From: a virus
Taxonomy: Duplodnaviria > Caudoviricetes
Length of the DNA stretch: 64,000 nucleotides
Virus record (IMG/VR): IMGVR_UViG_2816332589_000001
Coordinates: 72,929-136,928 of that record
Direction: 5' to 3' (one strand)
A model generated the notes under the pieces. It did no database searches, had not been told where the DNA came from, and saw only the letters and a program-made list of their open reading frames with translations. Below are positions 1 to 64,000 of the stretch, piece by piece; the first letter of the stretch is position 1; each line of letters begins with the position of its first letter. The position numbers and the translations under genes are program-made.

Positions 1-1
1 G

Positions 2-616
2 GGCACGTGCGACCCCGCGCACGCGAAGACCTGGAACGGCGCACGGGCGGGCGTGGACTACATCTACTGGCCGGCCGCGCCGGACTGGGCGCTGGACGCC
101 CTGGCCACGTTCATGGCCTGGCAGTACAAGAACAACGGCATCCCGCTCACCGGGCCCTCGACGTGGCTGCCCTACCCGTCGTCGTACGGCAACACCCGGG
201 CCCGGATGTCGTTCTCCGCCTGGAACGCCTTCAAGGGCTGGTGCGGGCACTCCCACGTCCCGGAGAACTTCCACGGTGACCCCGGCAACATCGACTTCGC
301 CAAGCTGCTCACCCTGGCGAAGGCGAAGGCGAACGTCACCGGCGGGACGCCCGGCGGCGGCCCCGCGCCGAAGCCGATGCCGCCGTTCCCCGGGGCCTCG
401 TACTTCGGGCCGGGCAAGAACAACGGTCACATCACCATCCTCGGCAAGCAGCTGGTGAAGAAGGGCTTCGGCAAGCACTACACCAGCGGGCCGGGTCCGC
501 GCTGGTCGGAGGCCGACCGCCGCAACGTCCGCGATTTCCAGCTCTCCCGCACCGAGCTCCGCGGCGATCCCGACGGTATCCCCGGCCCGCTGACCTGGCG
601 GCTCCTCTTCTCCTGA
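2..616 (+). CDS. Endolysin C-terminal part (amidase end plus peptidoglycan-binding domain), 5'-truncated by the window edge
   Basis: Frame is open from base 2. GWCGHSHVPENFHGDPG is an Amidase_2-type end motif, followed by a Pro/Gly linker and a PG-binding tail (FQ...DPDGIPGPLTW). Confidence 0.8.
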   Translation, partial: GTCDPAHAKTWNGARAGVDYIYWPAAPDWALDALATFMAWQYKNNGIPLTGPSTWLPYPSSYGNTRARMSFSAWNAFKGWCGHSHVPENFHGDPGNIDFAKLLTLAKAKANVTGGTPGGGPAPKPMPPFPGASYFGPGKNNGHITILGKQLVKKGFGKHYTSGPGPRWSEADRRNVRDFQLSRTELRGDPDGIPGPLTWRLLFS

Positions 617-679
617 CCCACCCAACCGGTTGGCCCACTGCCCGGCGGGCCAACCGACGATCCTGAAAGGCCCGCTCCT

Positions 680-1150
680 GTGGCAGGCGAGACCGTCATC
701 ACCGTCATCGGCAACCTGGTCGATGACCCCGAACTGCGCTTCACTCCCTCCGGCTCCGCAGTCGCCAAGTTCCGCGTCGCATCCACGCCCCGCACCTTCG
801 ACCGGCAGGCCAACGAGTGGAAGGACGGCGACGCCCTGTTCCTGACCTGTCAGGTATGGCGCCAGGCGGCGGAGAACGTGGCGGAGTCCCTGACCCGTGG
901 CACACGCGTCATCGCACAGGGACGGCTGAAGCAGCGCTCGTACGAAGACCGCGAGGGGGTGAAGCGCACGGTCTACGAGCTGGACGTGGAAGAGGTCGGC
1001 CCGGCTCTGTCCCGGGCGACCGCGAAGGTGACCAAGTCCTCGGCTCCGCGTTCGGGTTCAGGGCCGGCGGCCTCTGCGAGCCCGGCCGACAACGCCCCGT
1101 CGTGGGCCAGCGCCCCGAAGGCCGGCCGTCAGCCGGAGCCGCCGTTCTAA
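680..1150 (+). CDS. ssb: Single-stranded DNA-binding protein
   Basis: [25 protein letters not shown] actinobacterial SSB N-terminus; EPPF C-terminal tip. Confidence 0.97.
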
Positions 1151-2709
1151 GCAGCCCACGCGGCAGGCAGGGCTTCCAGGGCCAGGCCATGATCCTCCGG
1201 CTCCTCCGTCATGGGAGGGGCCGGAGGCGTTTCCGGGGTGGGGGTGGCCTGCTCTTCGGCGTGCGCCTCAGGCTTATCGGCTACCGGCTCCGCGGGTTCG
1301 TCACCGACGGGCAGACCGGGCTGTTCCTCGACAGGAGCGGGCCCTGATGGGTCGGCAGACTCAGGTTGCTCGGGAGCCGGCGCCGGGTCAGAGGGCTCGG
1401 GCGGGGGCATGGTGGGCGTCTTCGGCTTGGCGTCCGTGTCCGTTCCGCGGTCCTCCGTAGGGGTGCCGGTGTCCGCCGGCGTGTAGGTGGAGGGCGCGGG
1501 ACCGCCCGTCGGCTTCCGAGCCGGGGCGGGAGCGCTGACAACGGCAGTGGAATCGGCCTTGACCTGGGGCTCAACGCGACTGCTCTGCGGGCCGCTCGTC
1601 GCATCCACCACCACGGCGACCGCGTCGTTCGGCCCGGCGGGTGTGATGTCGAGCTGAGAGCTGGCGGCGCTGCCGAGTACCAGCTGTACCGCGCGCAGGA
1701 GCTGGACGGACTGCGCGTCATCACCCCGCACGGCGGCCTGAATCGCCTCCTCGGTGACGCCGAGCGTTCCGAAGGCGAGAGTGGCCAGCCGAGACGGCAG
1801 CGGCGCGCCGGCCCCCGTAGGCCCTGAGAACATCGCCGGGTCCGCATGGCCCCTGTGTTGGCTCTGGCTGTGCTGTTCGGCGACGACGCTGCGCTCCCAC
1901 TCCGTCAGGCGCTTGTCATCGGTGCCCCACAGCACGATCCGATCGTGCTGCCGCACGTTGTGGTACAGGTCCTTGTTGCCCTCCTCGGCGGCCCAGGCCG
2001 AAGCGGACTCCTCGTCGGGAAAGACGCGGAAGCCGACTTTCTCGAAGTCGTAGGAGAACGTGAACGCGGTGGAGGTGCCGACGGACGCCTCCGAGGTCAT
2101 GACCTTTCCATCGGAGTCCACGCACTTCGCCTCGTACGGCCCCATGGGGTCGCATTTCATCTGACCGCCCTTGGCGATCTTCTCGAAGTCCGGGTTCCGG
2201 TAAGTGCTCGCGGCGACCTGGTCGTCCGCGTTGACAGGCTTGTCGTTCTGGCTGACGGGCGGGGCGGCAGCCGTGGGGGGCACGGAGCTTCTGGGAGCCG
2301 GGTTCAGCCACTGGGCCAGGATCGCGCCGCCGACGAGAGCGGGCGCGGCCACCGCAGCGATCCTCGCCCAGCGCGGAGGGCGGGGCCGCCGGTGCGCACC
2401 GACTTCCTTCACCGGCGCGGGCGGGACGACGCCGGCGGCGGGCGCCGCCTCAAAGCGGGGGATGTTCTGGTGGGCGCCCAGCCGCTCGTTCATCTCGATG
2501 ATGTTCCGGCAGTGCGTACGCACGAGTTCTTGAGCCTCGTAGCGCTCCAGCTCCGGGCAGACGCGCAGGATGCTCTTGACCGCGGAATCGAAGGACTGAT
2601 TGGGCGAGACGAACAGGTAAGTGATGCCCTCATCGACCTTCTCGAAGGTCACGGCATCCGCACCGTGGTCTTCTTCCAGAATGCGCAGGTGGGCGGTGCT
2701 GCTGCTCAC
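1147..2709 (-). CDS. Single-pass membrane protein with Pro/Glu-rich C-terminus, third gene of the ECF sigma operon
   Basis: 520 aa, one hydrophobic helix ([21 protein letters not shown]); start overlaps the upstream stop. Confidence 0.7.
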
Positions 2710-3089
2710 TGATTGCGGTCCGGAGCGTTCTGTCGCAGCCGGGCTGCGATGCTCGCGGCGATGCCTTCGAGGCGCGCATCGTCAATGCCCTCGATGTCGG
2801 CGACGGCAAGGCGCATACCCGGGCCGGCCTTGGCCTCCCGGGTATGGATGCCGGGGTCAGCGAGGTCTTCGGCGTGGTCGGCGCTGCTTTGGGGGCGGGC
2901 GCGGCGGTCGGCCTCGCGCATCATCGCGTCGAATGCGCGTGAGCGTGCGCTTTCGCTGATGGCGGGAGTGGACCGGAGAGCGTTCGCGGCCATCACCATG
3001 CTGGTGATCTCCGGGTTTTCAGGTTCGGCGTCGCCGGACAGGCAGCGGTCAAGCTGCACTGCTGCGGCGCTATCCCTTCGACCCAGCAT
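2706..3089 (-). CDS. Small protein coupled to the ECF sigma gene, candidate anti-sigma domain
   Basis: Overlaps the 3' end of the sigma gene; helical 127-aa protein. Function is inferred from position. Confidence 0.6.
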   Translation of the reverse strand: MLGRRDSAAAVQLDRCLSGDAEPENPEITSMVMAANALRSTPAISESARSRAFDAMMREADRRARPQSSADHAEDLADPGIHTREAKAGPGMRLAVADIEGIDDARLEGIAASIAARLRQNAPDRNQ

Positions 3090-3789
3090 CGTTCTTCTCC
3101 CTCAGCATCACTGGCGTGGCACGGCCATCGTCCCGCGGTCCGTCCGCGGCAGACAGCAGGTACGCCGCCAAGGTGCTGTCGCGCTCTGGCATGAGAGTGC
3201 GCAGCCGGGCGAGCGCACGGTACTGCAACACGCGAATCGTACCTACTGGCTTGCCCATAATTTCCGCCGTCTCAGCGGTTGTATGCCCAGACGTGATGCG
3301 AAGAGCCAGGACAAGCTGCTGGTCGTCCGACAGTTTGTCCAGCTTTCTCCGGATGGCTTCCCCCAGCTCGTTCCACTCGGCTCTCTCCTCGGGGCCCATC
3401 TCGGTGCTCGGGTAGTCGAGCTGCCAGAAGTCGCTGGTCGGCTTCTCGAAACCCCTGTTGCGCATCGGCCGGAAATAGTCGTTGTAGACGTTGCGGGCGA
3501 TCGCGAAGACCCACGCCCGGATGCCGTGGCCGTCGTAGCTGTCGATCTTCTGCACGACCTTGACGAACGTCTCCTGGGCCAAGTCCTCGGCGGTGGAGGG
3601 GTCTTGGATGCGCGCGTTCATGAAGCGAACGATCGGCTCGTACATGACGCCGAAGACCTCAGCGAGTGCCGCCTTGTTGCTCGGGTCCTTGGCAGCGCGG
3701 GCCGCGGCGGCTTCCAGGGGGCTCCCGAACTCGCCGTCGCACGACGTGGTTTTGCTCGCGCTGGGCGTGCTGGGCATGTACCGCCTCAC
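3070..3789 (-). CDS. ECF RNA polymerase sigma factor (BldN/SigD-like)
   Basis: Region 2 TAEDLAQETF...AWVFAIARN; region 4 AETAEIMGKPVGTIRVLQYRAL. Confidence 0.92.
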   Translation of the reverse strand: MRRYMPSTPSASKTTSCDGEFGSPLEAAAARAAKDPSNKAALAEVFGVMYEPIVRFMNARIQDPSTAEDLAQETFVKVVQKIDSYDGHGIRAWVFAIARNVYNDYFRPMRNRGFEKPTSDFWQLDYPSTEMGPEERAEWNELGEAIRRKLDKLSDDQQLVLALRITSGHTTAETAEIMGKPVGTIRVLQYRALARLRTLMPERDSTLAAYLLSAADGPRDDGRATPVMLREKNDAGSKG

Positions 3790-4112
3790 TCCGCTCTTGA
3801 TCGGCCTCGGAACGACATCTTCCGACAGGGGCGAACGCGTGCGCTACTACCAAATCGCACGTGAGATCGAAAAAGTTGCGGTTGCCTCAAAAGCCCGGAA
3901 TGCGACAAGTTGATCAGGTTGCTCCTGCTTACAGGTCGGGCAAACCGGGTCAGACCGTCCGTGCTGCACGCTCGTTGAACGCCGTACGGGCACAGTGCCC
4001 GTTGCCGAACCGTTACCGAGGCTCGGCCGTGTCGCACACCTTTCCCAAATCCGCCTGCTCATGCGCACCCGGTGCGCCTGGCTGACGCGGGACGTGGTGT
4101 GCACTAAGGTGT

Positions 4113-4403
4113 GTGGCCATCGCCCGGGGACGAGCAACCCGGCATCAACCAGTGAAGGGAGCGGCCGTGGACCAGGCCCGCTTGGCAGACCGGATAAACC
4201 GGCTCCCGTACGAGCAATGGCTGCCCGCCGACGAGAGCGCCGGGATCATCGGTGTGTCCGCGCCCGAGGCGGCCAAGTTGCTGCGCGCCGGCCGCCGACA
4301 CGGAATGCTGACCGTGCGCCGTGTGGACGACGGCCGCCTGCTGTTCATGCGCATCCGCCGGCGCCCTACCACCAGGATCATCCGCACCGGTGTATCGGCA
4401 TGA
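4113..4403 (+). CDS. Small putative winged-HTH protein
   Basis: ADESAGIIGVSAPEAAKLLR resembles an HTH; ATGA coupling to the next gene. Confidence 0.5.
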   Translation: MAIARGRATRHQPVKGAAVDQARLADRINRLPYEQWLPADESAGIIGVSAPEAAKLLRAGRRHGMLTVRRVDDGRLLFMRIRRRPTTRIIRTGVSA

Positions 4404-4783
4404 CGGCCCGCCCCAGTGACACCCTCGACATCGACGTGATCGCGCTGTACCTCTCGGGCTGGAGCTGCCACCCTCTGGACACGCTCTTCCACGAGGACGT
4501 CGAGGACCGCATCCTGAGCACCCGCGAGGCTTACGTCCGCCGTGGCCTGACGGTGGACCAGGCGCTGCGCGCCGACTTCGACCGGGCTGCGGGGCAGCAG
4601 GGCATCGACCGCGAGGAACTGGAGGCCGCCCGCGGCGCGGTCTCGCGCTTCCGCTTCGATCTCCTGCCCAGCGACCCTGACCACCCTGACGCCTTCTTCG
4701 GCTATGACCAATTCGGCCTGCCACTCTCCAACCGCGACCTCGCGGACATCTACTACGGTGAGGTGCCGGATGGTTCAGCTTGA
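4400..4783 (+). CDS. Hypothetical acidic protein
   Basis: ATG overlaps the upstream stop; GC3-rich codons (MTARPSDTLDIDVIALY...). Confidence 0.65.
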   Translation: MTARPSDTLDIDVIALYLSGWSCHPLDTLFHEDVEDRILSTREAYVRRGLTVDQALRADFDRAAGQQGIDREELEAARGAVSRFRFDLLPSDPDHPDAFFGYDQFGLPLSNRDLADIYYGEVPDGSA

Positions 4784-4788
4784 GTACG

Positions 4789-4906
4789 GTTTGATAACCG
4801 GCCCCAGGCCCGTTCTTCCCAGGTGCCCGCGCGTCAGCGCGGCCCCGGGTTCGCGCGATGAAAAGACGCAGCAGCGTGGCGGGGGGCCTGGGGCCGGTTA
4901 TCAAAC
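4789..4906. repeat. Perfect 23-bp inverted repeat flanking 72 bp
   Basis: GTTTGATAACCGGCCCCAGGCCC at 4789-4811; reverse complement at 4884-4906. Confidence 0.9.
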
Positions 4907-5021
4907 TATCCTGACCAGCGGTACTACTCACGGGGGCGGAAGAACGCCGCAGGTACCGGCCTGCGGCGCAGCCTACGGGCAGGGCTCGCCCTGCCCGGTG
5001 ATGCGACCCGGGAACGATTGG

Positions 5022-5567
5022 ATGGCGGAGGCAAGCATCTCGGCATGGCGCTCGCGCGCCCTCCTGAGACTGGACAGCGCGCGCAGAGCCCAACGTGCCG
5101 AAGACGTGGCGGAGATCCTTGCCGAGCTGCGCGACGTGCACGTGGCTCTCGGCGAGCGGCGTACGGGCTCGCCCGAGGAACAGCGGGAGTACCTCCTCGC
5201 CCGCAGCACCAACACCCCGCTGCCGGAGCTCCACGCCGCGGGGATCAACACCAACGACTGGCCGGCACCGCCGCACTCCTCCCCCGCCCGACCGGGCTTC
5301 GTCTCTACCTCGCGCGACACCGAGCAGAGGATCACCAGCCTCTTCGAGTCCGCCGGCCCGCTCGGCGACCTCCAGCCGCGCGGGCCGCGGTACGAGGTGC
5401 GCTACAGGCCGCAGGACCGCCAGCGCTACAAGCAGGTCCCCCTGGACTGGGCCATCTGGGACACCGAGACGGACCTCCCGATCGCGTACCACCAGGACAA
5501 GGAGCTGGCCGAGTATCAGGCCGACAACGCGTCCGCGCGGTACGCCGAGCAACGGGAGGCCATCTGA
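5022..5567 (+). CDS. Hypothetical protein
   Basis: Coding-like 3' part of ORF 4704-5567; start uncertain. Confidence 0.6.
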   Translation: MAEASISAWRSRALLRLDSARRAQRAEDVAEILAELRDVHVALGERRTGSPEEQREYLLARSTNTPLPELHAAGINTNDWPAPPHSSPARPGFVSTSRDTEQRITSLFESAGPLGDLQPRGPRYEVRYRPQDRQRYKQVPLDWAIWDTETDLPIAYHQDKELAEYQADNASARYAEQREAI

Positions 5568-6237
5568 GAGCACGTCACCGGCGCGGCGCGCCCGCCCAGG
5601 TGGCCCACCAGGGGGATGAGAAGGTCTAGTCTGTCCCCACGATTACCGTCGGCGATCATGTGCCCTCTTCTGAAGGCTCCGCCGCCGGCACACGACCACA
5701 AGACCACAACGGCAAAAGCCCCGCCGCTCGCTGCAAATAAGGCGTCCAAACCTTGCAGCAAGCACCTTGCGGGGCCGCGCCGGAGACCTAGCTAAGGATC
5801 GGTCTCGATGAGCACCAATGTACCCGCCCCCGGGTGGGATCACGCAATGAGAAGGCCCACCGGGCGGCGCGTCGTGCGCCGACTTCCGGTGGGCCTTGAG
5901 GCGTTCGTTGGTGGTTCTGGTCTTCGCTCCCCCTCGACGGAGGTCTGCCTTACGCATTCGGCGATCATGGCATCCGCTCTGTCCGTCTCTCCCCCTTCGG
6001 AGGTCGTCGTGACCTAGTCCTACCTGGCTGTGCGCCCCGGGGCCGTTGGCAGCGGCATCCGAGCGTGCAGTCCCTCTTCGCGGCTGGCTCGTTGGCGACG
6101 AGTTGACCGCGGTGTTACTCGGCCCCTGGCGTGGGGCTGTTGGTCCCCCGCACACAAGTGCGGTTTCACCGGTTCTTCCCAGAACCCCCGTTTCCGGGGG
6201 CCTTCGTGCGCTCTCGGAACCCCAAGAGCACGGAGTC

Positions 6238-7623
6238 ATGATGCCCCATGTCGTTGCGCGCGGCCAGTCCATCCCGCCGACGCGCCGAGAATCAGATCCG
6301 TCGAGCATCGTCGCGGCATCGTCGCGGCATCGTCGGAACATCCCCGCGAAGGTGATCGCGACCGTCACCCGCGGCCTGTCGCCCCAGATGGCCCGTCTGC
6401 TCCTGGAGGGCGACACGGAGTGCCGGTACATGGGCCGCAACGACAGCGAGGAGGGGTATCGGCTGACGATGGCGCTGGCCGTCGCCGCCTCCCAGCCCGG
6501 CCGGGCCTGGTCGCCGGCCGACTTCCACCGCGCACTGATCTACACCCCGACGGAGGCCGGTAGCTGGGCTCGCAGGCTGCGGGCGAACAAGGGGCCGGAG
6601 TACGCCGAGGGCAAGCTGACCGCGATGTTGCTCAAGGCACGCCAGCATGTCGCGGAGCGGCCTCCCATCACCTGCCGTCCCAGCGGCTGGGAGGCCGTGG
6701 CGCGGGCACGCGCGGTCGTGGACCGGATGGTGTGGCGCTGCAAAGGCGGAGGCGACACGGACCTGAAGAACCTCGCGGCGCGCCTGGAGCTGTGCGAGAA
6801 GACCGGCGGCTTCGACCATGAACTGTCCATTCGCCGACAGGCTGAGCTGATGGGGTGCGCGAAGCAGACAGCGGCCAACAGCAACAAGCGACTCAAGAAG
6901 CACGGCCTCCTGATTCGGGACGCTTCCGGCGCGGGGACTGACCACGGGTCGAGGTGGCGGCTCACGGTGGATGAACTGTCTCTGCGCCGCTGGGCCAAGG
7001 AGAGAGAAGACGATGGTGCAGGACCAGGACACCGTCCAGCCGCAGGGACAGGGGGGGGCAGGACCAGTGTCCCAGGTGTGCACACCGACACCAGGAAGCT
7101 CGCCGGTCTCGTGTCCCACGACGCCTTCCACCGCTATGGCCACGGCACCACCGGCGCCCGGATTCTCGCCTCGCTCGACGTGACGGAGGGCAAGAGCGCC
7201 CGCGAGCTGCGCGAGGCCCTGGCGGTGCACCGCACGACCATCAGCCGACGCCTCGCCCTACTGGTGGAGGACGGCCTGGTGGTGGAGCTGGAGGGCCTGT
7301 ACTACCTGGCGAAGCCCCTTGCGGGGCCCGCCGGTGAGCTGGAGGCGGACGCGGCACTGCTCGACGCCTCCGCCGAGCGGAGGGGCACGGCCGGCGCGGG
7401 CGAACGGCGCCGCCAGAGGCACGCTCGCGACCGGGTCACCTACCAGCGGTGGCGGGCGGAGAAGAAGCAGCGGCGCGAGCGCGAGCGCGAGCCCCTGCGC
7501 CTGGTGCCTGAGGGAGTGGTGAACGAGGAGACCGGCGAGATCATCGACCCGGAATGGCGAGGATGGGACGTGTCGGACCCGTTCCGGCCCGTACCGCTGC
7601 CGCAATGGGCGGCGACGGCGTGA
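6238..7623 (+). CDS. Multi-HTH DNA-binding protein, candidate replication initiator
   Basis: Two HTH-like segments (LSIRRQAELMGCAKQTAANSNKRL; KSARELREALAVHRTTISRRL) and a long structured upstream region; start uncertain (6046-6241). Confidence 0.55.
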   Translation: MMPHVVARGQSIPPTRRESDPSSIVAASSRHRRNIPAKVIATVTRGLSPQMARLLLEGDTECRYMGRNDSEEGYRLTMALAVAASQPGRAWSPADFHRALIYTPTEAGSWARRLRANKGPEYAEGKLTAMLLKARQHVAERPPITCRPSGWEAVARARAVVDRMVWRCKGGGDTDLKNLAARLELCEKTGGFDHELSIRRQAELMGCAKQTAANSNKRLKKHGLLIRDASGAGTDHGSRWRLTVDELSLRRWAKEREDDGAGPGHRPAAGTGGGRTSVPGVHTDTRKLAGLVSHDAFHRYGHGTTGARILASLDVTEGKSARELREALAVHRTTISRRLALLVEDGLVVELEGLYYLAKPLAGPAGELEADAALLDASAERRGTAGAGERRRQRHARDRVTYQRWRAEKKQRREREREPLRLVPEGVVNEETGEIIDPEWRGWDVSDPFRPVPLPQWAATA

Positions 7624-7629
7624 TGAAGG

Positions 7630-7649
7630 TGTTCACCGTGGGAACACCC
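7630..7649 (+). promoter_or_regulatory. Quasi-palindromic site TGTTCACCGTGGGAACACCC, copy 1
   Basis: An exact 20-bp copy lies on the minus strand at 20046-20065. Confidence 0.55.
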
Positions 7650-7651
7650 GC

Positions 7652-8152
7652 TTAGCGGCGTACGGCGGCCCACGTCTGGTGCACGCCGTTCTCGAAGTGC
7701 GTGCCATAGTCCGCAGCGATCGCCTTCACCAGGTGCAGCCCGATCGTGATGTCGGCCGCAACTTGGGGAAGTTGGTGCTCATGCTCAACGCTGAGGAAGA
7801 CGTGCTCCGCGTCCACCCACACCGCGCACACCAGCGAATCGCCCTCAGTGAGGGGGTAGGTGATCGTCGTGATCTCCGAGAGGCAGGTCTCCACCCGCCG
7901 GACGACAGCTTCCGACGCGCTGTCAGCGGTCAGCATGAGCCGGAGCATGGTGCGAGCCACCTCGCGCACCTTGTACACAGCGGTGCCGGTGGCCGGGACG
8001 GTGAAGCGAGAGCGTCGGGTGATGGCGAGGCCGTTTGGCAGAGAGGGCTTCTTGGGGAAAGCGTGGCGGCTGAAGCGCAGTGAGAGCGTCAGCGCGCTGT
8101 GGGCGTCGCTCGAAGCTGCATGGGTCGGAGCCCAGGGCTCCGGAGTGCTCAT
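7652..8152 (-). CDS. Degenerate HATPase_c/RsbW-like regulatory protein
   Basis: AVYKVREVAR...ETCLSEIT...GLHLVKAIAADYG...TWAAV follows the Streptomyces ATP-binding protein pattern, but the N-box Asn and GRG motif are missing. Confidence 0.65.
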   Translation of the reverse strand: MSTPEPWAPTHAASSDAHSALTLSLRFSRHAFPKKPSLPNGLAITRRSRFTVPATGTAVYKVREVARTMLRLMLTADSASEAVVRRVETCLSEITTITYPLTEGDSLVCAVWVDAEHVFLSVEHEHQLPQVAADITIGLHLVKAIAADYGTHFENGVHQTWAAVRR

Positions 8153-8411
8153 CACTCTAAGTTCCGCTCCATTCGCAACCAGGGGCTTACAACCGCGCCG
8201 CACAGGAGAAGTCCCTGGCTGGCTTCCCCGAACACGCCGAGGAAGCGATGGAACGTTGCTGCCGGAGACCGGCGAGCCGATCACAGGCGTGCCTCCTTCG
8301 ATGTGCGACGCAGCGTGTTCGACCGATCGCCCTCTTTCGGCCATGAACCTAAGCATCCGGTCCGGCGAGCGTCAACTATTGTTTAGGCAGACCGAGAGGA
8401 AGCAGCGCGCC

Positions 8412-8900
8412 GTGGCTCATAGAGACGAGATACCGGACACCGGGGTGTCGGCCCAGTCCCCCGTGCCCGTACCGGGCCCCGGAGCGTCGTTCGCCGACCG
8501 CCTGAATTACCTGTTCGACCGGGTGCGCTCGCCGGGGGCCGACGAGTTCAGCAACGCGCACGTCGCCCGCACGATCGCCGCCTACGGCGAGGAGAACCGC
8601 TGTACTGGCGCCTACCTGAGCAAGTTGCGCAAGGGCGAGTCCCAGCCGACCGTCGGGATCGTGAAGGTGATCGCCCGCTTCTTCGGCGTGAAGGCCAGCT
8701 ACTTCCTCGACGACGAGGAGCGGGAGAAGGTCACCGCGCAGTTCGAGCTGCTGCGGAAGCTGAGCGATGCGGGCGTGACCGGTGTCGCCCTGCGCGCCAT
8801 CGGCCTGTCGCCGAAGAGCCTGGGCGAAGTGGTGAAGAAGATCGACGCCGTACGCAAGCAGGAGGGCCTGCCGCCCGCGCCCGAGGAGCCCCTGCCGTGA
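8412..8900 (+). CDS. XRE/EspR-like HTH transcriptional regulator
   Basis: SFADRLNYLFD...YLSKLRKG...IARFFGVKASYF...GVALRAIGLS is EspR-like. Confidence 0.85.
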   Translation: MAHRDEIPDTGVSAQSPVPVPGPGASFADRLNYLFDRVRSPGADEFSNAHVARTIAAYGEENRCTGAYLSKLRKGESQPTVGIVKVIARFFGVKASYFLDDEEREKVTAQFELLRKLSDAGVTGVALRAIGLSPKSLGEVVKKIDAVRKQEGLPPAPEEPLP

Positions 8901-9460
8901 CCCGCACGCCGCGCCGCCGCAAGTGGCGCCGGGCCGCCGGCCAGACCGACGAGGTCGAACAGCGCGGCCGCGCCTTCATCGAGGAGCTGGACCTGCCGCC
9001 CGTCGACAGCGTCCTGGACCTGCTGCCGTTCATGGAGGCCCGGCTCAACCGGTCGATCCGCCTCATGCCGTTCACACCCGACCCCGCCGACCCGGACGCC
9101 CTCGACGCCTCCGCGCCCTGCGGCCTGTGGCTGGCCACCGAGACGACCGACTACGTCTTCTACGACACCGGAATCAGCCGCGCGCACGCCGAAATCATCG
9201 TCGCCCACGAGTTCGCCCACATGCTCAAGCAGCACCGCGGCAACCAGCCGCTGCTGACCGGCGACCTCGGGGGACTGATCACCGACATCGACCCGGCCAC
9301 CGTCCAGCTCATCCTCGGCCGCACCCGATACACCGAACCCGACGAGTACGAGGCAGAGATGCTCGGCTCGCTGCTGGACGAACACGTCAGCAAGGCCCGC
9401 GCCGCCGCCTCCCGCACCGCCCCGGAATCCGACCCGATAGCCCGCACGCTGCTGCGATGA
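8897..9460 (+). CDS. ImmA/IrrE-like HEXXH metallopeptidase-fold regulator component
   Basis: PCGLW...AHEFAHML...EYEAE motifs; coupled to the XRE gene. Confidence 0.8.
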   Translation: MTRTPRRRKWRRAAGQTDEVEQRGRAFIEELDLPPVDSVLDLLPFMEARLNRSIRLMPFTPDPADPDALDASAPCGLWLATETTDYVFYDTGISRAHAEIIVAHEFAHMLKQHRGNQPLLTGDLGGLITDIDPATVQLILGRTRYTEPDEYEAEMLGSLLDEHVSKARAAASRTAPESDPIARTLLR

Positions 9461-9474
9461 ACGAATAAGGCTCC

Positions 9475-10692
9475 GTGAAAGACATACTCCACCCCATGTG
9501 CCTGGTGATCGCGGGCACGGGGTTCCTCTTCCTGCTCCGCGACCTCGGCAAGTCCCGTCGCGAACCTGCCCTGACCGCCCTCGCCTGCGTCTTCGGCCTG
9601 TCCGCGTTCAGCTACGCCGTCACCATCTCCTGGTCGTGGGTGCACATCGGCGGGTTCTTCGGCATCCCCAACCTGTCCGCCCCGCTCGCCCAGGGCAGCG
9701 TGCTGCTGATGTTCGCGTGCCAGGCCACCGTCCTGGCGTACTGGACGAGGCCGCCGGCCGAAGCCCGCCGCATCAGCCGCCGCCTGTTCACCATCGATGC
9801 CGTCGCCATCGCCAGCCTGATCACGCTGTTCACACTGCTCACCCCGGCCACGACCAGGCCCGTCGACTTCACGCTGTACTACGCCCACGACCCGGTCTTC
9901 CAGGCGTACACCCTGCTGTACTTCGGCACCTTCACCGTCGCCCAGATCTACCTGGCGTGGGTCTGCTGGAAGTACGCCCGCCGCGCCACCACCCCGTCCA
10001 TCACGGTCGGGCTGCGCATCATCGCGGTAGGCGCCGTCATCACCCTCGGCCAGAGCGGCCACCGCATCCTCGCGATGATCGGAGCCTCCGCCGGCTTCAG
10101 CGTCAAGGGCTTCGAACCGTACGCCTGGCTCTGCGGCGACCTCGGCGCCACCCTCACCCAGCTCGGCTACTTCCTGCCCATCCTCGTACGCCGCACCTCC
10201 ACCGTCCGCGACTGGACGACCGCGCATCTGCGCTACCGGCGCCTGCGCCACCTGTGGGCCGCCCTCGACCAGGCCGAGCCCGGCATCACCCTGCGCCGCC
10301 CGACCCGCCACCGCGACGACCTTCTGCACGGCCGCAGCGCCGCCTTCCCCCTCCTGCGACGCCGCACCGAGATCCGCCAGGGGCAGAAGCTGCTGCGTCG
10401 CTTTCTCGACCCCGCCGTACGGACCGCCTCCGAAGCCCGGCACACCACCGCGGGCCTGACCGGCGCCGACCTCGCGGCGGCCGTCACCGCCGACCAGATC
10501 CACGCCGCGCTCCTGCGCCACCACGCGAACGACCCCGTCGAGGCCCCGGCCGAGTACGCCGACGCACAGCTCGATCTCGCTACCACCGAAGACGAGCTGC
10601 TTCACCTGATCGCCGTCGCCGCGCACTTCACCCCGCCCCGGCTGAGCGACGCCTCCGACACTCCCAGCACCACATCAGGAGCCCGTACGTGA
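9475..10692 (+). CDS. MAB_1171c-like multi-TM membrane protein
   Basis: About 7 TM helices then a cytoplasmic LRRRTEIRQG region; typical partner of the XRE plus HEXXH pair. Confidence 0.8.
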   Translation: MKDILHPMCLVIAGTGFLFLLRDLGKSRREPALTALACVFGLSAFSYAVTISWSWVHIGGFFGIPNLSAPLAQGSVLLMFACQATVLAYWTRPPAEARRISRRLFTIDAVAIASLITLFTLLTPATTRPVDFTLYYAHDPVFQAYTLLYFGTFTVAQIYLAWVCWKYARRATTPSITVGLRIIAVGAVITLGQSGHRILAMIGASAGFSVKGFEPYAWLCGDLGATLTQLGYFLPILVRRTSTVRDWTTAHLRYRRLRHLWAALDQAEPGITLRRPTRHRDDLLHGRSAAFPLLRRRTEIRQGQKLLRRFLDPAVRTASEARHTTAGLTGADLAAAVTADQIHAALLRHHANDPVEAPAEYADAQLDLATTEDELLHLIAVAAHFTPPRLSDASDTPSTTSGART

Positions 10693-12260
10693 TCGCCCGT
10701 CGCACCCTGCTCACCGCCACCACAGGAATCGCCGCCATCGCCATGACCCCTCCCGCTTCCGCCACCACCCGCACCAGCAGCACCCGCGCCGCTCGCGCCA
10801 CGCTCCACCTGGCGCCCGCGCGCACCCAACTCGCCGCCCTGCGCAACCGCGACGCCAGCAGCCGCGACCTCCTGGAGCAGTACCTCCAGCACATCGCCAA
10901 GGCCAACCCCGCCGTCAACGCCGTCGTCACCCTCGACGCTGACGCCGCCCGCGCCGCCGCCGACCAAGCCGACCGGCACCTGCGCACTACCGGCAAGCCC
11001 CTCGGCCCCCTGCACGGCCTCCCGATGACCGTCAAGGACGCGCTGGAGACGAAGGGGATGCGCACCACCAGCGGCTCCCCCGACCTCTCCGACCACGTCC
11101 CCGACCAGGACGCCGACGCCGTCGCGCTCCTGCGGGCCGCCGGCGCCGTCATCATCGGCAAGACGAACGTGCCCGTGATGTGCCAGGACATCCAGACGTC
11201 CAACCCGATCTTCGGCACGACCAAGAACCCCTTCGACGCGTCGAAGACCACGGGCGGCTCCTCCGGCGGCCCGGCCGCCGCCGTCGCCTCCGGCTTCACC
11301 AGCCTCGAAGTCGGCTCCGACCTCGCCGGCTCCCTGCGCCTCCCGGCCGCCTACTGCGGCGTCTACGCCCTGCGCACCTCCCGCGGCGCCAGCCCGATCG
11401 TGCCCACCCGCGGCCACATACCCCGCCTGCCCGGCTGGGCCACCAGCAGCGACATGGTCACCCTCGGCCCGATGGCCCGTACCGCCGACGACCTCGACCT
11501 CCTCCTGGACGTGCTCGCCGCCCCCGCCCCCGCCGACCGTGCCGGATGGAAGATCGACCTCCCGGCCCCCACCAAAACCAGCCTCGACCAGTACCACGTC
11601 GGCATCTGGGCCGACGATGCGTACTGCCGCGTCGACGCCGACACCCGCGACCTGCTCGACCATGTCACCTGGGCGCTGCGCAACGCCGGCGCGAGCATCG
11701 ACGCCACCACCCGGCCCATCGACTTCGACGAGTCCAACACCCTCTTCCAGCGCCTGCTGTACGCCACGTCGTCCGCCACCGCCGCTGACAAGGACTTCGC
11801 CGCCGACATCGCGGCCGCGGACAAGATCCCCGCCGACGACCCCAACGGCATCTACCTTCACTCGCGCACGATGCGTCACCGGGACTGGTGCGTCGCCGAC
11901 GAGAAGCGCCAGAAGCTCCGCGGGAAGTGGGCCGACTACTTCGCCGAGCACGACGTGCTGATCACCCCGGCCGCCCCAACCGCGGCCATCCCTGACCAGA
12001 CCAGCACTCCGCTCCCGCAGCGCTCCATCACGGTCGATGGCACCAAGCGCCCCTACTACGACCAGACCAGCTGGATCAACCTGGCCAGCGTGGCGGGCCT
12101 GCCCTCGGTGGTCGTCCCGGCCGGCAAGACCGCCGACGGACTGCCGCTGGCCTTCCAGATCATCGGCCCCTACCTCGCCGACCGCACGGTCATCGACGTG
12201 GCCAAGCATCTCGCGCGACGCCTGCCCAAGCCAGTCCAGCCGCCCGCCTTTACGGCGTAA
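10689..12260 (+). CDS. Amidase-signature family amidase with putative Tat signal
   Basis: ARRTLL signal; GPLHGLPMTVKD, GKTNVP, GGSSGG and GSDLAGSLRLPA motifs. Confidence 0.93.
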   Translation: MIARRTLLTATTGIAAIAMTPPASATTRTSSTRAARATLHLAPARTQLAALRNRDASSRDLLEQYLQHIAKANPAVNAVVTLDADAARAAADQADRHLRTTGKPLGPLHGLPMTVKDALETKGMRTTSGSPDLSDHVPDQDADAVALLRAAGAVIIGKTNVPVMCQDIQTSNPIFGTTKNPFDASKTTGGSSGGPAAAVASGFTSLEVGSDLAGSLRLPAAYCGVYALRTSRGASPIVPTRGHIPRLPGWATSSDMVTLGPMARTADDLDLLLDVLAAPAPADRAGWKIDLPAPTKTSLDQYHVGIWADDAYCRVDADTRDLLDHVTWALRNAGASIDATTRPIDFDESNTLFQRLLYATSSATAADKDFAADIAAADKIPADDPNGIYLHSRTMRHRDWCVADEKRQKLRGKWADYFAEHDVLITPAAPTAAIPDQTSTPLPQRSITVDGTKRPYYDQTSWINLASVAGLPSVVVPAGKTADGLPLAFQIIGPYLADRTVIDVAKHLARRLPKPVQPPAFTA

Positions 12261-12429
12261 CCCGACTCGGTCGCGCCCGGCCCCCGCGGGGGTGGGGCCA
12301 GGCGCGCCCGTACAACACGAAGACGGGTCCGCGTTGTCGTCGGTGCTTGCTATGGTGGATCGTCTCAACCATGGGATGCACATGCAGGGCTGATCCGCGG
12401 ACGCTGAGGAAGCTCCTAGGAAGCGTCGA

Positions 12430-12567
12430 ATGGTCCCCGTGCACGCGGGGGTGTTTCGCTGAATGATCGCGGAGAGCAACGGAGCGACGAGTCCTGTCCC
12501 CGCAGGCGTGGGGGTGGCCCCTGGGGCTCGTGCTACGCCAAGCGGATAACGCAGTGGTCCCTGCACC
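12430..12567 (+). CRISPR. Orphan degenerate type I-E-like mini-array (2 full repeats, 1 truncated repeat, 2 spacers)
   Basis: ATGGTCCCCGTGCACGCGGGGGTGTTTCG (12430-12458), CCTGTCCCCGCAGGCGTGGGGGTGGCCCC (12493-12521), GTGGTCCCTGCACC (12554-12567). Spacers are 34 and 32 nt. No cas genes in the window. Confidence 0.7.
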
Positions 12568-12569
12568 AC

Positions 12570-12598
12570 GATGGCCCCGGGCGAAGTCCGGGGCCATC
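12570..12598. terminator. Hairpin between convergent units
   Basis: GATGGCCCCGGGC-GAA-GTCCGGGGCCATC. Confidence 0.6.
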
Positions 12599-12617
12599 AA
12601 GCCGTCTACAGCAAGCG

Positions 12618-13064
12618 TCAGGTGCCGAGAGCGTCGAGCGCTACCCGTTTGCTTGGCCACGGTCCACGCTCGCCGTCCGTGGCCGGATCGGTCGGCAGGG
12701 CCCACCACTGGCGCGGGGCGCGGCGTACGACCCGAAAGCGCCGGCCGGACCACCAGCGGTCACGGGGCAGGCCCATCCAGGCGTCCCGGGCCCTGACCCA
12801 TTCCTCGGTGCCGACCGCCTGTGCGATCTGCTCCAGCAGGTCCCGCCGCCGGAGGTGCGCGAAGATCAGCCCGCCGCCGGTCCCGTCCTTCAAGTGCTGC
12901 GCCCAGGTCGCGAAGGCGTTGCCGTGCAGGTGGTCCATGTACGGCTCCGCCGACCACAGTCCGCTCCGCGACCGGTGAGCGTGACGCACGACGAGCACCA
13001 CGCCGTCGATGTCGGCGTACCGCGTCTCCCGGTGCCGCGTGCTGCGCGGGGCCTGCCCGGTCAT
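12618..13064 (-). CDS. Hypothetical protein, last gene of the leftward array
   Basis: MTGQAPRSTRHRETRYADIDG...; coding-like codon usage. Confidence 0.6.
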   Translation of the reverse strand: MTGQAPRSTRHRETRYADIDGVVLVVRHAHRSRSGLWSAEPYMDHLHGNAFATWAQHLKDGTGGGLIFAHLRRRDLLEQIAQAVGTEEWVRARDAWMGLPRDRWWSGRRFRVVRRAPRQWWALPTDPATDGERGPWPSKRVALDALGT

Positions 13065-13078
13065 CGGGTCGGTGTAGC

Positions 13079-13501
13079 TCAGGCAGATGTCTGCGGGCCG
13101 CACGGCGCATCCTCTCCGTCGCGCTGGGGTTCTTCCGCACCTTCGGTGGTCTCGGGAGCGGAATCGTTCCTGCTGTCGGCGAGGAGCTGCTTCACGAGCC
13201 GGATCGGCACGCCAGTGGCCAGGGCGATATCGCCCAGCGTTGCCCGCCGCAGGGCCAGGGCCCTTACCGCCTCGGCCAGGGCCGCTGTACGGGCGTCCTC
13301 CGCGGCCCGCAGCTGCTCCAGCTCCGGCGTCGTCGGGACGATCGTGACTTCGGCGGTCACGTCGAGGAGTGCAAGCCCCTCCTCGACGTTCTTGCGCAGC
13401 GCCTTCAGCGTCCGCCCGTGCCCGTAGACCCCGTACTCGGGGACGCGCGTCGTCCAGCCCCGGCCGCGCCGGTCGGCCCGGCACTCGATGGTCTCGCTCA
13501 C
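13079..13501 (-). CDS. HicB-like antitoxin with C-terminal HTH
   Basis: RRGRGWTTRVPEYGVYGHGRTLKALRKNVEEGLAL matches the HicB N-terminal pattern; TLGDIALATGVP HTH; GTGA coupling to the recombinase gene. Confidence 0.7.
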   Translation of the reverse strand: MSETIECRADRRGRGWTTRVPEYGVYGHGRTLKALRKNVEEGLALLDVTAEVTIVPTTPELEQLRAAEDARTAALAEAVRALALRRATLGDIALATGVPIRLVKQLLADSRNDSAPETTEGAEEPQRDGEDAPCGPQTSA

Positions 13502-14712
13502 GCTCCGCTCTCCATGTCCTCGATGACCTGCTGCACGACCAGGTCCGGGATGGGGGTGGGCAGGACGATCTGCCGGCCACCGATCCGGTACAGCGTGTGC
13601 CCCCCGCTGCTGCGCACGGACGTGACGGTGAGTCCGTGCCGGCGGGCCGCGGCGCGGATACGCAGCAGCGGCCCGCCTTCCTCCGCCCCCGCGCGCAGGC
13701 TCGCGGTGACCTCTTGGGCCGCCTTCCACTCCTCCACGGTGACCACCGCCTCGTGCACGGGCCGCGGCGACCACACCCATTGCGAGACCGGGTTGTACTT
13801 GGAGAAACCGGGGCGGCCGGTGCGGGTCGCCCGACGGTTGTACACCTGGTAGCCGGTGAGTTTCGGGTTGGCGATCAGGCTTTCCACGCGGTTCCATGTC
13901 CACCGGTCCTCGATCGGGTACCGGTCGGGCTCCGCCTCCAGGATCGCGGCGATGTCTGAGCCCGTCAGGTGCTCCTCGCGCCGCAGCCGACACAGGGTCC
14001 GGGCCGCGTCGAACCGGCGCTCGTCGGGATGCCGGGCCAGCTTCTTCTTCGGCCGGACCACGCCGAACCGGCCGTCCCGTACGGGGGCGTTCTCATCGAC
14101 CACCGCGATGTACGGGTAGGGCGGGTAGCCGTGGTTCCAGCCGTTGATGGCGTGCTGGATCTGGCCGCCCATCGACATCTCCATCAGCGTGGCCCGGTAG
14201 ACCTCGGCATCGACCTGGCCGTACCGGCGAACGCGCAGCCGGCCGGACTCGGTGCCGCCCGTCGGCTCGTTGGCGTAGACGACCTCCACGCCGATCTTGC
14301 TCAGCTCGTGTTCCACGGTGAGGCTGGTCAGCATGTGGCGTGCCACCCGGTCGGAGCGCTCGGCCAGGACGTGGGTGACACCGAGCTGCTCGACCCGGTC
14401 CGCGAGGTCCTGGAAGCCGCCGTCGCGCGGGGTCGGCACGGCGAGCGCGTCGTACATCTCCTGCGGCGCGAGGCCCCGCAGCTCCGGGGGCAGCATCCCG
14501 GACTCGACATCCCAGAAGTACGCGACGAACTCCTCGCCGGGCTCCAGACGCGCGGAAGCGAGGGAGACCTGCCTCGGGATGGAGGTGGCCGGGTTCTGGT
14601 TGTCCTTGGTGCTGACCCTGCCGAGGAACGCCGAGCGGCGGGGGCGGGAGTCGGCCGGCTCGAAGGCGGGCATGTCGGTGAGGTCGATGGGCGGCCCGAA
14701 TGGATTGGTCAC
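13498..14712 (-). CDS. Serine recombinase (resolvase plus recombinase domain) with HicA-like C-terminal domain
   Basis: FLGRVSTKDNQ catalytic Ser, DVESG, ERSDRVAR, PPYPY, NPKLTG and HEAVVT motifs. The tail RSSGGHTLYRIGGRQIVLP is HicA-like. Confidence 0.85.
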   Translation of the reverse strand: MTNPFGPPIDLTDMPAFEPADSRPRRSAFLGRVSTKDNQNPATSIPRQVSLASARLEPGEEFVAYFWDVESGMLPPELRGLAPQEMYDALAVPTPRDGGFQDLADRVEQLGVTHVLAERSDRVARHMLTSLTVEHELSKIGVEVVYANEPTGGTESGRLRVRRYGQVDAEVYRATLMEMSMGGQIQHAINGWNHGYPPYPYIAVVDENAPVRDGRFGVVRPKKKLARHPDERRFDAARTLCRLRREEHLTGSDIAAILEAEPDRYPIEDRWTWNRVESLIANPKLTGYQVYNRRATRTGRPGFSKYNPVSQWVWSPRPVHEAVVTVEEWKAAQEVTASLRAGAEEGGPLLRIRAAARRHGLTVTSVRSSGGHTLYRIGGRQIVLPTPIPDLVVQQVIEDMESGA

Positions 14713-14806
14713 GGCATTCCTATGGAATGAAGGCCCGGTTGGGCGGTGAACGGTAGGAAGGTGGTGTGGCCTCGGAGCCCGGGGCCTGGTCGCCCCGGGG
14801 CCGGTG

Positions 14807-15754
14807 TCAGCGCTGGAGGGCGGCGGCCTGCTTCCACCACATCTCGCGCAGCGCGGCGTAATCGCGGGCCTGCGCGCACAGCCCGCGGTGCTCGCCCATG
14901 CCTCCCGACAGAGGCGTGTGCAGGTGCGGGATGACCGGGCGCAGCAGCTCGGCGTAGTCCTGGCCACCGAGAAAGATCACGTCGGCGTCGTACGTACCGA
15001 GGTCGAAGACCTGCTCAGCGAGCCGCTCGGGCGTGATGGCCTGCGGGTCGCCGATCGTCACGTCGTACGGGAGCAGCGGGCGCTCCAGGTCCACCAGGCC
15101 GTGCCGCGCGGACAGAATCCGGATGAGCGAGGCGTCGGTCAGGGCGTCGGCAGCCAGCCGCAGGGACCGGTGATACTGCCCGGTGTACAGCTCCCCCGCC
15201 GGGTAGCCCGGGTTGGCGTTCCCGTACTCGTTGTACCCGGGGTGCGGTGCCTTTTCCTGGCCGCACGCGATGATCACGATGCGGCGGCGGTGCACGTCGA
15301 TGCCGCCGCGCTGCCGGGCGTACGTCCGGCCGGCCGGGGTGAGATACAGGGAATAGCCGTGCTGGCCGAAAGACGTGGCGTAACCAGCGGCCTGGACGGC
15401 GCGGAGGGTGGGGGCGCGGAACCACCTTGCTCCTTCCCAGTACGCGCGGTCGTCCCGGCCGGGTACGAGCTGATCGGGACGACCGGCGGCCGTCACGATC
15501 GCCTCGTGCTGCACCGCGGGCAGCTTGGGCAGGAACGACTCGACCGCCGGTGCTGGAGCGGGGCCGTGCTGCTGCCGCCAGTGGTCCAGGGCCGCCCGTC
15601 CGGCCTCGGTCATGCGGTGGGTGCCGCCGTCGCCGGCGTGCCGGACGACCAGGCCGTCGGCCTCCAGCCGGGCGATGGCCGCGGCGTGGCCGGACACCAC
15701 ACCGTCGTCGTGGGCGTCGAGGATCTTTGCGCCCGTGGGGCTGAGCAGGCTCAT
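14807..15754 (-). CDS. Protein with N-terminal wHTH-like repeats and C-terminal DUF6884-like domain
   Basis: IVIIACGQEK...PAGELYTG...ILSARHGLV...PYDVTI...FLGGQDY. Confidence 0.7.
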   Translation of the reverse strand: MSLLSPTGAKILDAHDDGVVSGHAAAIARLEADGLVVRHAGDGGTHRMTEAGRAALDHWRQQHGPAPAPAVESFLPKLPAVQHEAIVTAAGRPDQLVPGRDDRAYWEGARWFRAPTLRAVQAAGYATSFGQHGYSLYLTPAGRTYARQRGGIDVHRRRIVIIACGQEKAPHPGYNEYGNANPGYPAGELYTGQYHRSLRLAADALTDASLIRILSARHGLVDLERPLLPYDVTIGDPQAITPERLAEQVFDLGTYDADVIFLGGQDYAELLRPVIPHLHTPLSGGMGEHRGLCAQARDYAALREMWWKQAAALQR

Positions 15755-15809
15755 GGAAGGTTCCTTTCGGCCCGGCCGGACGGTTCCGGCCGGGCGGTGA
15801 GCGGGTTGG

Positions 15810-16250
15810 TCAAGCGGTGCGGGAGTCGGGGTGCCGGTCCTCCCACGTCCAGGTGCGGCGGGCGGGGCCGCGGCCGGTGGCGTACCGGGCGGTCATGACG
15901 GCGTCCGTCTCGCACACCGAGGGCAGGCCGATGAGTTCGCGGGCGATGTGCTCGGCGAAGTCGTGGCGGACGCCGGCGCGCGGGTCGAGGCCGCGGACGG
16001 CCGCCCATGCGGCGCGGTCCACCTCCAGGCGCCAGCCGAGCGCCATGCGCACCCGCCCGTCACGCACGGAGAGCCGGGTCGGGCCGTAGCCGTACGCCCA
16101 CCCCTCGGCCTCGGCCAGGGCCTTGATATCGGTGATGGAGGCGGTGACGTAGCCGATCAGCTCCCGGGGGACCTCGGCCGCGTCGTACCCGTTGTCGTCG
16201 GCGAAGGAGTGCACGCCGACGTTCCACCACGTCTCAAGGCGGGTGATCAC
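15810..16250 (-). CDS. Hypothetical protein
   Basis: GTGA coupling to the upstream gene; array orientation. Confidence 0.6.
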   Translation of the reverse strand: MITRLETWWNVGVHSFADDNGYDAAEVPRELIGYVTASITDIKALAEAEGWAYGYGPTRLSVRDGRVRMALGWRLEVDRAAWAAVRGLDPRAGVRHDFAEHIARELIGLPSVCETDAVMTARYATGRGPARRTWTWEDRHPDSRTA

Positions 16251-16459
16251 GGTTCGCCGCCGAAGCACTCGCCGCAGGTCGCGCGCGGCTCCTCGGCGTG
16301 ATCCGGGCAGACCTCCGCGACCGTGTAGGGGGTGTTCCCGTCGTCGGCGTCGGTCAGGGCGTCGGCTACGGTCTGCGCTTCGCGGTGGCCAGCGTCGCCG
16401 TAGAACGGGCCATCGACCATCGCCGTGCCGTGTTCGAACACGCCGTACTCGGCGCTCAT
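16247..16459 (-). CDS. Small protein with CxxH...CxxC end
   Basis: ATGA coupling; CPDHAEEPRATCGEC. Confidence 0.6.
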   Translation of the reverse strand: MSAEYGVFEHGTAMVDGPFYGDAGHREAQTVADALTDADDGNTPYTVAEVCPDHAEEPRATCGECFGGEP

Positions 16460-17232
16460 GCCGGCCGCCGGTAGCGGTTGCACTCGCGGTCGTGCTGCTG
16501 GTTGTGACGCTCCTGGGCGTAGCAGTCGCAGTGACGGGAGACCGGGCTGGTCACCCAGTCGGCGGCGAGCGCCGCGCACGCGGCGGAGTCCTCGGCGCAG
16601 TCCACCAGGTCGTCGCCGCCGTCGCCGCCGTACACCGGGTCGCCGATCGGCTCCCCGTGCTCATCGTGGAGGAGCATCGACCAGCCGGTGTGACGGCCCC
16701 GGAGGTGCCGTACGGACCCGTTCTGGTCGGCGATCGACAGGTGACCGTACACGCCGCGGCCGAGGTGTACGGGGATCTCGTAGGTGTCGCTGTGGGGGCC
16801 GTAGATGATGGACAGTCCGGCGCCGGGGACGATGCCGTACTCGGCGAGTGCGGCCAGCATGTCGGACCCGGCGGTGCATCCGTCCAGCCACTCGGCGACC
16901 GCCTTCGCGCACAGCGTGGCTTCTTCGGCCGCGGTCTCCCGCCGGTCGTGCGCGGTGTCGTGGAGCCGCTTGACCTCCTGGAGCCCGTACGGGCCGCCCG
17001 GGGCCCATGCGTGCGCCTCGAAACCGGCCCACTCGAAGGGCCATTGGGCGTCGAACGCCTGCGAGGCGATCATGGCGTGCTGGGTGCTGGTGAGGCTGTC
17101 GGGGTCGGTGTCCGGCAGGTAGGCAAGTACGGCTTCGTCGCGCTGGTCGTAGTGGGCGGCCAGGCTGGTGTTGCGCAGTGCGGTCAGCATCGCCTCGGCG
17201 GCCGGCGGCGTGACCTTGTCGAGGGTGGTCAT
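16456..17232 (-). CDS. Hypothetical protein with a duplicated domain related to the neighbouring gene
   Basis: GAAAG RBS; ML(T/A)AL...A(E/A)(E/D)..CA..(V/A)A(E/D)W pattern occurs twice. Confidence 0.7.
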   Translation of the reverse strand: MTTLDKVTPPAAEAMLTALRNTSLAAHYDQRDEAVLAYLPDTDPDSLTSTQHAMIASQAFDAQWPFEWAGFEAHAWAPGGPYGLQEVKRLHDTAHDRRETAAEEATLCAKAVAEWLDGCTAGSDMLAALAEYGIVPGAGLSIIYGPHSDTYEIPVHLGRGVYGHLSIADQNGSVRHLRGRHTGWSMLLHDEHGEPIGDPVYGGDGGDDLVDCAEDSAACAALAADWVTSPVSRHCDCYAQERHNQQHDRECNRYRRPA

Positions 17233-17331
17233 GGAGAGTCTTTCGGTAGTCAGGAAGGAGATGGGCGGGAACCGGGGTTCCGCACACCCCCGCCCGTGCC
17301 GGAGCGCGGGCGGGCAGTGCGGCGCTCCGGG

Positions 17332-18330
17332 TCAGCCCTGTACGCGCGGGATCTCGAAGGCGTCGATGGCGCGGGCGACGTACGCGCAGTCCTCGGCGAG
17401 CGTGGAGCCGACGGGCGCGGGGTCGAGCACGTCGATGCACTCGCCGTCCCCGTCGTAGGCGGAAGCGCTCCACCGCTCGACGTGCTGAGAGGCGGGCCGG
17501 TCAACCTGCTCGTCGGAGATGATGCGGAAGTGCGGAACCTCGTACATGTCGGCCTCGGGCGTGCTGCGGTCGAGCGGTACGACGAGCCAGGTCTGTCCGC
17601 CTGCGCTGTCGCGGTAGGCAGGGAAGCCGTACGCGGCGAGAGCGGCGCGCAGAGCATCCCCGTCGGTGTGCGGGGGCGCGATGTCCGTGGGAGTCAGTTC
17701 CAGGCGCACGCCGGGCGCGGCGACGTACAGCCTGCCGTGGGGGTCGCGCAGCACGTAGCTCTGCTCCCGCTCGGACCACCGCATCAGCATCGCGCGGGCG
17801 CGGCTGCGGTTGACCGTGCCGTTGTGGAACTCCCGCCAGAAGAGGGCCGGGAAGCTGTGCGGGTCGGGGTGCAGCACGATCACCGTGTAGCCCGGGGCGG
17901 TCACTTCCTTGGGGCTGAAGTGCGGAAGTGGGGTCGCGAGCATCTGTATCGGCCCGTCCGTGCGCGGGTCCGGCCGGTCCAGCCACGCCCGTTCCAGCCG
18001 CGCGGACTCGTAGACGACCTCGGCGGCGGCGCTGAGCGCTGAGGCGTCCCGGTGCTCGCGAGCGAGCTGCACGCACTCCGCGGCGAGCTGGGCGCGCCTG
18101 GCGTCCGCTTCCGGGGACGGCGGGAACAGCCATCTGCTCGCGATGAGCTTTCCCGCCTCGGTACGGGCGCGGTCGATGGCCTCGTTCAGGCGCTGCACGG
18201 TGTTCTTGGCGGTGCGGCGCTCCTTGCAGGCGGCGGCGATGGCGTCGTTGAGGCGGGTGCGTTCCAGCGCGCGCAGGGCCTGAGAGCGGGCGTGAGTGGG
18301 CAGGTGGGCGAGGTACTGAGGTGTGGTCAC
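17332..18330 (-). CDS. Hypothetical protein (helical N-terminus, shared C-terminal domain)
   Basis: GGAG RBS; 332 aa; followed by a TGACC hairpin. Confidence 0.7.
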   Translation of the reverse strand: MTTPQYLAHLPTHARSQALRALERTRLNDAIAAACKERRTAKNTVQRLNEAIDRARTEAGKLIASRWLFPPSPEADARRAQLAAECVQLAREHRDASALSAAAEVVYESARLERAWLDRPDPRTDGPIQMLATPLPHFSPKEVTAPGYTVIVLHPDPHSFPALFWREFHNGTVNRSRARAMLMRWSEREQSYVLRDPHGRLYVAAPGVRLELTPTDIAPPHTDGDALRAALAAYGFPAYRDSAGGQTWLVVPLDRSTPEADMYEVPHFRIISDEQVDRPASQHVERWSASAYDGDGECIDVLDPAPVGSTLAEDCAYVARAIDAFEIPRVQG

Positions 18331-18459
18331 GGCAGGCTCCGGGAGGTGGAGGGGAAGCGGGCCGGCTGGCGCGGCCGGTCGTGGTGAAGGGAAGGTGCAG
18401 GAGTGGCGCGGGGCCGCGGGGTGGGGAGGCGGCGGGCGCCTCCCCGGGGCGGGCGCGTG

Positions 18460-18921
18460 CTACCGGCCGCACGCCTCGCACAGCACGGGACGCGGGGTGG
18501 CGGCGTACGCGGCCTGGACGTCCTCGGTCTCAGCGGCGGCCCACGCGCCGCGCTGCGCGGCCTCGTTGGCGGCGGCGTGCGCAGCGTCCATCACGGACGC
18601 GTGCGTGGTGACCTCGACCGCGTCGCTGTGCATCGTGCGGTGACGCCACAGGATGCCGTCCGCGTCAATGGGGGCGAGCCCGGCGATCACGCAGCAGTGC
18701 GGGTTGGCCAGGAAGGCGCTGATGAGGAATTCGGTGCCGTCGGCGCGGTAGCCGAGGTGGGCCCAGACGGTGTACGGGCCGAGGTGGCGCAGCTCGGAGG
18801 TGGTGCGCTCTGCGCTCTCCGTCAGAGCCTTGGTGGCGGCCCACACCTGCTCTTCGATCACAAGCCAGGGCTTCTTGGTCTCGGTGCGGGCGGGACGCTT
18901 GCGGGTGCGGGTGCTGGGCAT
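18460..18921 (-). CDS. Hypothetical protein behind conserved leader copy A
   Basis: GGAGG RBS; MPSTRTRKRPARTETKKPW... Confidence 0.7.
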   Translation of the reverse strand: MPSTRTRKRPARTETKKPWLVIEEQVWAATKALTESAERTTSELRHLGPYTVWAHLGYRADGTEFLISAFLANPHCCVIAGLAPIDADGILWRHRTMHSDAVEVTTHASVMDAAHAAANEAAQRGAWAAAETEDVQAAYAATPRPVLCEACGR

Positions 18922-19008
18922 GGCTGTGCCTCCGATGGTTGGTTGGGAGCGTTCGTTGGTCCCGCTCGCTCGTGCGGACCAACAAGGAAAACTGTACACC
19001 GTGTCCGG
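18922..19008 (-). promoter_or_regulatory. Conserved box plus leader hairpin, copy A
   Basis: GGACACGGTGTACAGT-tttcct-TGTTGGTCCGC-ACGAGCGA-GCGGGACCAAC-GAACGCTCC...GGAGG-ATG. Confidence 0.85.
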
Positions 19009-19103
19009 CGCGTGGGGGTAGGTCAGGCTCGGGATTTCCCGCTCCCGTGCTACCCCGCACCGGAGGGGGCCGGGCCGCCGCAGAAGGACGGCCCGGCGGG
19101 TGC

Positions 19104-19916
19104 TTACAGAGCGGCGGCGGCGCGGAGCTGGTTGTCCATCGAGCCCCACACCGTCAGGTTGACCGGCGCTTCCGTGTAGAGCAGGTGCAGGTCCACGTCC
19201 ACCACGTTGTCCACGAACAGGCTCACGGTGGTCAGGCCGTACCCGTGCCGATCGTAGGTGTCCCCAGGGCGCAAGCCAGGAGCGGCGGCCCGCATCTGCT
19301 TGGCGAGCGGGCCGTAAACGGGGTGCTTGCGGCGCGGGTCGCGGTTGTCGGTGCGGATGGCGCGCAGCACCGTACGGGCCTGTTCGACCGTCAGACGCCG
19401 GAAGACGATGTGGGATGCGGCGTACTCGGGGGTGTCGTCCAGGTAGTCGCCGCGCGTGATCTTCGTGCTGTGCTCGACCTCGGCGTAGCTGCCGGGGACC
19501 TCCCAGGTGGTGAGCGCTTCGCCGTGGTACCAGCGAGTGCGTGCGTGGTCGGGGGCGACGCAGGCGAACTTGGCGGCTATCAGCCGGGTGCGGCTGACCT
19601 TGGCGTGCGCTTCTTCCAGGTCACCGGTGACGAGTTCGGCGAGCGTGCGCCCGATGGCGTCGGCGGTCAAGGTGTCTGCGGTGGCGGACACCTTCCGGCG
19701 GGTTCCGTCGTCCAGGAGTGCCACGGCGTACACCTCGTGGCCGCGGATACCGGCGAAGTGGATGTTGTGCCCGCGGTGGGAGCGCAGGGAGCCGCTCATG
19801 CCGTAGTACGCGGCGTGAATCATCCAGTCGCGGCCCAGGATGCTGCGCGCGGCGCCGAGGACAGTGGAAGCGGTGAAGGGCAGTTCGCGGGTGTCGGTGA
19901 GAATGGTTCGAGACAC
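19104..19916 (-). CDS. Hypothetical protein behind leader copy B
   Basis: GAAAGG RBS plus GTG (VSRTILTD...). Confidence 0.7.
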   Translation of the reverse strand: MSRTILTDTRELPFTASTVLGAARSILGRDWMIHAAYYGMSGSLRSHRGHNIHFAGIRGHEVYAVALLDDGTRRKVSATADTLTADAIGRTLAELVTGDLEEAHAKVSRTRLIAAKFACVAPDHARTRWYHGEALTTWEVPGSYAEVEHSTKITRGDYLDDTPEYAASHIVFRRLTVEQARTVLRAIRTDNRDPRRKHPVYGPLAKQMRAAAPGLRPGDTYDRHGYGLTTVSLFVDNVVDVDLHLLYTEAPVNLTVWGSMDNQLRAAAAL

Positions 19917-20001
19917 GGGTGTGCCTTTCTGGTTGATGGGAGCGTTCGTTGGTCCCGCTCGCTCGTGCGGACCAACAAGGGAAACTGTACACCACGTCCG
20001 G
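19917..20001 (-). promoter_or_regulatory. Conserved box plus leader hairpin, copy B
   Basis: Nearly identical to copy A over about 65 bp. Confidence 0.85.
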
Positions 20002-20045
20002 CCATGGTGGGGGTGGGGCCCGACGGAAGTCCCGGGCCCCGCGCG

Positions 20046-20065
20046 GGGTGTTCCCACGGTGAACA
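20046..20065 (-). promoter_or_regulatory. Quasi-palindromic site TGTTCACCGTGGGAACACCC, copy 2
   Basis: Exact match to 7630-7649. Confidence 0.55.
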
Positions 20066-20081
20066 GCGGGCCGGGCTACGG

Positions 20082-21158
20082 CTACTTCGCCGGCGGGTAC
20101 GCCAGCAAGTGACCAGGCCACGCCGTGTCAGGCTCAACGCGCCAACCAGCTGCCCGCAGAACCCCTCCTGCGCGCTCCCGCTCCTCAGCATCATCCGTGC
20201 CGATCTCGCTCAGACAGACACCGGGCGCCTTCTCGCCCGAGGGTGCCACCGCGCTCACCATGAGCCCGGTCTCCTCACACAGGTAGCTCCCCTTACCGAT
20301 CGACTCTCCGTACCTGACCAGGCGAAGCCCAGCGTCGGCGAGCAGGGCGATCGCGGCGTCCACGTCCGCGTGCCGCCGCCACTCGGGGAAGCGCCCGACC
20401 GCCGGCGTGGTGCTCTTCGGCACCCACTGCACGTGGTACAGGTCCTCCTCCGGCAGAGAGTAGGCCACCATGCGCCCCGTACTCTCCACCTCGTCGTACA
20501 GGAGCACGTTCGCAACGTCCACCAAGGCATCTATCCGCTCGTACTGAACCAGCGGGCCGTAACCGGTCACTTCGCGCACTTCCCTGCGCAGCCACGCCAG
20601 CCCGTCACCAAGGATCTCGTCCGCGCGCTCCAGGGCATCCCACAGCTTCGGCGCAGTGGCCATGCAGGCATCGGCGAGGATGTGCCGCCGCTCGGCATGC
20701 ATCGCTTCGGCCGCGGCTTCTTCCTCGGTGTCCGCCGTCGCCACGTGCACCCGGGTCCACGAGTCCATGACCAGCCACGGCGCGGTGACGGGAATGTCGG
20801 AGGCGACCGGCGCGAACCGGGGGCTACTGGTGTCGTGCGGCCGGTCGTCCACGAACACGTCCGTACGGCCGGGCACGCTCGTCACCGCGAACCCAGCGGC
20901 GGTGAGCCGTTCAACGATCTGCGCCTTGTACTTCTCGCGGCCGAGAGCGGGCCCGTGCGTCCAGACCGGCCGGGTGGGCGTACCGCCGTGCCACCGGACG
21001 AACATGCGGCGCGGCTCGACGGTATCGAGGGATTCGACGCGGAACCCCTCGTGCACCACGCCGGGTACGTACTCCGGCAGGGAGCGGGCGAGCAGCGTCG
21101 TGACCCGGGCAGCCAGGTCTACGGAGTGAAGCGGAGCGACGCGCGGTTCAGTGGTCAT
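20082..21158 (-). CDS. Hypothetical protein
   Basis: AGGAG RBS before MTTEPRVAP. Confidence 0.7.
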   Translation of the reverse strand: MTTEPRVAPLHSVDLAARVTTLLARSLPEYVPGVVHEGFRVESLDTVEPRRMFVRWHGGTPTRPVWTHGPALGREKYKAQIVERLTAAGFAVTSVPGRTDVFVDDRPHDTSSPRFAPVASDIPVTAPWLVMDSWTRVHVATADTEEEAAAEAMHAERRHILADACMATAPKLWDALERADEILGDGLAWLRREVREVTGYGPLVQYERIDALVDVANVLLYDEVESTGRMVAYSLPEEDLYHVQWVPKSTTPAVGRFPEWRRHADVDAAIALLADAGLRLVRYGESIGKGSYLCEETGLMVSAVAPSGEKAPGVCLSEIGTDDAEERERAGGVLRAAGWRVEPDTAWPGHLLAYPPAK

Positions 21159-21525
21159 CGGGAGACTCCTGATCAGTACGGAAAGGGAAGGCAAGACGGG
21201 GCCGCAGCAGGCGCAGGCGGGACCGCCACGGCGTTCGGGACACGACGCGCACCACGGCGGCCACCGTGGACGCGTCGAGCCCTTCCGCGGGCACCTCGAC
21301 GGCCACAGGCGGCCGGTGCGGGGCGCGCGGGCGGATGACGATGAGCAGTTGGCCGGAGCGGGTGGTGGGCGCCGACACGGCGATGCGAGTGCGGCGGGTT
21401 TCGACGGTGCCGCTCGGCTCGACGCGCCCACCGAGGAGCCGGGCAAGCTCGTACCGCAGGGCGTCCGCGCGCAGCACAGCCTGCACGCGGTCCGCCCCCG
21501 GCCACAGAGCCGGCCGGTCACCCAT
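21148..21525 (-). CDS. Hypothetical protein
   Basis: Overlap-coupled with both neighbours. Confidence 0.55.
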   Translation of the reverse strand: MGDRPALWPGADRVQAVLRADALRYELARLLGGRVEPSGTVETRRTRIAVSAPTTRSGQLLIVIRPRAPHRPPVAVEVPAEGLDASTVAAVVRVVSRTPWRSRLRLLRPRLAFPFRTDQESPDDH

Positions 21526-21811
21526 CGGTCAGGCTGGGCGTGCCGCCGGGGAACGCCGCCAGATAGGCCAGATGCTCACGGTGAAACTGAGTGATCTCCG
21601 CGTCGGTGAAGCGGCGCCCGACCGCGGCCGCGCACTCCCGGGCGAGGAGAAACCGGCCGTGCAGCCAGCGAAGCCGGGACTCCGGCGGCCACGCGGCCGT
21701 GGGCCACACGACGGCCCAGTCACGCCCGGCCTCGACGAGCGCGGTTGCGTACTCGCCGAACTCCCGCATCATGATGTCGCCGAGCTGGCCGCGCTCCTTC
21801 TCGTTCGACAC
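21518..21811 (-). CDS. Hypothetical protein
   Basis: GGAGG RBS, GTG start 2 nt after the upstream stop. Confidence 0.6.
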   Translation of the reverse strand: MSNEKERGQLGDIMMREFGEYATALVEAGRDWAVVWPTAAWPPESRLRWLHGRFLLARECAAAVGRRFTDAEITQFHREHLAYLAAFPGGTPSLTDG

Positions 21812-21813
21812 GG

Positions 21814-22452
21814 CTACGCCTCCGACGGGGCTGCGGCGAGTACGAACACGTGAAGGCACGTCACGAGCGACGGCAGACCTGCATTCCGCCATCCCTCAGC
21901 GTCGTACCGGCTGTACCGCACGTAGACCCGTCCCGCGGCCTCGTCGTACCGCACCCGGACGCGGTCATGCTCGGCGACAATCCCCGACAGCACCTGCGCG
22001 GCCTCCGCCGCGGTGATGACGCCGGGAATGTCGTATGCCGCGTCCTCGTCGTGCGCCGCGACCAGTTCCCGCACCGGCACGAGCAACCCCGAACTCTGAT
22101 GCTCGGTGACGTACTGCGCGCAGTCGTGCAGGGGCGGGAACGCGAGCAGCGTCCGGCCCGGCAGGGTGGGGCCCGGGTCGGCGGGCACGAACCGCTGCCG
22201 CGCGTCCCACTTCTCGACGGCCCGGCCCAGGGCCGCGCGCACCTCGGCGTCGGACCACCAGCCGGTGCCGTCGTCCTGGTCGTCGTTCAGCCCGTCGTAC
22301 CGGGACGGCACCCATGACCCGTTGGTGCGGGTCCACACGTCCCCGGTGTGCGTCCACACGTAGCGGTCGCCATCGGTGAAGAACAGTGGGGCGGACGGCG
22401 GGGGAAACAAGGCCGACTGCACGACCGGGGCGTTCAAGGACATGGTGGACAC
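21814..22452 (-). CDS. Hypothetical protein
   Basis: GGAG RBS; FFTDGDRYVWTHTGDVWTRTNGSW. Confidence 0.65.
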   Translation of the reverse strand: MSTMSLNAPVVQSALFPPPSAPLFFTDGDRYVWTHTGDVWTRTNGSWVPSRYDGLNDDQDDGTGWWSDAEVRAALGRAVEKWDARQRFVPADPGPTLPGRTLLAFPPLHDCAQYVTEHQSSGLLVPVRELVAAHDEDAAYDIPGVITAAEAAQVLSGIVAEHDRVRVRYDEAAGRVYVRYSRYDAEGWRNAGLPSLVTCLHVFVLAAAPSEA

Positions 22453-22582
22453 GGGGGGATCTCCAAGCGGTGAGTACGGGTACGGCGGGGCGCGGTGCGC
22501 CCTGCTCACGGCCGTGACGGGCACGGCCGAGGGGAGGGAGCAGCGGGCCGGCCGGGGCGGGGACGGGCCGCCCCGGGCGGGG

Positions 22583-23029
22583 TCAGCGAAGGACGAACGA
22601 GAGCCACGCGGGCACGTGCAGCGGGCGAACGGACCGCTGGTTGGCGGAGAGCCGCAGTTCCTCGGCCAGCTCCCCCAGCTCGGCGCCCGACGCCTCGAAG
22701 TCGTCATGGCCACCGACAAGGCTCAGGGCTTCGGCTCGGGACGGCTCGGTGCGGAACGCGGACACGGTGAACACGCGGAAGCGGATGGCGGCGGAAGACC
22801 AGCCACCAGGCTCGACGCGGCTGTTCATGCTCGTGCTGCCGAACACGATCCGGTCGCCCCACTGGAGATCCGCGCCGGTCGGCGGAGCCCAGGCAACCCC
22901 GTACGGGGGCGGAGCCTCGATCAGGCGGCGGTGAGCGTCGCTGGCGCTGCGGGGGACGTAGAAGGCGGACACGCGGGGGATGCTGGTCACGGGATGCTCC
23001 AGGAGAGGGACGCCGGGGCGCGCGCTCAC
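22583..23029 (-). CDS. Hypothetical protein
   Basis: Array orientation; followed by the repeat hairpin. Confidence 0.55.
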   Translation of the reverse strand: MSARPGVPLLEHPVTSIPRVSAFYVPRSASDAHRRLIEAPPPYGVAWAPPTGADLQWGDRIVFGSTSMNSRVEPGGWSSAAIRFRVFTVSAFRTEPSRAEALSLVGGHDDFEASGAELGELAEELRLSANQRSVRPLHVPAWLSFVLR

Positions 23030-23051
23030 ACGCCCCGGCCGGATGGCGGAC

Positions 23052-24137
23052 TCAGATGCGGAACAGCGCCTCGGCCACGGCGCGGCGACGCTCCCCGTCG
23101 GAGCCCAGCGGGAAGTACCGCACCGGGCCGGCCGTCCCGTCCTCGGCGACGCGCAGGACCTCCACGGCCCCGTACGGGCCTTCCACGAGCGGCGGCGTCA
23201 CAGCGAACAGGTACGTCGCGGAACCAATGCGGCGGGCCCACTCCCACCCGCTCTCGGGCATCGGCTGACGCATCCCGACGACGAACAGCCCGTACGCCCG
23301 TGCGGCCTCCACCAGGGCGCGCCGGACCTCGTACAGAGCCTGATACGGGATGGCGCGCCGCACGGCCGTCGTGAACTCCGTCATGGCCTTGTCCAGGGCC
23401 CGCCCGTCGCCCGTGCCGTTGATGGCTGCGCCGAGCGTTCGCAGGGCTTCCAGACCGCTGAGGAACGCGCGGTCCCAGGCGCGGCGCTCCGCAGACGCGA
23501 TCCATGTGCGCTGCTCGGCAGGGTCCTCGAACCGCTTACCGACCCTGCTGCCGCACTCCGAGGTGAGGAGCACGACGGCCCGCACGGCGGGGTGGTCCAT
23601 CGTGGCGCCGTCCGGCTCATGCAGGAACCGGGACACGGCGTGCTCCACATCGGCCAGCAGCGCCCATTCAGCACGGTTCTTCGCGTGCCGCACTGCGGCC
23701 TCAGCGTTCGCTAGTGCCGCATCGAACGGGCCGCGCCGGTCGGCGGAGCCCTGCTCGGGGTGCAGGGACGTCAGAACGCGTTCCAGAGCGACCAGGGTCT
23801 CCTCACACGCGCGGTCCTCCGCAGCGCGTACGGCGGACTGCCCGGCGGTGATCAGCGAACGCATCGGCTCCACCCGGGCCCGGGAGTAGTTCGGCCCGGC
23901 GATGTACTCCCACGGGCCCACGGCGCGCCAGCCGTTGGCCTGCAACAGGTCGTCGGGACCGATGCGGCGGCTGTTCGGGACGTACGGAGCGGTGAACCGG
24001 GCTATGGGTTCCGGGCTCTGCTGGGGAACGATGATCGTCACCCAGTTCTCGCGGCGGGCGCCCTCCTTACGGCTGGTGACCTGTACGGCGTGCTGGAACT
24101 CGGCGAAGTAGCGGACGGCGGGTACGGCGGTGCTCAT
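23052..24137 (-). CDS. Hypothetical protein
   Basis: GGAG RBS before MSTAVPAVRYF. Confidence 0.7.
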   Translation of the reverse strand: MSTAVPAVRYFAEFQHAVQVTSRKEGARRENWVTIIVPQQSPEPIARFTAPYVPNSRRIGPDDLLQANGWRAVGPWEYIAGPNYSRARVEPMRSLITAGQSAVRAAEDRACEETLVALERVLTSLHPEQGSADRRGPFDAALANAEAAVRHAKNRAEWALLADVEHAVSRFLHEPDGATMDHPAVRAVVLLTSECGSRVGKRFEDPAEQRTWIASAERRAWDRAFLSGLEALRTLGAAINGTGDGRALDKAMTEFTTAVRRAIPYQALYEVRRALVEAARAYGLFVVGMRQPMPESGWEWARRIGSATYLFAVTPPLVEGPYGAVEVLRVAEDGTAGPVRYFPLGSDGERRRAVAEALFRI

Positions 24138-24235
24138 GGCGGAGTTCTCCAAGGGGCTTACGGAATGTGGATGGGGGCGGGTGGAGCACTGGGCCGGCGG
24201 GGCGCGCCGGACGGGCGCGCCCCGGGCCGGGCAGA

Positions 24236-24829
24236 TCAGTTGGGGGTAACGCTGGAAGCGATCGCGAGCACGACGGCCGTCAGCAGCGGCTCGATCGCGG
24301 CGTAGTCGGGGGCGTCGGCGGGGATGTACGCGTACGTGCCGGTGCCCGCGGGGAGGCGGACCCAGATCACGCCGGTCTCCGTCTGGCTCATCTCCCAGTC
24401 CCGGGGGAACCTCTTGATCGACGGGGCATCCACGGTGCGCTGCCCCGGCCCCCACGGTCCGGGCGCCGTGTCGTCCATCTCCGGCAGGGGCACGACCGCG
24501 TTGGACGATGGGCCCTTGGTACCGGCCAGCAGGTACGCGCGGCCCTGCTCGAACGGCATCTCGCCGTCGCGCACCGGGCGCCCGGGAAGCGGGTCATCGG
24601 CGCCAACGGACGCCGGGGTGAACAGCGGCACTCCAGCCTCTGCGAGAAACGGCGGGTGGGTGAACATCTTCCGTATCTCCTCGTCGGTGAAGGCGGCCGG
24701 GCAATCGGCGCAGCACGTCCAACGCCCTTCCTCGGACCGGGTGTGCGCCGTACCGAGCACGGTGACGCGGTCACCGGCCGCGAACGCGGCGGGCACGTGG
24801 GGCATGACGGACGGGAGCAGCAACGACAC
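24236..24829 (-). CDS. Hypothetical protein
   Basis: GGAG RBS plus GTG; followed by the repeat hairpin. Confidence 0.6.
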   Translation of the reverse strand: MSLLLPSVMPHVPAAFAAGDRVTVLGTAHTRSEEGRWTCCADCPAAFTDEEIRKMFTHPPFLAEAGVPLFTPASVGADDPLPGRPVRDGEMPFEQGRAYLLAGTKGPSSNAVVPLPEMDDTAPGPWGPGQRTVDAPSIKRFPRDWEMSQTETGVIWVRLPAGTGTYAYIPADAPDYAAIEPLLTAVVLAIASSVTPN

Positions 24830-25022
24830 GGGAACTCCAGAGCAGTGAGAAGAACGAGGCGGGCGGATGATGGCCCGCAGGGCTCGCTTACGGCGCGCCC
24901 CGCACACGGCCGCGACGGCGGGCGGCACGGCCGAGAGCAGGAAGCGGCGGGATGAGGGCTCCGTCGGCCCCCGCACCGCCCCGCGACACGGCGCCGCGGG
25001 ACGATGCGGAAGCGACGGCCGA

Positions 25023-25793
25023 CTAGCGGAAGAACCTGACGACTTCCGACGCGGTCAGTGGTCCCGCTCCCCTGCGCTCGCCGTCCACCTCGCTTTGGAC
25101 GAAGAACCGCAGCCGGGTGTGTGCGGGGCAAAGCGGGTTCTCCAACCGCCGCCGGACGATCCACGAGATGCGATGGGTGTCCGTGTCCACGCGAAGCGCT
25201 CCCCGCGCGTCCGGGTAGGGCAGGGTCCGCATACCTGCCTTGCTCAGCAGGCCCGCCAGGTGCGCCATGTCCTTAGCCACGGCATCCGGCGCGTACTCCG
25301 GGCTCTGCGGCTCACCCATGTACGAGCGGCACGCCACGGTGTAGCGGCGCCCGTGGTGCGATGCCGGCTGGCTGCACATCTCGCACCGAGGATTCGCCGG
25401 AGTGTCCGGGCGCGGCTCGACATCGAACTTGTCGCACGCCGTGGCGTTCGGGTTGTGGTGCTCGCTTTCCCACTGGCCGCACGTTCCGCACGTCGGCGTC
25501 CGGGGCGTAGGAAGCGGCCGGGCCTCTTGCACCATCCCGTGGAACGTGCCGGACGCGTAGGTGAACCCGACGGTCCTGCTCACGTCGTCCATGGAGAGCG
25601 CACCGCCGCACTCAATGGCGTTGATCAGCATGGCCCGCAGCAGCGCACCGGACATGCGGCGCGGGTTGGGCGTACCGGGCACGAGGGCGGACGCGGGTGA
25701 CGCAGTGACGGAGTACGCCGCGAACGTCACCTCGGCCACGTCGGTGAGCGGCCGGAACATCGCGGACCGCTCATCATCACGAACAGCAGACAC
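25023..25793 (-). CDS. Hypothetical protein with two CxxC...H...C motifs
   Basis: CGTCGQWESEH...C and CEMCSQPASHH...C; GGAG RBS. Confidence 0.65.
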   Translation of the reverse strand: MSAVRDDERSAMFRPLTDVAEVTFAAYSVTASPASALVPGTPNPRRMSGALLRAMLINAIECGGALSMDDVSRTVGFTYASGTFHGMVQEARPLPTPRTPTCGTCGQWESEHHNPNATACDKFDVEPRPDTPANPRCEMCSQPASHHGRRYTVACRSYMGEPQSPEYAPDAVAKDMAHLAGLLSKAGMRTLPYPDARGALRVDTDTHRISWIVRRRLENPLCPAHTRLRFFVQSEVDGERRGAGPLTASEVVRFFR

Positions 25794-26083
25794 AGGAACT
25801 CCCAGAAGACGGAGGGACTGAAGAGACCGGAGAAACCGGGGCAGACACCAGCCGGACGGGCGCGCACGAGGGGTTGCCGTGAGACCAGAGAGCAACGCTC
25901 TGACCAGCGAAAAGGAACATTCGTGGAACCGGTGAGACCGTTCTACGCGTGCGCGCGGGGGCTGGGGTCGCATCGGTGGTCCGGGCGCCGTACTGCGACC
26001 GCCGGGGGGCAGCTGCCGCAGTACGGGGCGCGGAGCACCGTGCCGGCCGGGGGCACGCCGGGGTGGGCGCGCCCCCGGGCGGG

Positions 26084-26851
26084 TCAGCCGCGCTTGATAC
26101 GGACGGTGATCCGGTTGCGGTAGCGGTTGAAGCGGTGGCGGGTGCGGAACTTGAAGTTCTGCCAGTTCGGCGTACGGCGCCACTGGAGGTAGGCGACGCG
26201 GGCGCGGGTCAGGGGGCGCAGTACGGCGGGTGTCGCGGCGTCGTAGCCGTTGTAGCCGTTGTAGACCTCGCGGAGGATCGCGGCGGCCGCAACGCGTGGT
26301 GAGGCGGCGGAGGGGGCAATGACGCCGGGCATGGAGGTCCAGCCGTCGTTGGCGTACAAATCCCTGGTGGCCATGAACCAGTCGCCGTCAAAGCCCTGGT
26401 AGGCGTAGTACTCCTCGCGGCCGTTGGTGATGGTGAGCCCGTAGCTCTCGCTCCCGACCGTGCTGGTGTACACATCAAGGTGTCCGGCCCGGATGATTTC
26501 TGCCTCCGTCCGGCGGAGGGCGGCGCGGTCCAGGCTGTGGCGGGTGTGGAAGGCGGCTACCCGCCGCTCCCCTGCGGCCCACCGGTCGCGGTCTTCGTAC
26601 TGGTAGCCAGCAGCTACGGCCAGATCGAGGATCTTGCCCGCGTGGGTGATGCCGTCTTCGTCTTTGGGGGCGAGTGGGGTCCACACGGTGGCGCGGATGT
26701 TGGTGTACCAGGTGTCGTCTTGGTCCGGTTCGGTGTCGGTCATGGTGACCGTGTCGATTCGGCCGTCGGGGTGCTGCGTGATCGTCAGGTACAGGGGGTC
26801 GGCGTTCTCGACGGCGGGGGTGTCGGTGGGCTTGTCCAGGCTGACGGGCAT
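26084..26851 (-). CDS. First gene of the leftward array, hypothetical protein
   Basis: Behind leader copy C; AAGGG RBS. Confidence 0.75.
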   Translation of the reverse strand: MPVSLDKPTDTPAVENADPLYLTITQHPDGRIDTVTMTDTEPDQDDTWYTNIRATVWTPLAPKDEDGITHAGKILDLAVAAGYQYEDRDRWAAGERRVAAFHTRHSLDRAALRRTEAEIIRAGHLDVYTSTVGSESYGLTITNGREEYYAYQGFDGDWFMATRDLYANDGWTSMPGVIAPSAASPRVAAAAILREVYNGYNGYDAATPAVLRPLTRARVAYLQWRRTPNWQNFKFRTRHRFNRYRNRITVRIKRG

Positions 26852-26939
26852 GAGTGTCCCTTTGGTGGTTGGTGTGGAGCGTTGGTGTTGGCCGGATCGC
26901 TCGTTCCGACCAACAAGCAGAACTGTACACCACGTCCCG
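26852..26939 (-). promoter_or_regulatory. Conserved box plus leader hairpin, copy C
   Basis: GGACGTGGTGTACAGT...TGTTGGTCGGA-ACGAGCGA-TCCGGCCAACA-CCAACGCTCC; TTGCGC lies 16 nt upstream of TACAGT. Confidence 0.85.
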
Positions 26940-26998
26940 CGATGCGCAACACCGGGTCCATTTCTCCCGGCCCTATAGGGGGTATGACTACCGCCCTT

Positions 26999-27116
26999 CG
27001 GACGTGGTTGTCAGTTTGTGCCGTGGTCATGTAGTGTGGTGCTCGCACCGAACGGCGCAGACGGAACGAGCACCCGTACCGCGCCGAACGCTCCCAACCA
27101 GCCTTAGGGGACCTCT
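26999..27116 (+). promoter_or_regulatory. Rightward promoter (TTGTCA-N18-TAGTGT) overlapped by a box variant, plus divergent leader copy F
   Basis: GGACGTGGTTGTCAGT at 27000; CGGCGC-ag-ACGG-AACGAGCAC-CCGT-acc-GCGCCG-AACGCTCCC at 27053-27095. Confidence 0.7.
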
Positions 27117-27446
27117 GTGTCTGCTGCCGCCGAACGCCGCGCCCGCCGCCGCAACGCCGCCGCCGTACTCCGCAACCGCCGCCGGGTGAACCGGACGCAC
27201 ACCGTGAAGCCCTTCCTGCGCTTCCTCGGATACGAGCCGGAGTTCGTTGACCGCTACGCCTCTCCGTTCGGCAAGCACGTGGTGAAGGCGTACCGCGCCC
27301 AGCACGACGGTGCCGACCCGGCCACCCGCCTCAAGCGCATCAACGGCCGCCTGCGCCCCGTGTACGTGTACGCCCCCGGCGACCCGGCCCTGACCGTCGC
27401 GCTCAACACCTACAGGCGCACCGCTGAGTACGCCCCCGCCGCGTAG
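27117..27446 (+). CDS. Small basic protein, first gene of the rightward array (resembles C-termini of phage antirepressor-like proteins)
   Basis: FGKHVVKAYRAQHDG..P...INGRLRPVYVY...D pattern; family link is tentative. Confidence 0.6.
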   Translation: MSAAAERRARRRNAAAVLRNRRRVNRTHTVKPFLRFLGYEPEFVDRYASPFGKHVVKAYRAQHDGADPATRLKRINGRLRPVYVYAPGDPALTVALNTYRRTAEYAPAA

Positions 27447-27513
27447 CCCTTCCCCCACCCCCCGGGGCGCGGCACCCGCCGCGCCCCACCCTCCCCCGAT
27501 CGGAGAACCCCTG

Positions 27514-27918
27514 ATGAAGCTGCCCTTCACCTGCCGTGCCCGCGCCGCTGTGGCTGCCGCCGTGGCGACCGGACTGCTTGCCGTGGCCGCGTCGCTCACC
27601 ACCTTCTACGACGGCGTGAACGCCGGGGCGACCGTCGGCACGCCCGGGTGTTCCGTCGGTGTCGAGTGGCGCGGTGACCCGGGCGTGTTCGGCTCGTGCA
27701 CCGGCACGGACCCGGACGCCGGGGCCGACCAGGGCGACGAGATCGTGACGGCGTACAACGACGGTTTCCTGGACGGACAGGCGGACGTGCACGAGGGCGG
27801 CGGCCGTGACGCGCACGAGGCCGGCATGGGGGCGGGCGCCAAGTCGGGTGATGCGGCCGTGACCGCGTACAACGACGGATTCCTGGACGGACAGGCTGAC
27901 GCGCGAGTGCGCCGCTGA
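27514..27918 (+). CDS. Putative secreted protein with duplicated VTAYNDGFLDGQAD motif
   Basis: Hydrophobic N-terminus; 14-aa exact internal repeat. Confidence 0.65.
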   Translation: MKLPFTCRARAAVAAAVATGLLAVAASLTTFYDGVNAGATVGTPGCSVGVEWRGDPGVFGSCTGTDPDAGADQGDEIVTAYNDGFLDGQADVHEGGGRDAHEAGMGAGAKSGDAAVTAYNDGFLDGQADARVRR

Positions 27919-27958
27919 CCCGCTGGTGGGGGAGGGGCGCTCCGGGGCCCCTTCCCCA

Positions 27959-28044
27959 CCGGACACGGTTCACAGTTTTCCCTGTTGGCCCGCACGAGCG
28001 GGCGGCGCCAACACCACGCTCCAACCCAACCGAAAGGCATACCC
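27959..28044 (+). promoter_or_regulatory. Conserved box plus leader hairpin, copy D
   Basis: GGACACGGTTCACAGT...TGTTGGCCCGC-ACGAGCGG-GCGGCGCCAACA-CCACGCTCC...GAAAGG. Confidence 0.8.
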
Positions 28045-28812
28045 GTGCCCGTCATCGACGCCGCGTTCTACCCGCTGATCATCACCAACCGGCCCACTGA
28101 GTACCCGTACGCGGCTCCGCCCGTCGGTACCGACATGAGTGCGCTGCGTCTGCTGCCCGCGTCCGAGGTGCGCGCCGGTGACCTGGTACTTGGCGCCTAC
28201 GACGGCCCGGTGTCCCCCGGCAAGCTGCGCACCGCCAACCAGTCCGCCGCCGCGTTCACCGCGCTGCCCCTGCCCATGCACGGCGTCATCTGCCTCGATG
28301 GCGAGACACCGCTTTGGGAGCGCGACGAGCCGACTTTGGTCATCCCCCGCGAGTACCGCCCGTCCGCCCCGTACGCCGTTGGCGACCTCGTGGAGCGCCC
28401 CGTTCTGTACACCCCGACGGACTACAGCGGCCGGTACCGGCCCGGAGAGACCGTTGCCGTCCTCCAGCGCGGCACCGTGACCGCCGTGGAAGACGGCTCC
28501 GTGAGCATCCAGTGGCTTGGCGACTGGCTCACCTGCGAAGACCCGGCGACCGGGTTCCGCCGCGTCGATCCCGTGCGCATCGAACGGGAGCGCGCCGTGT
28601 CCGGCTTCGCGGTAGGCGACCGCGTGACGCTGCCCGGCGGCACGTCCACGGGCGTGGTGATGGAACTGTGGCCGCGCTGGCTCGACGGCCGCACCACGGC
28701 GCGCGTGTGGTGGCCGCCCACCTCGGCTTCGGACAACAGCCGTGGCCGCCACCGGATGTACGAGCCGTACCACATCGAGCACGCCGTTCCCGCCGCGTCC
28801 GCCACCCGCTGA
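28045..28812 (+). CDS. Hypothetical protein with SH3/KOW-like (Y/F)AVGDxV repeats
   Basis: VRAGDLV, YAVGDLV and FAVGDRV segments. Confidence 0.7.
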   Translation: MPVIDAAFYPLIITNRPTEYPYAAPPVGTDMSALRLLPASEVRAGDLVLGAYDGPVSPGKLRTANQSAAAFTALPLPMHGVICLDGETPLWERDEPTLVIPREYRPSAPYAVGDLVERPVLYTPTDYSGRYRPGETVAVLQRGTVTAVEDGSVSIQWLGDWLTCEDPATGFRRVDPVRIERERAVSGFAVGDRVTLPGGTSTGVVMELWPRWLDGRTTARVWWPPTSASDNSRGRHRMYEPYHIEHAVPAASATR

Positions 28813-29287
28813 CCCCATGCCGGCCCGGGGCGCCCCGGGCCCCCTTCCCCGCTCAACTCCCACCAGAAAGGCGCCATCAGCCATGCCCGGATACGCCCCC
28901 GCCACCGTCGAAACCGTCTCCATCCCCCTGCCGAACGTCACCGTCCGCCGCCCGCTCAAGCGCGGCGACGACTACCGCTTGGAACTGGGCGCGGTCATCG
29001 CCCGCGGCTCCACCCTGGCCGCCGCCCGCGCCGATCTGGCACGCCAACTCGGCCTCACCTCCGAGACCGTGCACACCGACCCCGGGTTCGCGCGGGCCGA
29101 CGACAACGGTGACTTCCTGGTCGTGCTCGATCGCCCGTGGGGACTCGACTCGTACCTGATCACCGACGCGGGCCACAGGCTCATCGGCACCAGCAACCGC
29201 GACCGCACCCCCGCCGAGGACGCCGCCGCGAACCGGGGTTTCACCGTCATCCCGCCGCGCCGCTGACCCCATGCCGGCCCGGGGCGC
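28806..29287 (+). repeat. 28-bp direct repeat flanking one gene
   Basis: CCGCTGACCCCATGCCGGCCCGGGGCGC at 28806-28833 and 29260-29287; the core CCCCATGCCGGCC recurs near 30308 and 33933. Confidence 0.85.
28883..29266 (+). CDS. Hypothetical protein
   Basis: GAAAGG RBS; lies between the 28-bp repeats. Confidence 0.65.
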   Translation: MPGYAPATVETVSIPLPNVTVRRPLKRGDDYRLELGAVIARGSTLAAARADLARQLGLTSETVHTDPGFARADDNGDFLVVLDRPWGLDSYLITDAGHRLIGTSNRDRTPAEDAAANRGFTVIPPRR

Positions 29288-29357
29288 GGAGGCCGCGCCC
29301 CGGGCCACAAACCCCGCCGCTCTGGCACCCTCCCCGAACTCCCGAAAGGAACAGCTC

Positions 29358-30287
29358 ATGACCACGGCCCCGGCCCCACTGCACCCCACCGGCACCGACG
29401 GGACGCCCCCGGGCATCCAGCTCTTCACCGTCGAAGGAACCGCGTACGGCCCGTACGTCGGGCTCCCCACGTCGGACACGTGGGGGCCGTACTCCGCGCA
29501 CCTGTTCACCCGCGCGACCGCCGAACTGATCGTGAACGATCTGCACCGCGATGAGAGCAGCCTCCGGGCCGCGTTCGATCCCGAGACCGGCACGCTCACG
29601 TTCACCGACGAAGACGACGAGATGGAGCCCGAGACCGTCATCCCGGACGCGTACGGCCGGTACCTGATCGGCGGCCTGTGGCCGTGGAATGACTGGGACG
29701 ACAAGGACATCCCGCACACCGCCGGGCAGGCCGCGTTCGCGCGGGGCGCGGTCGAGTACCGGGAGGCTGACGCCTCCGCGTCGCTTCCCGAACCGCTGGA
29801 TGCCCTCTACCAGCGGGGCCGCCAGGAGGCGCAGCTGCTCACCCGCGAACGCGCGGAGCACCGGGGCGTGCTCTTCGACATCGACCCGTCCCGTACGCCG
29901 CTGATCGTCCGTTCCCGCCCGACGAACCACCACTTCGCGGCTCTGCCGCCCGGGGCGTACGAGTCGGCCGCCCGGCCCATGCTCGCCCGCGACGTGCGCG
30001 CCGGTGACCTGGTGGTTGCGTCGTTCGCGTCGTTCCCCACCCCCGGCCGCACGACTCAGGGGACGACGTGGGTGAAGTCCCCGTACGTCGCCGACCCACG
30101 CCCGGAAAACCCCGACTGCCGGTGCACACCGTGCCGCATAGGCCGGGAGGTGTGCGGGCCCGGTCCGCGCGTCGCGCTCTCCGCGCCCGAGAACACCCAC
30201 TGGGGCGCGGAGTGCGATGTGTGGGAGGCGGACGAACCGGTGTTCGTCATCCCTGCCGCGCTGCTGCTGCTCCCCGTCTCCGAGTGA
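29358..30287 (+). CDS. Hypothetical two-domain protein sharing a domain with 28045-28812
   Basis: GAAAGGA RBS; ARDVRAGDLVV...WEADEPVFVIP. Confidence 0.7.
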   Translation: MTTAPAPLHPTGTDGTPPGIQLFTVEGTAYGPYVGLPTSDTWGPYSAHLFTRATAELIVNDLHRDESSLRAAFDPETGTLTFTDEDDEMEPETVIPDAYGRYLIGGLWPWNDWDDKDIPHTAGQAAFARGAVEYREADASASLPEPLDALYQRGRQEAQLLTRERAEHRGVLFDIDPSRTPLIVRSRPTNHHFAALPPGAYESAARPMLARDVRAGDLVVASFASFPTPGRTTQGTTWVKSPYVADPRPENPDCRCTPCRIGREVCGPGPRVALSAPENTHWGAECDVWEADEPVFVIPAALLLLPVSE

Positions 30288-30352
30288 CCGCCCGCCGTGT
30301 CCCCGGGCCCCATGCCGGCCCGGGGACACGGGCCCCGCAGAAGGAACCCGCC

Positions 30353-30616
30353 ATGCCCCGCCTGACCCGCAAGCAGCAGTCTCAGCTCGATGACATCGAG
30401 CACTTCCTGAACCTGGCGCTCACCTATCTGGCCAACGACCGGAACGTTGTGGCCATGAAGTCCGCCGGGGCCGCCACCACCGAATTCCATAACGCGCGCT
30501 CCGGTGAGTGGATCGTGCCCGTCCAGCCGACCTCCCTACGCGCCTACCTCAACCACGCGCAGCGCGCCGTTGAAGCGATGCGCAGCGATGCCACCTCGAA
30601 CGGGGGCAAGCAGTGA
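30353..30616 (+). CDS. Hypothetical protein
   Basis: GAAGGA RBS; MPRLTRKQQSQLDD. Confidence 0.65.
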   Translation: MPRLTRKQQSQLDDIEHFLNLALTYLANDRNVVAMKSAGAATTEFHNARSGEWIVPVQPTSLRAYLNHAQRAVEAMRSDATSNGGKQ

Positions 30617-31236
30617 GCGCCGCCCCGTACGCGATCGGCCGCCCGCTCGACGCCGACCGGGCCGCGTACGCACTGTCCAACGCGGACCGCGACCGCGCCG
30701 CGGTGCCCGTGTCCGGCGCCGTGGTCCGTTCGCTGCTCGCCTCCGTACTGCACTGCGGCGGGGCCGCCGCCCTGGAGCCCGGCACCGGCGCGGTGACCCT
30801 GTCGTGGCCGCAGATCGGCGGCATGGTCCCCGGCGTTCTCGGGCCGGTCTACGTGGCCGTTCCGTGCGAGCGGCCCGCGCGTACGCCGTGCTGCGCCCGG
30901 TGCGGGCACTGGCGCGCTGAGCATGACCACCCGAGCGTGCCCACCGCCTGTACGCGGTACCGGCTGAGCATCGGCCCGGCCCGCTACGCCGTGCCGGAGC
31001 ACGACGGCGTGACGTACGCGTGGGTCCGCCGGATGGGCCGCACTCGCATTCGCTTCGAGATCACCGAGCCGACGGCCGCGCACCCGGACGGCGTGCTCTC
31101 TGTGCACCGTCTTCCCGCCCCGGGGGACGGCCCGTACGACTACTGCGCCCACTACGCGCCGATCCCGCCCGGCCGCCGCACCGATGTGCTGGAGCGCGCC
31201 CGCGCCCGCGTCCACCCCCAGCCCTGCGAGTCCTGA
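30613..31236 (+). CDS. Hypothetical protein with CxxCGH...H...C motif
   Basis: GTGA coupling; CARCGHWRAEH. Confidence 0.65.
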   Translation: MSAAPYAIGRPLDADRAAYALSNADRDRAAVPVSGAVVRSLLASVLHCGGAAALEPGTGAVTLSWPQIGGMVPGVLGPVYVAVPCERPARTPCCARCGHWRAEHDHPSVPTACTRYRLSIGPARYAVPEHDGVTYAWVRRMGRTRIRFEITEPTAAHPDGVLSVHRLPAPGDGPYDYCAHYAPIPPGRRTDVLERARARVHPQPCES

Positions 31237-31287
31237 CCGAGGACCGTGATCAGCCACTTCTACGACGCCTGACCCCTTGGAGTCTCC

Positions 31288-32025
31288 ATGCCCCCGATCT
31301 TCCTCGCCGACCGCGAGACCATCGTTCACCACTTTCCGCACGGCCCCGTGCGGTTGCGCAAGTACGCGGCCCGGGGCGGGGGGCGAGAGTTCGTGCGCGC
31401 GTCCGTCCCGGCCCGCGTGCCGACCCGCGACGGGGGTCGGGCGGCCCTGGTGACGCTGCGCCCGGCCGCGTACCCGTACGCCGGAAGGTGGCTGGCTGCC
31501 ATCGTCCAGTACGCGCCGGAGCGCGCCGACCACCGCAATCCGGCTTTTGCGCCCGGGTCGGTGCGAGTGCTGGCCCGGATGACGCGGACGCACGCCAACG
31601 GGGTGCCCCGGCAGTCGGATGGGTCGGTGGGCTGGAGTGTGCCCGGTGCGTCCGCCCGGGTATGGCCGGACGGGCGGGTGGAGGTGCGCGATGCCGGCCT
31701 GGTGGTTCTGTCCGTGCGGCTGGAGGGTTCGGCGTGGGATTCGGCGCGGGTGGCCGCCGTGGCGGACGCCGGGTTGCGGTTGCTGTGCGCGCCGGAGGCC
31801 CGGCATCTGATCCGTACGTCGGAGCCGCGCGGATGGTCGAAGCCTGCGGACCGGTGGGGTAAGGGGGGCCCGGACACAGTGGGGGTCAACGGCGGGTGGA
31901 CGTACGACGGGTCGTCGGTGGGCGCCTGCTCGTGCGGGTGGCGGGTGAGCGTGCCGTCCCGGGATGGGGCGCGCGGCGCTGCGGCTGAGCATCTGCGGGA
32001 AGTGGGAGTTGGCGTTCCCGCCTGA
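31288..32025 (+). CDS. Hypothetical protein with C-terminal CSCGW...H motif
   Basis: GGAG RBS. Confidence 0.65.
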   Translation: MPPIFLADRETIVHHFPHGPVRLRKYAARGGGREFVRASVPARVPTRDGGRAALVTLRPAAYPYAGRWLAAIVQYAPERADHRNPAFAPGSVRVLARMTRTHANGVPRQSDGSVGWSVPGASARVWPDGRVEVRDAGLVVLSVRLEGSAWDSARVAAVADAGLRLLCAPEARHLIRTSEPRGWSKPADRWGKGGPDTVGVNGGWTYDGSSVGACSCGWRVSVPSRDGARGAAAEHLREVGVGVPA

Positions 32026-32032
32026 CCACGCT

Positions 32033-32118
32033 CGGACGTGGTGTACAGTTTTCCTTGTTGGTCCGGCACGAGCGAGCCGGACCAACACCAACGCTCCAAC
32101 CCAACCGAAGGGACACCT
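32033..32118 (+). promoter_or_regulatory. Conserved box plus leader hairpin, copy E
   Basis: GGACGTGGTGTACAGT-tttcct-TGTTGGTCCGGC-ACGAGCGA-GCCGGACCAACA-CCAACGCTCC...GAAGGG-GTG. Confidence 0.85.
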
Positions 32119-33210
32119 GTGTCCGCGTACATCCGCGAGATCATCTCCGGCCTCAACAAGAACGCCCGCAACGCGATCATCGCCACTGCCAACGCAGAGG
32201 ACGGCCGCGTGCCGTACAGCGTGCACGACCGCACGAAGGACGCCCTCCACCGCAGGCGCCTGATCCGTGAGGTCACCAACCGCAGGGGCGGCTTCAACTG
32301 GTGCGTGCTCACCTGGACCGGCAAGCGGGTGGCCGCAGCCCTGGCCGAACGCGCCACCGCCCCGACGGCCACGCCGAAGACGGCACCCGCCTTCAAGCTG
32401 TCCCCGGCGGAAGCGGAACTCCAGTACGCCAACGCCGCCCGGCTCTTCGCCGCGCTGCACCCGGCCGCCGCCGAGATCGTCAACGGCTACCAGGAGAACG
32501 CGATCCAGACCGTGGTAGAGGGCGGCCCGCACTTCACCTGCGGGGAGGTGTGGGGGCAGATCGGCGCCGAACCCGGTCAGCGGCTCGCCTGGAACGCCGA
32601 CGATGACCCAGAGGAGTGGGCGACCGCCGACGGCTTCAACACAGTGTGGGCGCACATCAACCGGCTCGCCACCGCCGGGAAGCTGGACCTGGCCCGTTGG
32701 GATGCCCTGGTGACCGAAGCGCGTGACGTGCTCGCCACGGCGTCCGTACGGCCCGCGCCGGTCGTACTCGACAAGCGCCCGTCATCCTGGCAGGTGCTCT
32801 GGCACACCGAGTCTCCGCTGACTGGGGAGCAGTGGGCGGACCTGCCCGTCCACTCCGTGGTGCGCACCTCGCAACTGCGCGCCGGACAGGACTGGGCCAC
32901 CACCGACCAGCAACTCACCGCACGCGGCCTGTCCCGCTACGACTTCCCCGCCGCCGTGAGCGCCGGTCACGCCCTGGCACTGGCACAGGAACGCTGGCGT
33001 GAAGACGGCCCGCACTCCGCCTGGTTCGCCTTCCTGGACGGGGCCTCGGAAGAGATCGAGTCGCTGCGCGCCAAGTACAACCCGACCCCTGAGCAGGAGC
33101 GGCAGGCGTTCGCGTGGGCCATGGCCACGCTCGCCAACCCGGCCCCGGAACTCACCTTCGCCGAGGTGCAGGCCATCGCGTCCGGCCAGACCTCGATCGA
33201 CCAGGGCTGA
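32119..33210 (+). CDS. Hypothetical protein with N-terminal wHTH-like domain
   Basis: TKDALHRRRLI...LTWTGKRVA; behind leader copy E. Confidence 0.7.
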   Translation: MSAYIREIISGLNKNARNAIIATANAEDGRVPYSVHDRTKDALHRRRLIREVTNRRGGFNWCVLTWTGKRVAAALAERATAPTATPKTAPAFKLSPAEAELQYANAARLFAALHPAAAEIVNGYQENAIQTVVEGGPHFTCGEVWGQIGAEPGQRLAWNADDDPEEWATADGFNTVWAHINRLATAGKLDLARWDALVTEARDVLATASVRPAPVVLDKRPSSWQVLWHTESPLTGEQWADLPVHSVVRTSQLRAGQDWATTDQQLTARGLSRYDFPAAVSAGHALALAQERWREDGPHSAWFAFLDGASEEIESLRAKYNPTPEQERQAFAWAMATLANPAPELTFAEVQAIASGQTSIDQG

Positions 33211-33300
33211 CGACCCGCACCGGGCGGGAGCGCGCGCCACAAGCCGCTCCCGCCCCCACCCTCACCAACCCGACCAGACGACACCGCACGGAGCAGCACC

Positions 33301-33888
33301 ATGAGCGCGATCCCCACCCACCTTGAGTACGTCGCCGCCGAACTCGAAGCGCGCGCCGCCTACCGCGACATCTGGAACCACGGCTACATCGGCGACTCCA
33401 AGCCGTGGCGCTACGCCACCGCCGCCGATGCCCTCACCAAGGAACTGTCCGACAACCCCGGCACCCGCACCCTGACCGCGATCCGCGCGAACCTCGCGCA
33501 CCCCCACGGGGCCCGCACCCCCGTGCCGTCGGCCAAGGCCGGACGCGCCGCGCTGCGCGCCCTGGGCACCCTCACCCGCGACCAGCGCAGCAAGCACACG
33601 AACGCCGCTGAACTGATTCACGAGGCGACCAGCGATGCCGTCGCCGATGCCTTCCACCTGGCCGACGAATACCACCTCGGCCCCGACGACATCCACGACC
33701 TGCACGACATGCGCGTCAGCCCTTCCGGCTTCACCGATCACGTCGAACAGCCCGTGCGTGACCTCGTGCTCCTGGTCGGCAACCTGCTCGCGCTCGCAAG
33801 CGCCTACGGATGGGCCGAGGAAAGCGTCATATGGCGTGCGTACGACCGGTTCGAAGAGGAGTACATGGCGGCTGCCGACGCCACCTGA
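33301..33888 (+). CDS. Hypothetical protein
   Basis: GGAG RBS; ends in AYDRFEEE. Confidence 0.7.
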   Translation: MSAIPTHLEYVAAELEARAAYRDIWNHGYIGDSKPWRYATAADALTKELSDNPGTRTLTAIRANLAHPHGARTPVPSAKAGRAALRALGTLTRDQRSKHTNAAELIHEATSDAVADAFHLADEYHLGPDDIHDLHDMRVSPSGFTDHVEQPVRDLVLLVGNLLALASAYGWAEESVIWRAYDRFEEEYMAAADAT

Positions 33889-34002
33889 CCCGCCCCGGGG
33901 CGCGCCGGTGGGCGCGCCCCGCCACCTCAGTCCCCATGCCGGCCGGGGGCCAGCATCTGCGCCCCGGACGCAAGGCCCCGGCCCCCGGTACCCACCACCG
34001 CC

Positions 34003-34557
34003 ATGAACGCAAACGACACCATCGACCTCATCGGCGAGATACACCCCTGGCTCGCCCGCTACGACGCCTTGGCCGCCCGGCACGCCGCGAACCTGGCTCC
34101 CTACCTCAACGAGGATGGCGACGTGCTCGACAGTGAGTACCCCCGGTACGACGAGAAGCGGTTCGACAACCTCACCGAGGCGGACGAATTCCTCGACTCC
34201 CTCGCGGCATGCCTGCGGGAACTCGTCGGCCCGCCGGTCCCCGGCAACGCCTTCACCCTGACGTTCGCCGGGCCGGAGCGGCACGACGGCGAGAAACCGT
34301 ACGCCTTCGTCGTCAACGGCTCTGATCTGCCCGACGCGGGCCGCACGCTGCTGCACCTGCCGTCCTTCCGCGAGTGGTTCGCCGAACAGGCCGGATGGGA
34401 CGACACCCCGCCGGACGTGCTGTACCTCGCGGAAGAGTCCCACCCCGGAATCCCTGAGTACGGCTACTTCAACGACCTCCGCCGCGAGCAGGCCGCATCC
34501 CCCGAGTGCGGCAGCGCCCCGGAGCTGCCACCCGTGCCGCAGCTGCTCCTTACCTGA
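34003..34557 (+). CDS. Hypothetical acidic protein
   Basis: Coding-like codon usage; array orientation. Confidence 0.7.
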   Translation: MNANDTIDLIGEIHPWLARYDALAARHAANLAPYLNEDGDVLDSEYPRYDEKRFDNLTEADEFLDSLAACLRELVGPPVPGNAFTLTFAGPERHDGEKPYAFVVNGSDLPDAGRTLLHLPSFREWFAEQAGWDDTPPDVLYLAEESHPGIPEYGYFNDLRREQAASPECGSAPELPPVPQLLLT

Positions 34558-34611
34558 TCACCGATCCCGCCCGGCCGTACGCCGGGCGGCTACCGGAAGG
34601 ACTTCCCCAGC

Positions 34612-35112
34612 ATGACCACCACGCCCGCCGACGTTGCCGTTGTTCTCCAACGCCTGATGATCGCCACCTCCGCTTCCGAGGAGAACGCGGTCATCGAGAG
34701 TGCGGTCAACGCCGGTCTGATGTGGCGCTGCCCCTGCGGGGGCACCAACCCATACGACGCCAACGCATGCGATCTGTGCGCCGCTGACCGGCTGTGGGCC
34801 GCCGACGCAACGCCGCCCCGGTGCGAGTACGGGAAGCTGCTGATCGATCTCCGCGAGGGCCTGAAGTTCTGGTTCGATGATCTGGCCCCCGCCCGCCGCC
34901 CGGCCGCCGTCGGCTTCCGCATCACCGAGTACGACAACGGCCCGGCCTGGGCCACGTGGGGCGCCACCGTCTACTTCACCGACTCCCCGGACGGCGTGGA
35001 GTACCCGCTCGACTTCGAGGGCTCGTGGGTCGCTGACGCTCTGGTCGAGATCAGTGCGTTCGACCCGCCGCAGACCGGCGACACCCTGCGCGTCGTCGTC
35101 CCCGCCATCTGA
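34612..35112 (+). CDS. Hypothetical protein with RanBP2-like zinc finger
   Basis: WRCPCGGTN......CDLC; GAAGGA RBS. Confidence 0.7.
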   Translation: MTTTPADVAVVLQRLMIATSASEENAVIESAVNAGLMWRCPCGGTNPYDANACDLCAADRLWAADATPPRCEYGKLLIDLREGLKFWFDDLAPARRPAAVGFRITEYDNGPAWATWGATVYFTDSPDGVEYPLDFEGSWVADALVEISAFDPPQTGDTLRVVVPAI

Positions 35113-35166
35113 CCACCCGCCGGGGCGTGGCCGCGCTGCGCCCCGGCCCCTGAAGGGAACCCCCTC

Positions 35167-35766
35167 ATGAACCTGCGCGACTCCATCGAAATCGGCGTCA
35201 CCCGCACCCCGGCCGCCGCCGTTCCTGCGCCCCGTACCGCCCTGGCCGCCGTCACCGAGCCCGCTTCGGGCACCGTGGTCACGCTCGCCGACGGCGGTAT
35301 CACCTCGGCGCGGCTGGCCCCCACGTCGTTCGCCGTCCCCGACGACATACGGCAGGCGACCGCGCACTGGTCGCTGGAGCAGGTGACCGCCGCCGCCTCC
35401 GCCTTCCGGGCGGAGGCCATCCGCCGCCGCGAGAGCCAGTTCGTGGACGTGCTGCGCGCCCTCTTCTTCGTCCCCCCGGCCGAAGCGCCCCCTGTCGCTC
35501 GCGTGGAGTTCGTGACGGACGGGCCTTTCGCGAACGGCGTGTTCTGGGACGAGTCGCGTGTCTACCTGCACCACGAGGACGGCTCGGTCGCTCCGTTCGA
35601 GGACTCCCCCGACGCCGACGAGGACGACGAGTACGCCGCCCTGGACGAGGTGTTCCGGGAGATGCTGACGGACATCGCTGCCGACAACCCGCCTCAGCAC
35701 GGTGACCGCCTGGTCGTGGATCTCGCCACCGGCGAGTTCGAGCGTTCCGGGAAGTGGGCGCAGTAA
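35167..35766 (+). CDS. Hypothetical protein, C-terminal domain paralogous to the upstream gene
   Basis: LTDIAADNPPQHGDRLVVD versus LVEISAFDPPQTGDTLRVV. Confidence 0.7.
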   Translation: MNLRDSIEIGVTRTPAAAVPAPRTALAAVTEPASGTVVTLADGGITSARLAPTSFAVPDDIRQATAHWSLEQVTAAASAFRAEAIRRRESQFVDVLRALFFVPPAEAPPVARVEFVTDGPFANGVFWDESRVYLHHEDGSVAPFEDSPDADEDDEYAALDEVFREMLTDIAADNPPQHGDRLVVDLATGEFERSGKWAQ

Positions 35767-35872
35767 CCATCTGCCCCCGTGCGCCCCGGCCGCGCGCTGC
35801 GGCCGGGGCGTAACGGATCACCACCCCCGCACCGTCTACCTCCCAGCAGCGACCCGACAGGAGAATTCCCCG

Positions 35873-36214
35873 ATGCCGCCGACCACCCGCGTCTTCCACT
35901 ACGACGCCGCCCCGGTGCGCGTACGGGTGCGCGGCGGCGAGCCGGTGTGGTTCACGCGGGACCTGGCCGCCGCGCTCGGCGTGCGGTTCCCGCCCGGCCC
36001 GCTGCTGCCCGCCTCGGAGAACAGCCTGCCGGGCATGGCGACGGCCGCGCAGGTGTGGACGGTAGTGGAGCGGGCCGGCTGTGGTGCGCCCGACGCGTTC
36101 CGGGCCTGGATGACGGAGGTGTCCACGCGGATACTCGCGCGGCCCGTCCCCACGCCGGCGTCGGTCGCGCGTCCCGCCCATCCCGCCTCGCTGCGAAGGA
36201 CTCACACCGCATGA
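35873..36214 (+). CDS. Stand-alone Bro-N-like domain protein
   Basis: VFHYDAAPVRVRVRGGEPVWFTRDLAAALG...AFRAWMTEV. Confidence 0.7.
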   Translation: MPPTTRVFHYDAAPVRVRVRGGEPVWFTRDLAAALGVRFPPGPLLPASENSLPGMATAAQVWTVVERAGCGAPDAFRAWMTEVSTRILARPVPTPASVARPAHPASLRRTHTA

Positions 36215-36666
36215 CCCTCTACGACGACAACACGAACTTCGCGCTCGCCGATCCGACCAGCCCAACCCGGTTCCCGCACCGCGTGCCCGTGAAGTGGGTG
36301 TTCGATCCCGACGGGGTCGAGCCGCCGTTCGCATACAGCGTCGGCTTGGCCGCCCGGCCCGGCCGTGCCTACGAGCTTGCGACGACCGGGCTCCCCGACC
36401 GGGTTGCCTATGCCGTCATCACGGGCGCCGCCGACCAGCTCGTCGCCGATGGGCTGGACCCCGCCGACGGCATGGAACTGGACGAGGTGCTGGAAGGTGG
36501 CTACGTCGTCCGCCTGTGGCGCGTCACCGATACCTCCCGGTGCACGGCCGCCCGCGCCGAGTCCGGCCCTGACGTGGCCGTGTGGCAGGTCCTCGTCCCC
36601 GACAAGTGGGGCCACTTCCCCGGCGATCCGCACTACGCGGAAGCCGACGCCCAGCCGCTCATGTAG
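36211..36666 (+). CDS. DUF4262-like protein
   Basis: WVF...PPFAYSVGL...EL..TGL...QVLVPDKWGHFPGD. Confidence 0.75.
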   Translation: MTLYDDNTNFALADPTSPTRFPHRVPVKWVFDPDGVEPPFAYSVGLAARPGRAYELATTGLPDRVAYAVITGAADQLVADGLDPADGMELDEVLEGGYVVRLWRVTDTSRCTAARAESGPDVAVWQVLVPDKWGHFPGDPHYAEADAQPLM

Positions 36667-36701
36667 CGGCACGCCCGACCGTTCCTCTCGAAAGGCCGCC
36701 C

Positions 36702-37094
36702 GTGAAGTCCGCACTGCCCCGCCACCCCCGCCTGCTCCCGGCCGCCGCCGCGTCCGTGATCGCGTTCATCGGGCTGACCCTGCTCGCATCGTGCGGCACT
36801 CGCGACGACGGAATGCCGTCCTGTCGCGTGTCCCGCAACGGGGCCGTGGAAATCGTGCTGGACGGCGTGCGCCCGTGCGTGCTGTACGGCTCCGGTGACG
36901 GTAGGGCGGTCGGAGCCGACACCAACCCCGGGCCCGCCTCCGGGTCGGTGAAGGCCGAGAAGAAGCCGGGCGGCACGGTGAAGAGCCCGAAGGCCCCGGC
37001 CGCGAAGAACCCGAAGGCGCCCGCCGCGCCCGCGCCGAAGGTTCCGGCCGCGCCCGCCCCCCGTCCGGCCGCCCCGGCGCCCCGAATCCGCTGA
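36702..37094 (+). CDS. Putative lipoprotein with Pro/Ala/Lys tail
   Basis: LLASC lipobox; KAPAA repeats. Confidence 0.65.
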   Translation: MKSALPRHPRLLPAAAASVIAFIGLTLLASCGTRDDGMPSCRVSRNGAVEIVLDGVRPCVLYGSGDGRAVGADTNPGPASGSVKAEKKPGGTVKSPKAPAAKNPKAPAAPAPKVPAAPAPRPAAPAPRIR

Positions 37095-37175
37095 CCGGCC
37101 GCCGGGGCGCCCGAGCCACAAGGCGCCCCGGCCGTGCACCCTTCCGCGGATTCGTTCTCCGACAGGAAGGTGCCC

Positions 37176-37523
37176 ATGTCCGACTCCCCGCCCTCCGGGC
37201 GCACCATCGCCCTGGTCGCCGGTGCCGTCTTCGTCATCATCGGCGTCATGATCGCCGCGCTCGCCGTCTTCGGTGGCAGTGGCAGCGCGCCCGCCCCGAA
37301 GCCGACGCCCCAGCCTCCCCGGCCCACCATCGAACCGAGCCGCCCGCCGACGCTGCGGCCCAGTGCCGAGCCGACCACACCCGACGGCTGCCTGCTGTAC
37401 GACATGGAGTGCCAGCACCAGAGCGGCGGTATCTCGGGCGGCATGACCGCTGTGCCGTCCCGGCCGCCGGAGGGCGACACCGTCGGCACCACGACCGGTG
37501 GGGCGGTCGGCGGCACCGGCTGA
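37176..37523 (+). CDS. Small membrane-anchored protein
   Basis: N-terminal TM helix and Pro-rich linker. Confidence 0.65.
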   Translation: MSDSPPSGRTIALVAGAVFVIIGVMIAALAVFGGSGSAPAPKPTPQPPRPTIEPSRPPTLRPSAEPTTPDGCLLYDMECQHQSGGISGGMTAVPSRPPEGDTVGTTTGGAVGGTG

Positions 37524-37611
37524 CCCGCAGGGAGCAGTGCCGCGCCCCGGACGGTGTACCCACCGCCCGGGGCGCGCGCCGTTGTCAGTGGTCGCTGCGA
37601 GGCTGGAGCAC

Positions 37612-37995
37612 ATGACGGTGAGCACGCCCACGCTCCTCGACGGCCCCGAGCTGGACGCCTTGGCCCGGCGATTGCTGGTGCCCGTATGGAATGCCCTGAG
37701 CAGCCGCGCGGACGCGCTGCGCCGCAGCCTGCCGCCGCGCCCGGATGCCGCGTCCGGCCGCTACGAATGGTGGCGTGCTCTGGACGCCGAGCAGGCCCGC
37801 CGGGCGGCCCTCCTGGACCGGCTGAACGCGTTGTGCGGACATCTCGCCGGGCGCCCCGCGCTCGGGTACGACCCCAGTGACCCGATGCCGGACGAAGCGC
37901 TGGAGGAAGCCGATGGCTTCGTGAGCGAACCGGTGGCGGCGCTCGTGGCCGTGTACCGAGGCCGGCGGGCGGACCGGTCGGCGCCAGCCCGGTAA
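37612..37995 (+). CDS. Hypothetical protein
   Basis: GGAG RBS. Confidence 0.6.
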   Translation: MTVSTPTLLDGPELDALARRLLVPVWNALSSRADALRRSLPPRPDAASGRYEWWRALDAEQARRAALLDRLNALCGHLAGRPALGYDPSDPMPDEALEEADGFVSEPVAALVAVYRGRRADRSAPAR

Positions 37996-38072
37996 CGACC
38001 CGCCAGTAGGCGGCTACGTTGGGGGACGACGCCTTCGGCGGCCAGCCACCCCCTCTTCGGCAGGAGCGCGCC

Positions 38073-38213
38073 ATGCCGGGTACCAACGGGGACCGGGACA
38101 ACCCCCAGAGCGACGACACCGAGATCAAGGACACCGGGCAGCCGGACACCGGTGACGGGGAGGGGCAGGGCTCGGACGAGGACAAGATGGGTGGCGGCGC
38201 GCCCGGCCAGTGA
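38073..38213 (+). CDS. 46-aa Asp/Gly-rich peptide, candidate RiPP precursor
   Basis: AGGAG RBS; MPGTNGDRDNPQSDDTEIKDTGQPDTGDGEGQGSDEDKMGGGAPGQ ends 13 nt before the PIMT gene. Confidence 0.55.
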   Translation: MPGTNGDRDNPQSDDTEIKDTGQPDTGDGEGQGSDEDKMGGGAPGQ

Positions 38214-38226
38214 TGACGGGGAACCG

Positions 38227-39096
38227 ATGGACGCGACCGAGTTGCGCGAGCGCTGCGCCCGGCAGATCGACGGGTTCAGCGGCGGGTACTTCACGGACCG
38301 GCCGTGGCTGCGGGAGGCGTTCCTGGCGGTGCCGCGGGAGCACTTCGTGCCGGACCGGGTATGGCGGCCGCGTCCCAAGGGCGAGGCGGGCCCGCACCCG
38401 CTGCTGGACCGCACGGCTGACCCGGAGGGGTGGTTGGGGGCCGTGTACGAGCCGACGACGCCTCTGATCACGCAGATCGAGGACGGCGCCGTACGGCCCG
38501 ATGGCCCCGCGGAGTCGAGCGAGTTCACCAGCTCGATCTCCTGCTCGTCGGTCGTGGTCAAGATGTTGCACCACCTCGACCCGCAGGAAGGCGACACGGT
38601 GCTGGAGATCGGCACCGGCACCGGGTACAACGCCGTGCTGCTCGCCGCACGCGTCGGCGCGACGAACGTGGTGAGCATGGAGATCCAGCCGGACATCGCG
38701 GAGCGCGCTGCACGGACGCTGCGTCAGTACAGGGGCGACCGCGACGTGCCGCTTGTCGTGGCCGGGGACGGCGAGTCCGGCTACCCGGAGCGGGCGCCGT
38801 ACGACCGGATCATCTCCACCGCGTGCGTACGGGAGGTCCCACCGGCGTGGCTGGAGCAGGCCGCGCCCGGCGCGGTCATCGTCACCCCGATGGTGACGCC
38901 GTTCGCCGTTGACGCCCTGCTGCGCCTGGTCGCTGACGGCGAGGGCGGCGCCGCTGGCAGCTTCGTCACCGTCGTGTCCTTCATGCGTGCCCGCGGCCAG
39001 CGCCCATACCGGCCGTGGAGCGAAGTGGGGTGGTTCACCCTCCGCGACCTGGACGTGCGCGTGGATGCCGGAGGGCAGCGTATTCGTCTGCACTGA
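38227..39096 (+). CDS. Protein-L-isoaspartate O-methyltransferase (PIMT/PCMT) homolog
   Basis: AFLAVPREHFVP, TSSIS, VLEIGTGTGYNA and APYDRIISTA motifs. Confidence 0.9.
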   Translation: MDATELRERCARQIDGFSGGYFTDRPWLREAFLAVPREHFVPDRVWRPRPKGEAGPHPLLDRTADPEGWLGAVYEPTTPLITQIEDGAVRPDGPAESSEFTSSISCSSVVVKMLHHLDPQEGDTVLEIGTGTGYNAVLLAARVGATNVVSMEIQPDIAERAARTLRQYRGDRDVPLVVAGDGESGYPERAPYDRIISTACVREVPPAWLEQAAPGAVIVTPMVTPFAVDALLRLVADGEGGAAGSFVTVVSFMRARGQRPYRPWSEVGWFTLRDLDVRVDAGGQRIRLH

Positions 39097-39119
39097 CGCG
39101 GACTGAGCCGACCGCCGAC

Positions 39120-39512
39120 TCACGCGGCGGCTACCAGCGCGCCGAGCAACAGCGCCGTGATGTGCGCGGTTTGGTCTACGAATGGCGCCCCGCCCTTCTT
39201 GAAGAAGTCGGTGCTGCCGGTGTTCTCCATCCACCACTGGATCGGCCATCGCCGATCGATAAATCCGTGCGAGAGGCCCACCCAGGCGAGCAGCGCGCCC
39301 GCCCCGGGCAGCGTCAGCGGCAGGCCGAGCAGGGCAGCCCCGGCGCCGAGCGCGAGCGCCGAGGCGACGACGTGCGTCCCTGCGTGGGAGAGCAGGGCCC
39401 GCCAGCCGGCCGCGTTCCGCTGCGCCTTCCGCTCGGCCTGTACATCAGTCTGGAGTGCGTAGTCGGACAGTAAATGCGCGCCGTACAGCAGGATGAAGAG
39501 GGTTGCGAACAA
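39120..39512 (-). CDS. DUF3307-like membrane protein
   Basis: AHLLSDYALQTD...H...H...SHGFIDRR...DQTAH; GGAGG RBS plus TTG. Confidence 0.8.
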   Translation of the reverse strand: MFATLFILLYGAHLLSDYALQTDVQAERKAQRNAAGWRALLSHAGTHVVASALALGAGAALLGLPLTLPGAGALLAWVGLSHGFIDRRWPIQWWMENTGSTDFFKKGGAPFVDQTAHITALLLGALVAAA

Positions 39513-39718
39513 CGGTTGACCTCCTGGTCGGGTTGGACATGCGAGGGCCCGCGCGCCGGTCTCTTGGCCCTGGGCGCGCGGGCCCGTACTGGTGGGTGGT
39601 CGCAAAGACTGCGCTCGATGGCGTTGCTTCGCGAAGTTGAGGCTGGTGGGGCTGGTGGGGCGTTCCAGAGGTGCCCTGGTGGCTGGATAGTCTGGGGTGC
39701 TTACTCGAAAGGACCGTG

Positions 39719-39931
39719 ATGTCGAAGTCCACTACCGTCACCTGCACCCGATGCGCCGCTTCCGCCCCGGTGCCGGAGGATGGGGACTACCGGCCGCTGT
39801 GGGATGCCGGGTGGCGCTGGATCGGGCCGAATCTCATGTCGTGCCCCCCTTGCCCGCCTGTGCTGGTGGTGGACGAGCAGGGACGGCACCGCCGAGGGCC
39901 CGGCGCACCGCCCTTGCGCGCTGTCGCGTAG
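39719..39931 (+). CDS. Small zinc-finger-like protein
   Basis: CTRC...AGWRW...CPPC; GAAAGGA RBS. Confidence 0.55.
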   Translation: MSKSTTVTCTRCAASAPVPEDGDYRPLWDAGWRWIGPNLMSCPPCPPVLVVDEQGRHRRGPGAPPLRAVA

Positions 39932-39960
39932 ACCTGAGCTGAGTGCCGTACGGGGTTGTT

Positions 39961-40449
39961 TCACCGCGCGGCTTCCCACAGGGTTCGGGCGACCTGATCG
40001 ACGCCCCGGGATGGTCGGGGGCGGCTGGGGCAGTCCCAGCCCCGCCGCGGCGGTCGCTGTGCGAGGACCCGCCACCCGGCTCCGCGCAGGCTCGCGCCGC
40101 TTTCCCCGGCCTGCGTGTACGTGATCAGCCGCGTGTAGCCCAACGCCTTCGCCGCCCGCCACGCTGCGCCGTACAGCAAGCTGTTCGCGTTGGCCGTGCC
40201 GTCGCTCGCGGTCCTGGTGACCTCCAGCGTCAGGCCGTCGTCGTACAGCCGGGCCACCGGTCGGCCCACCATCGCGACTGCGTGTAGCACTCCGTCGTCG
40301 TCGGCCGCGCCCACGCTGAACACGGCTCCGGCAGGTGGCCGGTGATGTCGGTGCCAGGCAGCGACGAACGTTTTCGCGTCCTTCTGCCGGACCGGCACGA
40401 GGTGCAGTCTCGGGCGTTCCGGCGCGGCGTCCGGGTGCGGTCGGGGCAC
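39961..40449 (-). CDS. XF1762-like protein (GNAT/Mom-related fold)
   Basis: FVAAWHRHHRPP...VGRPVAR..DDGLTLEVTR...ALGYTRLITYTQAGESGASLRGAGW. Confidence 0.8.
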   Translation of the reverse strand: MPRPHPDAAPERPRLHLVPVRQKDAKTFVAAWHRHHRPPAGAVFSVGAADDDGVLHAVAMVGRPVARLYDDGLTLEVTRTASDGTANANSLLYGAAWRAAKALGYTRLITYTQAGESGASLRGAGWRVLAQRPPRRGWDCPSRPRPSRGVDQVARTLWEAAR

Positions 40450-40591
40450 GGAAAGGTCCTCCGCGGTGCGGGGGCGCCCGCTGCGCCCCGGAGGCCGCGC
40501 ACCATGCGGCCCGCCGTGCCGTACCGTCCCGGGCACCGGGCCGCCGGGCAGCGGGCGACACTAAGCGGCCGGGCGCTCTACGTTCCGCGCC

Positions 40592-41332
40592 ATGACGAAC
40601 AGCAGCTCGCGCGGCCGTGGCCGTCCGACCCTCCTGACCCCGCAGCTCATCGCCCGCCTCGCGAAGGCGGTCCAGAGCGGCAAGACCCGGGCGGAGGCCG
40701 CCGACGAGGTCGGCGTTTCCCTCTCCGCGCTTCAGAAGTGGATCACGGTTGGCCGCCGGGCCCGCTCCGCCGGCGTCATGCCGGTCACCAAGCGGAACGG
40801 CGAACAGCTCGCGCTGCGCCTGGTCCACGCTCTGGAGGTGGCCGAGCGTAAGAACCGGGCGATCACCGCGATCCTGTCCCCCGCCGAGCTGCGCCCCACG
40901 CTGCCCAGCACCTACAAGCCGATCGGCCGTCCGGCACTGCTCACCGAGACGGTGCTCGACGCGGTCGCGCCGCTCGTCGCGGCCGGGAAGATCGGGGAGG
41001 CGGGCCGGGCGGCCGGAGTGGACCGGCGCAGCGTGCAGCGGTGGCTCGTGCGCGGCGCGGAGGTCCATGCGACGGGTTCCGCGCGCACCGAGTACGAGCG
41101 GCTGTGCGGCCTGTTGTACGCGCGAGCCCACGCGCCCGTCGAAGGGCAGGGTTCGGCGTCCGCTGAGGAGACGCCCACCGCGCCGGCGCCCGAGGAGTCT
41201 GAAAGGCCAGCTGCGCCCGACGGCCCGGCTCGGGCCGTTCCCGACATCGTCGTCAGCACCAAACCGCGGCGCCGCCTCCTCGGCGGCTTGATCTCGTCCC
41301 GGTTCGGCCTCCGCCGGACGGACCGCGTGTGA
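40592..41332 (+). CDS. Tandem-HTH DNA-binding protein (terminase-small-subunit-like GRPxLLT HTH, twice)
   Basis: GRPTLLTPQ...AADEVGVSLSALQKWITVG and GRPALLTET...AGRAAGVDRRSVQRWLVRG. Confidence 0.75.
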   Translation: MTNSSSRGRGRPTLLTPQLIARLAKAVQSGKTRAEAADEVGVSLSALQKWITVGRRARSAGVMPVTKRNGEQLALRLVHALEVAERKNRAITAILSPAELRPTLPSTYKPIGRPALLTETVLDAVAPLVAAGKIGEAGRAAGVDRRSVQRWLVRGAEVHATGSARTEYERLCGLLYARAHAPVEGQGSASAEETPTAPAPEESERPAAPDGPARAVPDIVVSTKPRRRLLGGLISSRFGLRRTDRV

Positions 41333-41350
41333 CCTGCGAAAACAATCCAG

Positions 41351-41472
41351 GTGCGCTGGAGCGCATCAGGGTTTCCTAGTGCGGTGGAGCGCACCTGGTG
41401 AAAACCTCGTGCGCTCCACCGCATCAGGTCACGTGCGCTCCACCGCATCTGGCCTGATGCGCTGGAGCGCAC
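41351..41472. repeat. Cluster of five 16-bp quasi-palindromes RTGCGSTSSASCGCAY
   Basis: Copies start at 41351, 41379, 41409, 41433 and 41457. Confidence 0.9.
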
Positions 41473-41701
41473 GTAAACAAGAAGAACCCAACACAACCGA
41501 AGGAAGAAGACGAACAAGGCCCGTGGCCAGGCAAGTGCACTGCCGCGGGCCGCGTCGTGGACACCGGAAAGTTCTCGGCCGACAAGCGGCCTCATCCCGG
41601 GACGCAAACTCTGCTCGCCGGCACCTTCCAGCTCGACCCCGCTCCAGGCCGGACCGCCGAACCCCTCGGCGCGCCCGGCACGAACGAACGGAACAGAGCA
41701 C

Positions 41702-42217
41702 ATGAAGCCCACCGTGATGAAGGCCCTCGAAGAGTGGAAGGAAGCCTCCGACCACCTCCAGGACCGCGCAGTCAACGCGCTGCGCCTGGCCCTGCCGGGC
41801 CTCGACTACAGCAAGACCCCGCCCTACTGCTGCCCGGCGACCCTCGACATCGCCCAGGCCGACGGTCTCGGTGACGGCCGGATCTGCATCGATGACGACC
41901 GCCGCGCCACGATCGAGCTGGACCACGTCCCCAACGCGGTCATCGCCGAAGCCGTCGATGAGGTCTTCGGGATCGGCTGGTTCGACAACGCCGACGAAGC
42001 GCTGGAGGACTGCGGGCCCGGCTCGTACTTCTACGACGACGAGACCAGCGGCTCCGAGTACGAGGTCCGCCTCAGCGAGAACCCGGACGACGGCCACGTG
42101 GCCGTCTCCTACGTCCCGATCCCGTACGCCGTCGAACTCCTCGACGCGCTCACCGCCGCCTACGACCGCCAACGCCAGGAGGCCACCGACGGCGCCCGGG
42201 ACGGTAGCGCTGCCTGA
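41702..42217 (+). CDS. Highly acidic hypothetical protein
   Basis: 171 aa, D/E-rich. Confidence 0.7.
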   Translation: MKPTVMKALEEWKEASDHLQDRAVNALRLALPGLDYSKTPPYCCPATLDIAQADGLGDGRICIDDDRRATIELDHVPNAVIAEAVDEVFGIGWFDNADEALEDCGPGSYFYDDETSGSEYEVRLSENPDDGHVAVSYVPIPYAVELLDALTAAYDRQRQEATDGARDGSAA

Positions 42218-42302
42218 CGTGCATGTTCCCGTCCTCGCTCTCGCCGCTCTCCCCGCGGCCAACCCCGGCCCAGCGCGCGGGAGCAGGACGGAGAACACCG
42301 CC

Positions 42303-42665
42303 GTGGCCACTCGACGCCGTACGGGCCCGACGGACGTCGTCCGCCAGCTCGTGCATCTGCGCGACGGCGGGCGCTGCGTACGCTGCGACAGCCCCCGCTC
42401 CCTGACGATCCACCACCGCGTCAACCGCGGCATGGGCGGCGCCCGCGAGGAGTGGATCAACCAGCCGCAGAACCTGCTCCTGGTGTGCACCATCTGCAAC
42501 ATGTGGTTCGAGGATCATCCGCGGGAGTCGTACAGCGAGGGCTGGAAGGTGCGCCGCCCGATGCTCCCCGGCGAGATGACCGTCCGCTACCCGAACGGCG
42601 CCCACTACGCCCTGCACCCCGACGGCACCCGCAGTCGCGTCACCCCCGCCGGAGGCTCCCGATGA
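42303..42665 (+). CDS. HNH endonuclease
   Basis: RDGGRCVRC...IHHR..RGMGG...NLLLVCTICN. Confidence 0.85.
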   Translation: MATRRRTGPTDVVRQLVHLRDGGRCVRCDSPRSLTIHHRVNRGMGGAREEWINQPQNLLLVCTICNMWFEDHPRESYSEGWKVRRPMLPGEMTVRYPNGAHYALHPDGTRSRVTPAGGSR

Positions 42666-43087
42666 AGGCCCGCGCCACCCCGCTCACCTACCGCTGGCAC
42701 CTCCTGATGTGGCGCGGCGGCTCCCGCCTCGCCGTCGGCCCGGTACGGAGCTATGAGACAGGCCAGCCCCGCACCATCGGCGCCACCCTCAGCGTCGCCC
42801 GCCTCACCATCGGCATCATGAGCGCCGTCGGTCACACACTGACGTGCACCGGGCATTGGTACCGCGACTTCGGCCGGCGGTTGGGCTGCTTTTCCGTCGG
42901 CGGGTGGCGCGTCACTGGCCGGGCCGTGCCCGTCAGCGCCGGGTGGATGGTCCGCGGCGCGGCGGGTGAGGAGAAGCGCAACGGCTTCAGCGTGACCCTC
43001 GCCTCCCGCACGCTGTACGTGCTGCGGCTGTGCACGCGCGCCGAGCAGCGCGCGCGTTACTCCTGCCAGCCGATCCGGAAGCGTTAG
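42662..43087 (+). CDS. Hypothetical protein
   Basis: ATGA coupling to the HNH gene; GGAGG RBS. Confidence 0.6.
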   Translation: MKARATPLTYRWHLLMWRGGSRLAVGPVRSYETGQPRTIGATLSVARLTIGIMSAVGHTLTCTGHWYRDFGRRLGCFSVGGWRVTGRAVPVSAGWMVRGAAGEEKRNGFSVTLASRTLYVLRLCTRAEQRARYSCQPIRKR

Positions 43088-43136
43088 GTGCGTGTCGGCC
43101 AGGTCGCCATGATCGCTTGGTGTGATCGTGGTGGGC

Positions 43137-43310
43137 ATGAGCGATGGTCACATCTGCGATGACCGGTGCCGCCCGGCCACCTGCCAAGAGCTGGCTGCCC
43201 TCCTCGGCGGCCGACACCCGGGCGACTGGATGTGCTCCGACGGCACAGCCGACGCGACCTACGAGTACTGGCTCGATGACGAACTCGGCGGGGACGACGC
43301 CCCCGCCTGA
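43137..43310 (+). CDS. Small hypothetical protein
   Basis: Short acidic Cys-containing ORF. Confidence 0.4.
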   Translation: MSDGHICDDRCRPATCQELAALLGGRHPGDWMCSDGTADATYEYWLDDELGGDDAPA

Positions 43311-43370
43311 AGCCGACCCTCTCAGGCGGCGACCGGAACGCGCGCGCTCGGTCGCCCAGCCTCTCCGAAG

Positions 43371-43390
43371 CGGACGTGGTGTACATTTTC
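43371..43390 (+). promoter_or_regulatory. GGACGTGGTGTACA box without leader hairpin
   Basis: CGGACGTGGTGTACATTTTC upstream of 43466. Confidence 0.7.
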
Positions 43391-43465
43391 AGGAGAAGGA
43401 CGAACGGCTAGGGGCGGCCCCTGCCACCAGCGCCCCGCGGCGCGCACCCGGAAACGGGAAACACC

Positions 43466-44503
43466 ATGACCACCGACTACGAGCAGCTTCGCCAGAAGGC
43501 CCAGGACGAGGTCAACGAAGAACTCGCCAGCGTGAAGGACCCCTTCGAGCGGCGCGCCGCCGCCGAGGAGATCCGCGACCAGGCGCACATGGAACTGTCC
43601 GCGCTGAAGGAAGAGCGCAAGGAACTCATCGCCTCCGCGGCCCTGTACGAGTACACCCCGCAGCTCCACGAGCGGTTCGGCATCAAGCGCCTCCAGATGA
43701 AGCGCCTGGCCATGGACGTACTCCGAGGTCTCAAAGGCCGCGAGAACTGGATCAGCCCTCCGTCGTGGCCCGCGGACCGGGCCAAGGCCGCTCGCCGCGC
43801 CGGTATCCCCCACCCCGACAATGTCGTGGAGCAGGCCGAGAAGATCGCAGCCCGGTACGAGTACGCCGAAGCGCGCCGCGATGCTGCGGTCACGCACCTG
43901 GAAGCTGCGCACGAAGCTGTGCGGCTCGCCGGCGGCCGGGTCAAAGTCCCCGCTCTGGAGCGCCGCAACTTCGATGCTGTCCGCAAGAGAGCCCGCAACA
44001 AGGTGATGCGGCAGTTCGCCAAGCTCATCGTCGGGCCGGAGGAACTGTTGCGGGCCGCGGCCGAGGCCGTTGACCGGGCGGAAGAGGATGCCGCCGACCT
44101 GCTGGTCGAGCGCGACGCTGCGATGAACAGCCTCAGCTTCTACACCACCGCACGGGGCGTGTACTACTCCGCGGGCATTTCTCGGCAGGGTCTGGTCCGC
44201 GCCCAGCAGCGGGCCTTGAAGCTGAAGCGCGATGAGAAGGTGCCGCCGCGAGCCGAGCAGCCGGCCGCGGCCCGCCGCGCCGGGGTGAAGTTCATCGAGG
44301 ACGCGGACAAGAAGCTGCCGAAGCTTGCCAGCGCGTATGAGGCGGCCGTGGCCCGGCACGCGGCCGCCATCGAGATCCGCGACGAGGCGGTACGGGCGCT
44401 GCACGCCGCCCCCCACGCCTGGTCCCGTTCTCAGCTCGCCGAGGCCATCGGCCGCGATCACAAGATCGTGGCCCGCATCGTGAACCCCGACAGAACCTCA
44501 TGA
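43466..44503 (+). CDS. Internally duplicated helical protein with C-terminal HTH
   Basis: Two halves share AARRAG(I/V)...YE.A.AR..AA; tail WSRSQLAEAIGRDHKIVARIV. Confidence 0.7.
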   Translation: MTTDYEQLRQKAQDEVNEELASVKDPFERRAAAEEIRDQAHMELSALKEERKELIASAALYEYTPQLHERFGIKRLQMKRLAMDVLRGLKGRENWISPPSWPADRAKAARRAGIPHPDNVVEQAEKIAARYEYAEARRDAAVTHLEAAHEAVRLAGGRVKVPALERRNFDAVRKRARNKVMRQFAKLIVGPEELLRAAAEAVDRAEEDAADLLVERDAAMNSLSFYTTARGVYYSAGISRQGLVRAQQRALKLKRDEKVPPRAEQPAAARRAGVKFIEDADKKLPKLASAYEAAVARHAAAIEIRDEAVRALHAAPHAWSRSQLAEAIGRDHKIVARIVNPDRTS

Positions 44504-44766
44504 AGATTTTTCCGGAGAGCCTGTAACGCCTGGCGGACTCACTCCGTCTATGGCGGTGAAGTCAATCTCCAAGTTGATCGGTTGGTCACCCCACACGGGG
44601 CGGCTCCCACTCCCCTCGGGAGCCGCCCCACCATCCACTTCGGCCCCCGCCCCTGATCACGCGCCGCTCCCACCTCCCCCAGGGTGGCCGCAGCGGAGGC
44701 ACGAGACCGGGCGGGGGCCGCTGACTGCCCGGGACGCAAGCAGGCGCCACGCCGCACGGTGCGCCC

Positions 44767-46533
44767 ATGGCCGCCCCGAAGACTCCCACCCCCGCCGTGG
44801 CCGCTGCACAGGCCGCCGTCGAGAACCGCTCCGGCATCCGCTCCCGCATCGCCTCCAGCGAAGCTGACCTCCTGCTGCGCGCCCCGGTCGCGGCCCGCCG
44901 TGCCGCGATCAAGACCCTCGACACCGCGGACCTCGCGCACGTCCTGGCCGAGGTCGAGCGGGAGACCGGCACCCTCTACGGCCTGTGGGCCGACACCCCC
45001 AGCGGGTTCATCGAGGACTGCTTGGGTGAATCGATCTGGAGCAAGCAGCGGGACATCGTGGACGCCGTCCCGAAGTACAAGCGCACGATGGTCCCCGCCG
45101 GATTCGGTGTCGGAAAAACGTTCATCGCCGGGCGCTTGGTGGCGTGGGCCGGAGCGACGAACCCGGTCGGCACGATGCTCGTCGTCACCACGGCGACGCG
45201 GTTCCGGCAGGTACGGAACCAGCTGTGGCCGCACATCCGCAAGGTCGTCTCCCGGGCGGGCCTGCCCGGCTTCTGCGACGAAGTGCAGTGGAAGATCCCC
45301 GACCAGTGGGGCAACGACGTGCGCGTTGCGTACGGCTTCACCGCCCAGGCGCACGACGAGGCGTCGATGCAGGGCATCCACGGCAACCCGAAGCTTTTGA
45401 TCGTGGTGGACGAGGCCGGCGGTATCGCCCGCTCGATCGGCAACGGCACCAACAATCTCCTCACCGGCGAAGCGGCGCTCCTGGCCATCGGGAACCCGGC
45501 GATGGACGACCCCCGGTCGTGGTTCGAGGTGATGTGCGAGGAGGGCGACGACCCGGAGGAGCCCGGCACCGTCACCATCCCCATCGCGACGTACGACAGC
45601 CCCGCCATCACGGGCGAGAAGGTGCCGTACTGCCTGGACTGCCCGCGCTCCGTCGAACCGCACTCCCTCGCTGTCCACCTTCCTGACCAGGACTGGATCG
45701 ACCGCACGATCCGCGAGTACGGCGAGGACCACCCGTACGTCATCGCCAAGGTCCACGCGAAGTTCCCCAAGGGCGGCGGCGGCAAGGTCATCCCGGTCAC
45801 CTGGGTCGAGGACGCCAAGAGGAACGAGGACCCGACCGGGCCCGGCTGGGTGCGGCTGTGCGACCTCGGCCTGCCCGGCGAGACCGCCAAGCACACCGTC
45901 AAGCGCGGCTCCTGGGTACGCCTCGGCGTGGACGTGGCCGCGGACGGAGGCGATGAGTTCACGATCTACCGGATCGTCGGAGACGCGATCGAGCACCGTC
46001 ACCACTCGTCCGGCTCCGCCAACGACAACCAGGTGAAAGTCGCCAAGCGGATCTTGGAGGAGGTGCACGCCGCGGAACGGCTGGCGCAGGCCCTCGGCTC
46101 CACCGCGAAGGTGCACGTCAAGATCGACAAGAACGGGCTCGGGCACGGCGCCGTGGGCATGCTCGAAGTCTGGGGGGAGAACGGACAGCACGACTCGGAG
46201 ATCATCGGCGTGATGGTCTCCGAGTCCCCCGACCGCGACGACCCCGGCGCCACCATGCGGCCCTACCGGAAACGCGACGAGATGTGGCTCGCCACCAGGG
46301 CCCTGCTCCAGCCCGATCCGGCCACCGGTACCGGCCGGCTGCGGCTGCGCGTGGACCGCGAGGCCGCCATCCAGCTCACCACCCCAAACCTCGGCAACAA
46401 CGCCGGCGGCTACGCCGTGGTCGAGTCGAAGAAGCAGATGAAGGCCCGCGGCATGAAGTCGCCGGACCGGGCCGAAGGCATCCTCCTGGCCGTCTACGAG
46501 CCGCACGTCCGCCGCCGCGGACTCATAGCCTGA
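44767..46533 (+). CDS. terL: Phage terminase large subunit
   Basis: Walker A AGFGVGKT, Walker B IVVDEA, IGNP coupling motif, nuclease GVDVA..GGD and KSPDRAE. Confidence 0.92.
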   Translation: MAAPKTPTPAVAAAQAAVENRSGIRSRIASSEADLLLRAPVAARRAAIKTLDTADLAHVLAEVERETGTLYGLWADTPSGFIEDCLGESIWSKQRDIVDAVPKYKRTMVPAGFGVGKTFIAGRLVAWAGATNPVGTMLVVTTATRFRQVRNQLWPHIRKVVSRAGLPGFCDEVQWKIPDQWGNDVRVAYGFTAQAHDEASMQGIHGNPKLLIVVDEAGGIARSIGNGTNNLLTGEAALLAIGNPAMDDPRSWFEVMCEEGDDPEEPGTVTIPIATYDSPAITGEKVPYCLDCPRSVEPHSLAVHLPDQDWIDRTIREYGEDHPYVIAKVHAKFPKGGGGKVIPVTWVEDAKRNEDPTGPGWVRLCDLGLPGETAKHTVKRGSWVRLGVDVAADGGDEFTIYRIVGDAIEHRHHSSGSANDNQVKVAKRILEEVHAAERLAQALGSTAKVHVKIDKNGLGHGAVGMLEVWGENGQHDSEIIGVMVSESPDRDDPGATMRPYRKRDEMWLATRALLQPDPATGTGRLRLRVDREAAIQLTTPNLGNNAGGYAVVESKKQMKARGMKSPDRAEGILLAVYEPHVRRRGLIA

Positions 46534-46570
46534 CCGGCCCGCTGGCAGCTCCCGACGTAGATTCGCAATC

Positions 46571-46774
46571 ATGAACGATGCGCCCAGACGCCTGCCCCCG
46601 GACATGGACCGGGCATCGGCGGCGATGATCTTGGGCTGCCAGCCGCGGCAGGTCGGTTTCTGTGTGCGCTGCCGCGGCCTCACAGTGCGCTACGGCGCCC
46701 ACGCCAAGCTCATCTGCCCGTGGTGCCACTGGAAAGAAACCGCAACCCAGAAGAACGGCGCGAAACAGGACTAA
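46571..46774 (+). CDS. Small zinc-finger protein
   Basis: CVRC...RYG.....CPWC. Confidence 0.55.
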   Translation: MNDAPRRLPPDMDRASAAMILGCQPRQVGFCVRCRGLTVRYGAHAKLICPWCHWKETATQKNGAKQD

Positions 46775-46832
46775 ACCCCGCAAGGCGGGGAACAGTACAG
46801 CCCGCTGGCTCGGCACACGTCATCATGGGGGC

Positions 46833-47888
46833 ATGTCCACCGCCCCGCAGCAGCTCGCCGCGCCGTCCCTGATGGCCCTCAGCCGCGCCGTGGATGCCCT
46901 GTGCCAGCTTCCCCCCGAGCAAATGGGCGCCTCCCGCAAGAAGCACCTACGAGCCCTCGAAGGCGCCTTCTACCGGGCCATGGAGAAGCACGGCCTCACC
47001 CCGGACGCCTACGACGACCTGGCAACCCTGCTCGGGCCCGAATCGGTGAACGAATTCCTGCGCCTGGCCCGCAGCGGCAAAGTCCGTGGCGACCGCAAGA
47101 CCGCCGAGGAATCCGACGCACAGCTCCGCGCCCGCATCCGGGCCATGGAAATAATCGCCCAGCACGCCGGCGTCCCGTTCAAACGCCCTGAGATGCCGCC
47201 CGCCCCAGAGCTGGCCCCGGTCGTCCCGCCCACCTCCCGCGCGCTGCTCCTGGAGCACTTCCAGGGACAGGTCAACCGGTCGATCAGCGAACCATTCCGG
47301 GTCAGGTTCCTCGCCATGTACGGCATAGTTCTCGACACCGGCGCCAGCTCAGGCACGCTCGCCAAACAGCACGTCGCCCACCTCGCACGAGACCTGTCCA
47401 CCGTCCGCATCCAGCGGCCCCGGCAAGGACGGATGGCCGAACCGCCACCCATGGAGGAATGGGAGCTGTCCTCCGCAACCCGTGACGCCCTCAACGCCTA
47501 CCTTCCGCTGCGGGAACAGCTCACCAAGCGGCACCAGCAGGACCGGCAGCACGAGCAGAACGCCGTCAAGCACCTGTGGGTGTCCCTGGAGCACAACACC
47601 CGGCGCCTCCCCGACGGCACGAGCGTCGTGGAGCCGCCCGGCATGCGGCTTCGGCCCCGCGGCGTCCAGCGCGTCTTCTTCCGCGCGGCCGAAGCCCTGA
47701 ACGACGAGATGGAGCAGCTCCTGAAGGAGCGCAACGCGCCCCAGGCCGGTACCGAAGTACCGGAGTGGTCGCCGATGCCGACCCGCCTCGAACCCCTCCG
47801 TCGCGCCGTAGACGACGAACTGCGCCAGCGCGAGGACGAGCAAGGCGGCGTGCCGCAGGTCATCGTCGTGCGCGGCCGGAGCGCCTGA
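46833..47888 (+). CDS. Tyrosine-recombinase-fold protein lacking catalytic residues
   Basis: Box I RFLAMYGIVLDTGASSGTL has Ser in place of Arg; box II is reduced to LEPLRRA; no downstream Tyr motif. Confidence 0.65.
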   Translation: MSTAPQQLAAPSLMALSRAVDALCQLPPEQMGASRKKHLRALEGAFYRAMEKHGLTPDAYDDLATLLGPESVNEFLRLARSGKVRGDRKTAEESDAQLRARIRAMEIIAQHAGVPFKRPEMPPAPELAPVVPPTSRALLLEHFQGQVNRSISEPFRVRFLAMYGIVLDTGASSGTLAKQHVAHLARDLSTVRIQRPRQGRMAEPPPMEEWELSSATRDALNAYLPLREQLTKRHQQDRQHEQNAVKHLWVSLEHNTRRLPDGTSVVEPPGMRLRPRGVQRVFFRAAEALNDEMEQLLKERNAPQAGTEVPEWSPMPTRLEPLRRAVDDELRQREDEQGGVPQVIVVRGRSA

Positions 47889-47922
47889 TCCGGTCCGAGC
47901 TGCGGGTTGGCACACTGGACCC

Positions 47923-48276
47923 GTGCACGAGATCGAAGAGCCGGAGCAGGTACCGCCGTGGCGTGAGGAGGACGGCCCGCGGCCGCGCGTCTGGCGCTGG
48001 CCCGCAGGCGACACCCCGGCCCTGTACGTCAGTGTCCGTATCCGCGGCCGCGAGAAAATCTTGTATGCCCCCGTCAGGGCCCGCCTGGACCACCCCGACG
48101 GCACTGTCGCCTACCACGTTGACATCAACCTCGGGGACGGCACGGTGCACCGCGCCTACCGGTGGCCGCAGCCGGGCCTGCACATCGCCCACCGCAGCCG
48201 CTCCGCGCCTGCCGACCGCGAGCCGACCCCGAAGGTCGGCCGGAGCTCCGGCCGCATCGACGCGGCCGACGCGTAG
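47923..48276 (+). CDS. Hypothetical protein
   Basis: APVRARLDHPDGTVAYHVDI...HRAYRW. Confidence 0.6.
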   Translation: MHEIEEPEQVPPWREEDGPRPRVWRWPAGDTPALYVSVRIRGREKILYAPVRARLDHPDGTVAYHVDINLGDGTVHRAYRWPQPGLHIAHRSRSAPADREPTPKVGRSSGRIDAADA

Positions 48277-48304
48277 TCCGCACCTGGGGGTGCCCCCGGT
48301 AGTT

Positions 48305-48973
48305 ATGCAGGACATGGAACCCAACACGGTTTTCGAAGCGATCACTGGTGTCCCGGCTCCCCGCGACGAGGCCGCGGTCGCCGAGCCAATGAACCTGGAG
48401 AATGCGGGAGCCGCCTGCGACTTCTGCCCTAACGGCCCGCTCGTCGGCCTTGAGTCGCCGCCGGTGGTGTGGGCTTTCCCGGCCGGCCAGGCCGAGGACT
48501 CCCGCGAACTCGTCCCCGGCTCCGGCATCAAGATCGGCCTGCCCATCGCCGCGATGCTCTGGAAGGCGTGCGAGCGCTGCCGCCGCCACATCAAGGCGAA
48601 CCGGTGGGCCGACCTGGCCCGCGACTGCGGCCTCCCCGAGGGCGGTTTCGGTGCCTGGCAGGGCTTCCGGGTCGCCCGCCGGCCCGGCCCCGGCTACGCC
48701 TGGCCGCTGGTGCCGCACAAGCTGCCCACCGTGCACAAACACGTCCGCGACGCCTGGGAGAAGGGCAAGCGCGCCTTCGCCGACCACGTCCGCGAGCGCC
48801 TGGAGCGCGCCGTGCTGCTCGTGGAACTCGACGGCCACCTGTACGTGCGCTGCGGTCAGGACGGCGACGACGCATGGCTGGTCGAGAACGTCGGCGCGGA
48901 GATTGTGGCCCCGTTCAGCTTCCACCTGGAGGGCCGCAGCGTCCGTCTCACCCTGCTCCCTGCCCATCCGTAG
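48305..48973 (+). CDS. Hypothetical protein with CDFC...CERC zinc site
   Basis: 3' coding-like part of ORF 47576-48973. Confidence 0.65.
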   Translation: MQDMEPNTVFEAITGVPAPRDEAAVAEPMNLENAGAACDFCPNGPLVGLESPPVVWAFPAGQAEDSRELVPGSGIKIGLPIAAMLWKACERCRRHIKANRWADLARDCGLPEGGFGAWQGFRVARRPGPGYAWPLVPHKLPTVHKHVRDAWEKGKRAFADHVRERLERAVLLVELDGHLYVRCGQDGDDAWLVENVGAEIVAPFSFHLEGRSVRLTLLPAHP

Positions 48974-48994
48974 CCGCTCACCCGTCTGAGCGGC

Positions 48995-49790
48995 GGGCAC
49001 CGAACGGCCCGGTACCGACGGGGGATGCGGTACCGGGCCTGCCCGACAGCCTAGCCGTGCCAGACTGGCGGCACTCAACTTCCAGACGGCAAAGGGGCGG
49101 GGCGGGCAGTGAGCGACGGGCCTACGGTGTACGAGCTGATGGACGGCACGGACGAGGAGAAGAACCTCGCCGATGACTTCGCCACGATGTTGGATGTGCT
49201 CTCCCGATTCCTGGGTGCCGTCGAGGACGGGAACTGGGCGTACGCCGACGACAAGGCATGGCAGGTCCGGACCTGCCTTGAGGCGTTCCAGCGCCGCCTG
49301 ACGAAACCCGTCCTGAACGCTGTGGGCGACGTGGAACGGGACGAAGACGGTCGGGCCGTACGGCGCTTCGCGCCGCCCAACGCCGATCCCGCGCGGCTCC
49401 ACCAGCTCATCACCGCCTTTGCCCAAGACCACTCGGCCGGGCGCCTGCTGTTCCCGCTCGACCGGCTGGAGAACGAGCAGGCGAAGGCGAAGATCGTGGA
49501 GAAGGCGGAGTGGCTCGCCGAGCTGCATAAGAAGCTCGACGCCGGCGACGAGGCCGCCGCCTCCGCGATGACCGGCACGAAGGTGCAGATCGTCTACGGG
49601 ATGACCCGCGATGGCGGTCGCTAACCGCGCCAAGCGCCTGCACGCCTTGGCCCGCAAGCTCGATGACCGCTTCGACCTGCCGCGCGGCACGGTCCGGGCC
49701 GAACTGGACGAGTACCAGCGTCCGGCGCAGTGGTATCTGCGGTGGGCACCGAACGGCCCGGTACCGACGGGGGATGCGGTACCGGGCCTG
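48995..49790 (+). repeat. Exact 47-bp direct repeat with internal 12-bp inverted arms
   Basis: GGGCACCGAACGGCCCGGTACCGACGGGGGATGCGGTACCGGGCCTG at 48995-49041 and 49744-49790. Confidence 0.92.
49109..49624 (+). CDS. Hypothetical protein between the 47-bp repeats
   Basis: 171-aa ORF with coding-like codon usage. Confidence 0.7.
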   Translation: MSDGPTVYELMDGTDEEKNLADDFATMLDVLSRFLGAVEDGNWAYADDKAWQVRTCLEAFQRRLTKPVLNAVGDVERDEDGRAVRRFAPPNADPARLHQLITAFAQDHSAGRLLFPLDRLENEQAKAKIVEKAEWLAELHKKLDAGDEAAASAMTGTKVQIVYGMTRDGGR

Positions 49791-49796
49791 TACTGA
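49611..49796 (+). pseudogene. ORF apparently truncated by the second 47-bp repeat
   Basis: The last ~16 codons (WAPNGPVPTGDAVPGL) are read through the repeat itself. Confidence 0.5.
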
Positions 49797-49813
49797 CTGT
49801 ACTCGGTGATCGA

Positions 49814-51196
49814 CTACATGAAGTCATCCCGTTCCAGAACGGGTTGGGCCGACTGCGACATCAGGTAGTAGTAGACGGCTTCGATCGTGTCCGCCGGGTG
49901 CCGCCCCACCTTCGTGGACGGCTGGAACGGCTTGTCCGCGACCTTGCTCCACCCGCCTTGCTCATCGGCGACCTTCGAGAACTCGCAGGCCAGGGTCTCG
50001 GCGACCTCCACGTACCGCTTCGGGTTCTGCGTCCACGCGCGCAGCACCGAGATGACGGAGGTGACGCACTCCTCGCTGTACCGCTTCGGCTTGTCGTCCA
50101 GATCGCCGCCGATCGTCCACGCGAGCCGGTAGAGCGCCTCCGACTCCCAGGAGCCCTCACGGCCCGCGACCAGCGAACCGCCCTCGTAGCCGCGTGGCGA
50201 CGAACTGCGCTTGTACTCGACGGCCAGGCGGAACAGGGCGACGAGCACCGAGCCGGCCGCCTTCACCCCGGCGTCGGCGAGTGCCCCGCGCAGCACCAGG
50301 TCGTCGCTCGGGTCGCTCGGCCCGACCGGGCGCAGCGGCCCGTGCTGCGCCTCCAGTTCCTCCAGCGTCAGCGGTTCCTCGGGGCGGCCCGGCCGCAGCC
50401 CGGCCCAGTCGATCGCGTACCGGACGGGCTCTTCCGCGGAGGCGATGTGCCAGCCGCGGTTGAGGCGGTCCACGAACCGGTACGTGGGGCGCTCCTCGGG
50501 CTGCGGCTCCGTGTCCACCGCGCTGTTCTCCTCTGCGTTCTCGTCGGCGGGCACCAGGGAGGGGTGCACGTCCGTGGTGACGAAAGCGGCCTCCAGACCG
50601 CCGGCCTTCTCCTGGATGTCGTCCGCCTTGTCCGGGCCCATCGGCAGCGCCTCGGGCTCGGCGGCCACGCCGGGGAACTCGCGGGCCAGCTCGGCGGTGA
50701 CGGCGGTGAGCGCGTCCTGCACCAGCTTGGAGAGTTCAGCACGGTCGAAGTCGCCGTCCGCGGTCCTCAACGGTCGCCCGGCGGCCACCGTCACGAGCAA
50801 GGTCAGCAGGTCGTGCTCCTGCCGGTGAGGGTCGGGCATCCGCGTGGGCAGGGGCCACACGTACGCCAGGGCCCGGTACCAGCCCTCCCCCTGCCTGACG
50901 AGGTAGGCGCACGCGTCGGCCACGGTCTGCGCCACGTGCTCTTCGTCGGTGTCGCGGGCCACTGTCGCGGTGAGCATCACGGGGATGGCGAAGGGCTCCC
51001 GGCCTTCACTGGCGTACGCGTACGGGGACTTGGGCACTCCGGCCGGCGGCGCTCCGGCGGAACCGTCGGCGGCGCGGATGCGGTCGTTCTCCCGCATCAC
51101 CGCGGTGTACTGCGCGCCCGTCGTCCTGCTGCGCTCGCGCAGCTCCCGAGACCGCTTCCTCGGCTTCCTGGGCTTGCCCGGCTTGTTCCTCGCCAT
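49814..51196 (-). CDS. Multi-domain hypothetical protein with basic N-terminal RxxSxxTGxxY motif
   Basis: GGAG RBS; 460 aa; internal LTLEELEAQHGPLRPV phage-type module. Confidence 0.75.
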   Translation of the reverse strand: MARNKPGKPRKPRKRSRELRERSRTTGAQYTAVMRENDRIRAADGSAGAPPAGVPKSPYAYASEGREPFAIPVMLTATVARDTDEEHVAQTVADACAYLVRQGEGWYRALAYVWPLPTRMPDPHRQEHDLLTLLVTVAAGRPLRTADGDFDRAELSKLVQDALTAVTAELAREFPGVAAEPEALPMGPDKADDIQEKAGGLEAAFVTTDVHPSLVPADENAEENSAVDTEPQPEERPTYRFVDRLNRGWHIASAEEPVRYAIDWAGLRPGRPEEPLTLEELEAQHGPLRPVGPSDPSDDLVLRGALADAGVKAAGSVLVALFRLAVEYKRSSSPRGYEGGSLVAGREGSWESEALYRLAWTIGGDLDDKPKRYSEECVTSVISVLRAWTQNPKRYVEVAETLACEFSKVADEQGGWSKVADKPFQPSTKVGRHPADTIEAVYYYLMSQSAQPVLERDDFM

Positions 51197-51370
51197 GTCT
51201 CACTCCATGCAGCAGCGCGCCCCGCGCGCACGCCGCCTTGAAGCGGACGTACGGAACACGGCACGATGCGTCGGAGGACGGCTTGGCCTCTGGCGAAGGC
51301 CCAGCGCGGGTGACCCTTCATCAGCGGTGGACGGTCGTGCCCGCCCACCCGCAGCCTACCGGGCGCGGCG

Positions 51371-51529
51371 TCAGTCTTCGACGGGTTCCCAGCGATACAC
51401 CGCGACGCCGGTCTCACCCGCGTCGCGTACGTACCGGCCGTTGCCCAGCGGTGTCCGCATCGCGATCTCGTCAATGAAGGCGTCCGGGTTGGTGTCGCCG
51501 TTGAACGGGCCGCCGATGTACTTCGTCAT
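51371..51529 (-). CDS. Small 52-aa ORF (not in the ORF track)
   Basis: MTKYIGGPFNGDTNPDAFIDEIAMRTPLGNGRYVRDAGETGVAVYRWEPVED. Confidence 0.45.
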   Translation of the reverse strand: MTKYIGGPFNGDTNPDAFIDEIAMRTPLGNGRYVRDAGETGVAVYRWEPVED

Positions 51530-51987
51530 GGGGCGAGCGTACGGCCGTCGTGCAGCAACGTCCGCCCAGGAGACACGGCAAGGGGCAGACCCCGCCTGGC
51601 AACAGACGGCGCCAGGGCGCGCCGGATCGCCACACGCGCCCCACGGGCCTCAGTTTCGCCGTTTTTTGTCGTCTCGTGCCGACCAGAGCCGACTATCACC
51701 GACTCGTTGCCATCTCGTGCCTTCAGGTGTACTTGGCGTGTTCCCCGGTACAGGGGCATCTGCTCCGGTAACGTTGCGGAGCAACGGGCCGTGCACCGGC
51801 CCAAGCCAGCCTCAGCCCATGACTGGGAGCGATCTGAGGCGAAGGTACGCGGGACCAACCAACTGGTCTGGGCGCATCAGTGCGAGCAACAGCCACATCC
51901 GCCTTCGGCGATCTCCGAACACCGCAGCCGTCTCGCGCGCGTGTATCGGGTCATGGGTAACCGCTGCACGCCAGTGAGGACACTGCC

Positions 51988-53052
51988 ATGGTCAAGAACC
52001 AGCGTAAGAAGGGCCGGGACAAGAGGCGCGCCGAGCGCACCGGCGCCTCCCGCGCGTCCGCCGCGACCGGCAACGTGCACTCGCACACCCCCCTGCCGGA
52101 CATGACGCTCCTCGCGGACCTGCCGTACGGCGCCGGCCGGGAGCTGGACACCGATCTCGCCGCCCGGCTGGTCGCCGCCTGCCGCACCGCGTGCAAGCCG
52201 TGCCAGGCCAGCCTCGCGCTCAAGCTGCGCACCGAGCAGCGGCCCACCGTGGCGGCGCTGGCGGGCGCTGTCTACGGGGAACTTGCCGGCCGGGTCGGCA
52301 TGACGTTCGCTTCGTCCGCTACCCGTACCTGGGCGCCACTGGCCCAGGCCGCGACATCCAGCGGTGACGGGAGTCAGGCCCTGGCCGCTGTCGAGGCGAT
52401 GGACGACGCGACTGTCTCCGCCCTCCTGGAGGACGCCCTCGACCACTGGGCCATGGGTACCCCGCTGCCGTCCGACCTATTCGACCGGCAGCCGGGCCCG
52501 GCGCAGCCGACCGAGGCACCGCCGCGGCAGCGGCCGGCCGACCCCCTGGACGCCTTCCGCAAGGCCGGGGTCCAGGTCTTCACCCTGGACGACCTGGACC
52601 TGGGCGAGGACATCGACCACTACCACCTGTCCCCGAACTACGGGGTGTTCCTCGGGCAGACGGCCACGCCCGACGGGCAGCAGATGCCGATGCTGACGCT
52701 GTACCCGGAGACCGAGGACGCCGGGATCGAGGACCTGGAGCGGCGTACCGACTGGGAGCACTGGGGCCTGTATGGGATGCCGGAGATGGACCCGAGCTGG
52801 CGGCTGCGCGCGAACATCGCCGACCGCAGCCTCACCGGCCTGGTGCACGTCGGCCCGGACGGCGAGGACGACATCGAGCTGTGGCGCGCCGCCGAGAAGG
52901 TGACGCTGCCGGCCGAGTGGTGGGCGCTGCTCGACCGCGTCCAGCACGTCCTGGTCGTCGGGCCGGTGAAGACGGCCGAGCACCAAGCCATCGTGGCCGC
53001 GGGCGACGCGGGCGAACTGCTGGCCGTGGTCGCCCGGGTGGCGTTCCAGTGA
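51988..53052 (+). CDS. Hypothetical protein with basic N-terminal RRAERTGAS motif
   Basis: GAGGA RBS; 354 aa. Confidence 0.75.
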   Translation: MVKNQRKKGRDKRRAERTGASRASAATGNVHSHTPLPDMTLLADLPYGAGRELDTDLAARLVAACRTACKPCQASLALKLRTEQRPTVAALAGAVYGELAGRVGMTFASSATRTWAPLAQAATSSGDGSQALAAVEAMDDATVSALLEDALDHWAMGTPLPSDLFDRQPGPAQPTEAPPRQRPADPLDAFRKAGVQVFTLDDLDLGEDIDHYHLSPNYGVFLGQTATPDGQQMPMLTLYPETEDAGIEDLERRTDWEHWGLYGMPEMDPSWRLRANIADRSLTGLVHVGPDGEDDIELWRAAEKVTLPAEWWALLDRVQHVLVVGPVKTAEHQAIVAAGDAGELLAVVARVAFQ

Positions 53053-53237
53053 CGGGCCGGGCCCGCCGCTACCTGCCGGGGATCGCGGACATCCGGATCT
53101 GCGCCGACGAGGAGACCACCGAACGCGTCCTGGAGGCGCTGGAGTCCGTCTTCCGGTGCACCGATCCGCGCCCGTACGACGGCGGCCGGACCTACCTCCA
53201 GGTGGACACCGGCTGCACCGACCCCGACACGGACTGA
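53049..53237 (+). CDS. Small hypothetical protein
   Basis: GTGA coupling; IADIRICADEE...RTYLQVD. Confidence 0.55.
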   Translation: MTGRARRYLPGIADIRICADEETTERVLEALESVFRCTDPRPYDGGRTYLQVDTGCTDPDTD

Positions 53238-53448
53238 CCGCCTCATTCCCGGAGGTGCTGCGCACGCTCACCGAGCGGGAGCAGCGCCAGGCCAAGGCCC
53301 TGGCCCGCACCCGGGCCGCTAAGCGCACGGCCGAACAGAACCTCGCCCGGGCCCGCGCCCGGCTCGCCGCCGAGGTCAACGCCGTCGCCTGGCTCGGCAC
53401 CCAGAAGAACCACCGCGCGACCACGTTCACCGAGAAGGAGACCTGCCC

Positions 53449-54144
53449 GTGAAGGACACGCACGAGAGCGCCGCCGAGGAGAACACCACCGACCTGATGG
53501 CGGGCAAGCGCATCACCCTGGACGAGATGGCCGTCGAACTGGCCGGGATCGAGCTGCGGCTGCGCCAGCTCGCGCGGGCCGCCGAGGTGCCAGCCACCCC
53601 GGTGGAGCTGGCGGATGACATCGAGAATCTGCGCCGCACCGCGACGACCGTACGGGAGATGAGCAAGCGGATGGGCTTCCTCGCCCGGATCGTGGAGGGC
53701 GACGTGCCGCTCGCGGCCGTTTTCTCCGGCACGAACGCCCCGTGGGGCGCAGCCGCGCGCGGCACCGACCGTACGGACTACGGCGGCCCGGCGATCGTGC
53801 CCACCGAGTGGCAGCTGATCCGCCTGGCCCAGGACGGCAAGCGCGCGACGGCCGCCGGTCGGGAGACGACCACCTACCCCGCGGCGATGGACGGGGTCGG
53901 CATCGGCTGGGAGTCGAAGACGGCGCAGGCCCGCAGGCGCCGCGAACGGGATGCGGCGGTCGCCGTCGAAGTGCTGCGCAGCACCTGCGAGCGGTGCAGC
54001 GCCGGGGAGGGCGAGCACTGCCGCACCAAGAACGGCAGGGTCTCCGAACAGCCGCACACCGGCCGCCTGCGAGAGGCCGAGGCCACCGTCGATGCCCGAC
54101 TCGGCTACCTCGGGGACAACCCCGTCGCCGTACCGGACGTGTGA
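53449..54144 (+). CDS. Hypothetical protein with C-terminal CxxC...C...H zinc finger
   Basis: AAGGAG RBS; CERCSAGEGEHCRTKNG....PHTGR. Confidence 0.7.
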   Translation: MKDTHESAAEENTTDLMAGKRITLDEMAVELAGIELRLRQLARAAEVPATPVELADDIENLRRTATTVREMSKRMGFLARIVEGDVPLAAVFSGTNAPWGAAARGTDRTDYGGPAIVPTEWQLIRLAQDGKRATAAGRETTTYPAAMDGVGIGWESKTAQARRRRERDAAVAVEVLRSTCERCSAGEGEHCRTKNGRVSEQPHTGRLREAEATVDARLGYLGDNPVAVPDV

Positions 54145-54207
54145 CCGCTGCGGCGGGCGGAGAGTGACGGTCTCCGCCCGCCCGGCTCCGCCGGGCCCAA
54201 CGAGCCC

Positions 54208-54681
54208 CTACTGCAAAGGATGCGCCTCAATCCACTTCGTGAGGGCCTGGCCCTCCATCCAGATCAGCGGCCGGGCGTCCAACCACCCCTGAGTGTCGTC
54301 CTTCCCCAGCGCGGTGCCGGCGTACTTCTCCAACCGGTCGATGATCACGTACGCGTCCGTGTAGAACCCCTTCGGCGCCGCGGCATCGGTGTTCATCGCC
54401 TTGCGGATCTTCCGTACGTCCCCCACGTAGTCCTGCACGCGGATCGCGCAGCCCTCTTCGTCTGCCTCGACGCGGCTGCCGTTCAGGCACCCGATGTCGT
54501 GGCTCGCCCACCACTCCATCGTGTCGTCCCACTGGGTCTTCACCGGCTTCACGGCCTTCTGCGGCGCGGGCGCCTTATTCGGCTTCGCATCCGCGGCCCC
54601 GCCACACCCCGTCACCGACACGGCCACGAGCAACGCGCCCGCGACCCCCCTACCCCATCCCTTGATCATGGCGGAGATCAT
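54208..54681 (-). CDS. Putative lipoprotein
   Basis: LLVAVSVTGC lipobox. Confidence 0.7.
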   Translation of the reverse strand: MISAMIKGWGRGVAGALLVAVSVTGCGGAADAKPNKAPAPQKAVKPVKTQWDDTMEWWASHDIGCLNGSRVEADEEGCAIRVQDYVGDVRKIRKAMNTDAAAPKGFYTDAYVIIDRLEKYAGTALGKDDTQGWLDARPLIWMEGQALTKWIEAHPLQ

Positions 54682-54708
54682 GCCACGCGGATCAACGCTC
54701 TGGCGGGC

Positions 54709-55299
54709 CTACAGGCCAGGTACGGCACCGAGAAACATCGCCGCGGCGGTGGCTGGCAACTCCTCAAGCTCAGCCATGGCCTCGGCCAGTTCCCTTTGGG
54801 CTCGGTTCAGGTGGCCGGGGATCTCCGCGACCGCGCGCTCATCCTCGGGAGAGAACACTGACGAACAGGCGAGTAGCGCAAGCAAGGCGCTCGCCGTACG
54901 GGCGGCGGCTGCGATCACCGGTCCGCAATCGTTCTTGTCCAACTCCTTGAGCAACTGCCAGACGTGCCCGGCCTGCCAGTGCAACGCACCCATGACCCCC
55001 AAGGCGTCAGCACCCAACGCTTTGAGCACCTGCTGGCGGGCCAGGGACATCTCCTTGCCGCCCGCCCCCCGGGCAGTCATGTGCCCTTCGGCGAGCATTC
55101 CCGCACCGACAGCAGCCCCGTACAAGGCGTTCGCCAGGACAGCGGCAAGAACGTGTTCACCGCCCACGGCCTTGGCCTGCTGCTTCAACTCATCGGCGGT
55201 CGGTGGCTGAGCGTACGCACCGAGGGCGGCCATCGCTGCTGAGAACTCTGCGGCACTCGGGGCGGGCCCGGCCGCCTGGTGCTGGTTCGGGGTCGGCAT
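54709..55299 (-). CDS. Hypothetical helical protein (DUF6245-like)
   Basis: AAMAALGAY...LANALYGA pattern; family call is tentative. Confidence 0.6.
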   Translation of the reverse strand: MPTPNQHQAAGPAPSAAEFSAAMAALGAYAQPPTADELKQQAKAVGGEHVLAAVLANALYGAAVGAGMLAEGHMTARGAGGKEMSLARQQVLKALGADALGVMGALHWQAGHVWQLLKELDKNDCGPVIAAAARTASALLALLACSSVFSPEDERAVAEIPGHLNRAQRELAEAMAELEELPATAAAMFLGAVPGL

Positions 55300-55409
55300 G
55301 GCCGGAGCCTAGTGGGGTTGGAACAGCGGCTGACGTGCCTTTCGCGAATCCTCCACCGACGGGTGGACCGCCCTGTCCGCGCACGGTACCGCGGCACTAG
55401 CGTGCCGGG

Positions 55410-55622
55410 ATGAGCAAGCAGAAGCGACAGCTCAAGACGCCCCGCCTACGGGAGCAGCGATGCGGCCAGTGCAGGCACCGGCGCCTCAACCACGTCGATC
55501 CGACCTCAGACCCCGGCCACACCACCCGAACCAACTGCCGCATCCGGCGCGGCTGTCCGTGCTCCGGCTTCTACACCGAGGACGAGTGGGCTGATCTGAA
55601 CGCCGCCAGGAGCCGTCGATAG
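55410..55622 (+). CDS. Small Cys/His-rich protein
   Basis: CGQCRH...H...C....CPCSGF. Confidence 0.5.
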   Translation: MSKQKRQLKTPRLREQRCGQCRHRRLNHVDPTSDPGHTTRTNCRIRRGCPCSGFYTEDEWADLNAARSRR

Positions 55623-55708
55623 CAGCCGTACGGACCACGACGGCCGCGGGGGCGGTGACACCCACGGCCGTCGGTACCGCCGTGTCTACGCGCACGCAGC
55701 GGATAGCG

Positions 55709-57700
55709 TCACGGAGCACTGACTGCGCCCGCGGCCGGGACCGGCTCGGCAGCCTCCCGCGCTGCGATGGGGCGGCGGGCGACCGTCCGGAACGCCATGG
55801 CCCGGCCCTGCTTACCGGCCTCCTCGACCCAGCCCTTCTTCCGCCACTGGCTGAGCGGCCCGTTCACCGACGAGCGCGCGGCGAACTGGGGCAGGTCGAG
55901 CGCCACCAGGTCGTCCACGGTGATGCCCCGCGGGCCGGCCTTCTCGATGGCCTGCCACAGGGCCGCGTGCCGTTCGTCGGCTATCTCCGAGCCGTCCGGG
56001 AACGTGGGCACCGCCCGCAGTACCGGCCGCGGCAGCGGGGCGCCCTCTCCCGGGCCGCCCGACGGCGGCGTGGGAGGCGTCGGAGGCGGCGGGTCGTCCT
56101 CCGGCCCCACCGCGCTCTGCGGGTGCTCCCTGGCCCCGTTCTTGGCCTCCGCGGTGGCGTACCGGTGCACGGTCGCGCCGATCTCCTCGTCGGTCATCCA
56201 GAACGCGCGGGAGACCACCGGCACCGGGTGCGCGCGATCCCAGCGCAGGAAGTACCCGGGGCCTTCCAGCTCGTCCAGGCACCAGCCGTCGCCGTACGCC
56301 CCGGGACCGAAGATCAGGTTGGAGGTCGTGCTCTCCTTCGCGCCGAGCCCGATGCGCACCTGGTACTGCTGGCGGCCGTCGGTGTTCCCGCCGAACACGC
56401 GGTTCGACGGCGACTGTGTGGCGCACACCAGGGTGATGCCGACGAACCGCGCCACCTGGAGCAGCGACTCGATCAGCGGGGCGGCCGACGGCACCTGCCG
56501 CATCAGCTCGGCCAGCTCATCGATGAAGACGAACCAGGCGGGCCCGTGTTCCCCCGGCACCCACTTCTTGACCGGCCGACCCAGCTTCCGGCCAAGGTCC
56601 GCGAGGTACCGGCCGCGCCGCTCGACCTCCGCCCAGATGAACCGCAGCAGGGCCAGGGCCTCGGCCGGCGTCGCGGCGAAGCCCCGCGCACAGCTCCGCC
56701 ACGGGCCGAGCTCGACCGCGCCCGGTTTCAGGTCGATCAGCAGCACCTCGGCGTCCTCGCATGCGACGGCGTACGCGAGGAGCACCGCCTGGAGCGAGGA
56801 CTTGCCGTTGTCCGAGGCACCGCCGATCAGCACGTGGTTGTACAGCATGGGTACCGTGACCGGCTGGCCAAGGGCGTCCATGCCAAGGACCGCGGGCTCC
56901 TTGCACGTCGAAGTGGACGGGCCCGGCCACGCCAACGGGGAGGCCAGCGGGTCGGACTCGTACAGGCAGGCCACCAGCTCGTTGTCCTTCTCGCCCTTGG
57001 CCAGGCGCAGCTTGCCCGGCAGGCCGAGGTTCGCGGCGAGCTGGTCGCGGCGCGCGATGACCTTGTGCGGTGCGGTGTCCCGGCCGGCGGGCAGTACGAC
57101 GACCGCGCGCCATCCGAAGCGGGTGTACTCCAGCGCGGTCACGTCCACCGCGGGCACCGACAGCATCGCCACGAGGGCTTGCATGAGGGCCGTCTCCTCG
57201 CGGGTGGCGCCGGTCAGGCCCGGGGCGAGGGTGTCGGTGCCCAGGCCCTCGGCGGTGACGCCTGCCTTCGCGGCCTTCACTTGGAGGGACAGCTGCTCGC
57301 GGCGCGAGCGTACGAGCCACGGCACGTACGCGGCGTACGCGCCGCCGGTCGTCAGGGCGCTGGCTATGAGGGACGGCACCGACGGGCCCAGCCCGGCGCC
57401 GATCCACGCGTCCGCCATCACGGCCATGCCGCCCGCGCCGGCCGCCGCGATGCCCTTGTTCTTGTACTTCAGCCCTCCGGCGACCAAGGCACCGGAGGCG
57501 GCCGTCGCCAGGCCGTACGCGCCGTGCTCGGCGAGGCTGACACCACCGAGGTGGTGCAGCCACGACAGGCCCGTCAACCCCGCGATCGCGGCACCGGGCG
57601 CGAGTTCGTAGCGGCGGCGGACGCAGCACCGGTACACCTTGCCGAAGGCGCTGGCGGTCCCCAGCGCGGCGCGCGCCAGGTTCGAGTCGTGCGGAGGCAC
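55709..57700 (-). CDS. traB: FtsK/SpoIIIE-family conjugative DNA translocase (Streptomyces TraB-like)
   Basis: N-terminal TM helices, HVLIGGASDNGKS Walker A, IDLKPGAVEL, FIDELAEL Walker B, ATQSP, and a C-terminal winged helix after a Pro-rich linker. Confidence 0.9.
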   Translation of the reverse strand: MPPHDSNLARAALGTASAFGKVYRCCVRRRYELAPGAAIAGLTGLSWLHHLGGVSLAEHGAYGLATAASGALVAGGLKYKNKGIAAAGAGGMAVMADAWIGAGLGPSVPSLIASALTTGGAYAAYVPWLVRSRREQLSLQVKAAKAGVTAEGLGTDTLAPGLTGATREETALMQALVAMLSVPAVDVTALEYTRFGWRAVVVLPAGRDTAPHKVIARRDQLAANLGLPGKLRLAKGEKDNELVACLYESDPLASPLAWPGPSTSTCKEPAVLGMDALGQPVTVPMLYNHVLIGGASDNGKSSLQAVLLAYAVACEDAEVLLIDLKPGAVELGPWRSCARGFAATPAEALALLRFIWAEVERRGRYLADLGRKLGRPVKKWVPGEHGPAWFVFIDELAELMRQVPSAAPLIESLLQVARFVGITLVCATQSPSNRVFGGNTDGRQQYQVRIGLGAKESTTSNLIFGPGAYGDGWCLDELEGPGYFLRWDRAHPVPVVSRAFWMTDEEIGATVHRYATAEAKNGAREHPQSAVGPEDDPPPPTPPTPPSGGPGEGAPLPRPVLRAVPTFPDGSEIADERHAALWQAIEKAGPRGITVDDLVALDLPQFAARSSVNGPLSQWRKKGWVEEAGKQGRAMAFRTVARRPIAAREAAEPVPAAGAVSAP

Positions 57701-57717
57701 AGCAGTCTCCCCGGGAA

Positions 57718-57771
57718 GTGACGTGACGTGAGCGGCGGAGAAAACCCCTGTTCAGGGGGTCGTCACGTCAC
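57718..57771. promoter_or_regulatory. Inverted GTGACGTGACG repeats upstream of traB
   Basis: GTGACGTGACG 57718-57728 and CGTCACGTCAC 57761-57771 enclose CCCCTG-TT-CAGGGG. Confidence 0.6.
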
Positions 57772-57916
57772 ACCGCGACGGGGAGAGGAAGCCGGAAGGG
57801 AGCACGGCGGTACGAGGCATGGTTATGCCCTCCTGGTTGTTCGGAGCGATGGCCGGGCGCTTGCTCGTCGCGCCGTAGCCGGTATGAAGTTCTGGCAGAA
57901 GCCTACCCGCCGATGA

Positions 57917-58477
57917 TCAGGTGGTGCCGAGAGTTGTTCTTCGTGGGAACGGGATCTCCCGCCCCCTGTCGCAGAGGAACGTACGGATCTCGGCCCCCGG
58001 ATCGTCTTCGCCTTCATCGACGAGTTGGCCGGCCACGTGCTGCATCAGTTCGTCCCACGTCTCGGGCCCGGAAGCCACCCACGTGTTGGCGTCCACCTCC
58101 AGGCGGCTGGTCATCAGGCCGAGTTCGCGGTGCCGGACGGCGATCAGGAGGAGTTGCCGGGCCGGGTCCGGGGAGCCGTACGGCAGGTCGCCGTCCTCGA
58201 TGAGCGGGTACTCGATCCCGCCGCTCAGCAGCGTCATGCGCACCGGGGCGCAGATGAGGCAGGGCCGGGTGAGGTCACCCGACGTGAGGTCGGCGCAGCG
58301 GTCGCACAGCATCCCTTCGTGGTGCAGCATCATGCGGAGGCGGCCGGTGACCCAGTGCGGGGCCTCGGGCGGCATCATGTTCCACGGCATGGCCAGGGCT
58401 ACCTGGGCGGTGAGCTTGCGCTCACCGGCCTGCGCATGGGCCCGTACGAGGGGGATGTCGGGAAAGTCGAAGGTCAC
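57917..58477 (-). CDS. Hypothetical protein with CxxC...CxxC
   Basis: GTGA coupling; CDRC...CLIC. Confidence 0.6.
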   Translation of the reverse strand: MTFDFPDIPLVRAHAQAGERKLTAQVALAMPWNMMPPEAPHWVTGRLRMMLHHEGMLCDRCADLTSGDLTRPCLICAPVRMTLLSGGIEYPLIEDGDLPYGSPDPARQLLLIAVRHRELGLMTSRLEVDANTWVASGPETWDELMQHVAGQLVDEGEDDPGAEIRTFLCDRGREIPFPRRTTLGTT

Positions 58478-58734
58478 GGGCGAAGCTCCAGGACCAGCAT
58501 GGTGGCCTTGTCCCAGCAGTCCCCACAGGGGTATCCCGCGGAGCCGCAGATGATGTCTGCGATGCGTGGCACGAGGGCGGTGTTCAGATCCGGTCCACGG
58601 GTCAGCCGGATCGCGGCGTCCGCCTTCCGCAGGCAAGAGGTGCAGGACTTCGTCTTGCCCTCGCGCCGGCCGCAGATCGTCAGGGACGCCTCGCGCAGCA
58701 GCTCGGCGCGCGACACAGTGGCGACATTGCTCAT
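58474..58734 (-). CDS. Small protein with two IC...CxxC repeats
   Basis: GGAG RBS; ICG...CTSC and ICG...CGDC. Confidence 0.6.
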   Translation of the reverse strand: MSNVATVSRAELLREASLTICGRREGKTKSCTSCLRKADAAIRLTRGPDLNTALVPRIADIICGSAGYPCGDCWDKATMLVLELRP

Positions 58735-58832
58735 GCTCTCTCCCGAAGCACGGCCCCCTGCGTGACTAAGGTGTCGGCGGGCGCCGACGCAGGGAGCCGT
58801 GCACCGGGTAGACGGAGCGGCCTGCGGATTCG

Positions 58833-59441
58833 TTACACCGCGGCGTACGGGTCCGGCAGCGGGACGGCCGGCACCCAGCCATCCGGGCCCTCGTACTCCA
58901 TGCCCGATGTGGCGTGCACGGTCACCGTGTAGTTCTCGCCGTCCCGGCGCAGGACGAGGTACTGCCCGTGAGTGTCGATGATGACTCCCGGGTGTCCGTC
59001 GTGTCGGACCCGGAGCCCCAGGCCCACGCGGACACCGATCCGCTGCTCCAGCCGGTAGTACGAGCGGATGTGCTCCAGGTCGGAGTGCTGCCGCTCGGAC
59101 GCCGCGAACAGCGCCTCGCACGCCCTGCGGTGGCAGCGCGCGGTCTTCGCCACGTCGTGCGCGTCGAGGGGCAGGTCGTCGCAGAGCATGATGCTGCTCG
59201 GGTCGCACGCGGCGGCCAAGGCGCCGAGCTGCCCGCCGACACGGGTCGTGAGGTGGCTGGAGACCACTGCCATGTGCGCGGCCTTCGCTGAGCGGGTGTC
59301 GGGCCGGTCGTAGAAGGAGGCATCCCGGAGCATGGCCGTCAGCTCTCCGCCGGAGACGGCCGGGGCGCCGTGCGGCACGCCGTTCACCTCCGAGTAGTGC
59401 ACAGGCGCCGGGCGCCGTTGCATCGGCGTCAGCGCGCTCAC
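58833..59441 (-). CDS. Hypothetical protein
   Basis: GTGA coupling; LEHIRSYY...GLRVRHDGHPGVI. Confidence 0.65.
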   Translation of the reverse strand: MSALTPMQRRPAPVHYSEVNGVPHGAPAVSGGELTAMLRDASFYDRPDTRSAKAAHMAVVSSHLTTRVGGQLGALAAACDPSSIMLCDDLPLDAHDVAKTARCHRRACEALFAASERQHSDLEHIRSYYRLEQRIGVRVGLGLRVRHDGHPGVIIDTHGQYLVLRRDGENYTVTVHATSGMEYEGPDGWVPAVPLPDPYAAV

Positions 59442-59650
59442 TGACCGTCTCCCCACGCGGCGTCCACCAGATCCGGGTCCGGCTGAACCAGGGCGGCAGC
59501 CTCCTCGAAACCAGCTTCCCGCAGGCGTGCCGCGATCTCGGTATCCCGCAGCGCGAGGAGCGCGTCCGCGTACGTCGGCACCGACTCGGTGCGCAGCCCC
59601 GATTCCTCGAACAGCTCGGCCGCACGCTGCCGGGCGGACTTCTCATCCAT
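59438..59650 (-). CDS. Small hypothetical protein
   Basis: GAGGAG RBS; overlaps the stop of the RusA-like gene. Confidence 0.6.
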   Translation of the reverse strand: MDEKSARQRAAELFEESGLRTESVPTYADALLALRDTEIAARLREAGFEEAAALVQPDPDLVDAAWGDGQ

Positions 59651-60203
59651 GCGTGTTCTCCTCCCCCTGGTCGATGATGACCAGCGACATCCTGATGTTC
59701 GCACCGCTCTGACGCTCTCCAGCACGCGGATCAACGCCGGTGACCACCGCAGCGTTATCGTCCTCGAACACGCCCGCATCCTGAAGGCCGTCCACCGCGG
59801 CCTTCGCCGCCAGCGACCAGTTCGACGGGTCGAAGACGCGCGTGCGCATCTTCGGCTTCACGACGTAGACCACGCGGGCCCGGACCAGCCGCGGGACACG
59901 CTGCGCGCGGGCGAGCACAGCAGCCGTCTCCCGTATGGAGGCGGCGACCTTGCGCTCCTCCGCCCAGTGCCAGCCGCGCACGGCATTGGCGTTGATCAGC
60001 TCCATGTCGGGCAGGTCGAGCACCCAGTGCCGGGCGGCGCCGACCTCCCGGACGGCGTCCCACTCGACGTACGCCGCCGCACTGGAACCGCCAGCTCGGG
60101 AACGGGCCGCGGCCGGCTTCTTCTTCGGCGCTCGCGCCGCGCCGAGCTGGGCTCGCAGGCCGGGATAGCGCGCGGCCTCCTTCACGCTGATACGGAACGC
60201 CAC
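59643..60203 (-). CDS. RusA-like Holliday junction resolvase
   Basis: DPSNWSLAAKAAVDGLQDAGVFEDDN motif; AGGAGG RBS. Confidence 0.8.
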   Translation of the reverse strand: MAFRISVKEAARYPGLRAQLGAARAPKKKPAAARSRAGGSSAAAYVEWDAVREVGAARHWVLDLPDMELINANAVRGWHWAEERKVAASIRETAAVLARAQRVPRLVRARVVYVVKPKMRTRVFDPSNWSLAAKAAVDGLQDAGVFEDDNAAVVTGVDPRAGERQSGANIRMSLVIIDQGEENTHG

Positions 60204-60204
60204 G

Positions 60205-60480
60205 TCACGCCTCCTGGTCGGGGTGGCCATCGTCGCCCGACGCGTCGGCTTCCGTCTCCGCGTGGACCCGCTGCTGCACCTCGGCCATGTGCTGGTCGAA
60301 GCCCTCCTGGTGGGCTTGGTGGTCGTACCGCCGCGGGTCCATCCAGTCCCCTGCCGAGCAGGCCGCGGCGTAGAGCTTCGTATCGCCGCCGAACAGGGTC
60401 CGGTGGGTGCCGACCGGTTCGAGCAGCAGGCGGTGTTCCCTGCGCACCTCGTCCATCAGCGGATCGTCGGTGTAGTGCAT
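60205..60480 (-). CDS. Small hypothetical protein behind leader copy G
   Basis: GAAGGGA RBS. Confidence 0.65.
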   Translation of the reverse strand: MHYTDDPLMDEVRREHRLLLEPVGTHRTLFGGDTKLYAAACSAGDWMDPRRYDHQAHQEGFDQHMAEVQQRVHAETEADASGDDGHPDQEA

Positions 60481-60532
60481 CTGCTGTCCCTTCGGAGCGT
60501 TGTGGTCCCGGCGCTCGCTCGTGCGCCGAGCC
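60481..60532 (-). promoter_or_regulatory. Leader hairpin copy G (no upstream box)
   Basis: CTCGGCGC-ACGAGCGA-GCGCCGGG-ACCACAACGCTCC-GAAGGGAC...ATG. Confidence 0.75.
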
Positions 60533-60583
60533 GTGTTCAGGGCTTTGACCTGGTCTTTGGTTGTTACGGGGCGTGCCGCGGGC

Positions 60584-61057
60584 CTACGACTCTTCCGGTG
60601 TTCCGAGGCGGAAGGTGTTCGGTTTCTTCACGATCTCCAGAGCCTCGGCGAAGACGGGCACCAGGCCCTCGGCGAGGTAGTAGCCGCCGGTCTTCGACCA
60701 ACCCGTCTTGTCGGGAGTGGTGGGCGTGAACGGGTGGGGAATGCTTTCGGACCAATGCCCTTGTTCGGCCCCGCGCTTGATGGCCTTCGTGATGGACTGC
60801 GTGGGTCCGCGGAAGGCGTTCTCGCCCAGCTTCACGCGGTAGGCCGCGCCGTCGAGCCATCCGTTGCCCTCGACCGCGGCCGTCACGAACTGGCGGGTCC
60901 GGAGGTTGAGGTCGCGCAGCAGCTTCACCGCGCGATCGACGGTCCACTCGGCGTCGGTGGTGACGGTGGCCGGCGCGGCAACGCGGTTCATGAGGTCGGT
61001 GACGGCGGCCATGATCTCCGGCGGGGCCGGATCGGGGCACTCAATGGTGATCTTCAT
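60584..61057 (-). CDS. Putative winged-helix DNA-binding protein
   Basis: WTVDRAVKLLRDL...FRGPTQSITKAIKR; GAGG RBS; adjacent to the large palindrome. Confidence 0.6.
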   Translation of the reverse strand: MKITIECPDPAPPEIMAAVTDLMNRVAAPATVTTDAEWTVDRAVKLLRDLNLRTRQFVTAAVEGNGWLDGAAYRVKLGENAFRGPTQSITKAIKRGAEQGHWSESIPHPFTPTTPDKTGWSKTGGYYLAEGLVPVFAEALEIVKKPNTFRLGTPEES

Positions 61058-61078
61058 TCGGGGCCTCTCAGAAAAATA

Positions 61079-61146
61079 ACCCTGGTTAAACCCTGGTTCT
61101 ACAGTGTGCCTCACCGGGCCCTGTAGAACCAGGGTTTAACCAGGGT
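61079..61146. repeat. Perfect 26-bp inverted repeat with 16-bp spacer, built of ACCCTGGTT units
   Basis: ACCCTGGTTAAACCCTGGTTCTACAG at 61079-61104; reverse complement at 61121-61146. Confidence 0.92.
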
Positions 61147-61251
61147 CTATCAATCCGGTGAGTCCTCCCCCGCGGCCCCGTGGACTCGGTTAGGGTGCCC
61201 TTGGCGGTTATTCCACCGGGAATAGTCGCCACTTACACCGGAGGGGAACAG

Positions 61252-61950
61252 ATGAGCGAGAGCGAACAGTCCGGACGTGAACACGACAGCGAGAAGCGGG
61301 CAGCGGACCGCGATCCGCTCGCGTGGGCCGCGGAAGTGACCGCCGGGGGCGAGAACCCGACAGACGGCGTCCGCATCACCTCCTTCGACAGCCCCGCCAT
61401 CCCCTCCAGTCGGCTCGGCCGCATGGAGAGCCCCGTCGAGATGTACACGGTCATGAAGCCCGTGCCGAACCCGCTGCCCGCGCCCGCCGACGCCGAGGAG
61501 TGGCTGAAGTCCTTCGCGCCCGACGCTCCTCGCACGCCGCGTGCCCACGGGATGCGGCGCGGCGAGACGACCGACAGCAGTGCGGGGCGCGAACTCGCCC
61601 TGCTGTGGGCCAAGTTCTGCCCCGGCGTAGTCGAGCACGCCAACGCGAAGACCCCGCCGGGCAAGACCCCGCCGCCGTCGGCGGACCAGGCGGCCCGGTG
61701 GAAGGAGGCCGTCGCACGCGCCGCCGACCCGGGAACGCTCGCCATGCTGGAAGTCGAGTACACGGCGGCTCTTCACCACCTGGCCCCCGACCAGCCCCGC
61801 CCCCTGGCCGTAGACACCGATCCGCAGGGCACCCCGGCCGAGTGGCCGGGCGGGCCCGGCCTCGACCTGTGCCGTACCTGCGACGCCCCCGCGGACGAGC
61901 CCTCGACGCAGTGCACCAACCCCTTCAACCATCACGGGACCGCCCAGTGA
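61252..61950 (+). CDS. Hypothetical protein
   Basis: GGAGG RBS; C-terminal CRTC...CTNPFNH. Confidence 0.6.
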   Translation: MSESEQSGREHDSEKRAADRDPLAWAAEVTAGGENPTDGVRITSFDSPAIPSSRLGRMESPVEMYTVMKPVPNPLPAPADAEEWLKSFAPDAPRTPRAHGMRRGETTDSSAGRELALLWAKFCPGVVEHANAKTPPGKTPPPSADQAARWKEAVARAADPGTLAMLEVEYTAALHHLAPDQPRPLAVDTDPQGTPAEWPGGPGLDLCRTCDAPADEPSTQCTNPFNHHGTAQ

Positions 61951-62354
61951 ACGAGCCACTTCACTCCGTCGGACCGACTGGCGCGAGCCTGCGAGAGCAT
62001 CTGACGGGCTGGGCGGAGCGGCAGCCGTCCTCCCCCGGGATCGCCGCTGGGGTGGACGTGCCGGCGGATGGCGGCGGAGAGCCCGCCGTCGTCATCGAGC
62101 AGTCCGAAGACGACGGGGCCCGCGAACTCGCCGCACAGGTCGACAAGTTGCACCGCTTCTTGCAGGAGCGGGGCACGGAACGCGTGGCGACGCCCCTGTT
62201 CTGGGAGTCCCTGGGCTACGCCCGCGGGCGGGCCGAGGCCCACCTTGCCCACGGTGACACCGCCCGGGCCGCCCAGATGCTGCGATGGTTCCAGAATGAG
62301 GCGGAGGCCCAGGGGAAGGATCACCCCGACTTCCCCGCGGAGGGCGCGCGGTGA
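61947..62354 (+). CDS. Hypothetical protein
   Basis: GTGA coupling; ends in KDHPDFP. Confidence 0.6.
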   Translation: MNEPLHSVGPTGASLREHLTGWAERQPSSPGIAAGVDVPADGGGEPAVVIEQSEDDGARELAAQVDKLHRFLQERGTERVATPLFWESLGYARGRAEAHLAHGDTARAAQMLRWFQNEAEAQGKDHPDFPAEGAR

Positions 62355-62791
62355 CCGAGCAGCGACCGAAGCGACTGGACGCCGGAAGTGATGCAACGGC
62401 CGTGCAGTGGGCGGACTTCCTGGAGGCCCGCACCAAGGAGGAGTTGGAGGCCGCCGACGCCTTTGTGACCCAGAGCTGGTGGGAGCTGACGGAGCCGGGC
62501 GCGCGCCGGTTCGGTGTCCAGGGGATGGGCGGCCGGGTCTTCGCGCCGGTCCTCACCGGCTCCGGCCACTGGCTGGACCAGGCCACCGCCCTGCACATCG
62601 TCCGCAACCAGCCCCGGCGCACACGTGACGATCTCCTGGGCAAGCTGATGCTGATCGGTCTGCTGAGGAACCAGATCGCGGAGGAAGGCGGATCGCTCGT
62701 CGGGCCGCTCCTCCTGGTCGTGCAGCAGTTCGCCGCCCCATTCATCGACCACCCCGACCACCCCGAGTATCAGGCCCCGGAGGAGCCGTGA
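62351..62791 (+). CDS. DUF6221-like protein
   Basis: DFLEART.EE...HIVRNQPRR...FAAPFIDHPDH. Confidence 0.65.
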   Translation: MTEQRPKRLDAGSDATAVQWADFLEARTKEELEAADAFVTQSWWELTEPGARRFGVQGMGGRVFAPVLTGSGHWLDQATALHIVRNQPRRTRDDLLGKLMLIGLLRNQIAEEGGSLVGPLLLVVQQFAAPFIDHPDHPEYQAPEEP

Positions 62792-63963
62792 CAGAGCTGG
62801 TGGAGCAGGTTATCGACGCCGAGCTGGTCACCCTGGACGAGCTGGCGGTGGCGCCGGAGCCTTCCCCCGTCCAGTACAAAGTCGATCAGCACACAGTACT
62901 GGGCCCGGGGCAGCTTCCGCCGCGCGCCGACGAGACGCCCGGATGGACCGACGCCGACTTCCGTGTCTCCGCGGAGGACATCGAGGAGCTGAGCGATCCC
63001 GACCTCGCGGAGAACACGCTGTACAACCGCAAGCGGTCCGTGGCGGCCTTTGAGGCGTGGTGCGCGAAGGAGGGGCGGGTGGCGTGGCCGTGCACCACGG
63101 CGACGTACACCGCGTACGGGCTCGAACTGATCCGCCGCGGGAAGCAGGGTGAGTTCGCGCCGGACACCGTCCGGCAGTACATGAACCGCATCTACCAGTG
63201 GCAGCCCGAGAAGCTGCGCCCCGATCCGACCCGGGTCCGGGCCAAGATCCGCATCTGGCGAAAGCAGTGGAAGGCGGCCGGCGGGGAGGTACGCCGCGCG
63301 GCGGCGCTCACCATCCCCTATCTGCTCAAGTGCCTGAAGCAGTGCGACGAGAGCACTCACATCGGCATCCGGGACGCCTTCGCGCTGGCCCTCGCCTATC
63401 ACAATCTCCACCGCCGCAGCGAGCTGACCGACCTCCTGGAAGCCCACATCAAGATCATGGACTCGGGTCTGGTCGTCACCACCGCCACCTCTAAGACGGA
63501 CACGAACTCGAAGGGCTCGACCGAGTTCCTGGCCGACCGGCCCGACACGCAGCTCGTCCGTCGCGCGCGGGCCTGGTTCGCGGTGCGCGAGAAGATCGGC
63601 GCGGGCGGCCCACGCCGGCCGGTGTTCATGGCCCTCACCGTCAAGGGCAATCTGGCGTCCCGGAAGCTGGCCACCAAACGCGGGGAGCACCTGAAGCCGG
63701 GTGCGATCAACGATCGCGTCCAGCTGCTCGCCGACCGGGCCGGCGTCCCCTACATCGCGGGGAAGAAGGTCACCGCGCACAGTCTCCGGGCGGGACCGAA
63801 CACCGACATGATCCAGGCAGGCGTCCCCTTGGCCGAGCGGAACCGGCGTGGGCGGTGGTCGCCGGAAGCGACCACGGCGGACACCGTCTACGACCGGCCG
63901 CACAACGCGGGACGGAGCGACCCGCTGGCGAAGGTGCCGGTCGGCGGCTACCCGGCGGACTGA
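62788..63963 (+). CDS. Tyrosine recombinase, Cre-like
   Basis: RRSEL (Arg), SKTD (Lys), AHSLRAG (HxxR), GRW (Trp) and VYDR (Tyr) form a complete catalytic set. Confidence 0.9.
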   Translation: MTELVEQVIDAELVTLDELAVAPEPSPVQYKVDQHTVLGPGQLPPRADETPGWTDADFRVSAEDIEELSDPDLAENTLYNRKRSVAAFEAWCAKEGRVAWPCTTATYTAYGLELIRRGKQGEFAPDTVRQYMNRIYQWQPEKLRPDPTRVRAKIRIWRKQWKAAGGEVRRAAALTIPYLLKCLKQCDESTHIGIRDAFALALAYHNLHRRSELTDLLEAHIKIMDSGLVVTTATSKTDTNSKGSTEFLADRPDTQLVRRARAWFAVREKIGAGGPRRPVFMALTVKGNLASRKLATKRGEHLKPGAINDRVQLLADRAGVPYIAGKKVTAHSLRAGPNTDMIQAGVPLAERNRRGRWSPEATTADTVYDRPHNAGRSDPLAKVPVGGYPAD

Positions 63964-64000
63964 GAAGTTCCCGGCGTTCGGGGTATCGGACCGCACCGAA

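What the first reader, a model, noticed from the sequence alone, without database searches (positions are those of the whole stretch)
12618..37995. Symmetric divergent array of about 35 small unknown genes built as repeated modules
Seen: every credible gene from 12.6-26.85 kb is on the minus strand and every one from 27.1-38 kb is on the plus strand. Both arms start at a 265-bp control region holding inverted copies of the same box and leader. Units follow one grammar: optional box plus leader, RBS, ORF(s), stop plus GC hairpin. Inference: an early-expressed host-takeover or anti-defence platform whose shared junction sequences allow cassettes to be gained, lost and shuffled, functionally like an integron or a plasmid leading region but for a TraB/phage element.
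Basis: partly seen in the sequence, partly recalled or inferred. Interest (0 to 1): 0.78.

Follow-up and report, generated by a model that had tools for sequence, protein, structure and literature searches.

The report
Divergent dark-gene arms of Streptomyces phage-plasmid
The region is the non-structural half of a rare 137-kb Streptomyces plasmid that is also a phage: about 39 unknown genes in two back-to-back arms that share a repeated promoter-like box and a conserved leader hairpin, and that do not behave like integron cassettes.

Summary
By codon-usage gene calls, 19 genes at 12618-26851 are all on the minus strand and 20 at 27117-39096 are all on the plus strand. They diverge from a 265-bp region that carries inverted copies of one ~90-nt unit. 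Six such units lie in the arms. 24 of 38 arm genes end in a strong GC hairpin, against 16-19% elsewhere on the replicon.

The replicon is a circular ~137-kb phage-plasmid. It has portal, capsid, tape measure and TerL, plus ParAB, TraB, an ECF sigma factor and a giant DarB-like ORF.

The unit has two separable parts:
- A 19-nt promoter-like box, 8 near-exact copies plus 1 degenerate, all co-oriented with the next gene.
- A leader hairpin, 11 copies. Its stem varies with compensation while the 8-nt loop stays constant: 32 of 32 copies from six elements fold, with 21 different 5' arms.

Five related elements keep gene order and box positions, but gene content varies. Rearranged junctions are no commoner at boxes (adjacency kept in 7/16) than elsewhere (50/108).

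The integron-like cassette reading is therefore not supported. A shared transcriptional/post-transcriptional regulon with moron-like gene turnover fits best. Function and timing of the arm genes remain untested.

The parts
12618..26851 (-). Minus arm: 19 co-directional genes (46-404 aa). Includes a serine-recombinase module (12618-14712) and a DUF6884 gene (14807-15754).
   Evidence: Gene calls; Pfam; synteny.
26852..27116 (.). 265-bp divergent control region. Two inverted box+leader units flank a partly conserved AT-rich palindrome (CCCTATAGGG in W and G1).
27117..39096 (+). Plus arm: 20 co-directional genes. Includes the missed gene 31288-32025, DUF4262 (36211-36666), and a W-only PCMT-like methyltransferase (38227-39096).
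26853..26940 (-). Box + leader hairpin unit heading 26084-26851 (family F21).
   Evidence: nhmmer; alignments.
26997..27115 (+). Box + leader unit heading 27117-27446 (F22). It has a ~31-nt insertion, a second TANNNT-like motif, and its own stem class.
27959..28043 (+). Box + leader unit heading 28045-28812 (F23).
32032..32117 (+). Box + leader unit heading 32119-33210 (F26). Perfect 11-12-bp stem with loop ACGAGCGA.
19918..20002 (-). Box + leader unit heading 19104-19916 (F12).
18924..19009 (-). Box + leader unit heading the W-only gene 18460-18921. It is 93-95% identical to the neighbouring unit and is part of a moron-like insertion.
27117..27446 (+). F22: 109-aa protein, first gene of the plus arm. 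A conserved Arg-rich N-terminal helix (residues 3-24) precedes a compact alpha/beta domain. Distant relatives of that domain are fused to Bro-N, P22_AR_N or HTH_17/MerR domains. Candidate regulator.
4088..4166 (+). Degenerate box + leader hairpin (loop GACGAGCAA) heading 4167-4403, divergent from the ECF sigma gene.
3070..3777 (-). ECF-type sigma factor (Sigma70_r2 + r4). Identity is 65-73% in the four box-bearing relatives and 33% in the sister element.
43371..43389 (+). Box without leader hairpin, 76 nt upstream of 43466-44503. That gene is followed by TerL (44767-46533).
60481..60545 (-). Leader hairpin (CGGCGC / loop ACGAGCGA / GCGCCG) + AACGCTCC + RBS, without a box, heading 60205-60480.

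Best explanation
The region is the non-structural, accessory half of a circular ~137-kb Streptomyces phage-plasmid. It is organised as two divergently transcribed arms of mostly orphan genes.

Expression is coordinated by an element-specific two-part module:
- (i) A 19-nt box ending in a TANNNT-type motif (TACAGT) acts as promoter and/or operator. It sits 7 nt before the hairpin, so the transcript would begin at the base of the stem.
- (ii) An RNA leader follows: a 9-13-bp hairpin presenting an invariant 8-nt loop (ACGAGCRA), then ACGCTCC, a C/A-rich tract, the RBS and the start codon. I infer that this leader acts post-transcriptionally. It would protect the 5' end and/or serve as a recognition site for an element-encoded nucleic-acid-binding regulator. 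F22 is the best candidate for that regulator, and the ECF sigma factor is a candidate for reading the box.

The GC hairpin after most arm genes acts as a T-tract-less terminator/attenuator or a 3' stabiliser. It insulates each gene as a nearly autonomous unit.

Gene content turns over by ordinary moron-like insertion, loss, replacement and tandem paralog expansion at gene boundaries. It does not turn over by recombination at the boxes.

Shown: the anatomy, conservation, covariation, distribution and turnover pattern. Inferred: promoter activity, the transcription start, RNA-level action, which factor binds, and any early or anti-defence role.
For: Replicon type.
- The contig ends overlap by 99 nt, so it is circular.
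- Phage genes: portal, head protease, major head, tape measure, tail fibre, Erf; TerL.
- Plasmid and other genes: ParA/ParB and a 5,639-aa methylase + SNF2 helicase ORF; TraB and a tyrosine integrase.

Box.
- 8 of 8 core matches (<= 4 mismatches) are intergenic and co-oriented, 65-147 nt upstream of the next start. A ninth, degenerate copy is at 4088.
- In box-containing spacers the order is stop, GC hairpin, box, leader.
- The hairpin-less copy at 43371 keeps the box only through TACATTTTC, which places the functional 3' edge at the TANNNT motif.

Selection on the unit. It is 83-91% identical in nucleotides between elements, while the arm proteins are 35-85% identical.

Hairpin.
- 96.9% of 195 cells are paired; 3 of 9 pairs show compensatory changes; 0 of 500 shuffles reach the observed value; slid controls give 21-47%.
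- 32 of 32 copies from six elements fold around the loop, with 21 distinct 5' arms. Loop variants are ACGAGCGA x15, ACGAGCAA x8 and CACAGCGA x5.
- The sister plasmid has an entirely different stem but nearly the same loop.
- One-sided changes are mostly G.U on the sense strand.

Leader independent of box. Three box-less copies lie 35-48 nt before start codons, one of them between two genes of the same strand.

GC hairpins. They are arm-specific and present in the relatives' arms at 49-59% of genes.

Turnover. Order is collinear and box positions are fixed. Adjacency is kept at 7/16 box junctions against 50/108 others. The W-only unit is bounded by hairpins.

Candidate regulators.
- The sigma factor is conserved on the same replicon in R, G1 and G2; in G3 it lies on another contig of a fragmented assembly.
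- F22 is present in 5 of 5 elements and in the sister element, always as the first plus-arm gene.
- Its family includes fusions to phage regulator DNA-binding domains: Bro-N 3, P22_AR_N 2 and HTH_17 4 of 95 members.
Against: - There is no transcript evidence of any kind. No sequencing run was listed, so promoter, transcription start and RNA-level action are all inferred.
- The tool's sigma-70 consensus scan found 0 promoter-like sites in the region. The box has no conserved -35 element.
- ECF sigma factors are not usually associated (recalled) with TANNNT-type -10 motifs, so the sigma-box link is weak.
- Thermodynamics alone is unremarkable for several leaders: z-scores run from +0.57 to -3.74, and only 2 of 6 are below -2.
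- The sequences are related, so the shuffle controls overstate significance.
- The motif ACGCTCC is altered to ACGCCC in G3 copies and is absent from the sister lineage. Its role is therefore unclear.
- F22 is predicted to be folded, and it has no structural neighbour (best Foldseek E 0.45; best VIA-align Z 4.2). Its co-occurrence with the hairpin could be mere co-inheritance.
- My gene calls are home-made.
Confidence: 0.6

Rival explanations
1. Integron-like or leading-region-like cassette platform. The repeated box/leader and hairpins would be junction sequences at which gene cassettes are captured, lost and shuffled.
For: - Gene content does vary: 22 of 39 W arm genes are not universal.
- One W-only gene carries its own box and hairpin, and the two adjacent boxes are 93-95% identical.
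- A serine recombinase sits at the distal end of the minus arm in 3 of 5 elements.
- Four plus-arm spacers share a 13-mer.
Against: - Order is collinear in 5 of 5 elements, and box positions are conserved.
- Junction disruption is equal at box and non-box junctions (7/16 vs 50/108 kept, p = 1.0).
- Most variable slots have no box.
- The W-only insertion is bounded by hairpins and a box-less leader, not by box-box joints.
- The unit also heads core operons outside the arms.
- The recombinase module is itself variable, being absent from R and G2.
- The hairpins share no common core.
- The element moves by TraB and phage particles; no relaxase was seen in the proteins scanned, and the relative is typed non-mobilizable.
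Confidence: 0.07
2. The leader hairpin is a recruitment site for processive antitermination, analogous to lambda nut/N, HK022 put, or pLS20 conAn. RNA polymerase that has transcribed the hairpin, perhaps with the Arg-rich protein F22 bound, would read through the many post-gene hairpins in the arms.
For: - The promoter-proximal hairpin has a sequence-invariant loop and freely varying stem, on both divergent arms.
- Terminator-like hairpins follow 63% of arm genes, yet only six promoter-like boxes serve 39 genes.
- F22 is a 109-aa protein with a conserved Arg-rich N-terminal helix. It is encoded first after the central leader in 5 of 5 elements and in the sister element.
- Bipartite protein+RNA antitermination is known on conjugative elements (PMC8191782; search listing and start of abstract seen).
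Against: - Leader copies also sit between genes, 35-48 nt before start codons, with no box. This fits a translation or processing role better.
- The Erf/replication operon has the leader but few internal hairpins (4 of 10 long spacers in that sector).
- F22 is predicted to be folded, not disordered.
- No antitermination family was detected in Pfam or Rfam.
- There are no transcript data.
Confidence: 0.2
3. The box is chiefly an operator for an immunity or maintenance repressor that silences both arms in the plasmid-prophage state. This would resemble dispersed, transcription-oriented stoperators in cluster A mycobacteriophages or dispersed operators of phage-plasmids. Promoter function would lie elsewhere or overlap.
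For: - There are nine dispersed, asymmetric sites, all intergenic and all oriented with transcription.
- The part upstream of TACAGT differs between our lineage and the sister lineage, as expected for immunity specificity.
- A further palindrome lies midway between the central boxes.
- Stoperators are described as numerous repressor sites that stop elongation (PMC9283540; search listing and start of abstract seen).
Against: - The sites are not inside operons at most gene junctions. They sit only at unit heads, each followed at a fixed 7 nt by the leader.
- The conserved TANNNT-type motif at the 3' edge looks like a -10 element.
- No repressor has been identified.
- This reading is not exclusive of the best explanation.
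Confidence: 0.2
4. The hairpin acts at the DNA level, for example as a cruciform, as a single-strand promoter of the kind used in plasmid leading regions, or as a recombinase or transposase site.
For: Inverted repeats with compensated arms would also be preserved by a DNA structure. ssDNA promoters are known in leading regions (PMC11541004; search listing and start of abstract seen).
Against: - G.U-type one-sided changes occur on the sense strand only.
- The hairpin is strictly co-oriented with, and 25-50 nt upstream of, start codons with an RBS context.
- TraB-type transfer moves double-stranded DNA (established knowledge; mentioned in PMC12282955, passages read).
- No HUH or relaxase gene was seen in the proteins scanned.
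Confidence: 0.04

Closest known systems
Phage early/accessory regions with morons (independent promoter-gene-terminator units in mosaic tailed-phage genomes)
   Same: - Long co-directional runs of small orphan genes beside the structural module.
- Gene-by-gene presence/absence between relatives on a collinear backbone.
- At least one unit (18460-18921) is a complete promoter-like box + ORF + hairpin insertion.
   Different: - Here most genes, not just the insertions, are hairpin-punctuated (63%).
- The same ~90-nt promoter/leader module is reused 6 times in the arms and about 11 times on the replicon.
- The host element is a TraB-bearing phage-plasmid.
Lambdoid pL/pR with nutL/nutR and N (also HK022 put; pLS20 conAn, PMC8191782)
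   Same: - Divergent promoters, each followed by a structured RNA element.
- A small basic protein is encoded first on one arm.
- Many terminator-like hairpins lie downstream.
   Different: - No homology was detected.
- The loop is 8 nt on a 9-13-bp stem.
- The module recurs internally and between genes.
- F22 is predicted to be folded.
- Read-through is untested.
Mycobacteriophage stoperators (PMC9283540) and dispersed repressor operators of phage-plasmids
   Same: Multiple asymmetric sites dispersed over the non-structural genome, in intergenic DNA, all oriented with transcription.
   Different: - There are only 9 sites, all at operon heads and all coupled to a -10-like motif.
- Most are also coupled to an RNA hairpin.
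- No cognate repressor is known.
Integrons and plasmid leading-region anti-defence islands (PMC11541004)
   Same: An array of small, mostly unknown, same-strand genes with hairpin-forming DNA between them, on a mobile element.
   Different: - There is no IntI/attI/attC system, and no single Pc promoter.
- Gene order is fixed.
- No ssDNA-transfer machinery was seen.
- No known anti-defence family was found in the arms. The DarB-like giant ORF and SSB lie elsewhere on the replicon.
Streptomyces plasmid-phage pZL12 and ~120-130-kb Streptomyces plasmids such as pZL1 (NC_023316.1)
   Same: - Streptomyces replicons combining TraB with long runs of small hypothetical genes.
- pZL1 shares a homologue of 28045-28812 (45% identity).
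   Different: - pZL1-type plasmids have a single ~40-kb unidirectional array.
- They lacked the box and the loop-signature hairpins in the 40.7 kb and 22.5 kb scanned.
- What I say about pZL12 is recalled. Only search listings that mention it were seen.

Membership tests
Integron | An IntI-type tyrosine recombinase gene adjacent to attI and a single cassette promoter at one end of the array | tested here: not met
   The only Phage_integrase-domain gene is at 62788-63963, about 24 kb beyond the array. The recombinase at the array edge is a serine recombinase, present in 3 of 5 elements. The array has two divergent arms and six promoter-like units.
Integron | attC sites: imperfect hairpins with shared core sites at every cassette boundary | tested here: not met
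   The post-stop hairpins are near-perfect GC palindromes of unrelated sequence. The only shared element is a 13-mer in 4 plus-arm spacers. No explicit attC covariance model was run.
Integron | Cassette order and content shuffled between relatives, with breakpoints at the recombination sites | tested here: not met
   Order is collinear in 5 of 5 elements. Adjacency is kept at 7/16 box junctions against 50/108 non-box junctions.
Conjugative-plasmid leading region | oriT/relaxase-based ssDNA transfer, with the region entering first | tested here: not met
   The transfer gene found is an FtsK/SpoIIIE-type TraB. The relative is typed non-mobilizable with no relaxase. No dedicated relaxase search was run on this replicon.
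Conjugative-plasmid leading region | Enrichment of known anti-defence/establishment families (ArdA/ArdC, Ssb, PsiB, orphan methylases) | tested here: inconclusive
   4 of 37 arm proteins have Pfam hits, and none is a known anti-restriction family. One W-only PCMT-like methyltransferase is present. SSB (680-1150) and the DarB-like giant ORF lie outside the arms.
Phage-plasmid | Tailed-phage structural and packaging genes plus plasmid partition functions on one circular replicon | tested here: met
   Portal, protease, major head, tape measure; TerL; ParA/ParB; 99-nt end overlap.
Phage moron | An autonomous promoter-ORF-terminator unit present in one genome between genes that are adjacent in a relative | tested here: met
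   The unit of box, leader, 18460-18921 and hairpin lies between F12 and F11, which are adjacent in G1. The flanking spacer is homologous. Promoter and terminator activity are inferred.
Lambda N/nut-type antitermination | Promoter-proximal RNA hairpin with a sequence-specific loop on each early operon | tested here: met
   32 of 32 copies fold with a conserved loop and variable stems. This is an analogy only; there is no homology.
Lambda N/nut-type antitermination | A small Arg-rich RNA-binding protein that modifies RNA polymerase to read through terminators | not testable with these tools
   F22 has a conserved Arg-rich helix. Binding and read-through need experiments.
Stoperator-type immunity system | Many asymmetric repressor sites oriented with transcription across the genome | tested here: inconclusive
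   9 of 9 sites are co-oriented and intergenic. They occur only at operon heads, and no repressor has been identified.
Any Rfam RNA family | A match to a curated covariance model | tested here: not met
   cmscan of 12000-40000 at E <= 1 gave only one chance-level miRNA hit, at 30294-30333.

The most novel reading that the evidence does not exclude
The ACGAGCRA-loop hairpin plus ACGCTCC leader is a new cis-regulatory RNA of actinobacterial phage-plasmids. It would be read by the Arg-rich protein F22, or by the element's ECF sigma/RNA polymerase. It would work as a nut/put-like switch: only polymerases or mRNAs carrying it would read through, or be translated past, the terminator-like hairpins that punctuate some 39 orphan genes. 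A single RNA-protein interaction would then gate the whole accessory half of the element after infection, conjugation or induction.
Probability: 0.2. Interest if true: 0.75.

Novelty: new variant of a known kind. Interest (0 to 1): 0.5.

Why it matters
- It defines a rare family of Streptomyces elements that combine a tailed-phage body, plasmid partition and TraB-type conjugation. At least five members plus a sister lineage were seen here.
- About a quarter of each replicon is a hairpin-punctuated bank of roughly 35-40 orphan genes under one shared control module.
- The leader hairpin has an invariant loop on freely varying, compensated stems. It occurs ~11 times per element and matches no Rfam family. 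That makes it a concrete, testable candidate for a new regulatory RNA-protein pair in actinomycetes, and a possible portable expression part for Streptomyces engineering.
- The analysis also shows that a striking repeat 'grammar' need not mean cassette exchange. Here the repeats mark regulation, while gene turnover follows ordinary phage mosaicism.

Tried and rejected
- Megablast of the 25-kb array against phages found no match. Against plasmids it found only patchy hits.
- The search for related loci with protein 22583-22990 found no relative in viral contigs or genome contigs.
- The look-up of sequencing runs listed no run and no RNA holder.
- The sigma-70 consensus and T-tract terminator scans showed no enrichment.
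- The Rfam scan found nothing.
- F22 fold searches found no significant neighbour (Foldseek best E 0.45; VIA-align best Z 4.2).
- ESM Atlas searches for 32119-33210 and 26084-26851 gave no usable lead (best score 0.82).
- Giant ORF as an element-encoded RNA polymerase reading hairpin promoters: only methylase and SNF2/ResIII helicase domains were detected in its first 3,000 aa, and nothing in the last 2,639 aa.
- ECF-style reading of the box (-35 at CGGAC, -10 at TTGTTGG): rejected. The hairpin-less copy at 43371 does not keep the second element, and the start would fall inside the stem.
- Pseudoknot between the loop (GAGCG) and ACGCTCC: considered but not adopted. G3 copies weaken it and the sister lineage lacks it.
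- SD sequestration by ACGCTCC: no consistent pairing.
- MAFFT alignment of the loop-centred segments broke register. It was replaced by a gap-free stack.
- Literature searches on phiC31 early promoters / conserved inverted repeats and on Streptomyces TraB phage-plasmids found nothing that describes this module. Paper supplements were not consulted.

Full report
OBSERVATION

The window is 71% G+C, so raw ORF lists are uninformative. I called genes by codon-usage log-odds trained on long high-GC3 ORFs.
- From 12618 to 26851 there are 19 genes, all on the minus strand.
- From 27117 to 39096 there are 19 genes, all on the plus strand.
- One further plus-strand gene, 31288-32025, was missed by my caller. 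It was recovered because it has GC3 0.87 and is 65% identical over 236 aa to the gene in the same slot of a relative.

Sizes are 46-404 aa with a median of 175.

The arms are separated by exactly 265 bp (26852-27116). PGAP annotation of the nearest plasmid relative shows the same divergent layout independently.

Most of the proteins are unknown.
- 4 of 37 arm proteins scanned have a Pfam hit: a serine recombinase, DUF6884, DUF4262 and a PCMT-like methyltransferase.
- 2 of 20 scanned have a PHROG hit, both of unknown function.

THE REPEATED UNIT

The repeat finder found a 33-66-nt repeat in both orientations. Aligning the six upstream regions in gene orientation shows a ~90-nt unit that ends at the start codon.

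An nhmmer profile finds six full copies in the arms (E 1e-14 to 3e-23). Each lies immediately upstream of a start codon and is co-oriented with it: before 18921(-), 19916(-), 26851(-), 27117(+), 28045(+) and 32119(+). The plus copy carries a ~31-nt insertion.

WHAT THE REPLICON IS

The window is the last 64 kb of a single 136,928-nt contig. Its ends overlap by 99 nt, which indicates a circle. It encodes:
- portal, head protease, major head protein, tape measure, a tail-fibre-like protein and Erf;
- large terminase at window 44767-46533;
- ParA/ParB, and a 5,639-aa ORF next to the portal with Eco57I-type methylase and SNF2/ResIII helicase domains;
- a TraB-type FtsK/SpoIIIE protein (55709-57700) and a tyrosine integrase;
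- SSB and an ECF-type sigma factor at 3070-3777.

It is therefore a TraB-bearing phage-plasmid. The finding is its non-structural accessory half.

RELATIVES

The unit is rare.
- blastn: 1 of 72,556 plasmid records (NZ_CP107821.1, 'R') and 0 of 50,697 phage records.
- A stringent 28-letter pattern: 4 assemblies among the species genomes, and no viral contig.
- 2 of 401 sampled Streptomyces genomes, one of them already known.

Each carrier has 4-5 copies. In three of the four carriers all copies lie on one contig; two of those contigs are 131 and 134.5 kb.

I fetched three arrays (G1-G3) and compared five elements. All have the divergent layout, the central box pair, and boxes at the same backbone positions: before F11/F12, F21, F22, F23/F24 and F26.

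A sister lineage of ~130-kb plasmids (NZ_CP108441.1 and others) shares the blueprint and an F22 homologue as first plus-arm gene, but lacks our box by blastn.

ANATOMY OF THE UNIT: TWO SEPARABLE PARTS

(a) The box.
- The 19-nt core, allowing up to 4 mismatches, occurs 8 times on the replicon. All 8 are intergenic and co-oriented, 65-147 nt upstream of the next gene. A ninth, degenerate copy heads 4167-4403 beside the sigma gene.
- It ends in TACAGT. That fits the TANNNT form of actinobacterial -10 elements (recalled). It is followed by TTTCCKT and then the hairpin.
- The sister unit aligns without gaps and has TATTGT at the same place, with the same 7-nt spacing. The 10 nt upstream differ.
- The copy before the terminase operon (43371) keeps the box through TACATTTTC and then diverges, with no leader hairpin.
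- No -35 element is conserved, and the sigma-70 consensus scan finds nothing.

(b) The leader.
- On 22 copies from five elements, a 9-pair helix is paired in 96.9% of 195 cells. 3 pairs show compensatory changes (for example G-C 14, C-G 6). 0 of 500 shuffles reach the observed value, and slid registers give 21-47%.
- On a gap-free, loop-anchored stack of 32 copies from six elements, 32 of 32 fold into 9-13 bp enclosing the loop. There are 21 distinct 5' arms. The loop is ACGAGCGA (15), ACGAGCAA (8), CACAGCGA (5, all from the sister) or one of four single variants.
- Stem classes are unrelated. Examples are GTTGG.../...CCAAC, GGCGGTGACGG/CCGTCACCGCC in the central copies, TGTGGC/GCCACA at genome 70993, and GTGTGGGGCGA/TCGCCCCACAC in the sister.
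- One-sided changes are mostly G.U on the sense strand.
- Three further copies have no box but do have the loop, then ACGCTCC, an RBS and a start codon 35-48 nt downstream. One lies between two same-strand genes, before Erf.
- In total there are 11 leader modules, 6 of them in the arms.
- The unit is 83-91% identical in nucleotides between elements, while the arm proteins are 35-85% identical. The whole unit is therefore under selection.
- No Rfam family matches.
- Thermodynamic z-scores alone are mixed, from +0.57 to -3.74. The case rests on conservation and covariation, and the sequences are related, so the shuffle statistics are generous.

THE HAIRPIN GRAMMAR

Nearly every spacer of 40 nt or more begins, right after the stop codon, with a strong GC hairpin, followed by a short RBS-bearing stretch.
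- 25 of 27 post-stop 50-mers fold at <= -20 kcal/mol, against 24% of 389 coding controls (p 4e-14).
- The feature is arm-specific: 24 of 38 arm genes, against 6/34 (structural block), 4/25 and 6/32 elsewhere on the same replicon.
- The relatives' arms show 49-59%.
- The hairpins lack T tracts.

DOES GENE CONTENT CHANGE AT THE REPEATS?

Clustering all array proteins gives a collinear backbone. 15 families are present in all five elements. Only two families (F43, F48) change slot. Some apparent singletons are diverged slot-mates.

Of the 39 W arm genes, 17 belong to 5/5 families, 17 to families in 2-4 elements, and 5 are W-only.

For each W junction I asked whether the two flanking families are adjacent in each of the four relatives.
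- Box-containing junctions: adjacent in 7 of 16 evaluable comparisons.
- Box-free junctions: adjacent in 50 of 108 (Fisher p = 1.0). Before the missed gene was added the figures were 8/16 and 49/104.
- Comparisons that involve a W singleton were set aside: 4 of 20 at box junctions and 24 of 132 at box-free junctions.

So content does vary, mostly at box-free gene boundaries, while order is fixed.

The one clear box-associated event is the W-only gene 18460-18921.
- In G1, F12 is followed directly by F11.
- W has hairpin, box, leader, ORF and hairpin inserted between them.
- F11 keeps a box-less leader homologous to G1's.

This is a moron-like insertion bounded by hairpins, not a box-box joint. 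Tandem paralog expansion also occurs (F18 x1-3, F24 x1-3, and F20 in both arms).

CANDIDATE REGULATORS

F22 (27117-27446, 109 aa) is the first plus-arm gene in 5 of 5 elements and in the sister element.
- Its N-terminus is a conserved Arg/Ala-rich stretch.
- AlphaFold gives pLDDT 85: a helix at residues 3-24, then a compact alpha/beta domain.
- No structural neighbour was found.
- An exhaustive profile search finds 116 representative clusters at E <= 1e-3.
- I scanned 95 sequences (the query plus 94 of the hits). Among them, 3 carry Bro-N, 2 P22_AR_N, 4 HTH_17 and 2-3 MerR domains.

In other phages this C-domain is therefore attached to DNA-binding heads of regulator or antirepressor type. In F22 the head is an Arg-rich helix. 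It resembles, from memory, the arginine-rich RNA-binding motifs of lambdoid N proteins, but that is an analogy only.

The ECF sigma factor is 65-73% identical in the four box-bearing relatives and 33% in the sister, whose box differs. This is compatible with co-divergence, but equally with overall divergence.

INTERPRETATION

The best-supported reading has three parts.
- The box/leader is a regulatory module defining a regulon. That regulon spans the arms, the Gam-like/O-like initiator/Erf operon, a sigma-neighbour operon and, as box only, the terminase operon.
- The post-gene hairpins are terminators, attenuators or 3' stabilisers that make each arm gene nearly autonomous.
- Gene turnover is ordinary phage-type mosaicism.

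The integron-like or leading-region-like mechanism fails its own stated refutation test, because the breakpoints are unrelated to the repeats.

Whether the arms are expressed early and whether they counter host defences remains open. Nothing in Pfam or PHROGs identifies an anti-defence gene in them. The obvious anti-restriction candidate, the DarB-like giant ORF, lies next to the portal instead.

The boldest reading still allowed is a nut/put/conAn-like antitermination or translational switch built on the leader loop and F22.

LIMITS

- No transcript data could be obtained.
- The closest relatives (the contigs behind P0002-P0004) could not be fetched.
- The gene calls are my own.
- Of the papers cited, I saw only search listings and the starts of abstracts, plus passages of PMC12282955. 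Supplements were not consulted.

Noticed in passing
genome C1:18476-35395 (outside the window; locus L005:476-17395): A 5,639-aa ORF lies directly after the portal gene. Its first 3,000 aa carry Eco57I-type methylase and SNF2/ResIII helicase domains; nothing was detected in the last 2,639 aa. It resembles (recalled) the virion-packaged anti-restriction polyprotein DarB.
   Followed up: partly
window 55709-57700(-), with the phage structural genes on the same circle: A TraB-type FtsK/SpoIIIE translocase sits on a replicon that also encodes a complete tailed-phage body and ParAB. The element may therefore spread both by particles and by Streptomyces dsDNA conjugation.
   Followed up: partly
window 41347-41474: Six copies, in alternating orientation, of a ~19-20-nt near-palindromic motif (GTGCGCTGGAGCGCA-like). 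They lie between an HTH gene (40592-41332) and the genes upstream of the terminase. They could be an operator array or a packaging/partition site.
   Followed up: partly
window 12618-14712(-): A three-gene module with a 404-aa serine recombinase (Resolvase + Recombinase domains) sits between the amidase and the DUF6884 gene. The recombinase pair F05-F06 is present in W, G1 and G3 and absent from R and G2, so it is itself an indel at the distal end of the minus arm.
   Followed up: partly
window 26966-26975: An AT-rich perfect palindrome, CCCTATAGGG, lies midway between the two central boxes. It is conserved in G1 and present in variant form in R, G2 and G3. It may be a shared operator for both divergent promoters.
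   Followed up: partly
window 28813, 29267, 30307, 33934 (+); one reverse copy near 27819: The 13-mer CCCCATGCCGGCC recurs in four plus-arm post-stop hairpin regions of this element only. It is absent from the other loci checked (L001-L003 and the rest of the replicon). It probably reflects local duplication with the F24 paralogs, or gene conversion.
   Followed up: partly
window 48990-49041 and 49739-49790: A 52-nt direct repeat, 98% identical, brackets about 750 bp that contain 49127-49624 and most of 49611-49796.
   Followed up: no
window 61076-61150: A ~79-nt inverted repeat (86% in self-blast) lies between the divergent genes 60584-61057(-) and 61252-61950(+).
   Followed up: no
window 23052-24137, 28883-30287, 25023-25760 and 30613-31236: Arm families F18 (1-3 tandem copies), F24 (1-3 copies) and F20 (one copy in each arm) expand and contract between elements. 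This would be expected for host-interaction genes.
   Followed up: partly
locus L002 (pZL1, NC_023316.1) 1-40693: pZL1-type plasmids carry a ~40-kb unidirectional run of about 50 small genes downstream of TraB. It includes ArdC-like, ParB-N, methyltransferase, NUDIX and GGDEF genes. This is a different solution to the same 'bank of small genes' theme.
   Followed up: partly
window 3070-3777(-) and 2706-3059(-): An ECF sigma factor is followed by a 117-aa ORF with no Pfam hit, a possible anti-sigma. A degenerate box/leader points away from it, towards 4167-4783.
   Followed up: partly

Follow-up and report, generated by a model that had tools for sequence, protein, structure and literature searches.

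Serine recombinases of actinomycetes with a HicA-like C-terminal domain and a translationally coupled HicB-type partner

Introduction

Why would a site-specific recombinase end in a domain that resembles the HicA toxin and overlap a gene for a HicB-like protein? In large serine recombinases, the 'recombinase' domain is the first of the domains that bind DNA, and the zinc ribbon and coiled coil are the parts that recognize the outer att half-sites and determine directionality. The two-gene locus described here lies in a window of 64,000 nucleotides (the whole stretch of DNA that was analyzed) from the viral record IMGVR_UViG_2816332589_000001. The original prediction for this locus, made from the letters of the DNA, proposed a serine recombinase fused to a HicA-like toxin domain and coupled to a HicB-like antitoxin, and it read the pair either as a recombinase that carries its own addiction toxin or as one in which the HicB-like protein acts as a directionality or activity factor.

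Results

Gene borders and expression signals

The recombinase gene occupies 13498..14712 on the minus strand, as a stop-free frame of 404 aa that starts with GTG, stops with TGA and has a translation ending in ...LLRIRAAARRHGLTVTSVRSSGGHTLYRIGGRQIVLPTPIPDLVVQQVIEDMESGA. Since an AGGAA ribosome-binding site, read directly at 14717..14721 (minus strand), lies 5 nt before the GTG at 14712, and homologous loci carry ATG at this position behind the same AGGAA, this GTG is likely the start. The gene for the HicB-type partner (13079..13501, minus strand, 140 aa) starts at GTG 13501-13499 and overlaps the recombinase stop (TGA 13500-13498) in a GTGA at 13498..13501 (minus strand), which was read directly and points to translational coupling. 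The recombinase, the quoted tail of about 55 aa and the GTGA overlap that had been predicted are all present in the sequence.

A GC-only hairpin (14778..14799, minus strand, read directly), with an 8-bp stem of CCCGGGGC/GCCCCGGG and a 6-nt loop, sits just past the stop of the upstream DUF6884 gene and may set the recombinase operon apart from that gene. A scan for consensus promoters and terminators found no match, and the terminator scan missed the hairpin because it has no T-run.

A serine recombinase core that lacks a zinc ribbon

The catalytic, resolvase-type domain spans residues ~26-190 (14143..14637, minus strand), as placed by a Pfam Resolvase match at residues 97-184 and by invariant residues. 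It carries the motifs GRVSTKDNQ (Ser34) and SDRVAR (Asp121, Arg122 and Arg125), and R32, S34, D121, R122 and R125 are invariant in 40/40 aligned family members. The 'recombinase' domain follows at residues ~200-340 (13693..14115, minus strand), with a match to Pfam PF07508 at residues 249-335 and model blocks at pLDDT 84-92. Scores for both domains of the window recombinase exceed the Pfam cut-offs (Resolvase PF00239, 26.9 bits vs 23.3; Recombinase PF07508, 30.9 bits vs 21.1), and this is the only PF07508 match in the whole 137-kb record. The protein also matches phrog_95 'integrase' (E 1.4e-18), and its whole-protein model matches structures of the phiC31, Bxb1 and Listeria-phage (LI) integrases (best E 9.6e-8). 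To judge from these residues and domains, gene 1 encodes a serine recombinase that belongs to the large-serine-recombinase lineage and is catalytically intact. The best NCBIfam match, which is partial, is recomb_XisF at 32.8 bits vs a cut-off of 375, far below equivalog level. XisF itself, from the Anabaena fdxN element, is a large serine recombinase that needs the small accessory proteins XisH and XisI, which are not known to be related to HicB.

The phiC31, Bxb1 and Listeria A118-type LI integrases share this order of a catalytic domain, with its Ser nucleophile and Arg/Asp set, followed by a 'recombinase' domain. However, where large serine integrases continue with a zinc ribbon and coiled coil, the window recombinase has a HicA-like domain of 60 aa, and its 404 aa compare with ~450-600 residues in solved integrase chains. 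Pfam found no match beyond residue 335 of the recombinase, and the translation has no Cys beyond residue 340; therefore, there is no zinc ribbon. Only 64 residues, predicted to fold as alpha-beta-beta-beta-alpha, follow the recombinase domain. The nearest outgroup (L055, 38% identity) has a Cys-rich zinc ribbon at the place where the Rec-HicA family has its tail. The originally predicted placement of the tail in the position of these two elements is supported.

The tail is related to HicA at the profile level

The tail covers residues 345-404 (13501..13680, minus strand), with the codon of the conserved His372 at 13597-13599. When modeled alone by AlphaFold2, it reached a pLDDT of 82.9, with helices at H6-18 and H50-63 enclosing strands E23-29, E32-37 and E40-45. 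Pfam and NCBIfam made no family call on the window tail, including HicA (PF07927), and across 28 tails Pfam HicA gave a single match at E 0.15; in five genomes with the recombinase, the tails were likewise not matched by Pfam HicA. Fold comparison of the tail model found HicA chains at E ~0.5 and TM 0.41-0.55 in Foldseek and at Z 4.1-4.2 in VIA-align, the latter below unrelated alpha/beta domains (top Z 6.2). Both searches show a dsRBD/HicA topology without singling out HicA, so that the HicA fold that had been proposed is present as a predicted topology but is not identified by fold searches alone. The tail profile returned only chance-level rows from PDB sequences.

On the other hand, profile-profile comparison by hhalign of 28 tails with 27 Pfam-verified actinobacterial HicA proteins gave a probability of 94.4% (E 9.2e-8, 46 columns) and placed the tail His on the His of the HicA GSH motif, whereas the 31 scrambled controls reached 0.6% (reversed) and at most 1.7% (30 column shuffles). 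When run against 1.84 billion sequences, the tail profile retrieved only 22 proteins, among them three small free-standing proteins that match Pfam HicA_toxin (P0198, P0201 and P0202; E 3e-6 to 7e-5), one of which, P0202, reaches 32.7 bits where the cut-off is 27. In P0203, a distant member of the family, the tail itself matches HicA_toxin at E 0.0088. A search with the free-standing HicA P0201 as query returned P0201 itself only. The predicted HicA pattern is borne out at this profile level, though not by a Pfam call. These comparisons indicate that the tail descends from a HicA toxin domain, with a likeness to HicA beyond chance.

The partner resembles proteins encoded beside genuine hicA genes

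The partner has an N-terminal domain at residues ~1-58 (13328-13501), a helix-turn-helix (HTH) at residues ~75-108 (13178-13279) and a variable acidic tail at its C-terminal end. We found 61 homologues. In 4/31 HicA loci, the gene that directly follows a genuine hicA is matched by the partner profile, and hhalign of the partner family with those four hicA-adjacent proteins gave 97.2% (E 2.8e-11, 110 columns). Direct comparison with three Pfam-verified HicB_lk_antitox sequences gave 0.14%, or 4.9% with intermediates added, and residues 1-56 matched PDB 2yzt_A at E 0.014. Pfam and NCBIfam made no HicB or other family call on the window partner. In the partner family, the UPF0150-like PF21748 matched 7/36 members weakly (best E 0.0067), and HTH families matched as HTH_Tnp_ISL3 (14/36), Sigma70_r4 (5/36, best 4.6e-6) and others, all near or below cut-off; the window's own partner had no HTH match in Pfam, and its HTH call rests on these family members. 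Leads from a protein atlas, followed from the partner, point to HicB clusters. The HicB-type N-terminus and HTH of the original prediction are supported by homology to the partners of real hicA genes, with weak support from Pfam. The profile evidence suggests that the partner descends from the cognate HicB antitoxin of a class with a C-terminal helix-turn-helix.

The catalytic motif is only partly retained

In B. pseudomallei HicA, Gly22 and His24 are reported as required for toxicity, and G22C as abolishing it (PMC3969222). The window tail reads G-G-H, with its His aligned to the HicA catalytic His, and a His is kept at this position in 50/52 tails. However, the Gly at -2 from this His is present in only 13/52 tails, including that of the window, compared to 26/27 real HicA proteins; 37/52 tails carry A, D, E or S there, and two more carry R or V. 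Most tails have LP-x-P in place of VP-x-H, the second conserved motif of HicA. The Gly-His pattern that had been noted is only half borne out: the window has both residues, but across the family the His has been kept far more widely than the Gly. RNase toxicity has probably been reduced or lost in most family members.

Median dN/dS was 0.49 for the tail vs 0.20 for the recombinase core, which is the most constrained part, and this suggests that recombination is the selected function. The tail is still under purifying selection, and tail and partner evolve at equal rate. A mirror-tree comparison was tried as a discriminator and had no discriminating power, since the partial correlations were 0.53 (tail/partner N-domain given core) and 0.54 (core/partner C-domain given tail).

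A conserved two-gene module in variable surroundings

The family comprises at least 54 species-level genomes and five viral contigs, the window's record included. The partner and an RTGA overlap are kept in 49/54 genome loci, which span several actinomycete genera, and in 3/4 further viral contigs, so that the fusion is not specific to one strain. No in-frame start codon before the tail is conserved across the family, and the concern that hicA has its own internal start finds no support. In Actinocatenispora, the two genes are joined in frame into a 524-aa single chain (Rec-HicA-linker-HicB), and single-chain Rec-HicA-HicB forms also occur in independent metagenome sequences. The two genes form a module that is conserved in actinomycetes and their mobile elements.

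Other neighbors of the module vary. DUF6884 is present in 8/54 loci, and the DUF6884 gene beside the module matches the candidate defense family PDC-M57A (E 7.5e-12). PADLOC matched neither the recombinase nor the partner, and tblastn against GenBank phages found no match at E 1e-5. The host replicon of the window is circular, 137 kb and phage-plasmid-like; it encodes ParA and ParB and has the appearance of a plasmid prophage. When loci are compared, nucleotide similarity typically runs from the recombinase start to ~1.5 kb on, inside the partner gene, and three related genomes have the same flanks with the module absent. The module behaves as an accessory indel that genomes can do without, and the accessory block measures ~3.8 kb.

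We found no meaningful repeats around the module within the window or the whole 137-kb record, and no attP/attB-type sites. Flanking repeats were seen in a few of the 54 loci (L007, L016, L054, L041, L039 and L012), and L035 has a marginal 17-nt flanking repeat. A 47-bp dyad-like repeat, present in two copies per genome in L007-type loci, was considered as a site and is not claimed as one because it falls within coding sequence, where a fragment that encodes a peptide has been duplicated. We also rejected an IS-like element with conserved ends, as similarity typically stops at gene boundaries and breakpoints differ between relatives, and an RNA-guided recombinase acting through a dsRBD-like tail, as there is no conserved non-coding flank to encode a guide.

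Discussion

Our literature search found no published description of a recombinase-HicA fusion together with a HicB-type gene, in line with the earlier statement that no system of this form was known. The closest operons are the class 3 hicAB operons as described by Gerdes (2024, mBio, PMC10865869), in which hicA lies upstream of a hicB with a C-terminal HTH. The module has the same order of HicA and then HicB, with the HicB domain N-terminal and the HTH C-terminal, and the reading frames are closely coupled. However, the class 3 HicA is a free toxin of ~60 aa, while HicA here is the C-terminus of a recombinase, with variation at the Gly of the Gly-Ser-His loop, and neither the tail nor the partner of the window family reaches Pfam cut-offs. 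A recombinase is not among the 14 HicA contexts listed in the main text of the same source. The SMC-HicA fusions listed there as class 14 also place HicA at the C-terminus of a DNA-handling protein, and the class 11 HicA-HicB-HTH single chains are mirrored by the 524-aa Actinocatenispora protein. Unlike in these classes, HicA is fused here to a site-specific recombinase, and nearly all members retain a HicB-type gene of its own. Tn3-family transposons offer another comparison, with a toxin-antitoxin pair embedded beside the resolvase gene (PMC7157771). As in the module, the pair is tied physically, and probably in its regulation, to the site-specific recombinase gene of a mobile element; in the transposons, toxin and resolvase are separate proteins, unlike the Rec-HicA fusion, and a term search of the main text of that source found no mention of HicA.

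We propose, tentatively and with a probability of about 45%, that the recombinase has co-opted a HicAB pair as a module for docking, DNA binding and control. A HicA-derived domain has replaced the zinc-ribbon and coiled-coil region, and the HicB-like protein, probably a dimer, would dock on the HicA-like tails at a stoichiometry of ~1:1. In the HicA-HicB complexes 6G26 and 6HPB, HicB covers the His loop. The docked partner could then supply a second DNA-binding element (the HTH) and a subunit-bridging element, standing in for the zinc ribbon and coiled coil. The complex of recombinase and partner would probably repress its own operon, like ordinary hicAB operons.

An unlikely but serious alternative is that the recombinase houses a working toxin-antitoxin system, in which the tail is an active RNase that a labile HicB-like protein neutralizes. 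The toxin would be released once the cassette is excised and lost, or in response to a trigger such as infection, and would thereby serve self-maintenance or defense. The His aligned with the catalytic position in 50/52 tails and the Gly-x-His of the window fit a live RNase equally well, and the gene order and HTH-bearing partner are those of a classical class 3 hicAB (as described in PMC10865869). A ParA/ParB replicon resembling a plasmid prophage is a usual home of addiction modules, a dispensable accessory indel is how toxin-antitoxin and defense cassettes behave, and the module sometimes sits beside a DUF6884 gene matching PDC-M57A. Against this stand the replacement in most tails of the Gly at -2 that is reported as required in B. 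pseudomallei HicA (PMC3969222), the reading of VP-x-H as LP-x-P in most tails, the lack of a PADLOC match for either protein and the strongest constraint on the recombinase core (dN/dS 0.20). A covalent Rec-HicA-HicB chain is also incompatible with differential decay, although the single-chain form is compatible with toxin activity as such, since HicA-HicB fusion proteins have been described and are considered functional (as discussed in PMC10865869). The addiction-toxin reading of the original prediction is weakened by the loss of the toxicity Gly in most tails and by the natural single-chain fusions. The narrower claim that the tail is a live RNase restrained by the HicB-like subunit, so that the recombinase doubles as a toxin, seems to us more doubtful still.

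The other original reading, in which the HicB-like protein binds the tail as a recombination directionality factor and, like gp3 with phiC31 integrase, shifts the enzyme between integration and excision, is improbable. A dedicated partner that recognizes the tail would be well placed for such switching, and the directionality factors of large serine recombinases are reported to bind the integrase C-terminal region (PMC3783163, PMC5499577 and the titles of integrase-RDF structures), which is the region that the Rec-HicA family has replaced. However, the reading fits poorly because co-translation is obligatory: recombinase and partner are co-translated in 49/54 loci and covalently fused in one lineage, and so cannot be supplied at different times, as a directionality switch needs. 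The coiled coil that imposes directionality in known systems is absent here, and attP/attB-type sites were not found. Least probable of all, in our view, is a generic tail, a small alpha/beta domain with no more than a resemblance to HicA, followed by a gene for a small, unrelated HTH protein that regulates the recombinase operon. This would accord with the lack of a HicA or HicB call on the window proteins in Pfam/NCBIfam, with fold searches that place HicA among many unrelated alpha-beta-beta-beta-alpha domains and with a partner that has no direct match to Pfam-verified HicB. On the other hand, two independent profile-profile links (94.4% and 97.2%) lie far above controls and point to the two halves of one kind of operon in matching gene order, the tail profile retrieves Pfam-positive free-standing HicA proteins at E 3e-6 to 7e-5, and the P0203 tail matches HicA_toxin at E 0.0088.

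Genome engineering relies heavily on large serine recombinases, in which site choice and reaction direction depend on the zinc ribbon and coiled coil. The Rec-HicA family is natural and widespread; it has dropped these parts and appears to have a toxin-antitoxin heterodimer interface where they used to be. If the partner is a required DNA-binding or bridging subunit, as in the co-option that we favor, the module would be a compact two-component serine recombinase (404 + 140 aa) that could be switched through supply of the second protein, and a clear example of a toxin-antitoxin pair recruited to a non-toxic job. If the tail is still toxic, recombination and addiction would be linked in one polypeptide; with a live RNase there, excision with loss of the cassette, or a trigger that removes the partner, would turn a DNA-rearranging enzyme into an mRNA cutter and so tie site-specific recombination directly to addiction or abortive infection. 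Under either reading, the family would represent a new genetic context for HicA beyond the 14 catalogued in 2024 in the main text of PMC10865869.

RESULTS

A serine recombinase with an atypical C terminus is coupled to a downstream partner gene. The recombinase gene (window 14712-13498, minus strand) is an open frame of 404 codons whose GTG start lies 5 nt after AGGAA in the window sequence, and homologues from other genomes carry ATG at the equivalent position behind an identical AGGAA. The partner gene, encoding 140 aa on the same strand, starts with the GTG at 13501 and ends at 13079, its start codon sharing the TGA stop of the recombinase gene in a GTGA overlap. Reading the open frames in the window thus returned the coordinates, tail sequence and overlap of the original prediction unchanged. 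At residues 330-356, a start codon (ATG, GTG or TTG) reaches at most 16% of 49 loci in any column, so a separate HicA has no conserved start inside the frame; such a start had been raised as an alternative to a fusion.

Pfam recognized Resolvase (26.9 bits; cut-off, 23.3) and Recombinase (30.9 bits; cut-off, 21.1) domains in the recombinase and gave no match beyond residue 335, while PHROGs matched residues 99-337 to phrog_95 integrase (E 1.4e-18). R32, S34, D121, R122 and R125 are invariant across 40 aligned family members, and we take this set to be the serine-recombinase active site. The AlphaFold2 model (mean pLDDT 69.2, with 81-92 in the recombinase domain and tail) matches the solved phiC31, Bxb1 and Listeria-phage integrases, with a best Foldseek E of 9.6e-8. 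The family is a member of the large-serine-recombinase lineage but lacks the zinc ribbon and coiled coil that serve as a criterion for it. About 64 residues are left past the recombinase domain, cysteine-free and predicted by AlphaFold2 to form a helix, three strands and a helix, whereas the nearest outgroup found (L055, from Protofrankia, 38% identity) has a zinc ribbon rich in Cys, along with a long C-terminal part, in this place.

Direct family searches with this tail were largely negative. Pfam and NCBIfam gave no match, Pfam HicA_toxin was seen in 1 of 28 tails (E 0.15), a genome-wide HicA_toxin scan of five recombinase-carrying genomes did not match the tails, and the tail profile found chance-level rows in PDB sequences. 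Fold searches with the tail-only model (pLDDT 82.9) did not single out HicA. No Foldseek match reached E 0.001; dsRBDs (ADAR1, E 0.078) ranked best together with HicA in four structures (1whz, 6g26, 6hpb and 4p78; E ~0.5, TM 0.41-0.55), and VIA-align scored HicA at Z 4.2 (6g26_E) and 4.1 (5yrz_D), with unrelated domains higher at Z 6.2. Yet when we compared the 28 tails by hhalign with 27 Pfam-verified HicA proteins from 201 actinomycete genomes, the match reached 94.4% (E 9.2e-8, 46 columns), pairing the conserved tail His with the invariant His of the HicA Gly-Ser-His and the tail LP-x-P with the HicA VP-x-H. Controls stayed low, at 0.6% for a reversed HicA alignment, at most 1.7% for 30 column shuffles and 0.2% for the tail against unrelated alignments. 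A profile of the same 28 tails returned only 22 proteins from 1.84 billion representatives, namely family members or fragments, P0191 and P0193, both long and matched in many short stretches, and the small free-standing P0198, P0201 and P0202 (E 3e-6 to 7e-5), which score 21.2, 24.8 and 32.7 bits, respectively, with HicA_toxin (cut-off, 27). The tail of P0203, a distant family member, matches HicA_toxin at E 0.0088. Because the sensitive profile tests were positive with low controls, the likeness to HicA proposed originally stands, and the tail very probably descended from HicA, judged by sequence.

The partner family has 61 members, many of them on contigs that match in length the ones bearing recombinase homologues. 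Pfam support for it is weak (UPF0150-like in 7/36, HTH_Tnp_ISL3 in 14/36 and Sigma70_r4 in 5/36). Run against all 1096 open frames of 31 genuine hicA loci, the partner-family profile gave four matches (E 7e-7 to 8e-5), each of them the gene immediately downstream of hicA. By hhalign, these four proteins match the partner family at 97.2% (E 2.8e-11) over 110 columns that cover the N-terminal domain, linker and HTH, in keeping with the predicted HicB-type protein with an HTH. Pfam-verified HicB_lk_antitox amounted to just 3 sequences in the 201 genomes, to which hhalign gave 0.14% directly, 43% when the hicA partners served as intermediates and 4.9% once the alignments were merged, a weak and solely transitive link at the profile level. 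The merged profile weakly matched 2yzt_A in the PDB (E 0.014, residues 1-56), one partner homologue is named "predicted RNase H-like HicB family nuclease" in IMG, and a protein-language-model search placed "antitoxin HicB family" clusters among the nearest (scores 0.90 and 0.88, as leads only). Tail and partner together have the layout of the class 3 hicAB operon as outlined in PMC10865869. HicA proteins at five loci whose partners resemble that of the window (L067, L071, L073, L076 and L078) end in I-E-[KR]-D-L, which recalls the V-I-E-D-M-E ending of the tail and may mark the donor subfamily.

The fusion is not unique to one strain, as a search of other genomes made clear. At least 120 recombinase homologues were listed, every one covering 94-100% of the query and most measuring 401-411 aa; these listed matches come from Streptomyces, Nocardia, Kitasatospora, Amycolatopsis, Umezawaea, Nocardiopsis and Actinocatenispora. 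An RTGA overlap and a profile-recognized partner are present in 49 of 54 genome loci, the exceptions being L018 and L053 (both disrupted), L050 (altered at its end), the zinc-ribbon outgroup L055 and L038. L038 (Actinocatenispora comari; P0108) encodes a single in-frame chain of 524 aa in which 12 linker residues join recombinase and tail to the HicB-like protein, and independent metagenome sequences with slightly different residues (P0206-P0208) show the same junction. Decayed copies with broken recombinase or partner frames also occur (L018, L053, L109 and P0197), one of them a 252-aa call in which the tail leads into the partner by way of out-of-frame sequence. Neighbors vary among the 54 loci (DUF6884 in 8, phage-type upstream genes in 3-5), and nucleotide similarity is typically limited to the stretch from the recombinase start to about +1.53 kb. 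The pair is also found in four further IMG/VR contigs and on four large actinomycete plasmids, two of them full-length, where RefSeq labels it "recombinase family protein" and "hypothetical protein" with a 4-nt overlap; a search of GenBank phages gave no match.

The IMG/VR record is 136,928 bp long, and the window takes up its final 64 kb. An exact repeat of 99 bp at the two ends makes it probable that the record is circular. Among its products are a phage portal (E 1.9e-43), a prohead protease, ERF, an FtsK-like protein and a giant protein of 5645 aa that contains SNF2 helicase domains; ParB and a ParA-like ATPase are encoded at record positions 47984-49893, and a tyrosine recombinase, as a separate integrase, at window 62629-63963 (plus strand). 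The record looks like a circular 137-kb phage-plasmid or plasmid-prophage, whose integrase is not necessarily the serine recombinase. Two Streptomyces contigs of 131 and 138 kb (L009 and L003) share the gene cluster upstream of the recombinase. The upstream neighbor is a DUF6884 gene (window 14807-15754, minus strand; Pfam E 5.5e-12). In PADLOC, the product of this gene matches PDC-M57A, a defence candidate (E 7.5e-12), and DpdC weakly (E 6.7e-4). The partner gene is followed directly by a 148-aa ORF (window 12618-13064, minus strand) without Pfam, PHROG or PADLOC match and without a counterpart in the 54 loci. Of the repeats near the module, just one is conspicuous against the whole 137-kb record (E 2e-4), a 21-bp exact direct repeat inside two upstream genes (window 15131-15151 and 16346-16366).

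Among Streptomyces islands that are related to one another, orfX, DUF6884, recombinase and partner form a block that is an indel: L101, L102 and L105 are islands without it that have the same left and right flanks as L007, 93-198 bp apart. This empty-site pattern suggests cassette exchange at conserved junctions. The "empty" gap itself holds a small unrelated ORF whose first 17 nt are those of orfX. Where the block is present in L007, L016 and L054, its four genes and their 3.6-3.7 kb are bracketed by a direct repeat of 47 bp that shows internal dyad symmetry and has just two copies per 10-13 Mb genome (-1886..-1840 and +1672..+1718 from the recombinase start in L007 and L054; left copy at -2052..-2006 in L016). 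Both copies are coding and specify the same peptide (FDPE[AV]HRVVR...), so the repeat may represent a duplicated piece of a gene rather than a site of recombination. In another lineage (L041), a strongly palindromic, hairpin-forming 52-bp direct repeat flanks the module (-1257..-1206 and +1584..+1635).

DISCUSSION

We favor exaptation, in which a hicAB pair was co-opted by the recombinase, at a probability of roughly 45%. Co-translation of recombinase and partner is obligatory. The core is under strong constraint (median dN/dS 0.20) and the tail under weaker constraint (0.49), and by mean distances the tail (0.44) evolves as fast as the partner (0.46 and 0.44; core, 0.25). A live toxin-antitoxin within the recombinase module, an unlikely reading in our estimate, would fit the conserved His (50/52 tails), the Gly that the window's own tail retains beside it, the behavior of the block as an accessory cassette, and the fused HicAB proteins thought to be functional in the account of PMC10865869. 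However, the catalytic Gly-His of the original prediction holds across the family for its His alone: at position -2, Gly is present in just 13 of the 52 tails, with A in 15, D in 8, E in 7 and S in 7, whereas this Gly is nearly invariant in real HicA (26/27), and the G22C substitution abolished toxicity of Burkholderia pseudomallei HicA, as outlined in PMC3969222. That the partner acts as a directionality factor seems highly improbable to us, and that the pair is not HicAB at all slightly more so; we give the remaining probability to no particular reading.

Under exaptation, the partner would dock on the tail the way HicB docks on HicA and, via its HTH and probable dimerization, could supply DNA binding, bridging and autoregulation, with the DNA binding and bridging standing in for the lost zinc ribbon and coiled coil. 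The original prediction knew of no described system of this form, and our search of literature full text for recombinase-HicA/HicB or toxin-domain fusions agrees, having found genome-annotation co-mentions only. A recombinase is not among the 14 classes of HicA context described in a 2024 survey, whose supplementary tables could hold cases (PMC10865869). Because the literature shows co-mentions only and the classes outlined there include no recombinase, we regard the combination as new: a serine recombinase family with a putatively co-opted hicAB module, built from kinds of component that were already known.

Follow-up and report, generated by a model that had tools for sequence, protein, structure and literature searches.

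A 137-kb Streptomyces phage-plasmid carries a repeated leader element, previously undescribed, which is a presumed regulatory tag ahead of about a dozen non-structural genes; a hairpin with an invariant loop is followed at a fixed spacing by an invariant box, which lies shortly before the start codon. A literature search found the element described nowhere. In the window, which is the whole 64-kb stretch of this replicon that was analysed, a first-pass annotation had placed seven copies, and all seven are present at those positions with sequences as described, apart from two details corrected below. The pattern ACGAGCR-N12-24-ACGCTCC has seven matches in the window, against 0.05 expected by chance, and none of 100 shuffles reaches seven. 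As had been claimed, all seven copies lie in sense orientation before a ribosome-binding site, with an ATG or GTG following the purine-rich RBS, 13-24 nt after the end of the box.

Across the whole replicon, covariance model R1 gives nine matches of 42-55 bits, while the next best reaches 18 bits; the replicon total is completed by a weak copy that has the box and by two variants that are hairpin-only or split. All nine strong matches fall within 64-133 kb of the replicon, with none in the virion-gene half, and all are sense-oriented relative to the downstream gene, whichever strand this gene is on and whichever side of the array centre it occupies. The covariance-model search and covariation test that the annotation had proposed thus recovered further copies, supported the stem, and found the same family in relatives, with nine model matches in W01, eight in G001, four to six in G002 and seven to ten in G025. 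The aligned set comprises 41 copies from five replicons, with loop, box and spacing statistics taken on 40, and since these copies are linked by duplication and orthology, their counts do not represent independent events. The Rfam scan that had also been proposed shows the element to be absent from Rfam: with Rfam 15 there is no match at gathering score in the whole window and none at E <= 5 in the region 26800-28100, which holds three copies, and only a chance CRISPR-DR23 match (E = 3.7) at the J leader.

The hairpin is supported by covariation. Its stem of 8-14 bp is free to vary in sequence between copies, and in the 41 aligned copies all 11 stem pairs change on both sides, which bears out the earlier remark that the stems differ and still pair. 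The covariation score is 0.370, compared with 0.113 +/- 0.013 for shuffled alignments (0 of 500 shuffles as high) and 0.060-0.127 for controls in which the pairing was slid. Folding energies agree, with a mean z of -3.66 and 39 of 40 copies below -2, and the general description of a repeated structured leader with covarying stem and kept loop and box stands on both measures. The sense hairpin is the more stable in 18 copies and the antisense hairpin in 11 (p = 0.13), so that base-pair chemistry is no proof of the acting strand.

In contrast to the freely varying stem, the 8-nt loop is fixed as ACGAGCRA, and not one of 40 copies departs from GAGC in the loop or from CGCUC in the box. Counted from the pairs, loop position 7 has G in 25 copies and A in 15, and no pyrimidine occurs there in the alignment rows inspected; all nine W01 copies with a readable loop have A at this position, with their boxes unchanged. 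The box starts 11-18 nt (median 15) after the loop end in all 40 copies, and in the 35 whose start codon was called automatically, 11-29 nt separate its end from that codon. The length of the 3' arm varies inversely with that of the linker (r = -0.69). In the J leader, which is conserved in four replicons, a closed insert of ~65 nt lies between hairpin and box; the motifs are about 81 nt apart, or about 16 nt from loop to box once the insert is set aside, a spacing that fits RNA geometry and not a fixed dsDNA spacing. The hairpins are followed by C/A-rich sequence, and a terminator scan of 18800-32200 found three sites, none at an element, where no GC hairpin is joined to a U run.

On the minus strand, copy A (18942-18987; R1 52.7 bits) has a hairpin of 12 bp in the MFE fold with loop ACGAGCGA, and its AACGCTCC box is followed by an ATG at 18921. 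Before it on the same strand lies the box GGACACGGTGTACAGTT (18990-19006), which contains an exact GGTGTACAGTT at 18990-19000 and which, by its sequence, may be a promoter. Similar promoter-like boxes at 19983-19999 and 26921-26937 precede copy B (19935-19980, minus; GTG at 19916; 51.6 bits) and copy C (26872-26918, minus; ATG at 26851; 54.2 bits), each with hairpin and box, the stem of copy C being 11 bp with one U.G pair. The plus-strand copies include copy D (27052-27098; GTG at 27117; 42.0 bits), with hairpin loop AACGAGCAC and AACGCTCC, and upstream of it on the same strand the hexamer TAGTGT (27032-27037) and a related box (27000-27016) displaced upstream by about 50 nt. They also include copy E (27980-28026; GTG at 28045; 48.2 bits), with hairpin loop ACGAGCGG, CACGCTCC and the upstream box variant GGTTCACAGTT (27967-27977, plus), and copy F (32054-32101; GTG at 32119; 55.2 bits), with a perfect 12-bp stem, a box, and a promoter-like box at 32034-32050 on the plus strand. 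Copy G (60490-60536, minus; ATG at 60480; 48.7 bits) has hairpin and box without a promoter-like box. The loop variant ACGAGCA, which had been assigned to the sixth copy, belongs to the fourth (27066, plus), and the sixth (32068) has ACGAGCGA. The hexamer TACAGT, which had been placed before five copies, precedes four (18990, 19983, 26921 and 32040), the copy at 27967 having CACAGT; a sigma-70 consensus scan found no promoter at boxes of this type. The element is separable from the promoter-like box, as had been proposed, because copies G, H, I and L are without it and that of D is displaced.

Two members in the window were absent from the earlier list. Copy L (57839-57883, minus; genome 130767-130811), with loop ACGAGCAA and box variant ATCGCTCC, is a weak R1 match of 16.2 bits and precedes a short ORF, which is followed by an FtsK/SpoIIIE-like gene (FtsK_SpoIIIE domain in 55709-57700, minus). 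Stronger model matches lie before a similar short ORF with a like-reading start in W01 (42.5 bits) and G001 (36.0 bits), and on this likeness they are taken as orthologues of copy L, only the W01 counterpart being shown ahead of an FtsK/SpoIIIE gene. Copy K (4122-4143, plus; loop ACGAGCAA at 4130-4137) is a hairpin without a CGCTCC box that precedes a 78-aa gene (GTG at 4167) and has a related box, GGGACGTGGTGTGCACTAAGGT, upstream. The same box-less hairpin occurs with different stems in G002 and W01 and is thus conserved as such in three replicons. Three further members lie just upstream of the window on the minus strand, at genome positions 64248-64295, 66136-66182 and 70962-70987.

Sister phage-plasmids, of which three were examined, share this architecture but differ in the sequences of loop and box. 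In one lineage (lineage 3), the loop RUGGCAC is combined with the box UCGAAACC in 38 copies in W04 and 27 in pZL1, many of them lying right after a stop codon as long GC-rich hairpins without a U tail, while W02 has eight copies of the loop CACAGCGAA with the box CACACAC. The sister-lineage loop and box motifs are not inverted repeats, and their complementarity amounts to no more than 1 nt in one of the two lineages and 2-3 nt in the other. Motifs that are constant within a lineage and variable between lineages of the same host genus are the pattern that would be expected of co-evolution with a phage-encoded partner.

The best explanation, to which slightly less than an even chance is given, is that the element is a cis-acting mRNA operator for a lineage-specific trans factor acting on translation or mRNA fate. 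The loop and the single-stranded CGCUCC box would jointly form this operator, and its reader is most likely a factor specific to this phage lineage, probably a phage-encoded RNA-binding protein. Whether by activation or by repression, such a factor would set translation initiation, mRNA fate or both for the whole gene set at once, and in the promoter-linked copies the hairpin may also cap the 5' end of the transcript, given the presumed transcription starts. The genes served are unrelated ORFans with no metabolic or transport set among them: eight of the nine directly downstream have no Pfam match and the ninth is ERF, and PHROGs adds for these nine only ERF and one family of unknown function.

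The candidate for the trans factor, and only a candidate, is gpD, a protein of 109 aa with an arginine-rich N-terminus encoded directly after copy D (27117-27446, plus) by a gene that opens the rightward array and has the element in its own mRNA leader. The protein has no match in Pfam or PHROG, and homologues were found in lineages 1 and 2 only. The AF2 model (pLDDT 82.5) has an Arg-rich N-terminal helix but resembles a DNA binder built of a helix and a beta-hairpin, and a search against the PDB gave no match at E <= 0.001 (best E = 0.28). None of the PGAP features of W01 (whole 132.6-kb record) is named as an RNA-binding protein. A broader possibility, which must be regarded as doubtful, is that Streptomyces phage-plasmids run a lineage-coded post-transcriptional regulon, where each lineage places its own hairpin-loop and box "address" on 10 to ~40 non-structural genes and encodes its own small RNA-binding protein, a role that gpD, arginine-rich and encoded at the array head, might fill in lineages 1 and 2. 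If true, this would be a specificity system like that of N and boxB, working on translation or mRNA fate instead of termination, and through it co-resident phage-plasmids could gain a form of expression immunity or incompatibility.

The 4-5 nt of loop/box complementarity would also be explained by a self-contained fold, a counterpoint to the operator reading. The first-pass annotation had proposed such a fold, a pseudoknot switch in which GAGC(G) pairs with CGCUC and, because the linker is short and the lower stem must therefore open, two alternative folds gate the RBS or sense a ligand. The complementarity itself is real, covering 5 nt where loop position 7 is G and 4 nt where it is A, and the near-constant loop-to-box distance of about 15 nt (11-18), the trade-off between 3' arm and linker expected if the upper stem and a fixed L3 matter, and the closed J insert that keeps the box beside the hairpin are all in keeping with it. 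However, four of the five pairs show no change in any of the 40 copies and are therefore beyond the reach of a covariation test, and the fifth, G-C in 25 copies, is replaced in 15 of 40 by an A.C mismatch without compensating change, including every readable W01 loop, where the boxes are unaltered. The K variant is a conserved hairpin with no box, the sister lineages keep the architecture with almost none of the complementarity, and the downstream ORFans are not the metabolic set of a ligand switch, nor is there a match to Rfam riboswitches. The pseudoknot is therefore not supported by these data and is considered unlikely, and the same holds for the two-fold switch.

Also improbable is that the element is an RNA processing or stability signal, where a loop-recognising endoribonuclease of phage or host cuts near the box, so that the upstream mRNA keeps a protective 3' hairpin or the downstream mRNA receives a defined 5' end, much as at the RNase III sites of T7. 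The intercistronic position of copies G, H, I and L, the lineage 3 copies found directly after stop codons with GC-rich hairpins lacking a U tail, a constant loop-to-box distance that suits a ruler-type cut, and the 5'-end position that the hairpin would take in promoter-linked copies are all consistent with this idea. It comes without a nuclease candidate, however, and processing alone has no need for the tight link to RBS and start codon; RNase III itself requires duplexes longer than the 8-14 bp seen here and no specific loop.

More unlikely still is a nut-like site for processive antitermination, where the hairpin would serve as boxB, CGCUC as boxA and an arginine-rich protein such as gpD as the N-like factor. 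The element has the two parts, a hairpin with lineage-specific loop and free stem and a single-stranded box, and lambda boxA, CGCUCUUA (consensus CGCUCUU(U)A), begins with the same five bases, CGCUC; the majority of copies are promoter-proximal, and gpD, with its Arg-rich N-terminus, heads the rightward array with the element on its own mRNA. Antitermination needs one site per operon, however, while each genome has 10-12 copies, or 27-38 in lineage 3, with almost every array gene preceded by one, and the box is 11-29 nt from the start codon in every called case. The U-rich part of boxA is missing, as CGCUC (40/40) is followed by C and then by varied A/C/G-rich sequence, and the box is wholly different in sister lineages of the same host genus, where a site for host NusB/E would be expected to be the same. 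Relative to lambda the order is reversed, with the hairpin 5' of the box, and there are no U-tailed terminators at elements in the arrays.

A DNA-level site, be it a two-half-site operator (GAGCG/CGCTC, with centres about 21 bp apart), a cruciform or ssDNA promoter or priming hairpin, or a cassette recombination site, is very improbable: the conserved motifs do form an inverted repeat about two helical turns apart and the stability advantage of the sense over the antisense hairpin is not significant, but stem covariation around the first motif serves no dsDNA operator, the J motifs are parted by a structured insert, the motifs of the sister lineages form no inverted repeat, every copy is oriented with its downstream gene, and copies K, G and L misfit a single replication origin. 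Integron attC sites have an adjacent integrase and the core sites RYYYAAC ... GTTRRRY in that order; inspection of the promoter-linked copies by eye shows GTTGG ahead of CCAAC, the reverse of attC order, and the other copies are without both.

Among known systems, the small H-type pseudoknot riboswitches, such as preQ1-I, SAM-II and guanidine-III, resemble the element in their size of ~45 nt, in complementarity between loop and 3' tail, and in a position adjacent to the RBS. The element differs in having no Rfam match even at E <= 5 and a pseudoknot without covariation support, in occurring as about a dozen copies before unrelated genes of one mobile element, and in having sister lineages that lack the complementarity. 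Lambdoid nut sites, which lie in early transcripts, consist of boxA and boxB and are read by N proteins; the hairpin is recognised through its loop, and this loop specificity differs between related phages. They share with the element a two-part site, with a single-stranded box and a hairpin of fixed loop and free stem, as well as the CGCUC core, whereas here the order of the parts is reversed, the loop has 8 nt rather than 5, closeness to the RBS is obligatory, the box is lineage-specific and not dictated by the host, and there is no evidence of antitermination. Instead of one site per operon and two copies, there are 10-38 copies, which in the present genome are nine strong copies and three variants linked to start codons. 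The coat protein operators of MS2 and PP7 and the targets of T4 RegA, which hits many early mRNAs, are hairpins or sites at a translation start that are bound by a phage protein, which thereby controls translation. The likeness lies in a hairpin or short site beside the translation start, while there is no homology to those proteins or sites, and the present hairpin stands 30-55 nt upstream of the start codon and does not enclose it.

A close parallel in overall arrangement is the start-associated sequence (SAS) of Cluster K mycobacteriophages (Pope et al. 2011, PMC3203893), described as a short motif of 11-19 copies per genome, in one orientation just before starts, in the non-structural half only and differing between subclusters, for which a host or phage factor, RNA or protein, was suggested. 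Many copies, a single orientation and a place ahead of non-structural genes only are thus held in common. The SAS motif, GGGATAGGAGCCC, is 13 bp long, with the Shine-Dalgarno core inside it and a distance of 3-7 bp to the start (PMC3203893), whereas here the motif is different, and the 11-29 nt between box and start codon hold an RBS of their own. The extended SAS (ESAS) are 17-bp inverted repeats of conserved sequence, whose departures argue against RNA pairing and for which the authors favoured DNA binding (PMC3203893), unlike the free and covarying stem and fixed loop of the present element; there is no sequence similarity to either. While such start-adjacent repeats have been known in actinophages since 2011, the present element is a cleaner case, with its covariation-supported hairpin, invariant loop and box, fixed spacing, and three specificity variants that occur naturally in related replicons of one host genus. 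These features make the question of post-transcriptional early-gene co-ordination testable, and testing could reveal both such co-ordination and a new RNA-binding factor, while the element would add compact, orthogonal leader tags for Streptomyces gene expression.

The window covers the final 64 kb of one contig of 136,928 bp and 70% G+C. Its collection entry is a virus record that is estimated complete and has terminal repeats, meaning that the assembly is circular. The replicon encodes a portal protein, head protease, minor tail protein, Erf recombinase, DnaC-like loader and replication-initiator-like protein, as well as an ECF-type sigma factor and an FtsK/SpoIIIE protein. A DNA search of the plasmid collection found relatives in just seven Streptomyces 'plasmids', which measure 119-133 kb. 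The closest of these, NZ_CP107821.1 (W01, from Streptomyces sp. NBC_00536), shows 81% identity across 12% of a 15.5-kb query and is annotated with ParA/ParB plus phage capsid and portal. In the phage collection, neither the 15.5-kb array nor one 92-nt element matched any DNA. Because virion genes occur here together with Streptomyces plasmid relatives, of which W01 carries ParA/ParB, and nothing matched in the phage collection, the replicon is read as a Streptomyces phage-plasmid. The FtsK/SpoIIIE-domain protein (window 55709-57700, minus strand) is of the kind that serves as the conjugative DNA translocase in Streptomyces, and its presence alongside virion genes hints at two routes of spread. 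Outside the window, genome positions 18470-35395 (plus strand) form one ORF of 5,641 aa, whose counterpart in W01 (~5,250 aa) carries the annotation DEAD/DEAH box helicase family protein. In W01, folE, queE and a 6-carboxytetrahydropterin synthase gene lie side by side (72283-74132), a grouping that suggests, from gene content, a possible 7-deazaguanine modification of phage-plasmid DNA.

The first-pass annotation had described seven copies (A-G) of a leader consisting of a hairpin and a downstream box, at 18922-19008, 19917-20001, 26852-26939 and 60481-60532 on the minus strand and at 27053-27116, 27959-28044 and 32033-32118 on the plus strand. All seven are there and read as described, the pattern ACGAGCR-N12-24-ACGCTCC giving 7 matches against 0.05 expected (0 of 100 shuffles reach 7), except that the ACGAGCA loop placed in the sixth copy, F, is instead found in the copy at 27066. 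A covariance model of the element (R1), built from nine copies, returned nine matches of 42-55 bits on the whole replicon and nothing else above 18 bits; two of the nine, copies H and I, sit just upstream of the window. Reading hairpins with an identical loop added three variants, namely copy L (window 57839-57883, minus strand), which has the box variant ATCGCTCC, copy J (genome 70978, minus strand), with a loop-to-box gap of 81 nt, and copy K (window loop 4130-4137, plus strand), which is without a box. The leader of copy K (4085-4170) is divergent from the gene for the ECF-type sigma factor (Sigma70_r2/r4; window 3070-3789, minus strand). The strong copies all lie at 64-133 kb, where the genes around them serve replication or recombination, are transfer-like, or are small and unknown, and the virion-gene half has none; the nine directly downstream genes include one ERF, one with a PHROG of unknown function and seven without any match.

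A conserved 17-nt box, GGACRYGGTGTACAGTT, is present at window 18990-19006, 19983-19999, 26921-26937, 27961-27977 and 32034-32050 and at genome ~70995, and it reads TTTGAYGTGGTGTACAGTT in two further genomes with the element, G002 and G025. It has no -35 partner and no room for a -35 element, and a sigma-70 consensus scan of window 18800-32200 returned 0 promoters, so that the TACAGT promoters stay putative and we infer transcription start sites from TACAGT alone. The box may be a compact promoter read by a non-standard sigma factor; alternatively, it may be an operator that overlaps the -10.

The hairpin of the element is real. The set collected with R1 comprised 41 matches, 40 complete copies and the J hairpin, from five replicons: the window's own, W01, G001 (an integrated 124-kb provirus), G002 (a 39-kb viral fragment) and G025 (a draft Streptomyces genome). 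The covarying stem of the first description was borne out by a covariation test on the 41-row alignment, where 11 of 11 stem pairs had changed on both sides and the covariation score was 0.370, as opposed to 0.113 +/- 0.013 after shuffling (0 of 500 as high) and 0.060-0.127 with slid partner columns; this alignment was fitted to the model, which biases it toward structure, and variably placed bulges make many lower-stem cells look unpaired. When each copy was folded independently as a second check, all paired over 7-14 bp around the loop, and hairpin energies compared with 200 shuffles of the 5' arm gave a mean z of -3.66 (39 of 40 copies below -2), the copies being related through duplication and descent and these statistics thus not being independent events. 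Copies before similar genes in different replicons, taken as orthologues, have wholly different stems, as when copy G is set beside its W01 and G001 counterparts.

None of the 40 copies departs from loop GAGC or box CGCUC, and the seventh loop position is occupied by G (25 copies) or A (15). The gap from the loop to the start of the box is 11-18 nt (median 15) in all 40. For the 35 of 40 copies in which a script called a start, 11-29 nt (median 22) separate the end of the box from a downstream start codon that has an RBS; the other five have short ORFs, weak RBSs or cut loci. The length of the 3' arm and that of the linker are negatively correlated (r = -0.69, n = 40), and therefore the loop-to-box distance is held more tightly than either of its components. 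The leader of the whiB/replication operon (copy J; genome ~70830-70990, minus strand, upstream of the window) consists of a canonical hairpin, a structured insert of ~65 nt, the box, a small hairpin and the RBS. This insert is kept in four replicons, all with the invariant 16-mer CTCACTCCGTCCATAG, and is closed by its own helix GGUCUG/CAGACC; without that domain, loop and box are once more some 16 nt apart. Against Rfam, the J leader gave one chance match and no family.

Six more-distant plasmids (W02-W07) had no R1 match, five of them also lacking the J-leader 16-mer, and a search of their intergenic regions was therefore made, which recovered the same architecture with other loop and box sequences. 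By a pattern-plus-fold script, as opposed to a covariance model, 8 copies were counted in lineage 2 (NZ_CP122459.1, W02; loop CACAGCGAA, downstream box CACACAC), and in lineage 3 38 copies in NZ_CP107769.1 (W04) and 27 in pZL1 (NC_023316.1, W06), both lineage-3 sets lying on one strand only. Lineage 3, which also includes two further Streptomyces contigs, has the loop RUGGCAC and the box UCGAAACC, which begins 14-24 nt past the loop and is followed by the RBS; in W04, 37 of 38 copies have an RBS and start inside 40 nt, and in both plasmids elements precede nearly every gene in long arrays. One class in this lineage is promoter-linked (GGTAATGTT ... CTTGTTGG), its lower stem opening with CTTGTTGG as in the window's replicon, and a second, with stem CCGGGGCGGCGG, directly follows stop codons. 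The three lineages thus have in common a fixed-loop hairpin, followed at a set spacing by a fixed, single-stranded box and then by an RBS; loop-box pairing forms no part of this common design. The lineage-1 family is rare, having been found in 1 of 151 sampled Streptomyces genomes under strict filters, and two further lineage-1 replicons, on contigs of 133,113 and 135,536 bp, were recognised only through homologues of gpD, the protein of the gene that follows copy D. Protein searches for orthologous loci gave two in genome contigs with an alignment query, both of lineage 3, none there with a single protein, and nothing in viral contigs; a pattern scan of viral contigs gave, among the matches listed, mostly single chance ones, 2 of 80 R1-scored loci being real. 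In the rrn operon leader of Streptomyces genome G003 (locus positions 1-237), AACACAGCGA lies inside a hairpin, ACACAGCG AGGA CGCUGUGU, and these 8-10 nt equal the loop of the lineage-2 element, possibly by chance.

Since all three lineages live in Streptomyces, a host ribosome or host Nus factor cannot explain three codes, while a lineage-encoded partner can. Our tentative reading, which has a reasonable chance of being right, is that the element is an mRNA operator through which a trans factor specific to the lineage, probably an RNA-binding protein that the phage encodes, controls translation initiation and/or mRNA fate. The factor would read the element and co-ordinate these steps for the non-structural genes, and in promoter-linked copies the hairpin may additionally cap the 5' end of the transcript. 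Base pairing between 16S rRNA and the loop or box was rejected, as only 6-nt complements were found in a Streptomyces 16S, which is chance level by estimate; so, on reading, was Shine-Dalgarno sequestration by the CUCC of the box, a pairing possible in some copies only.

An RNA processing or stability signal is an unlikely alternative identity for the element. Equally unlikely is a self-contained switch in which the loop pairs with the box as a pseudoknot, as first proposed; loop and box are complementary over at most 5 nt in lineage 1, but over no more than 1 nt in lineage 2 and 2-3 nt in lineage 3, and this retention of the architecture without complementarity is the strongest argument against such a switch. 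Within lineage 1, 15 of 40 copies have an A.C mismatch at the fifth pair, with no matching change in any box (W01 has A at loop position 7 in all nine copies with a readable loop), and the copy K variant retains the hairpin without the box in three replicons. The other four pairs are invariant and thus lie beyond the reach of a covariation test. The accompanying claim that the linker is too short to span the full stem did hold (linkers of 1-9 nt, stems of 8-14 bp), and the full hairpin and the pseudoknot therefore cannot coexist. A nut-like antiterminator is less likely still, because the 10-38 copies are every one tied to a start codon and the box varies between lineages inside one host genus. 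Action at the DNA level is the least credible, since the element, whichever strand it is on, always has the orientation of the gene that follows and lies close to the RBS of that gene, a double-stranded operator would have no use for stem covariation, and structured RNAs accommodate insertions as closed domains, as the J insert does in restoring the loop-box distance, while on dsDNA the motifs of J would stand 81 bp apart. A strand-asymmetry test from G.U pairs did not separate RNA from DNA action, the sense hairpin being the more stable in 18 copies and the antisense in 11 (p = 0.13). attC-like sites were also considered and rejected on reading the sequence.

For the trans factor of the proposed mRNA operator, gpD (window 27117-27446) is the sole nameable candidate, a lead as opposed to evidence. 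This protein of 109 aa has an arginine-rich N-terminus, and its gene is the first of a rightward array with the element on its own leader (copy D). Homologues were found in lineages 1 and 2 only, whose loops share AGCGA, and one of the eight copies in W02 stands before such a homologue. The predicted fold (pLDDT 82.5) had nothing at E <= 0.001 in the PDB (best 0.28), and with its modelled helix plus beta-hairpin layout gpD could equally be a DNA binder.

The Rfam scan suggested in the first-pass annotation gave 0 hits at gathering score in the window and 0 at E <= 5 around three copies, in keeping with its view of the element as undescribed, and a literature search found no description of it. 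Lambdoid nut sites have a two-part logic and a lineage-specific hairpin loop in common with the element. We place the element among phage multi-copy leaders or start-associated elements; it has an RNA-type hairpin and three natural specificity forms. The nearest described case is that of the start-associated sequences of Cluster K mycobacteriophages (PMC3203893), which share its genomic behaviour but differ from it in both sequence and RNA structure.
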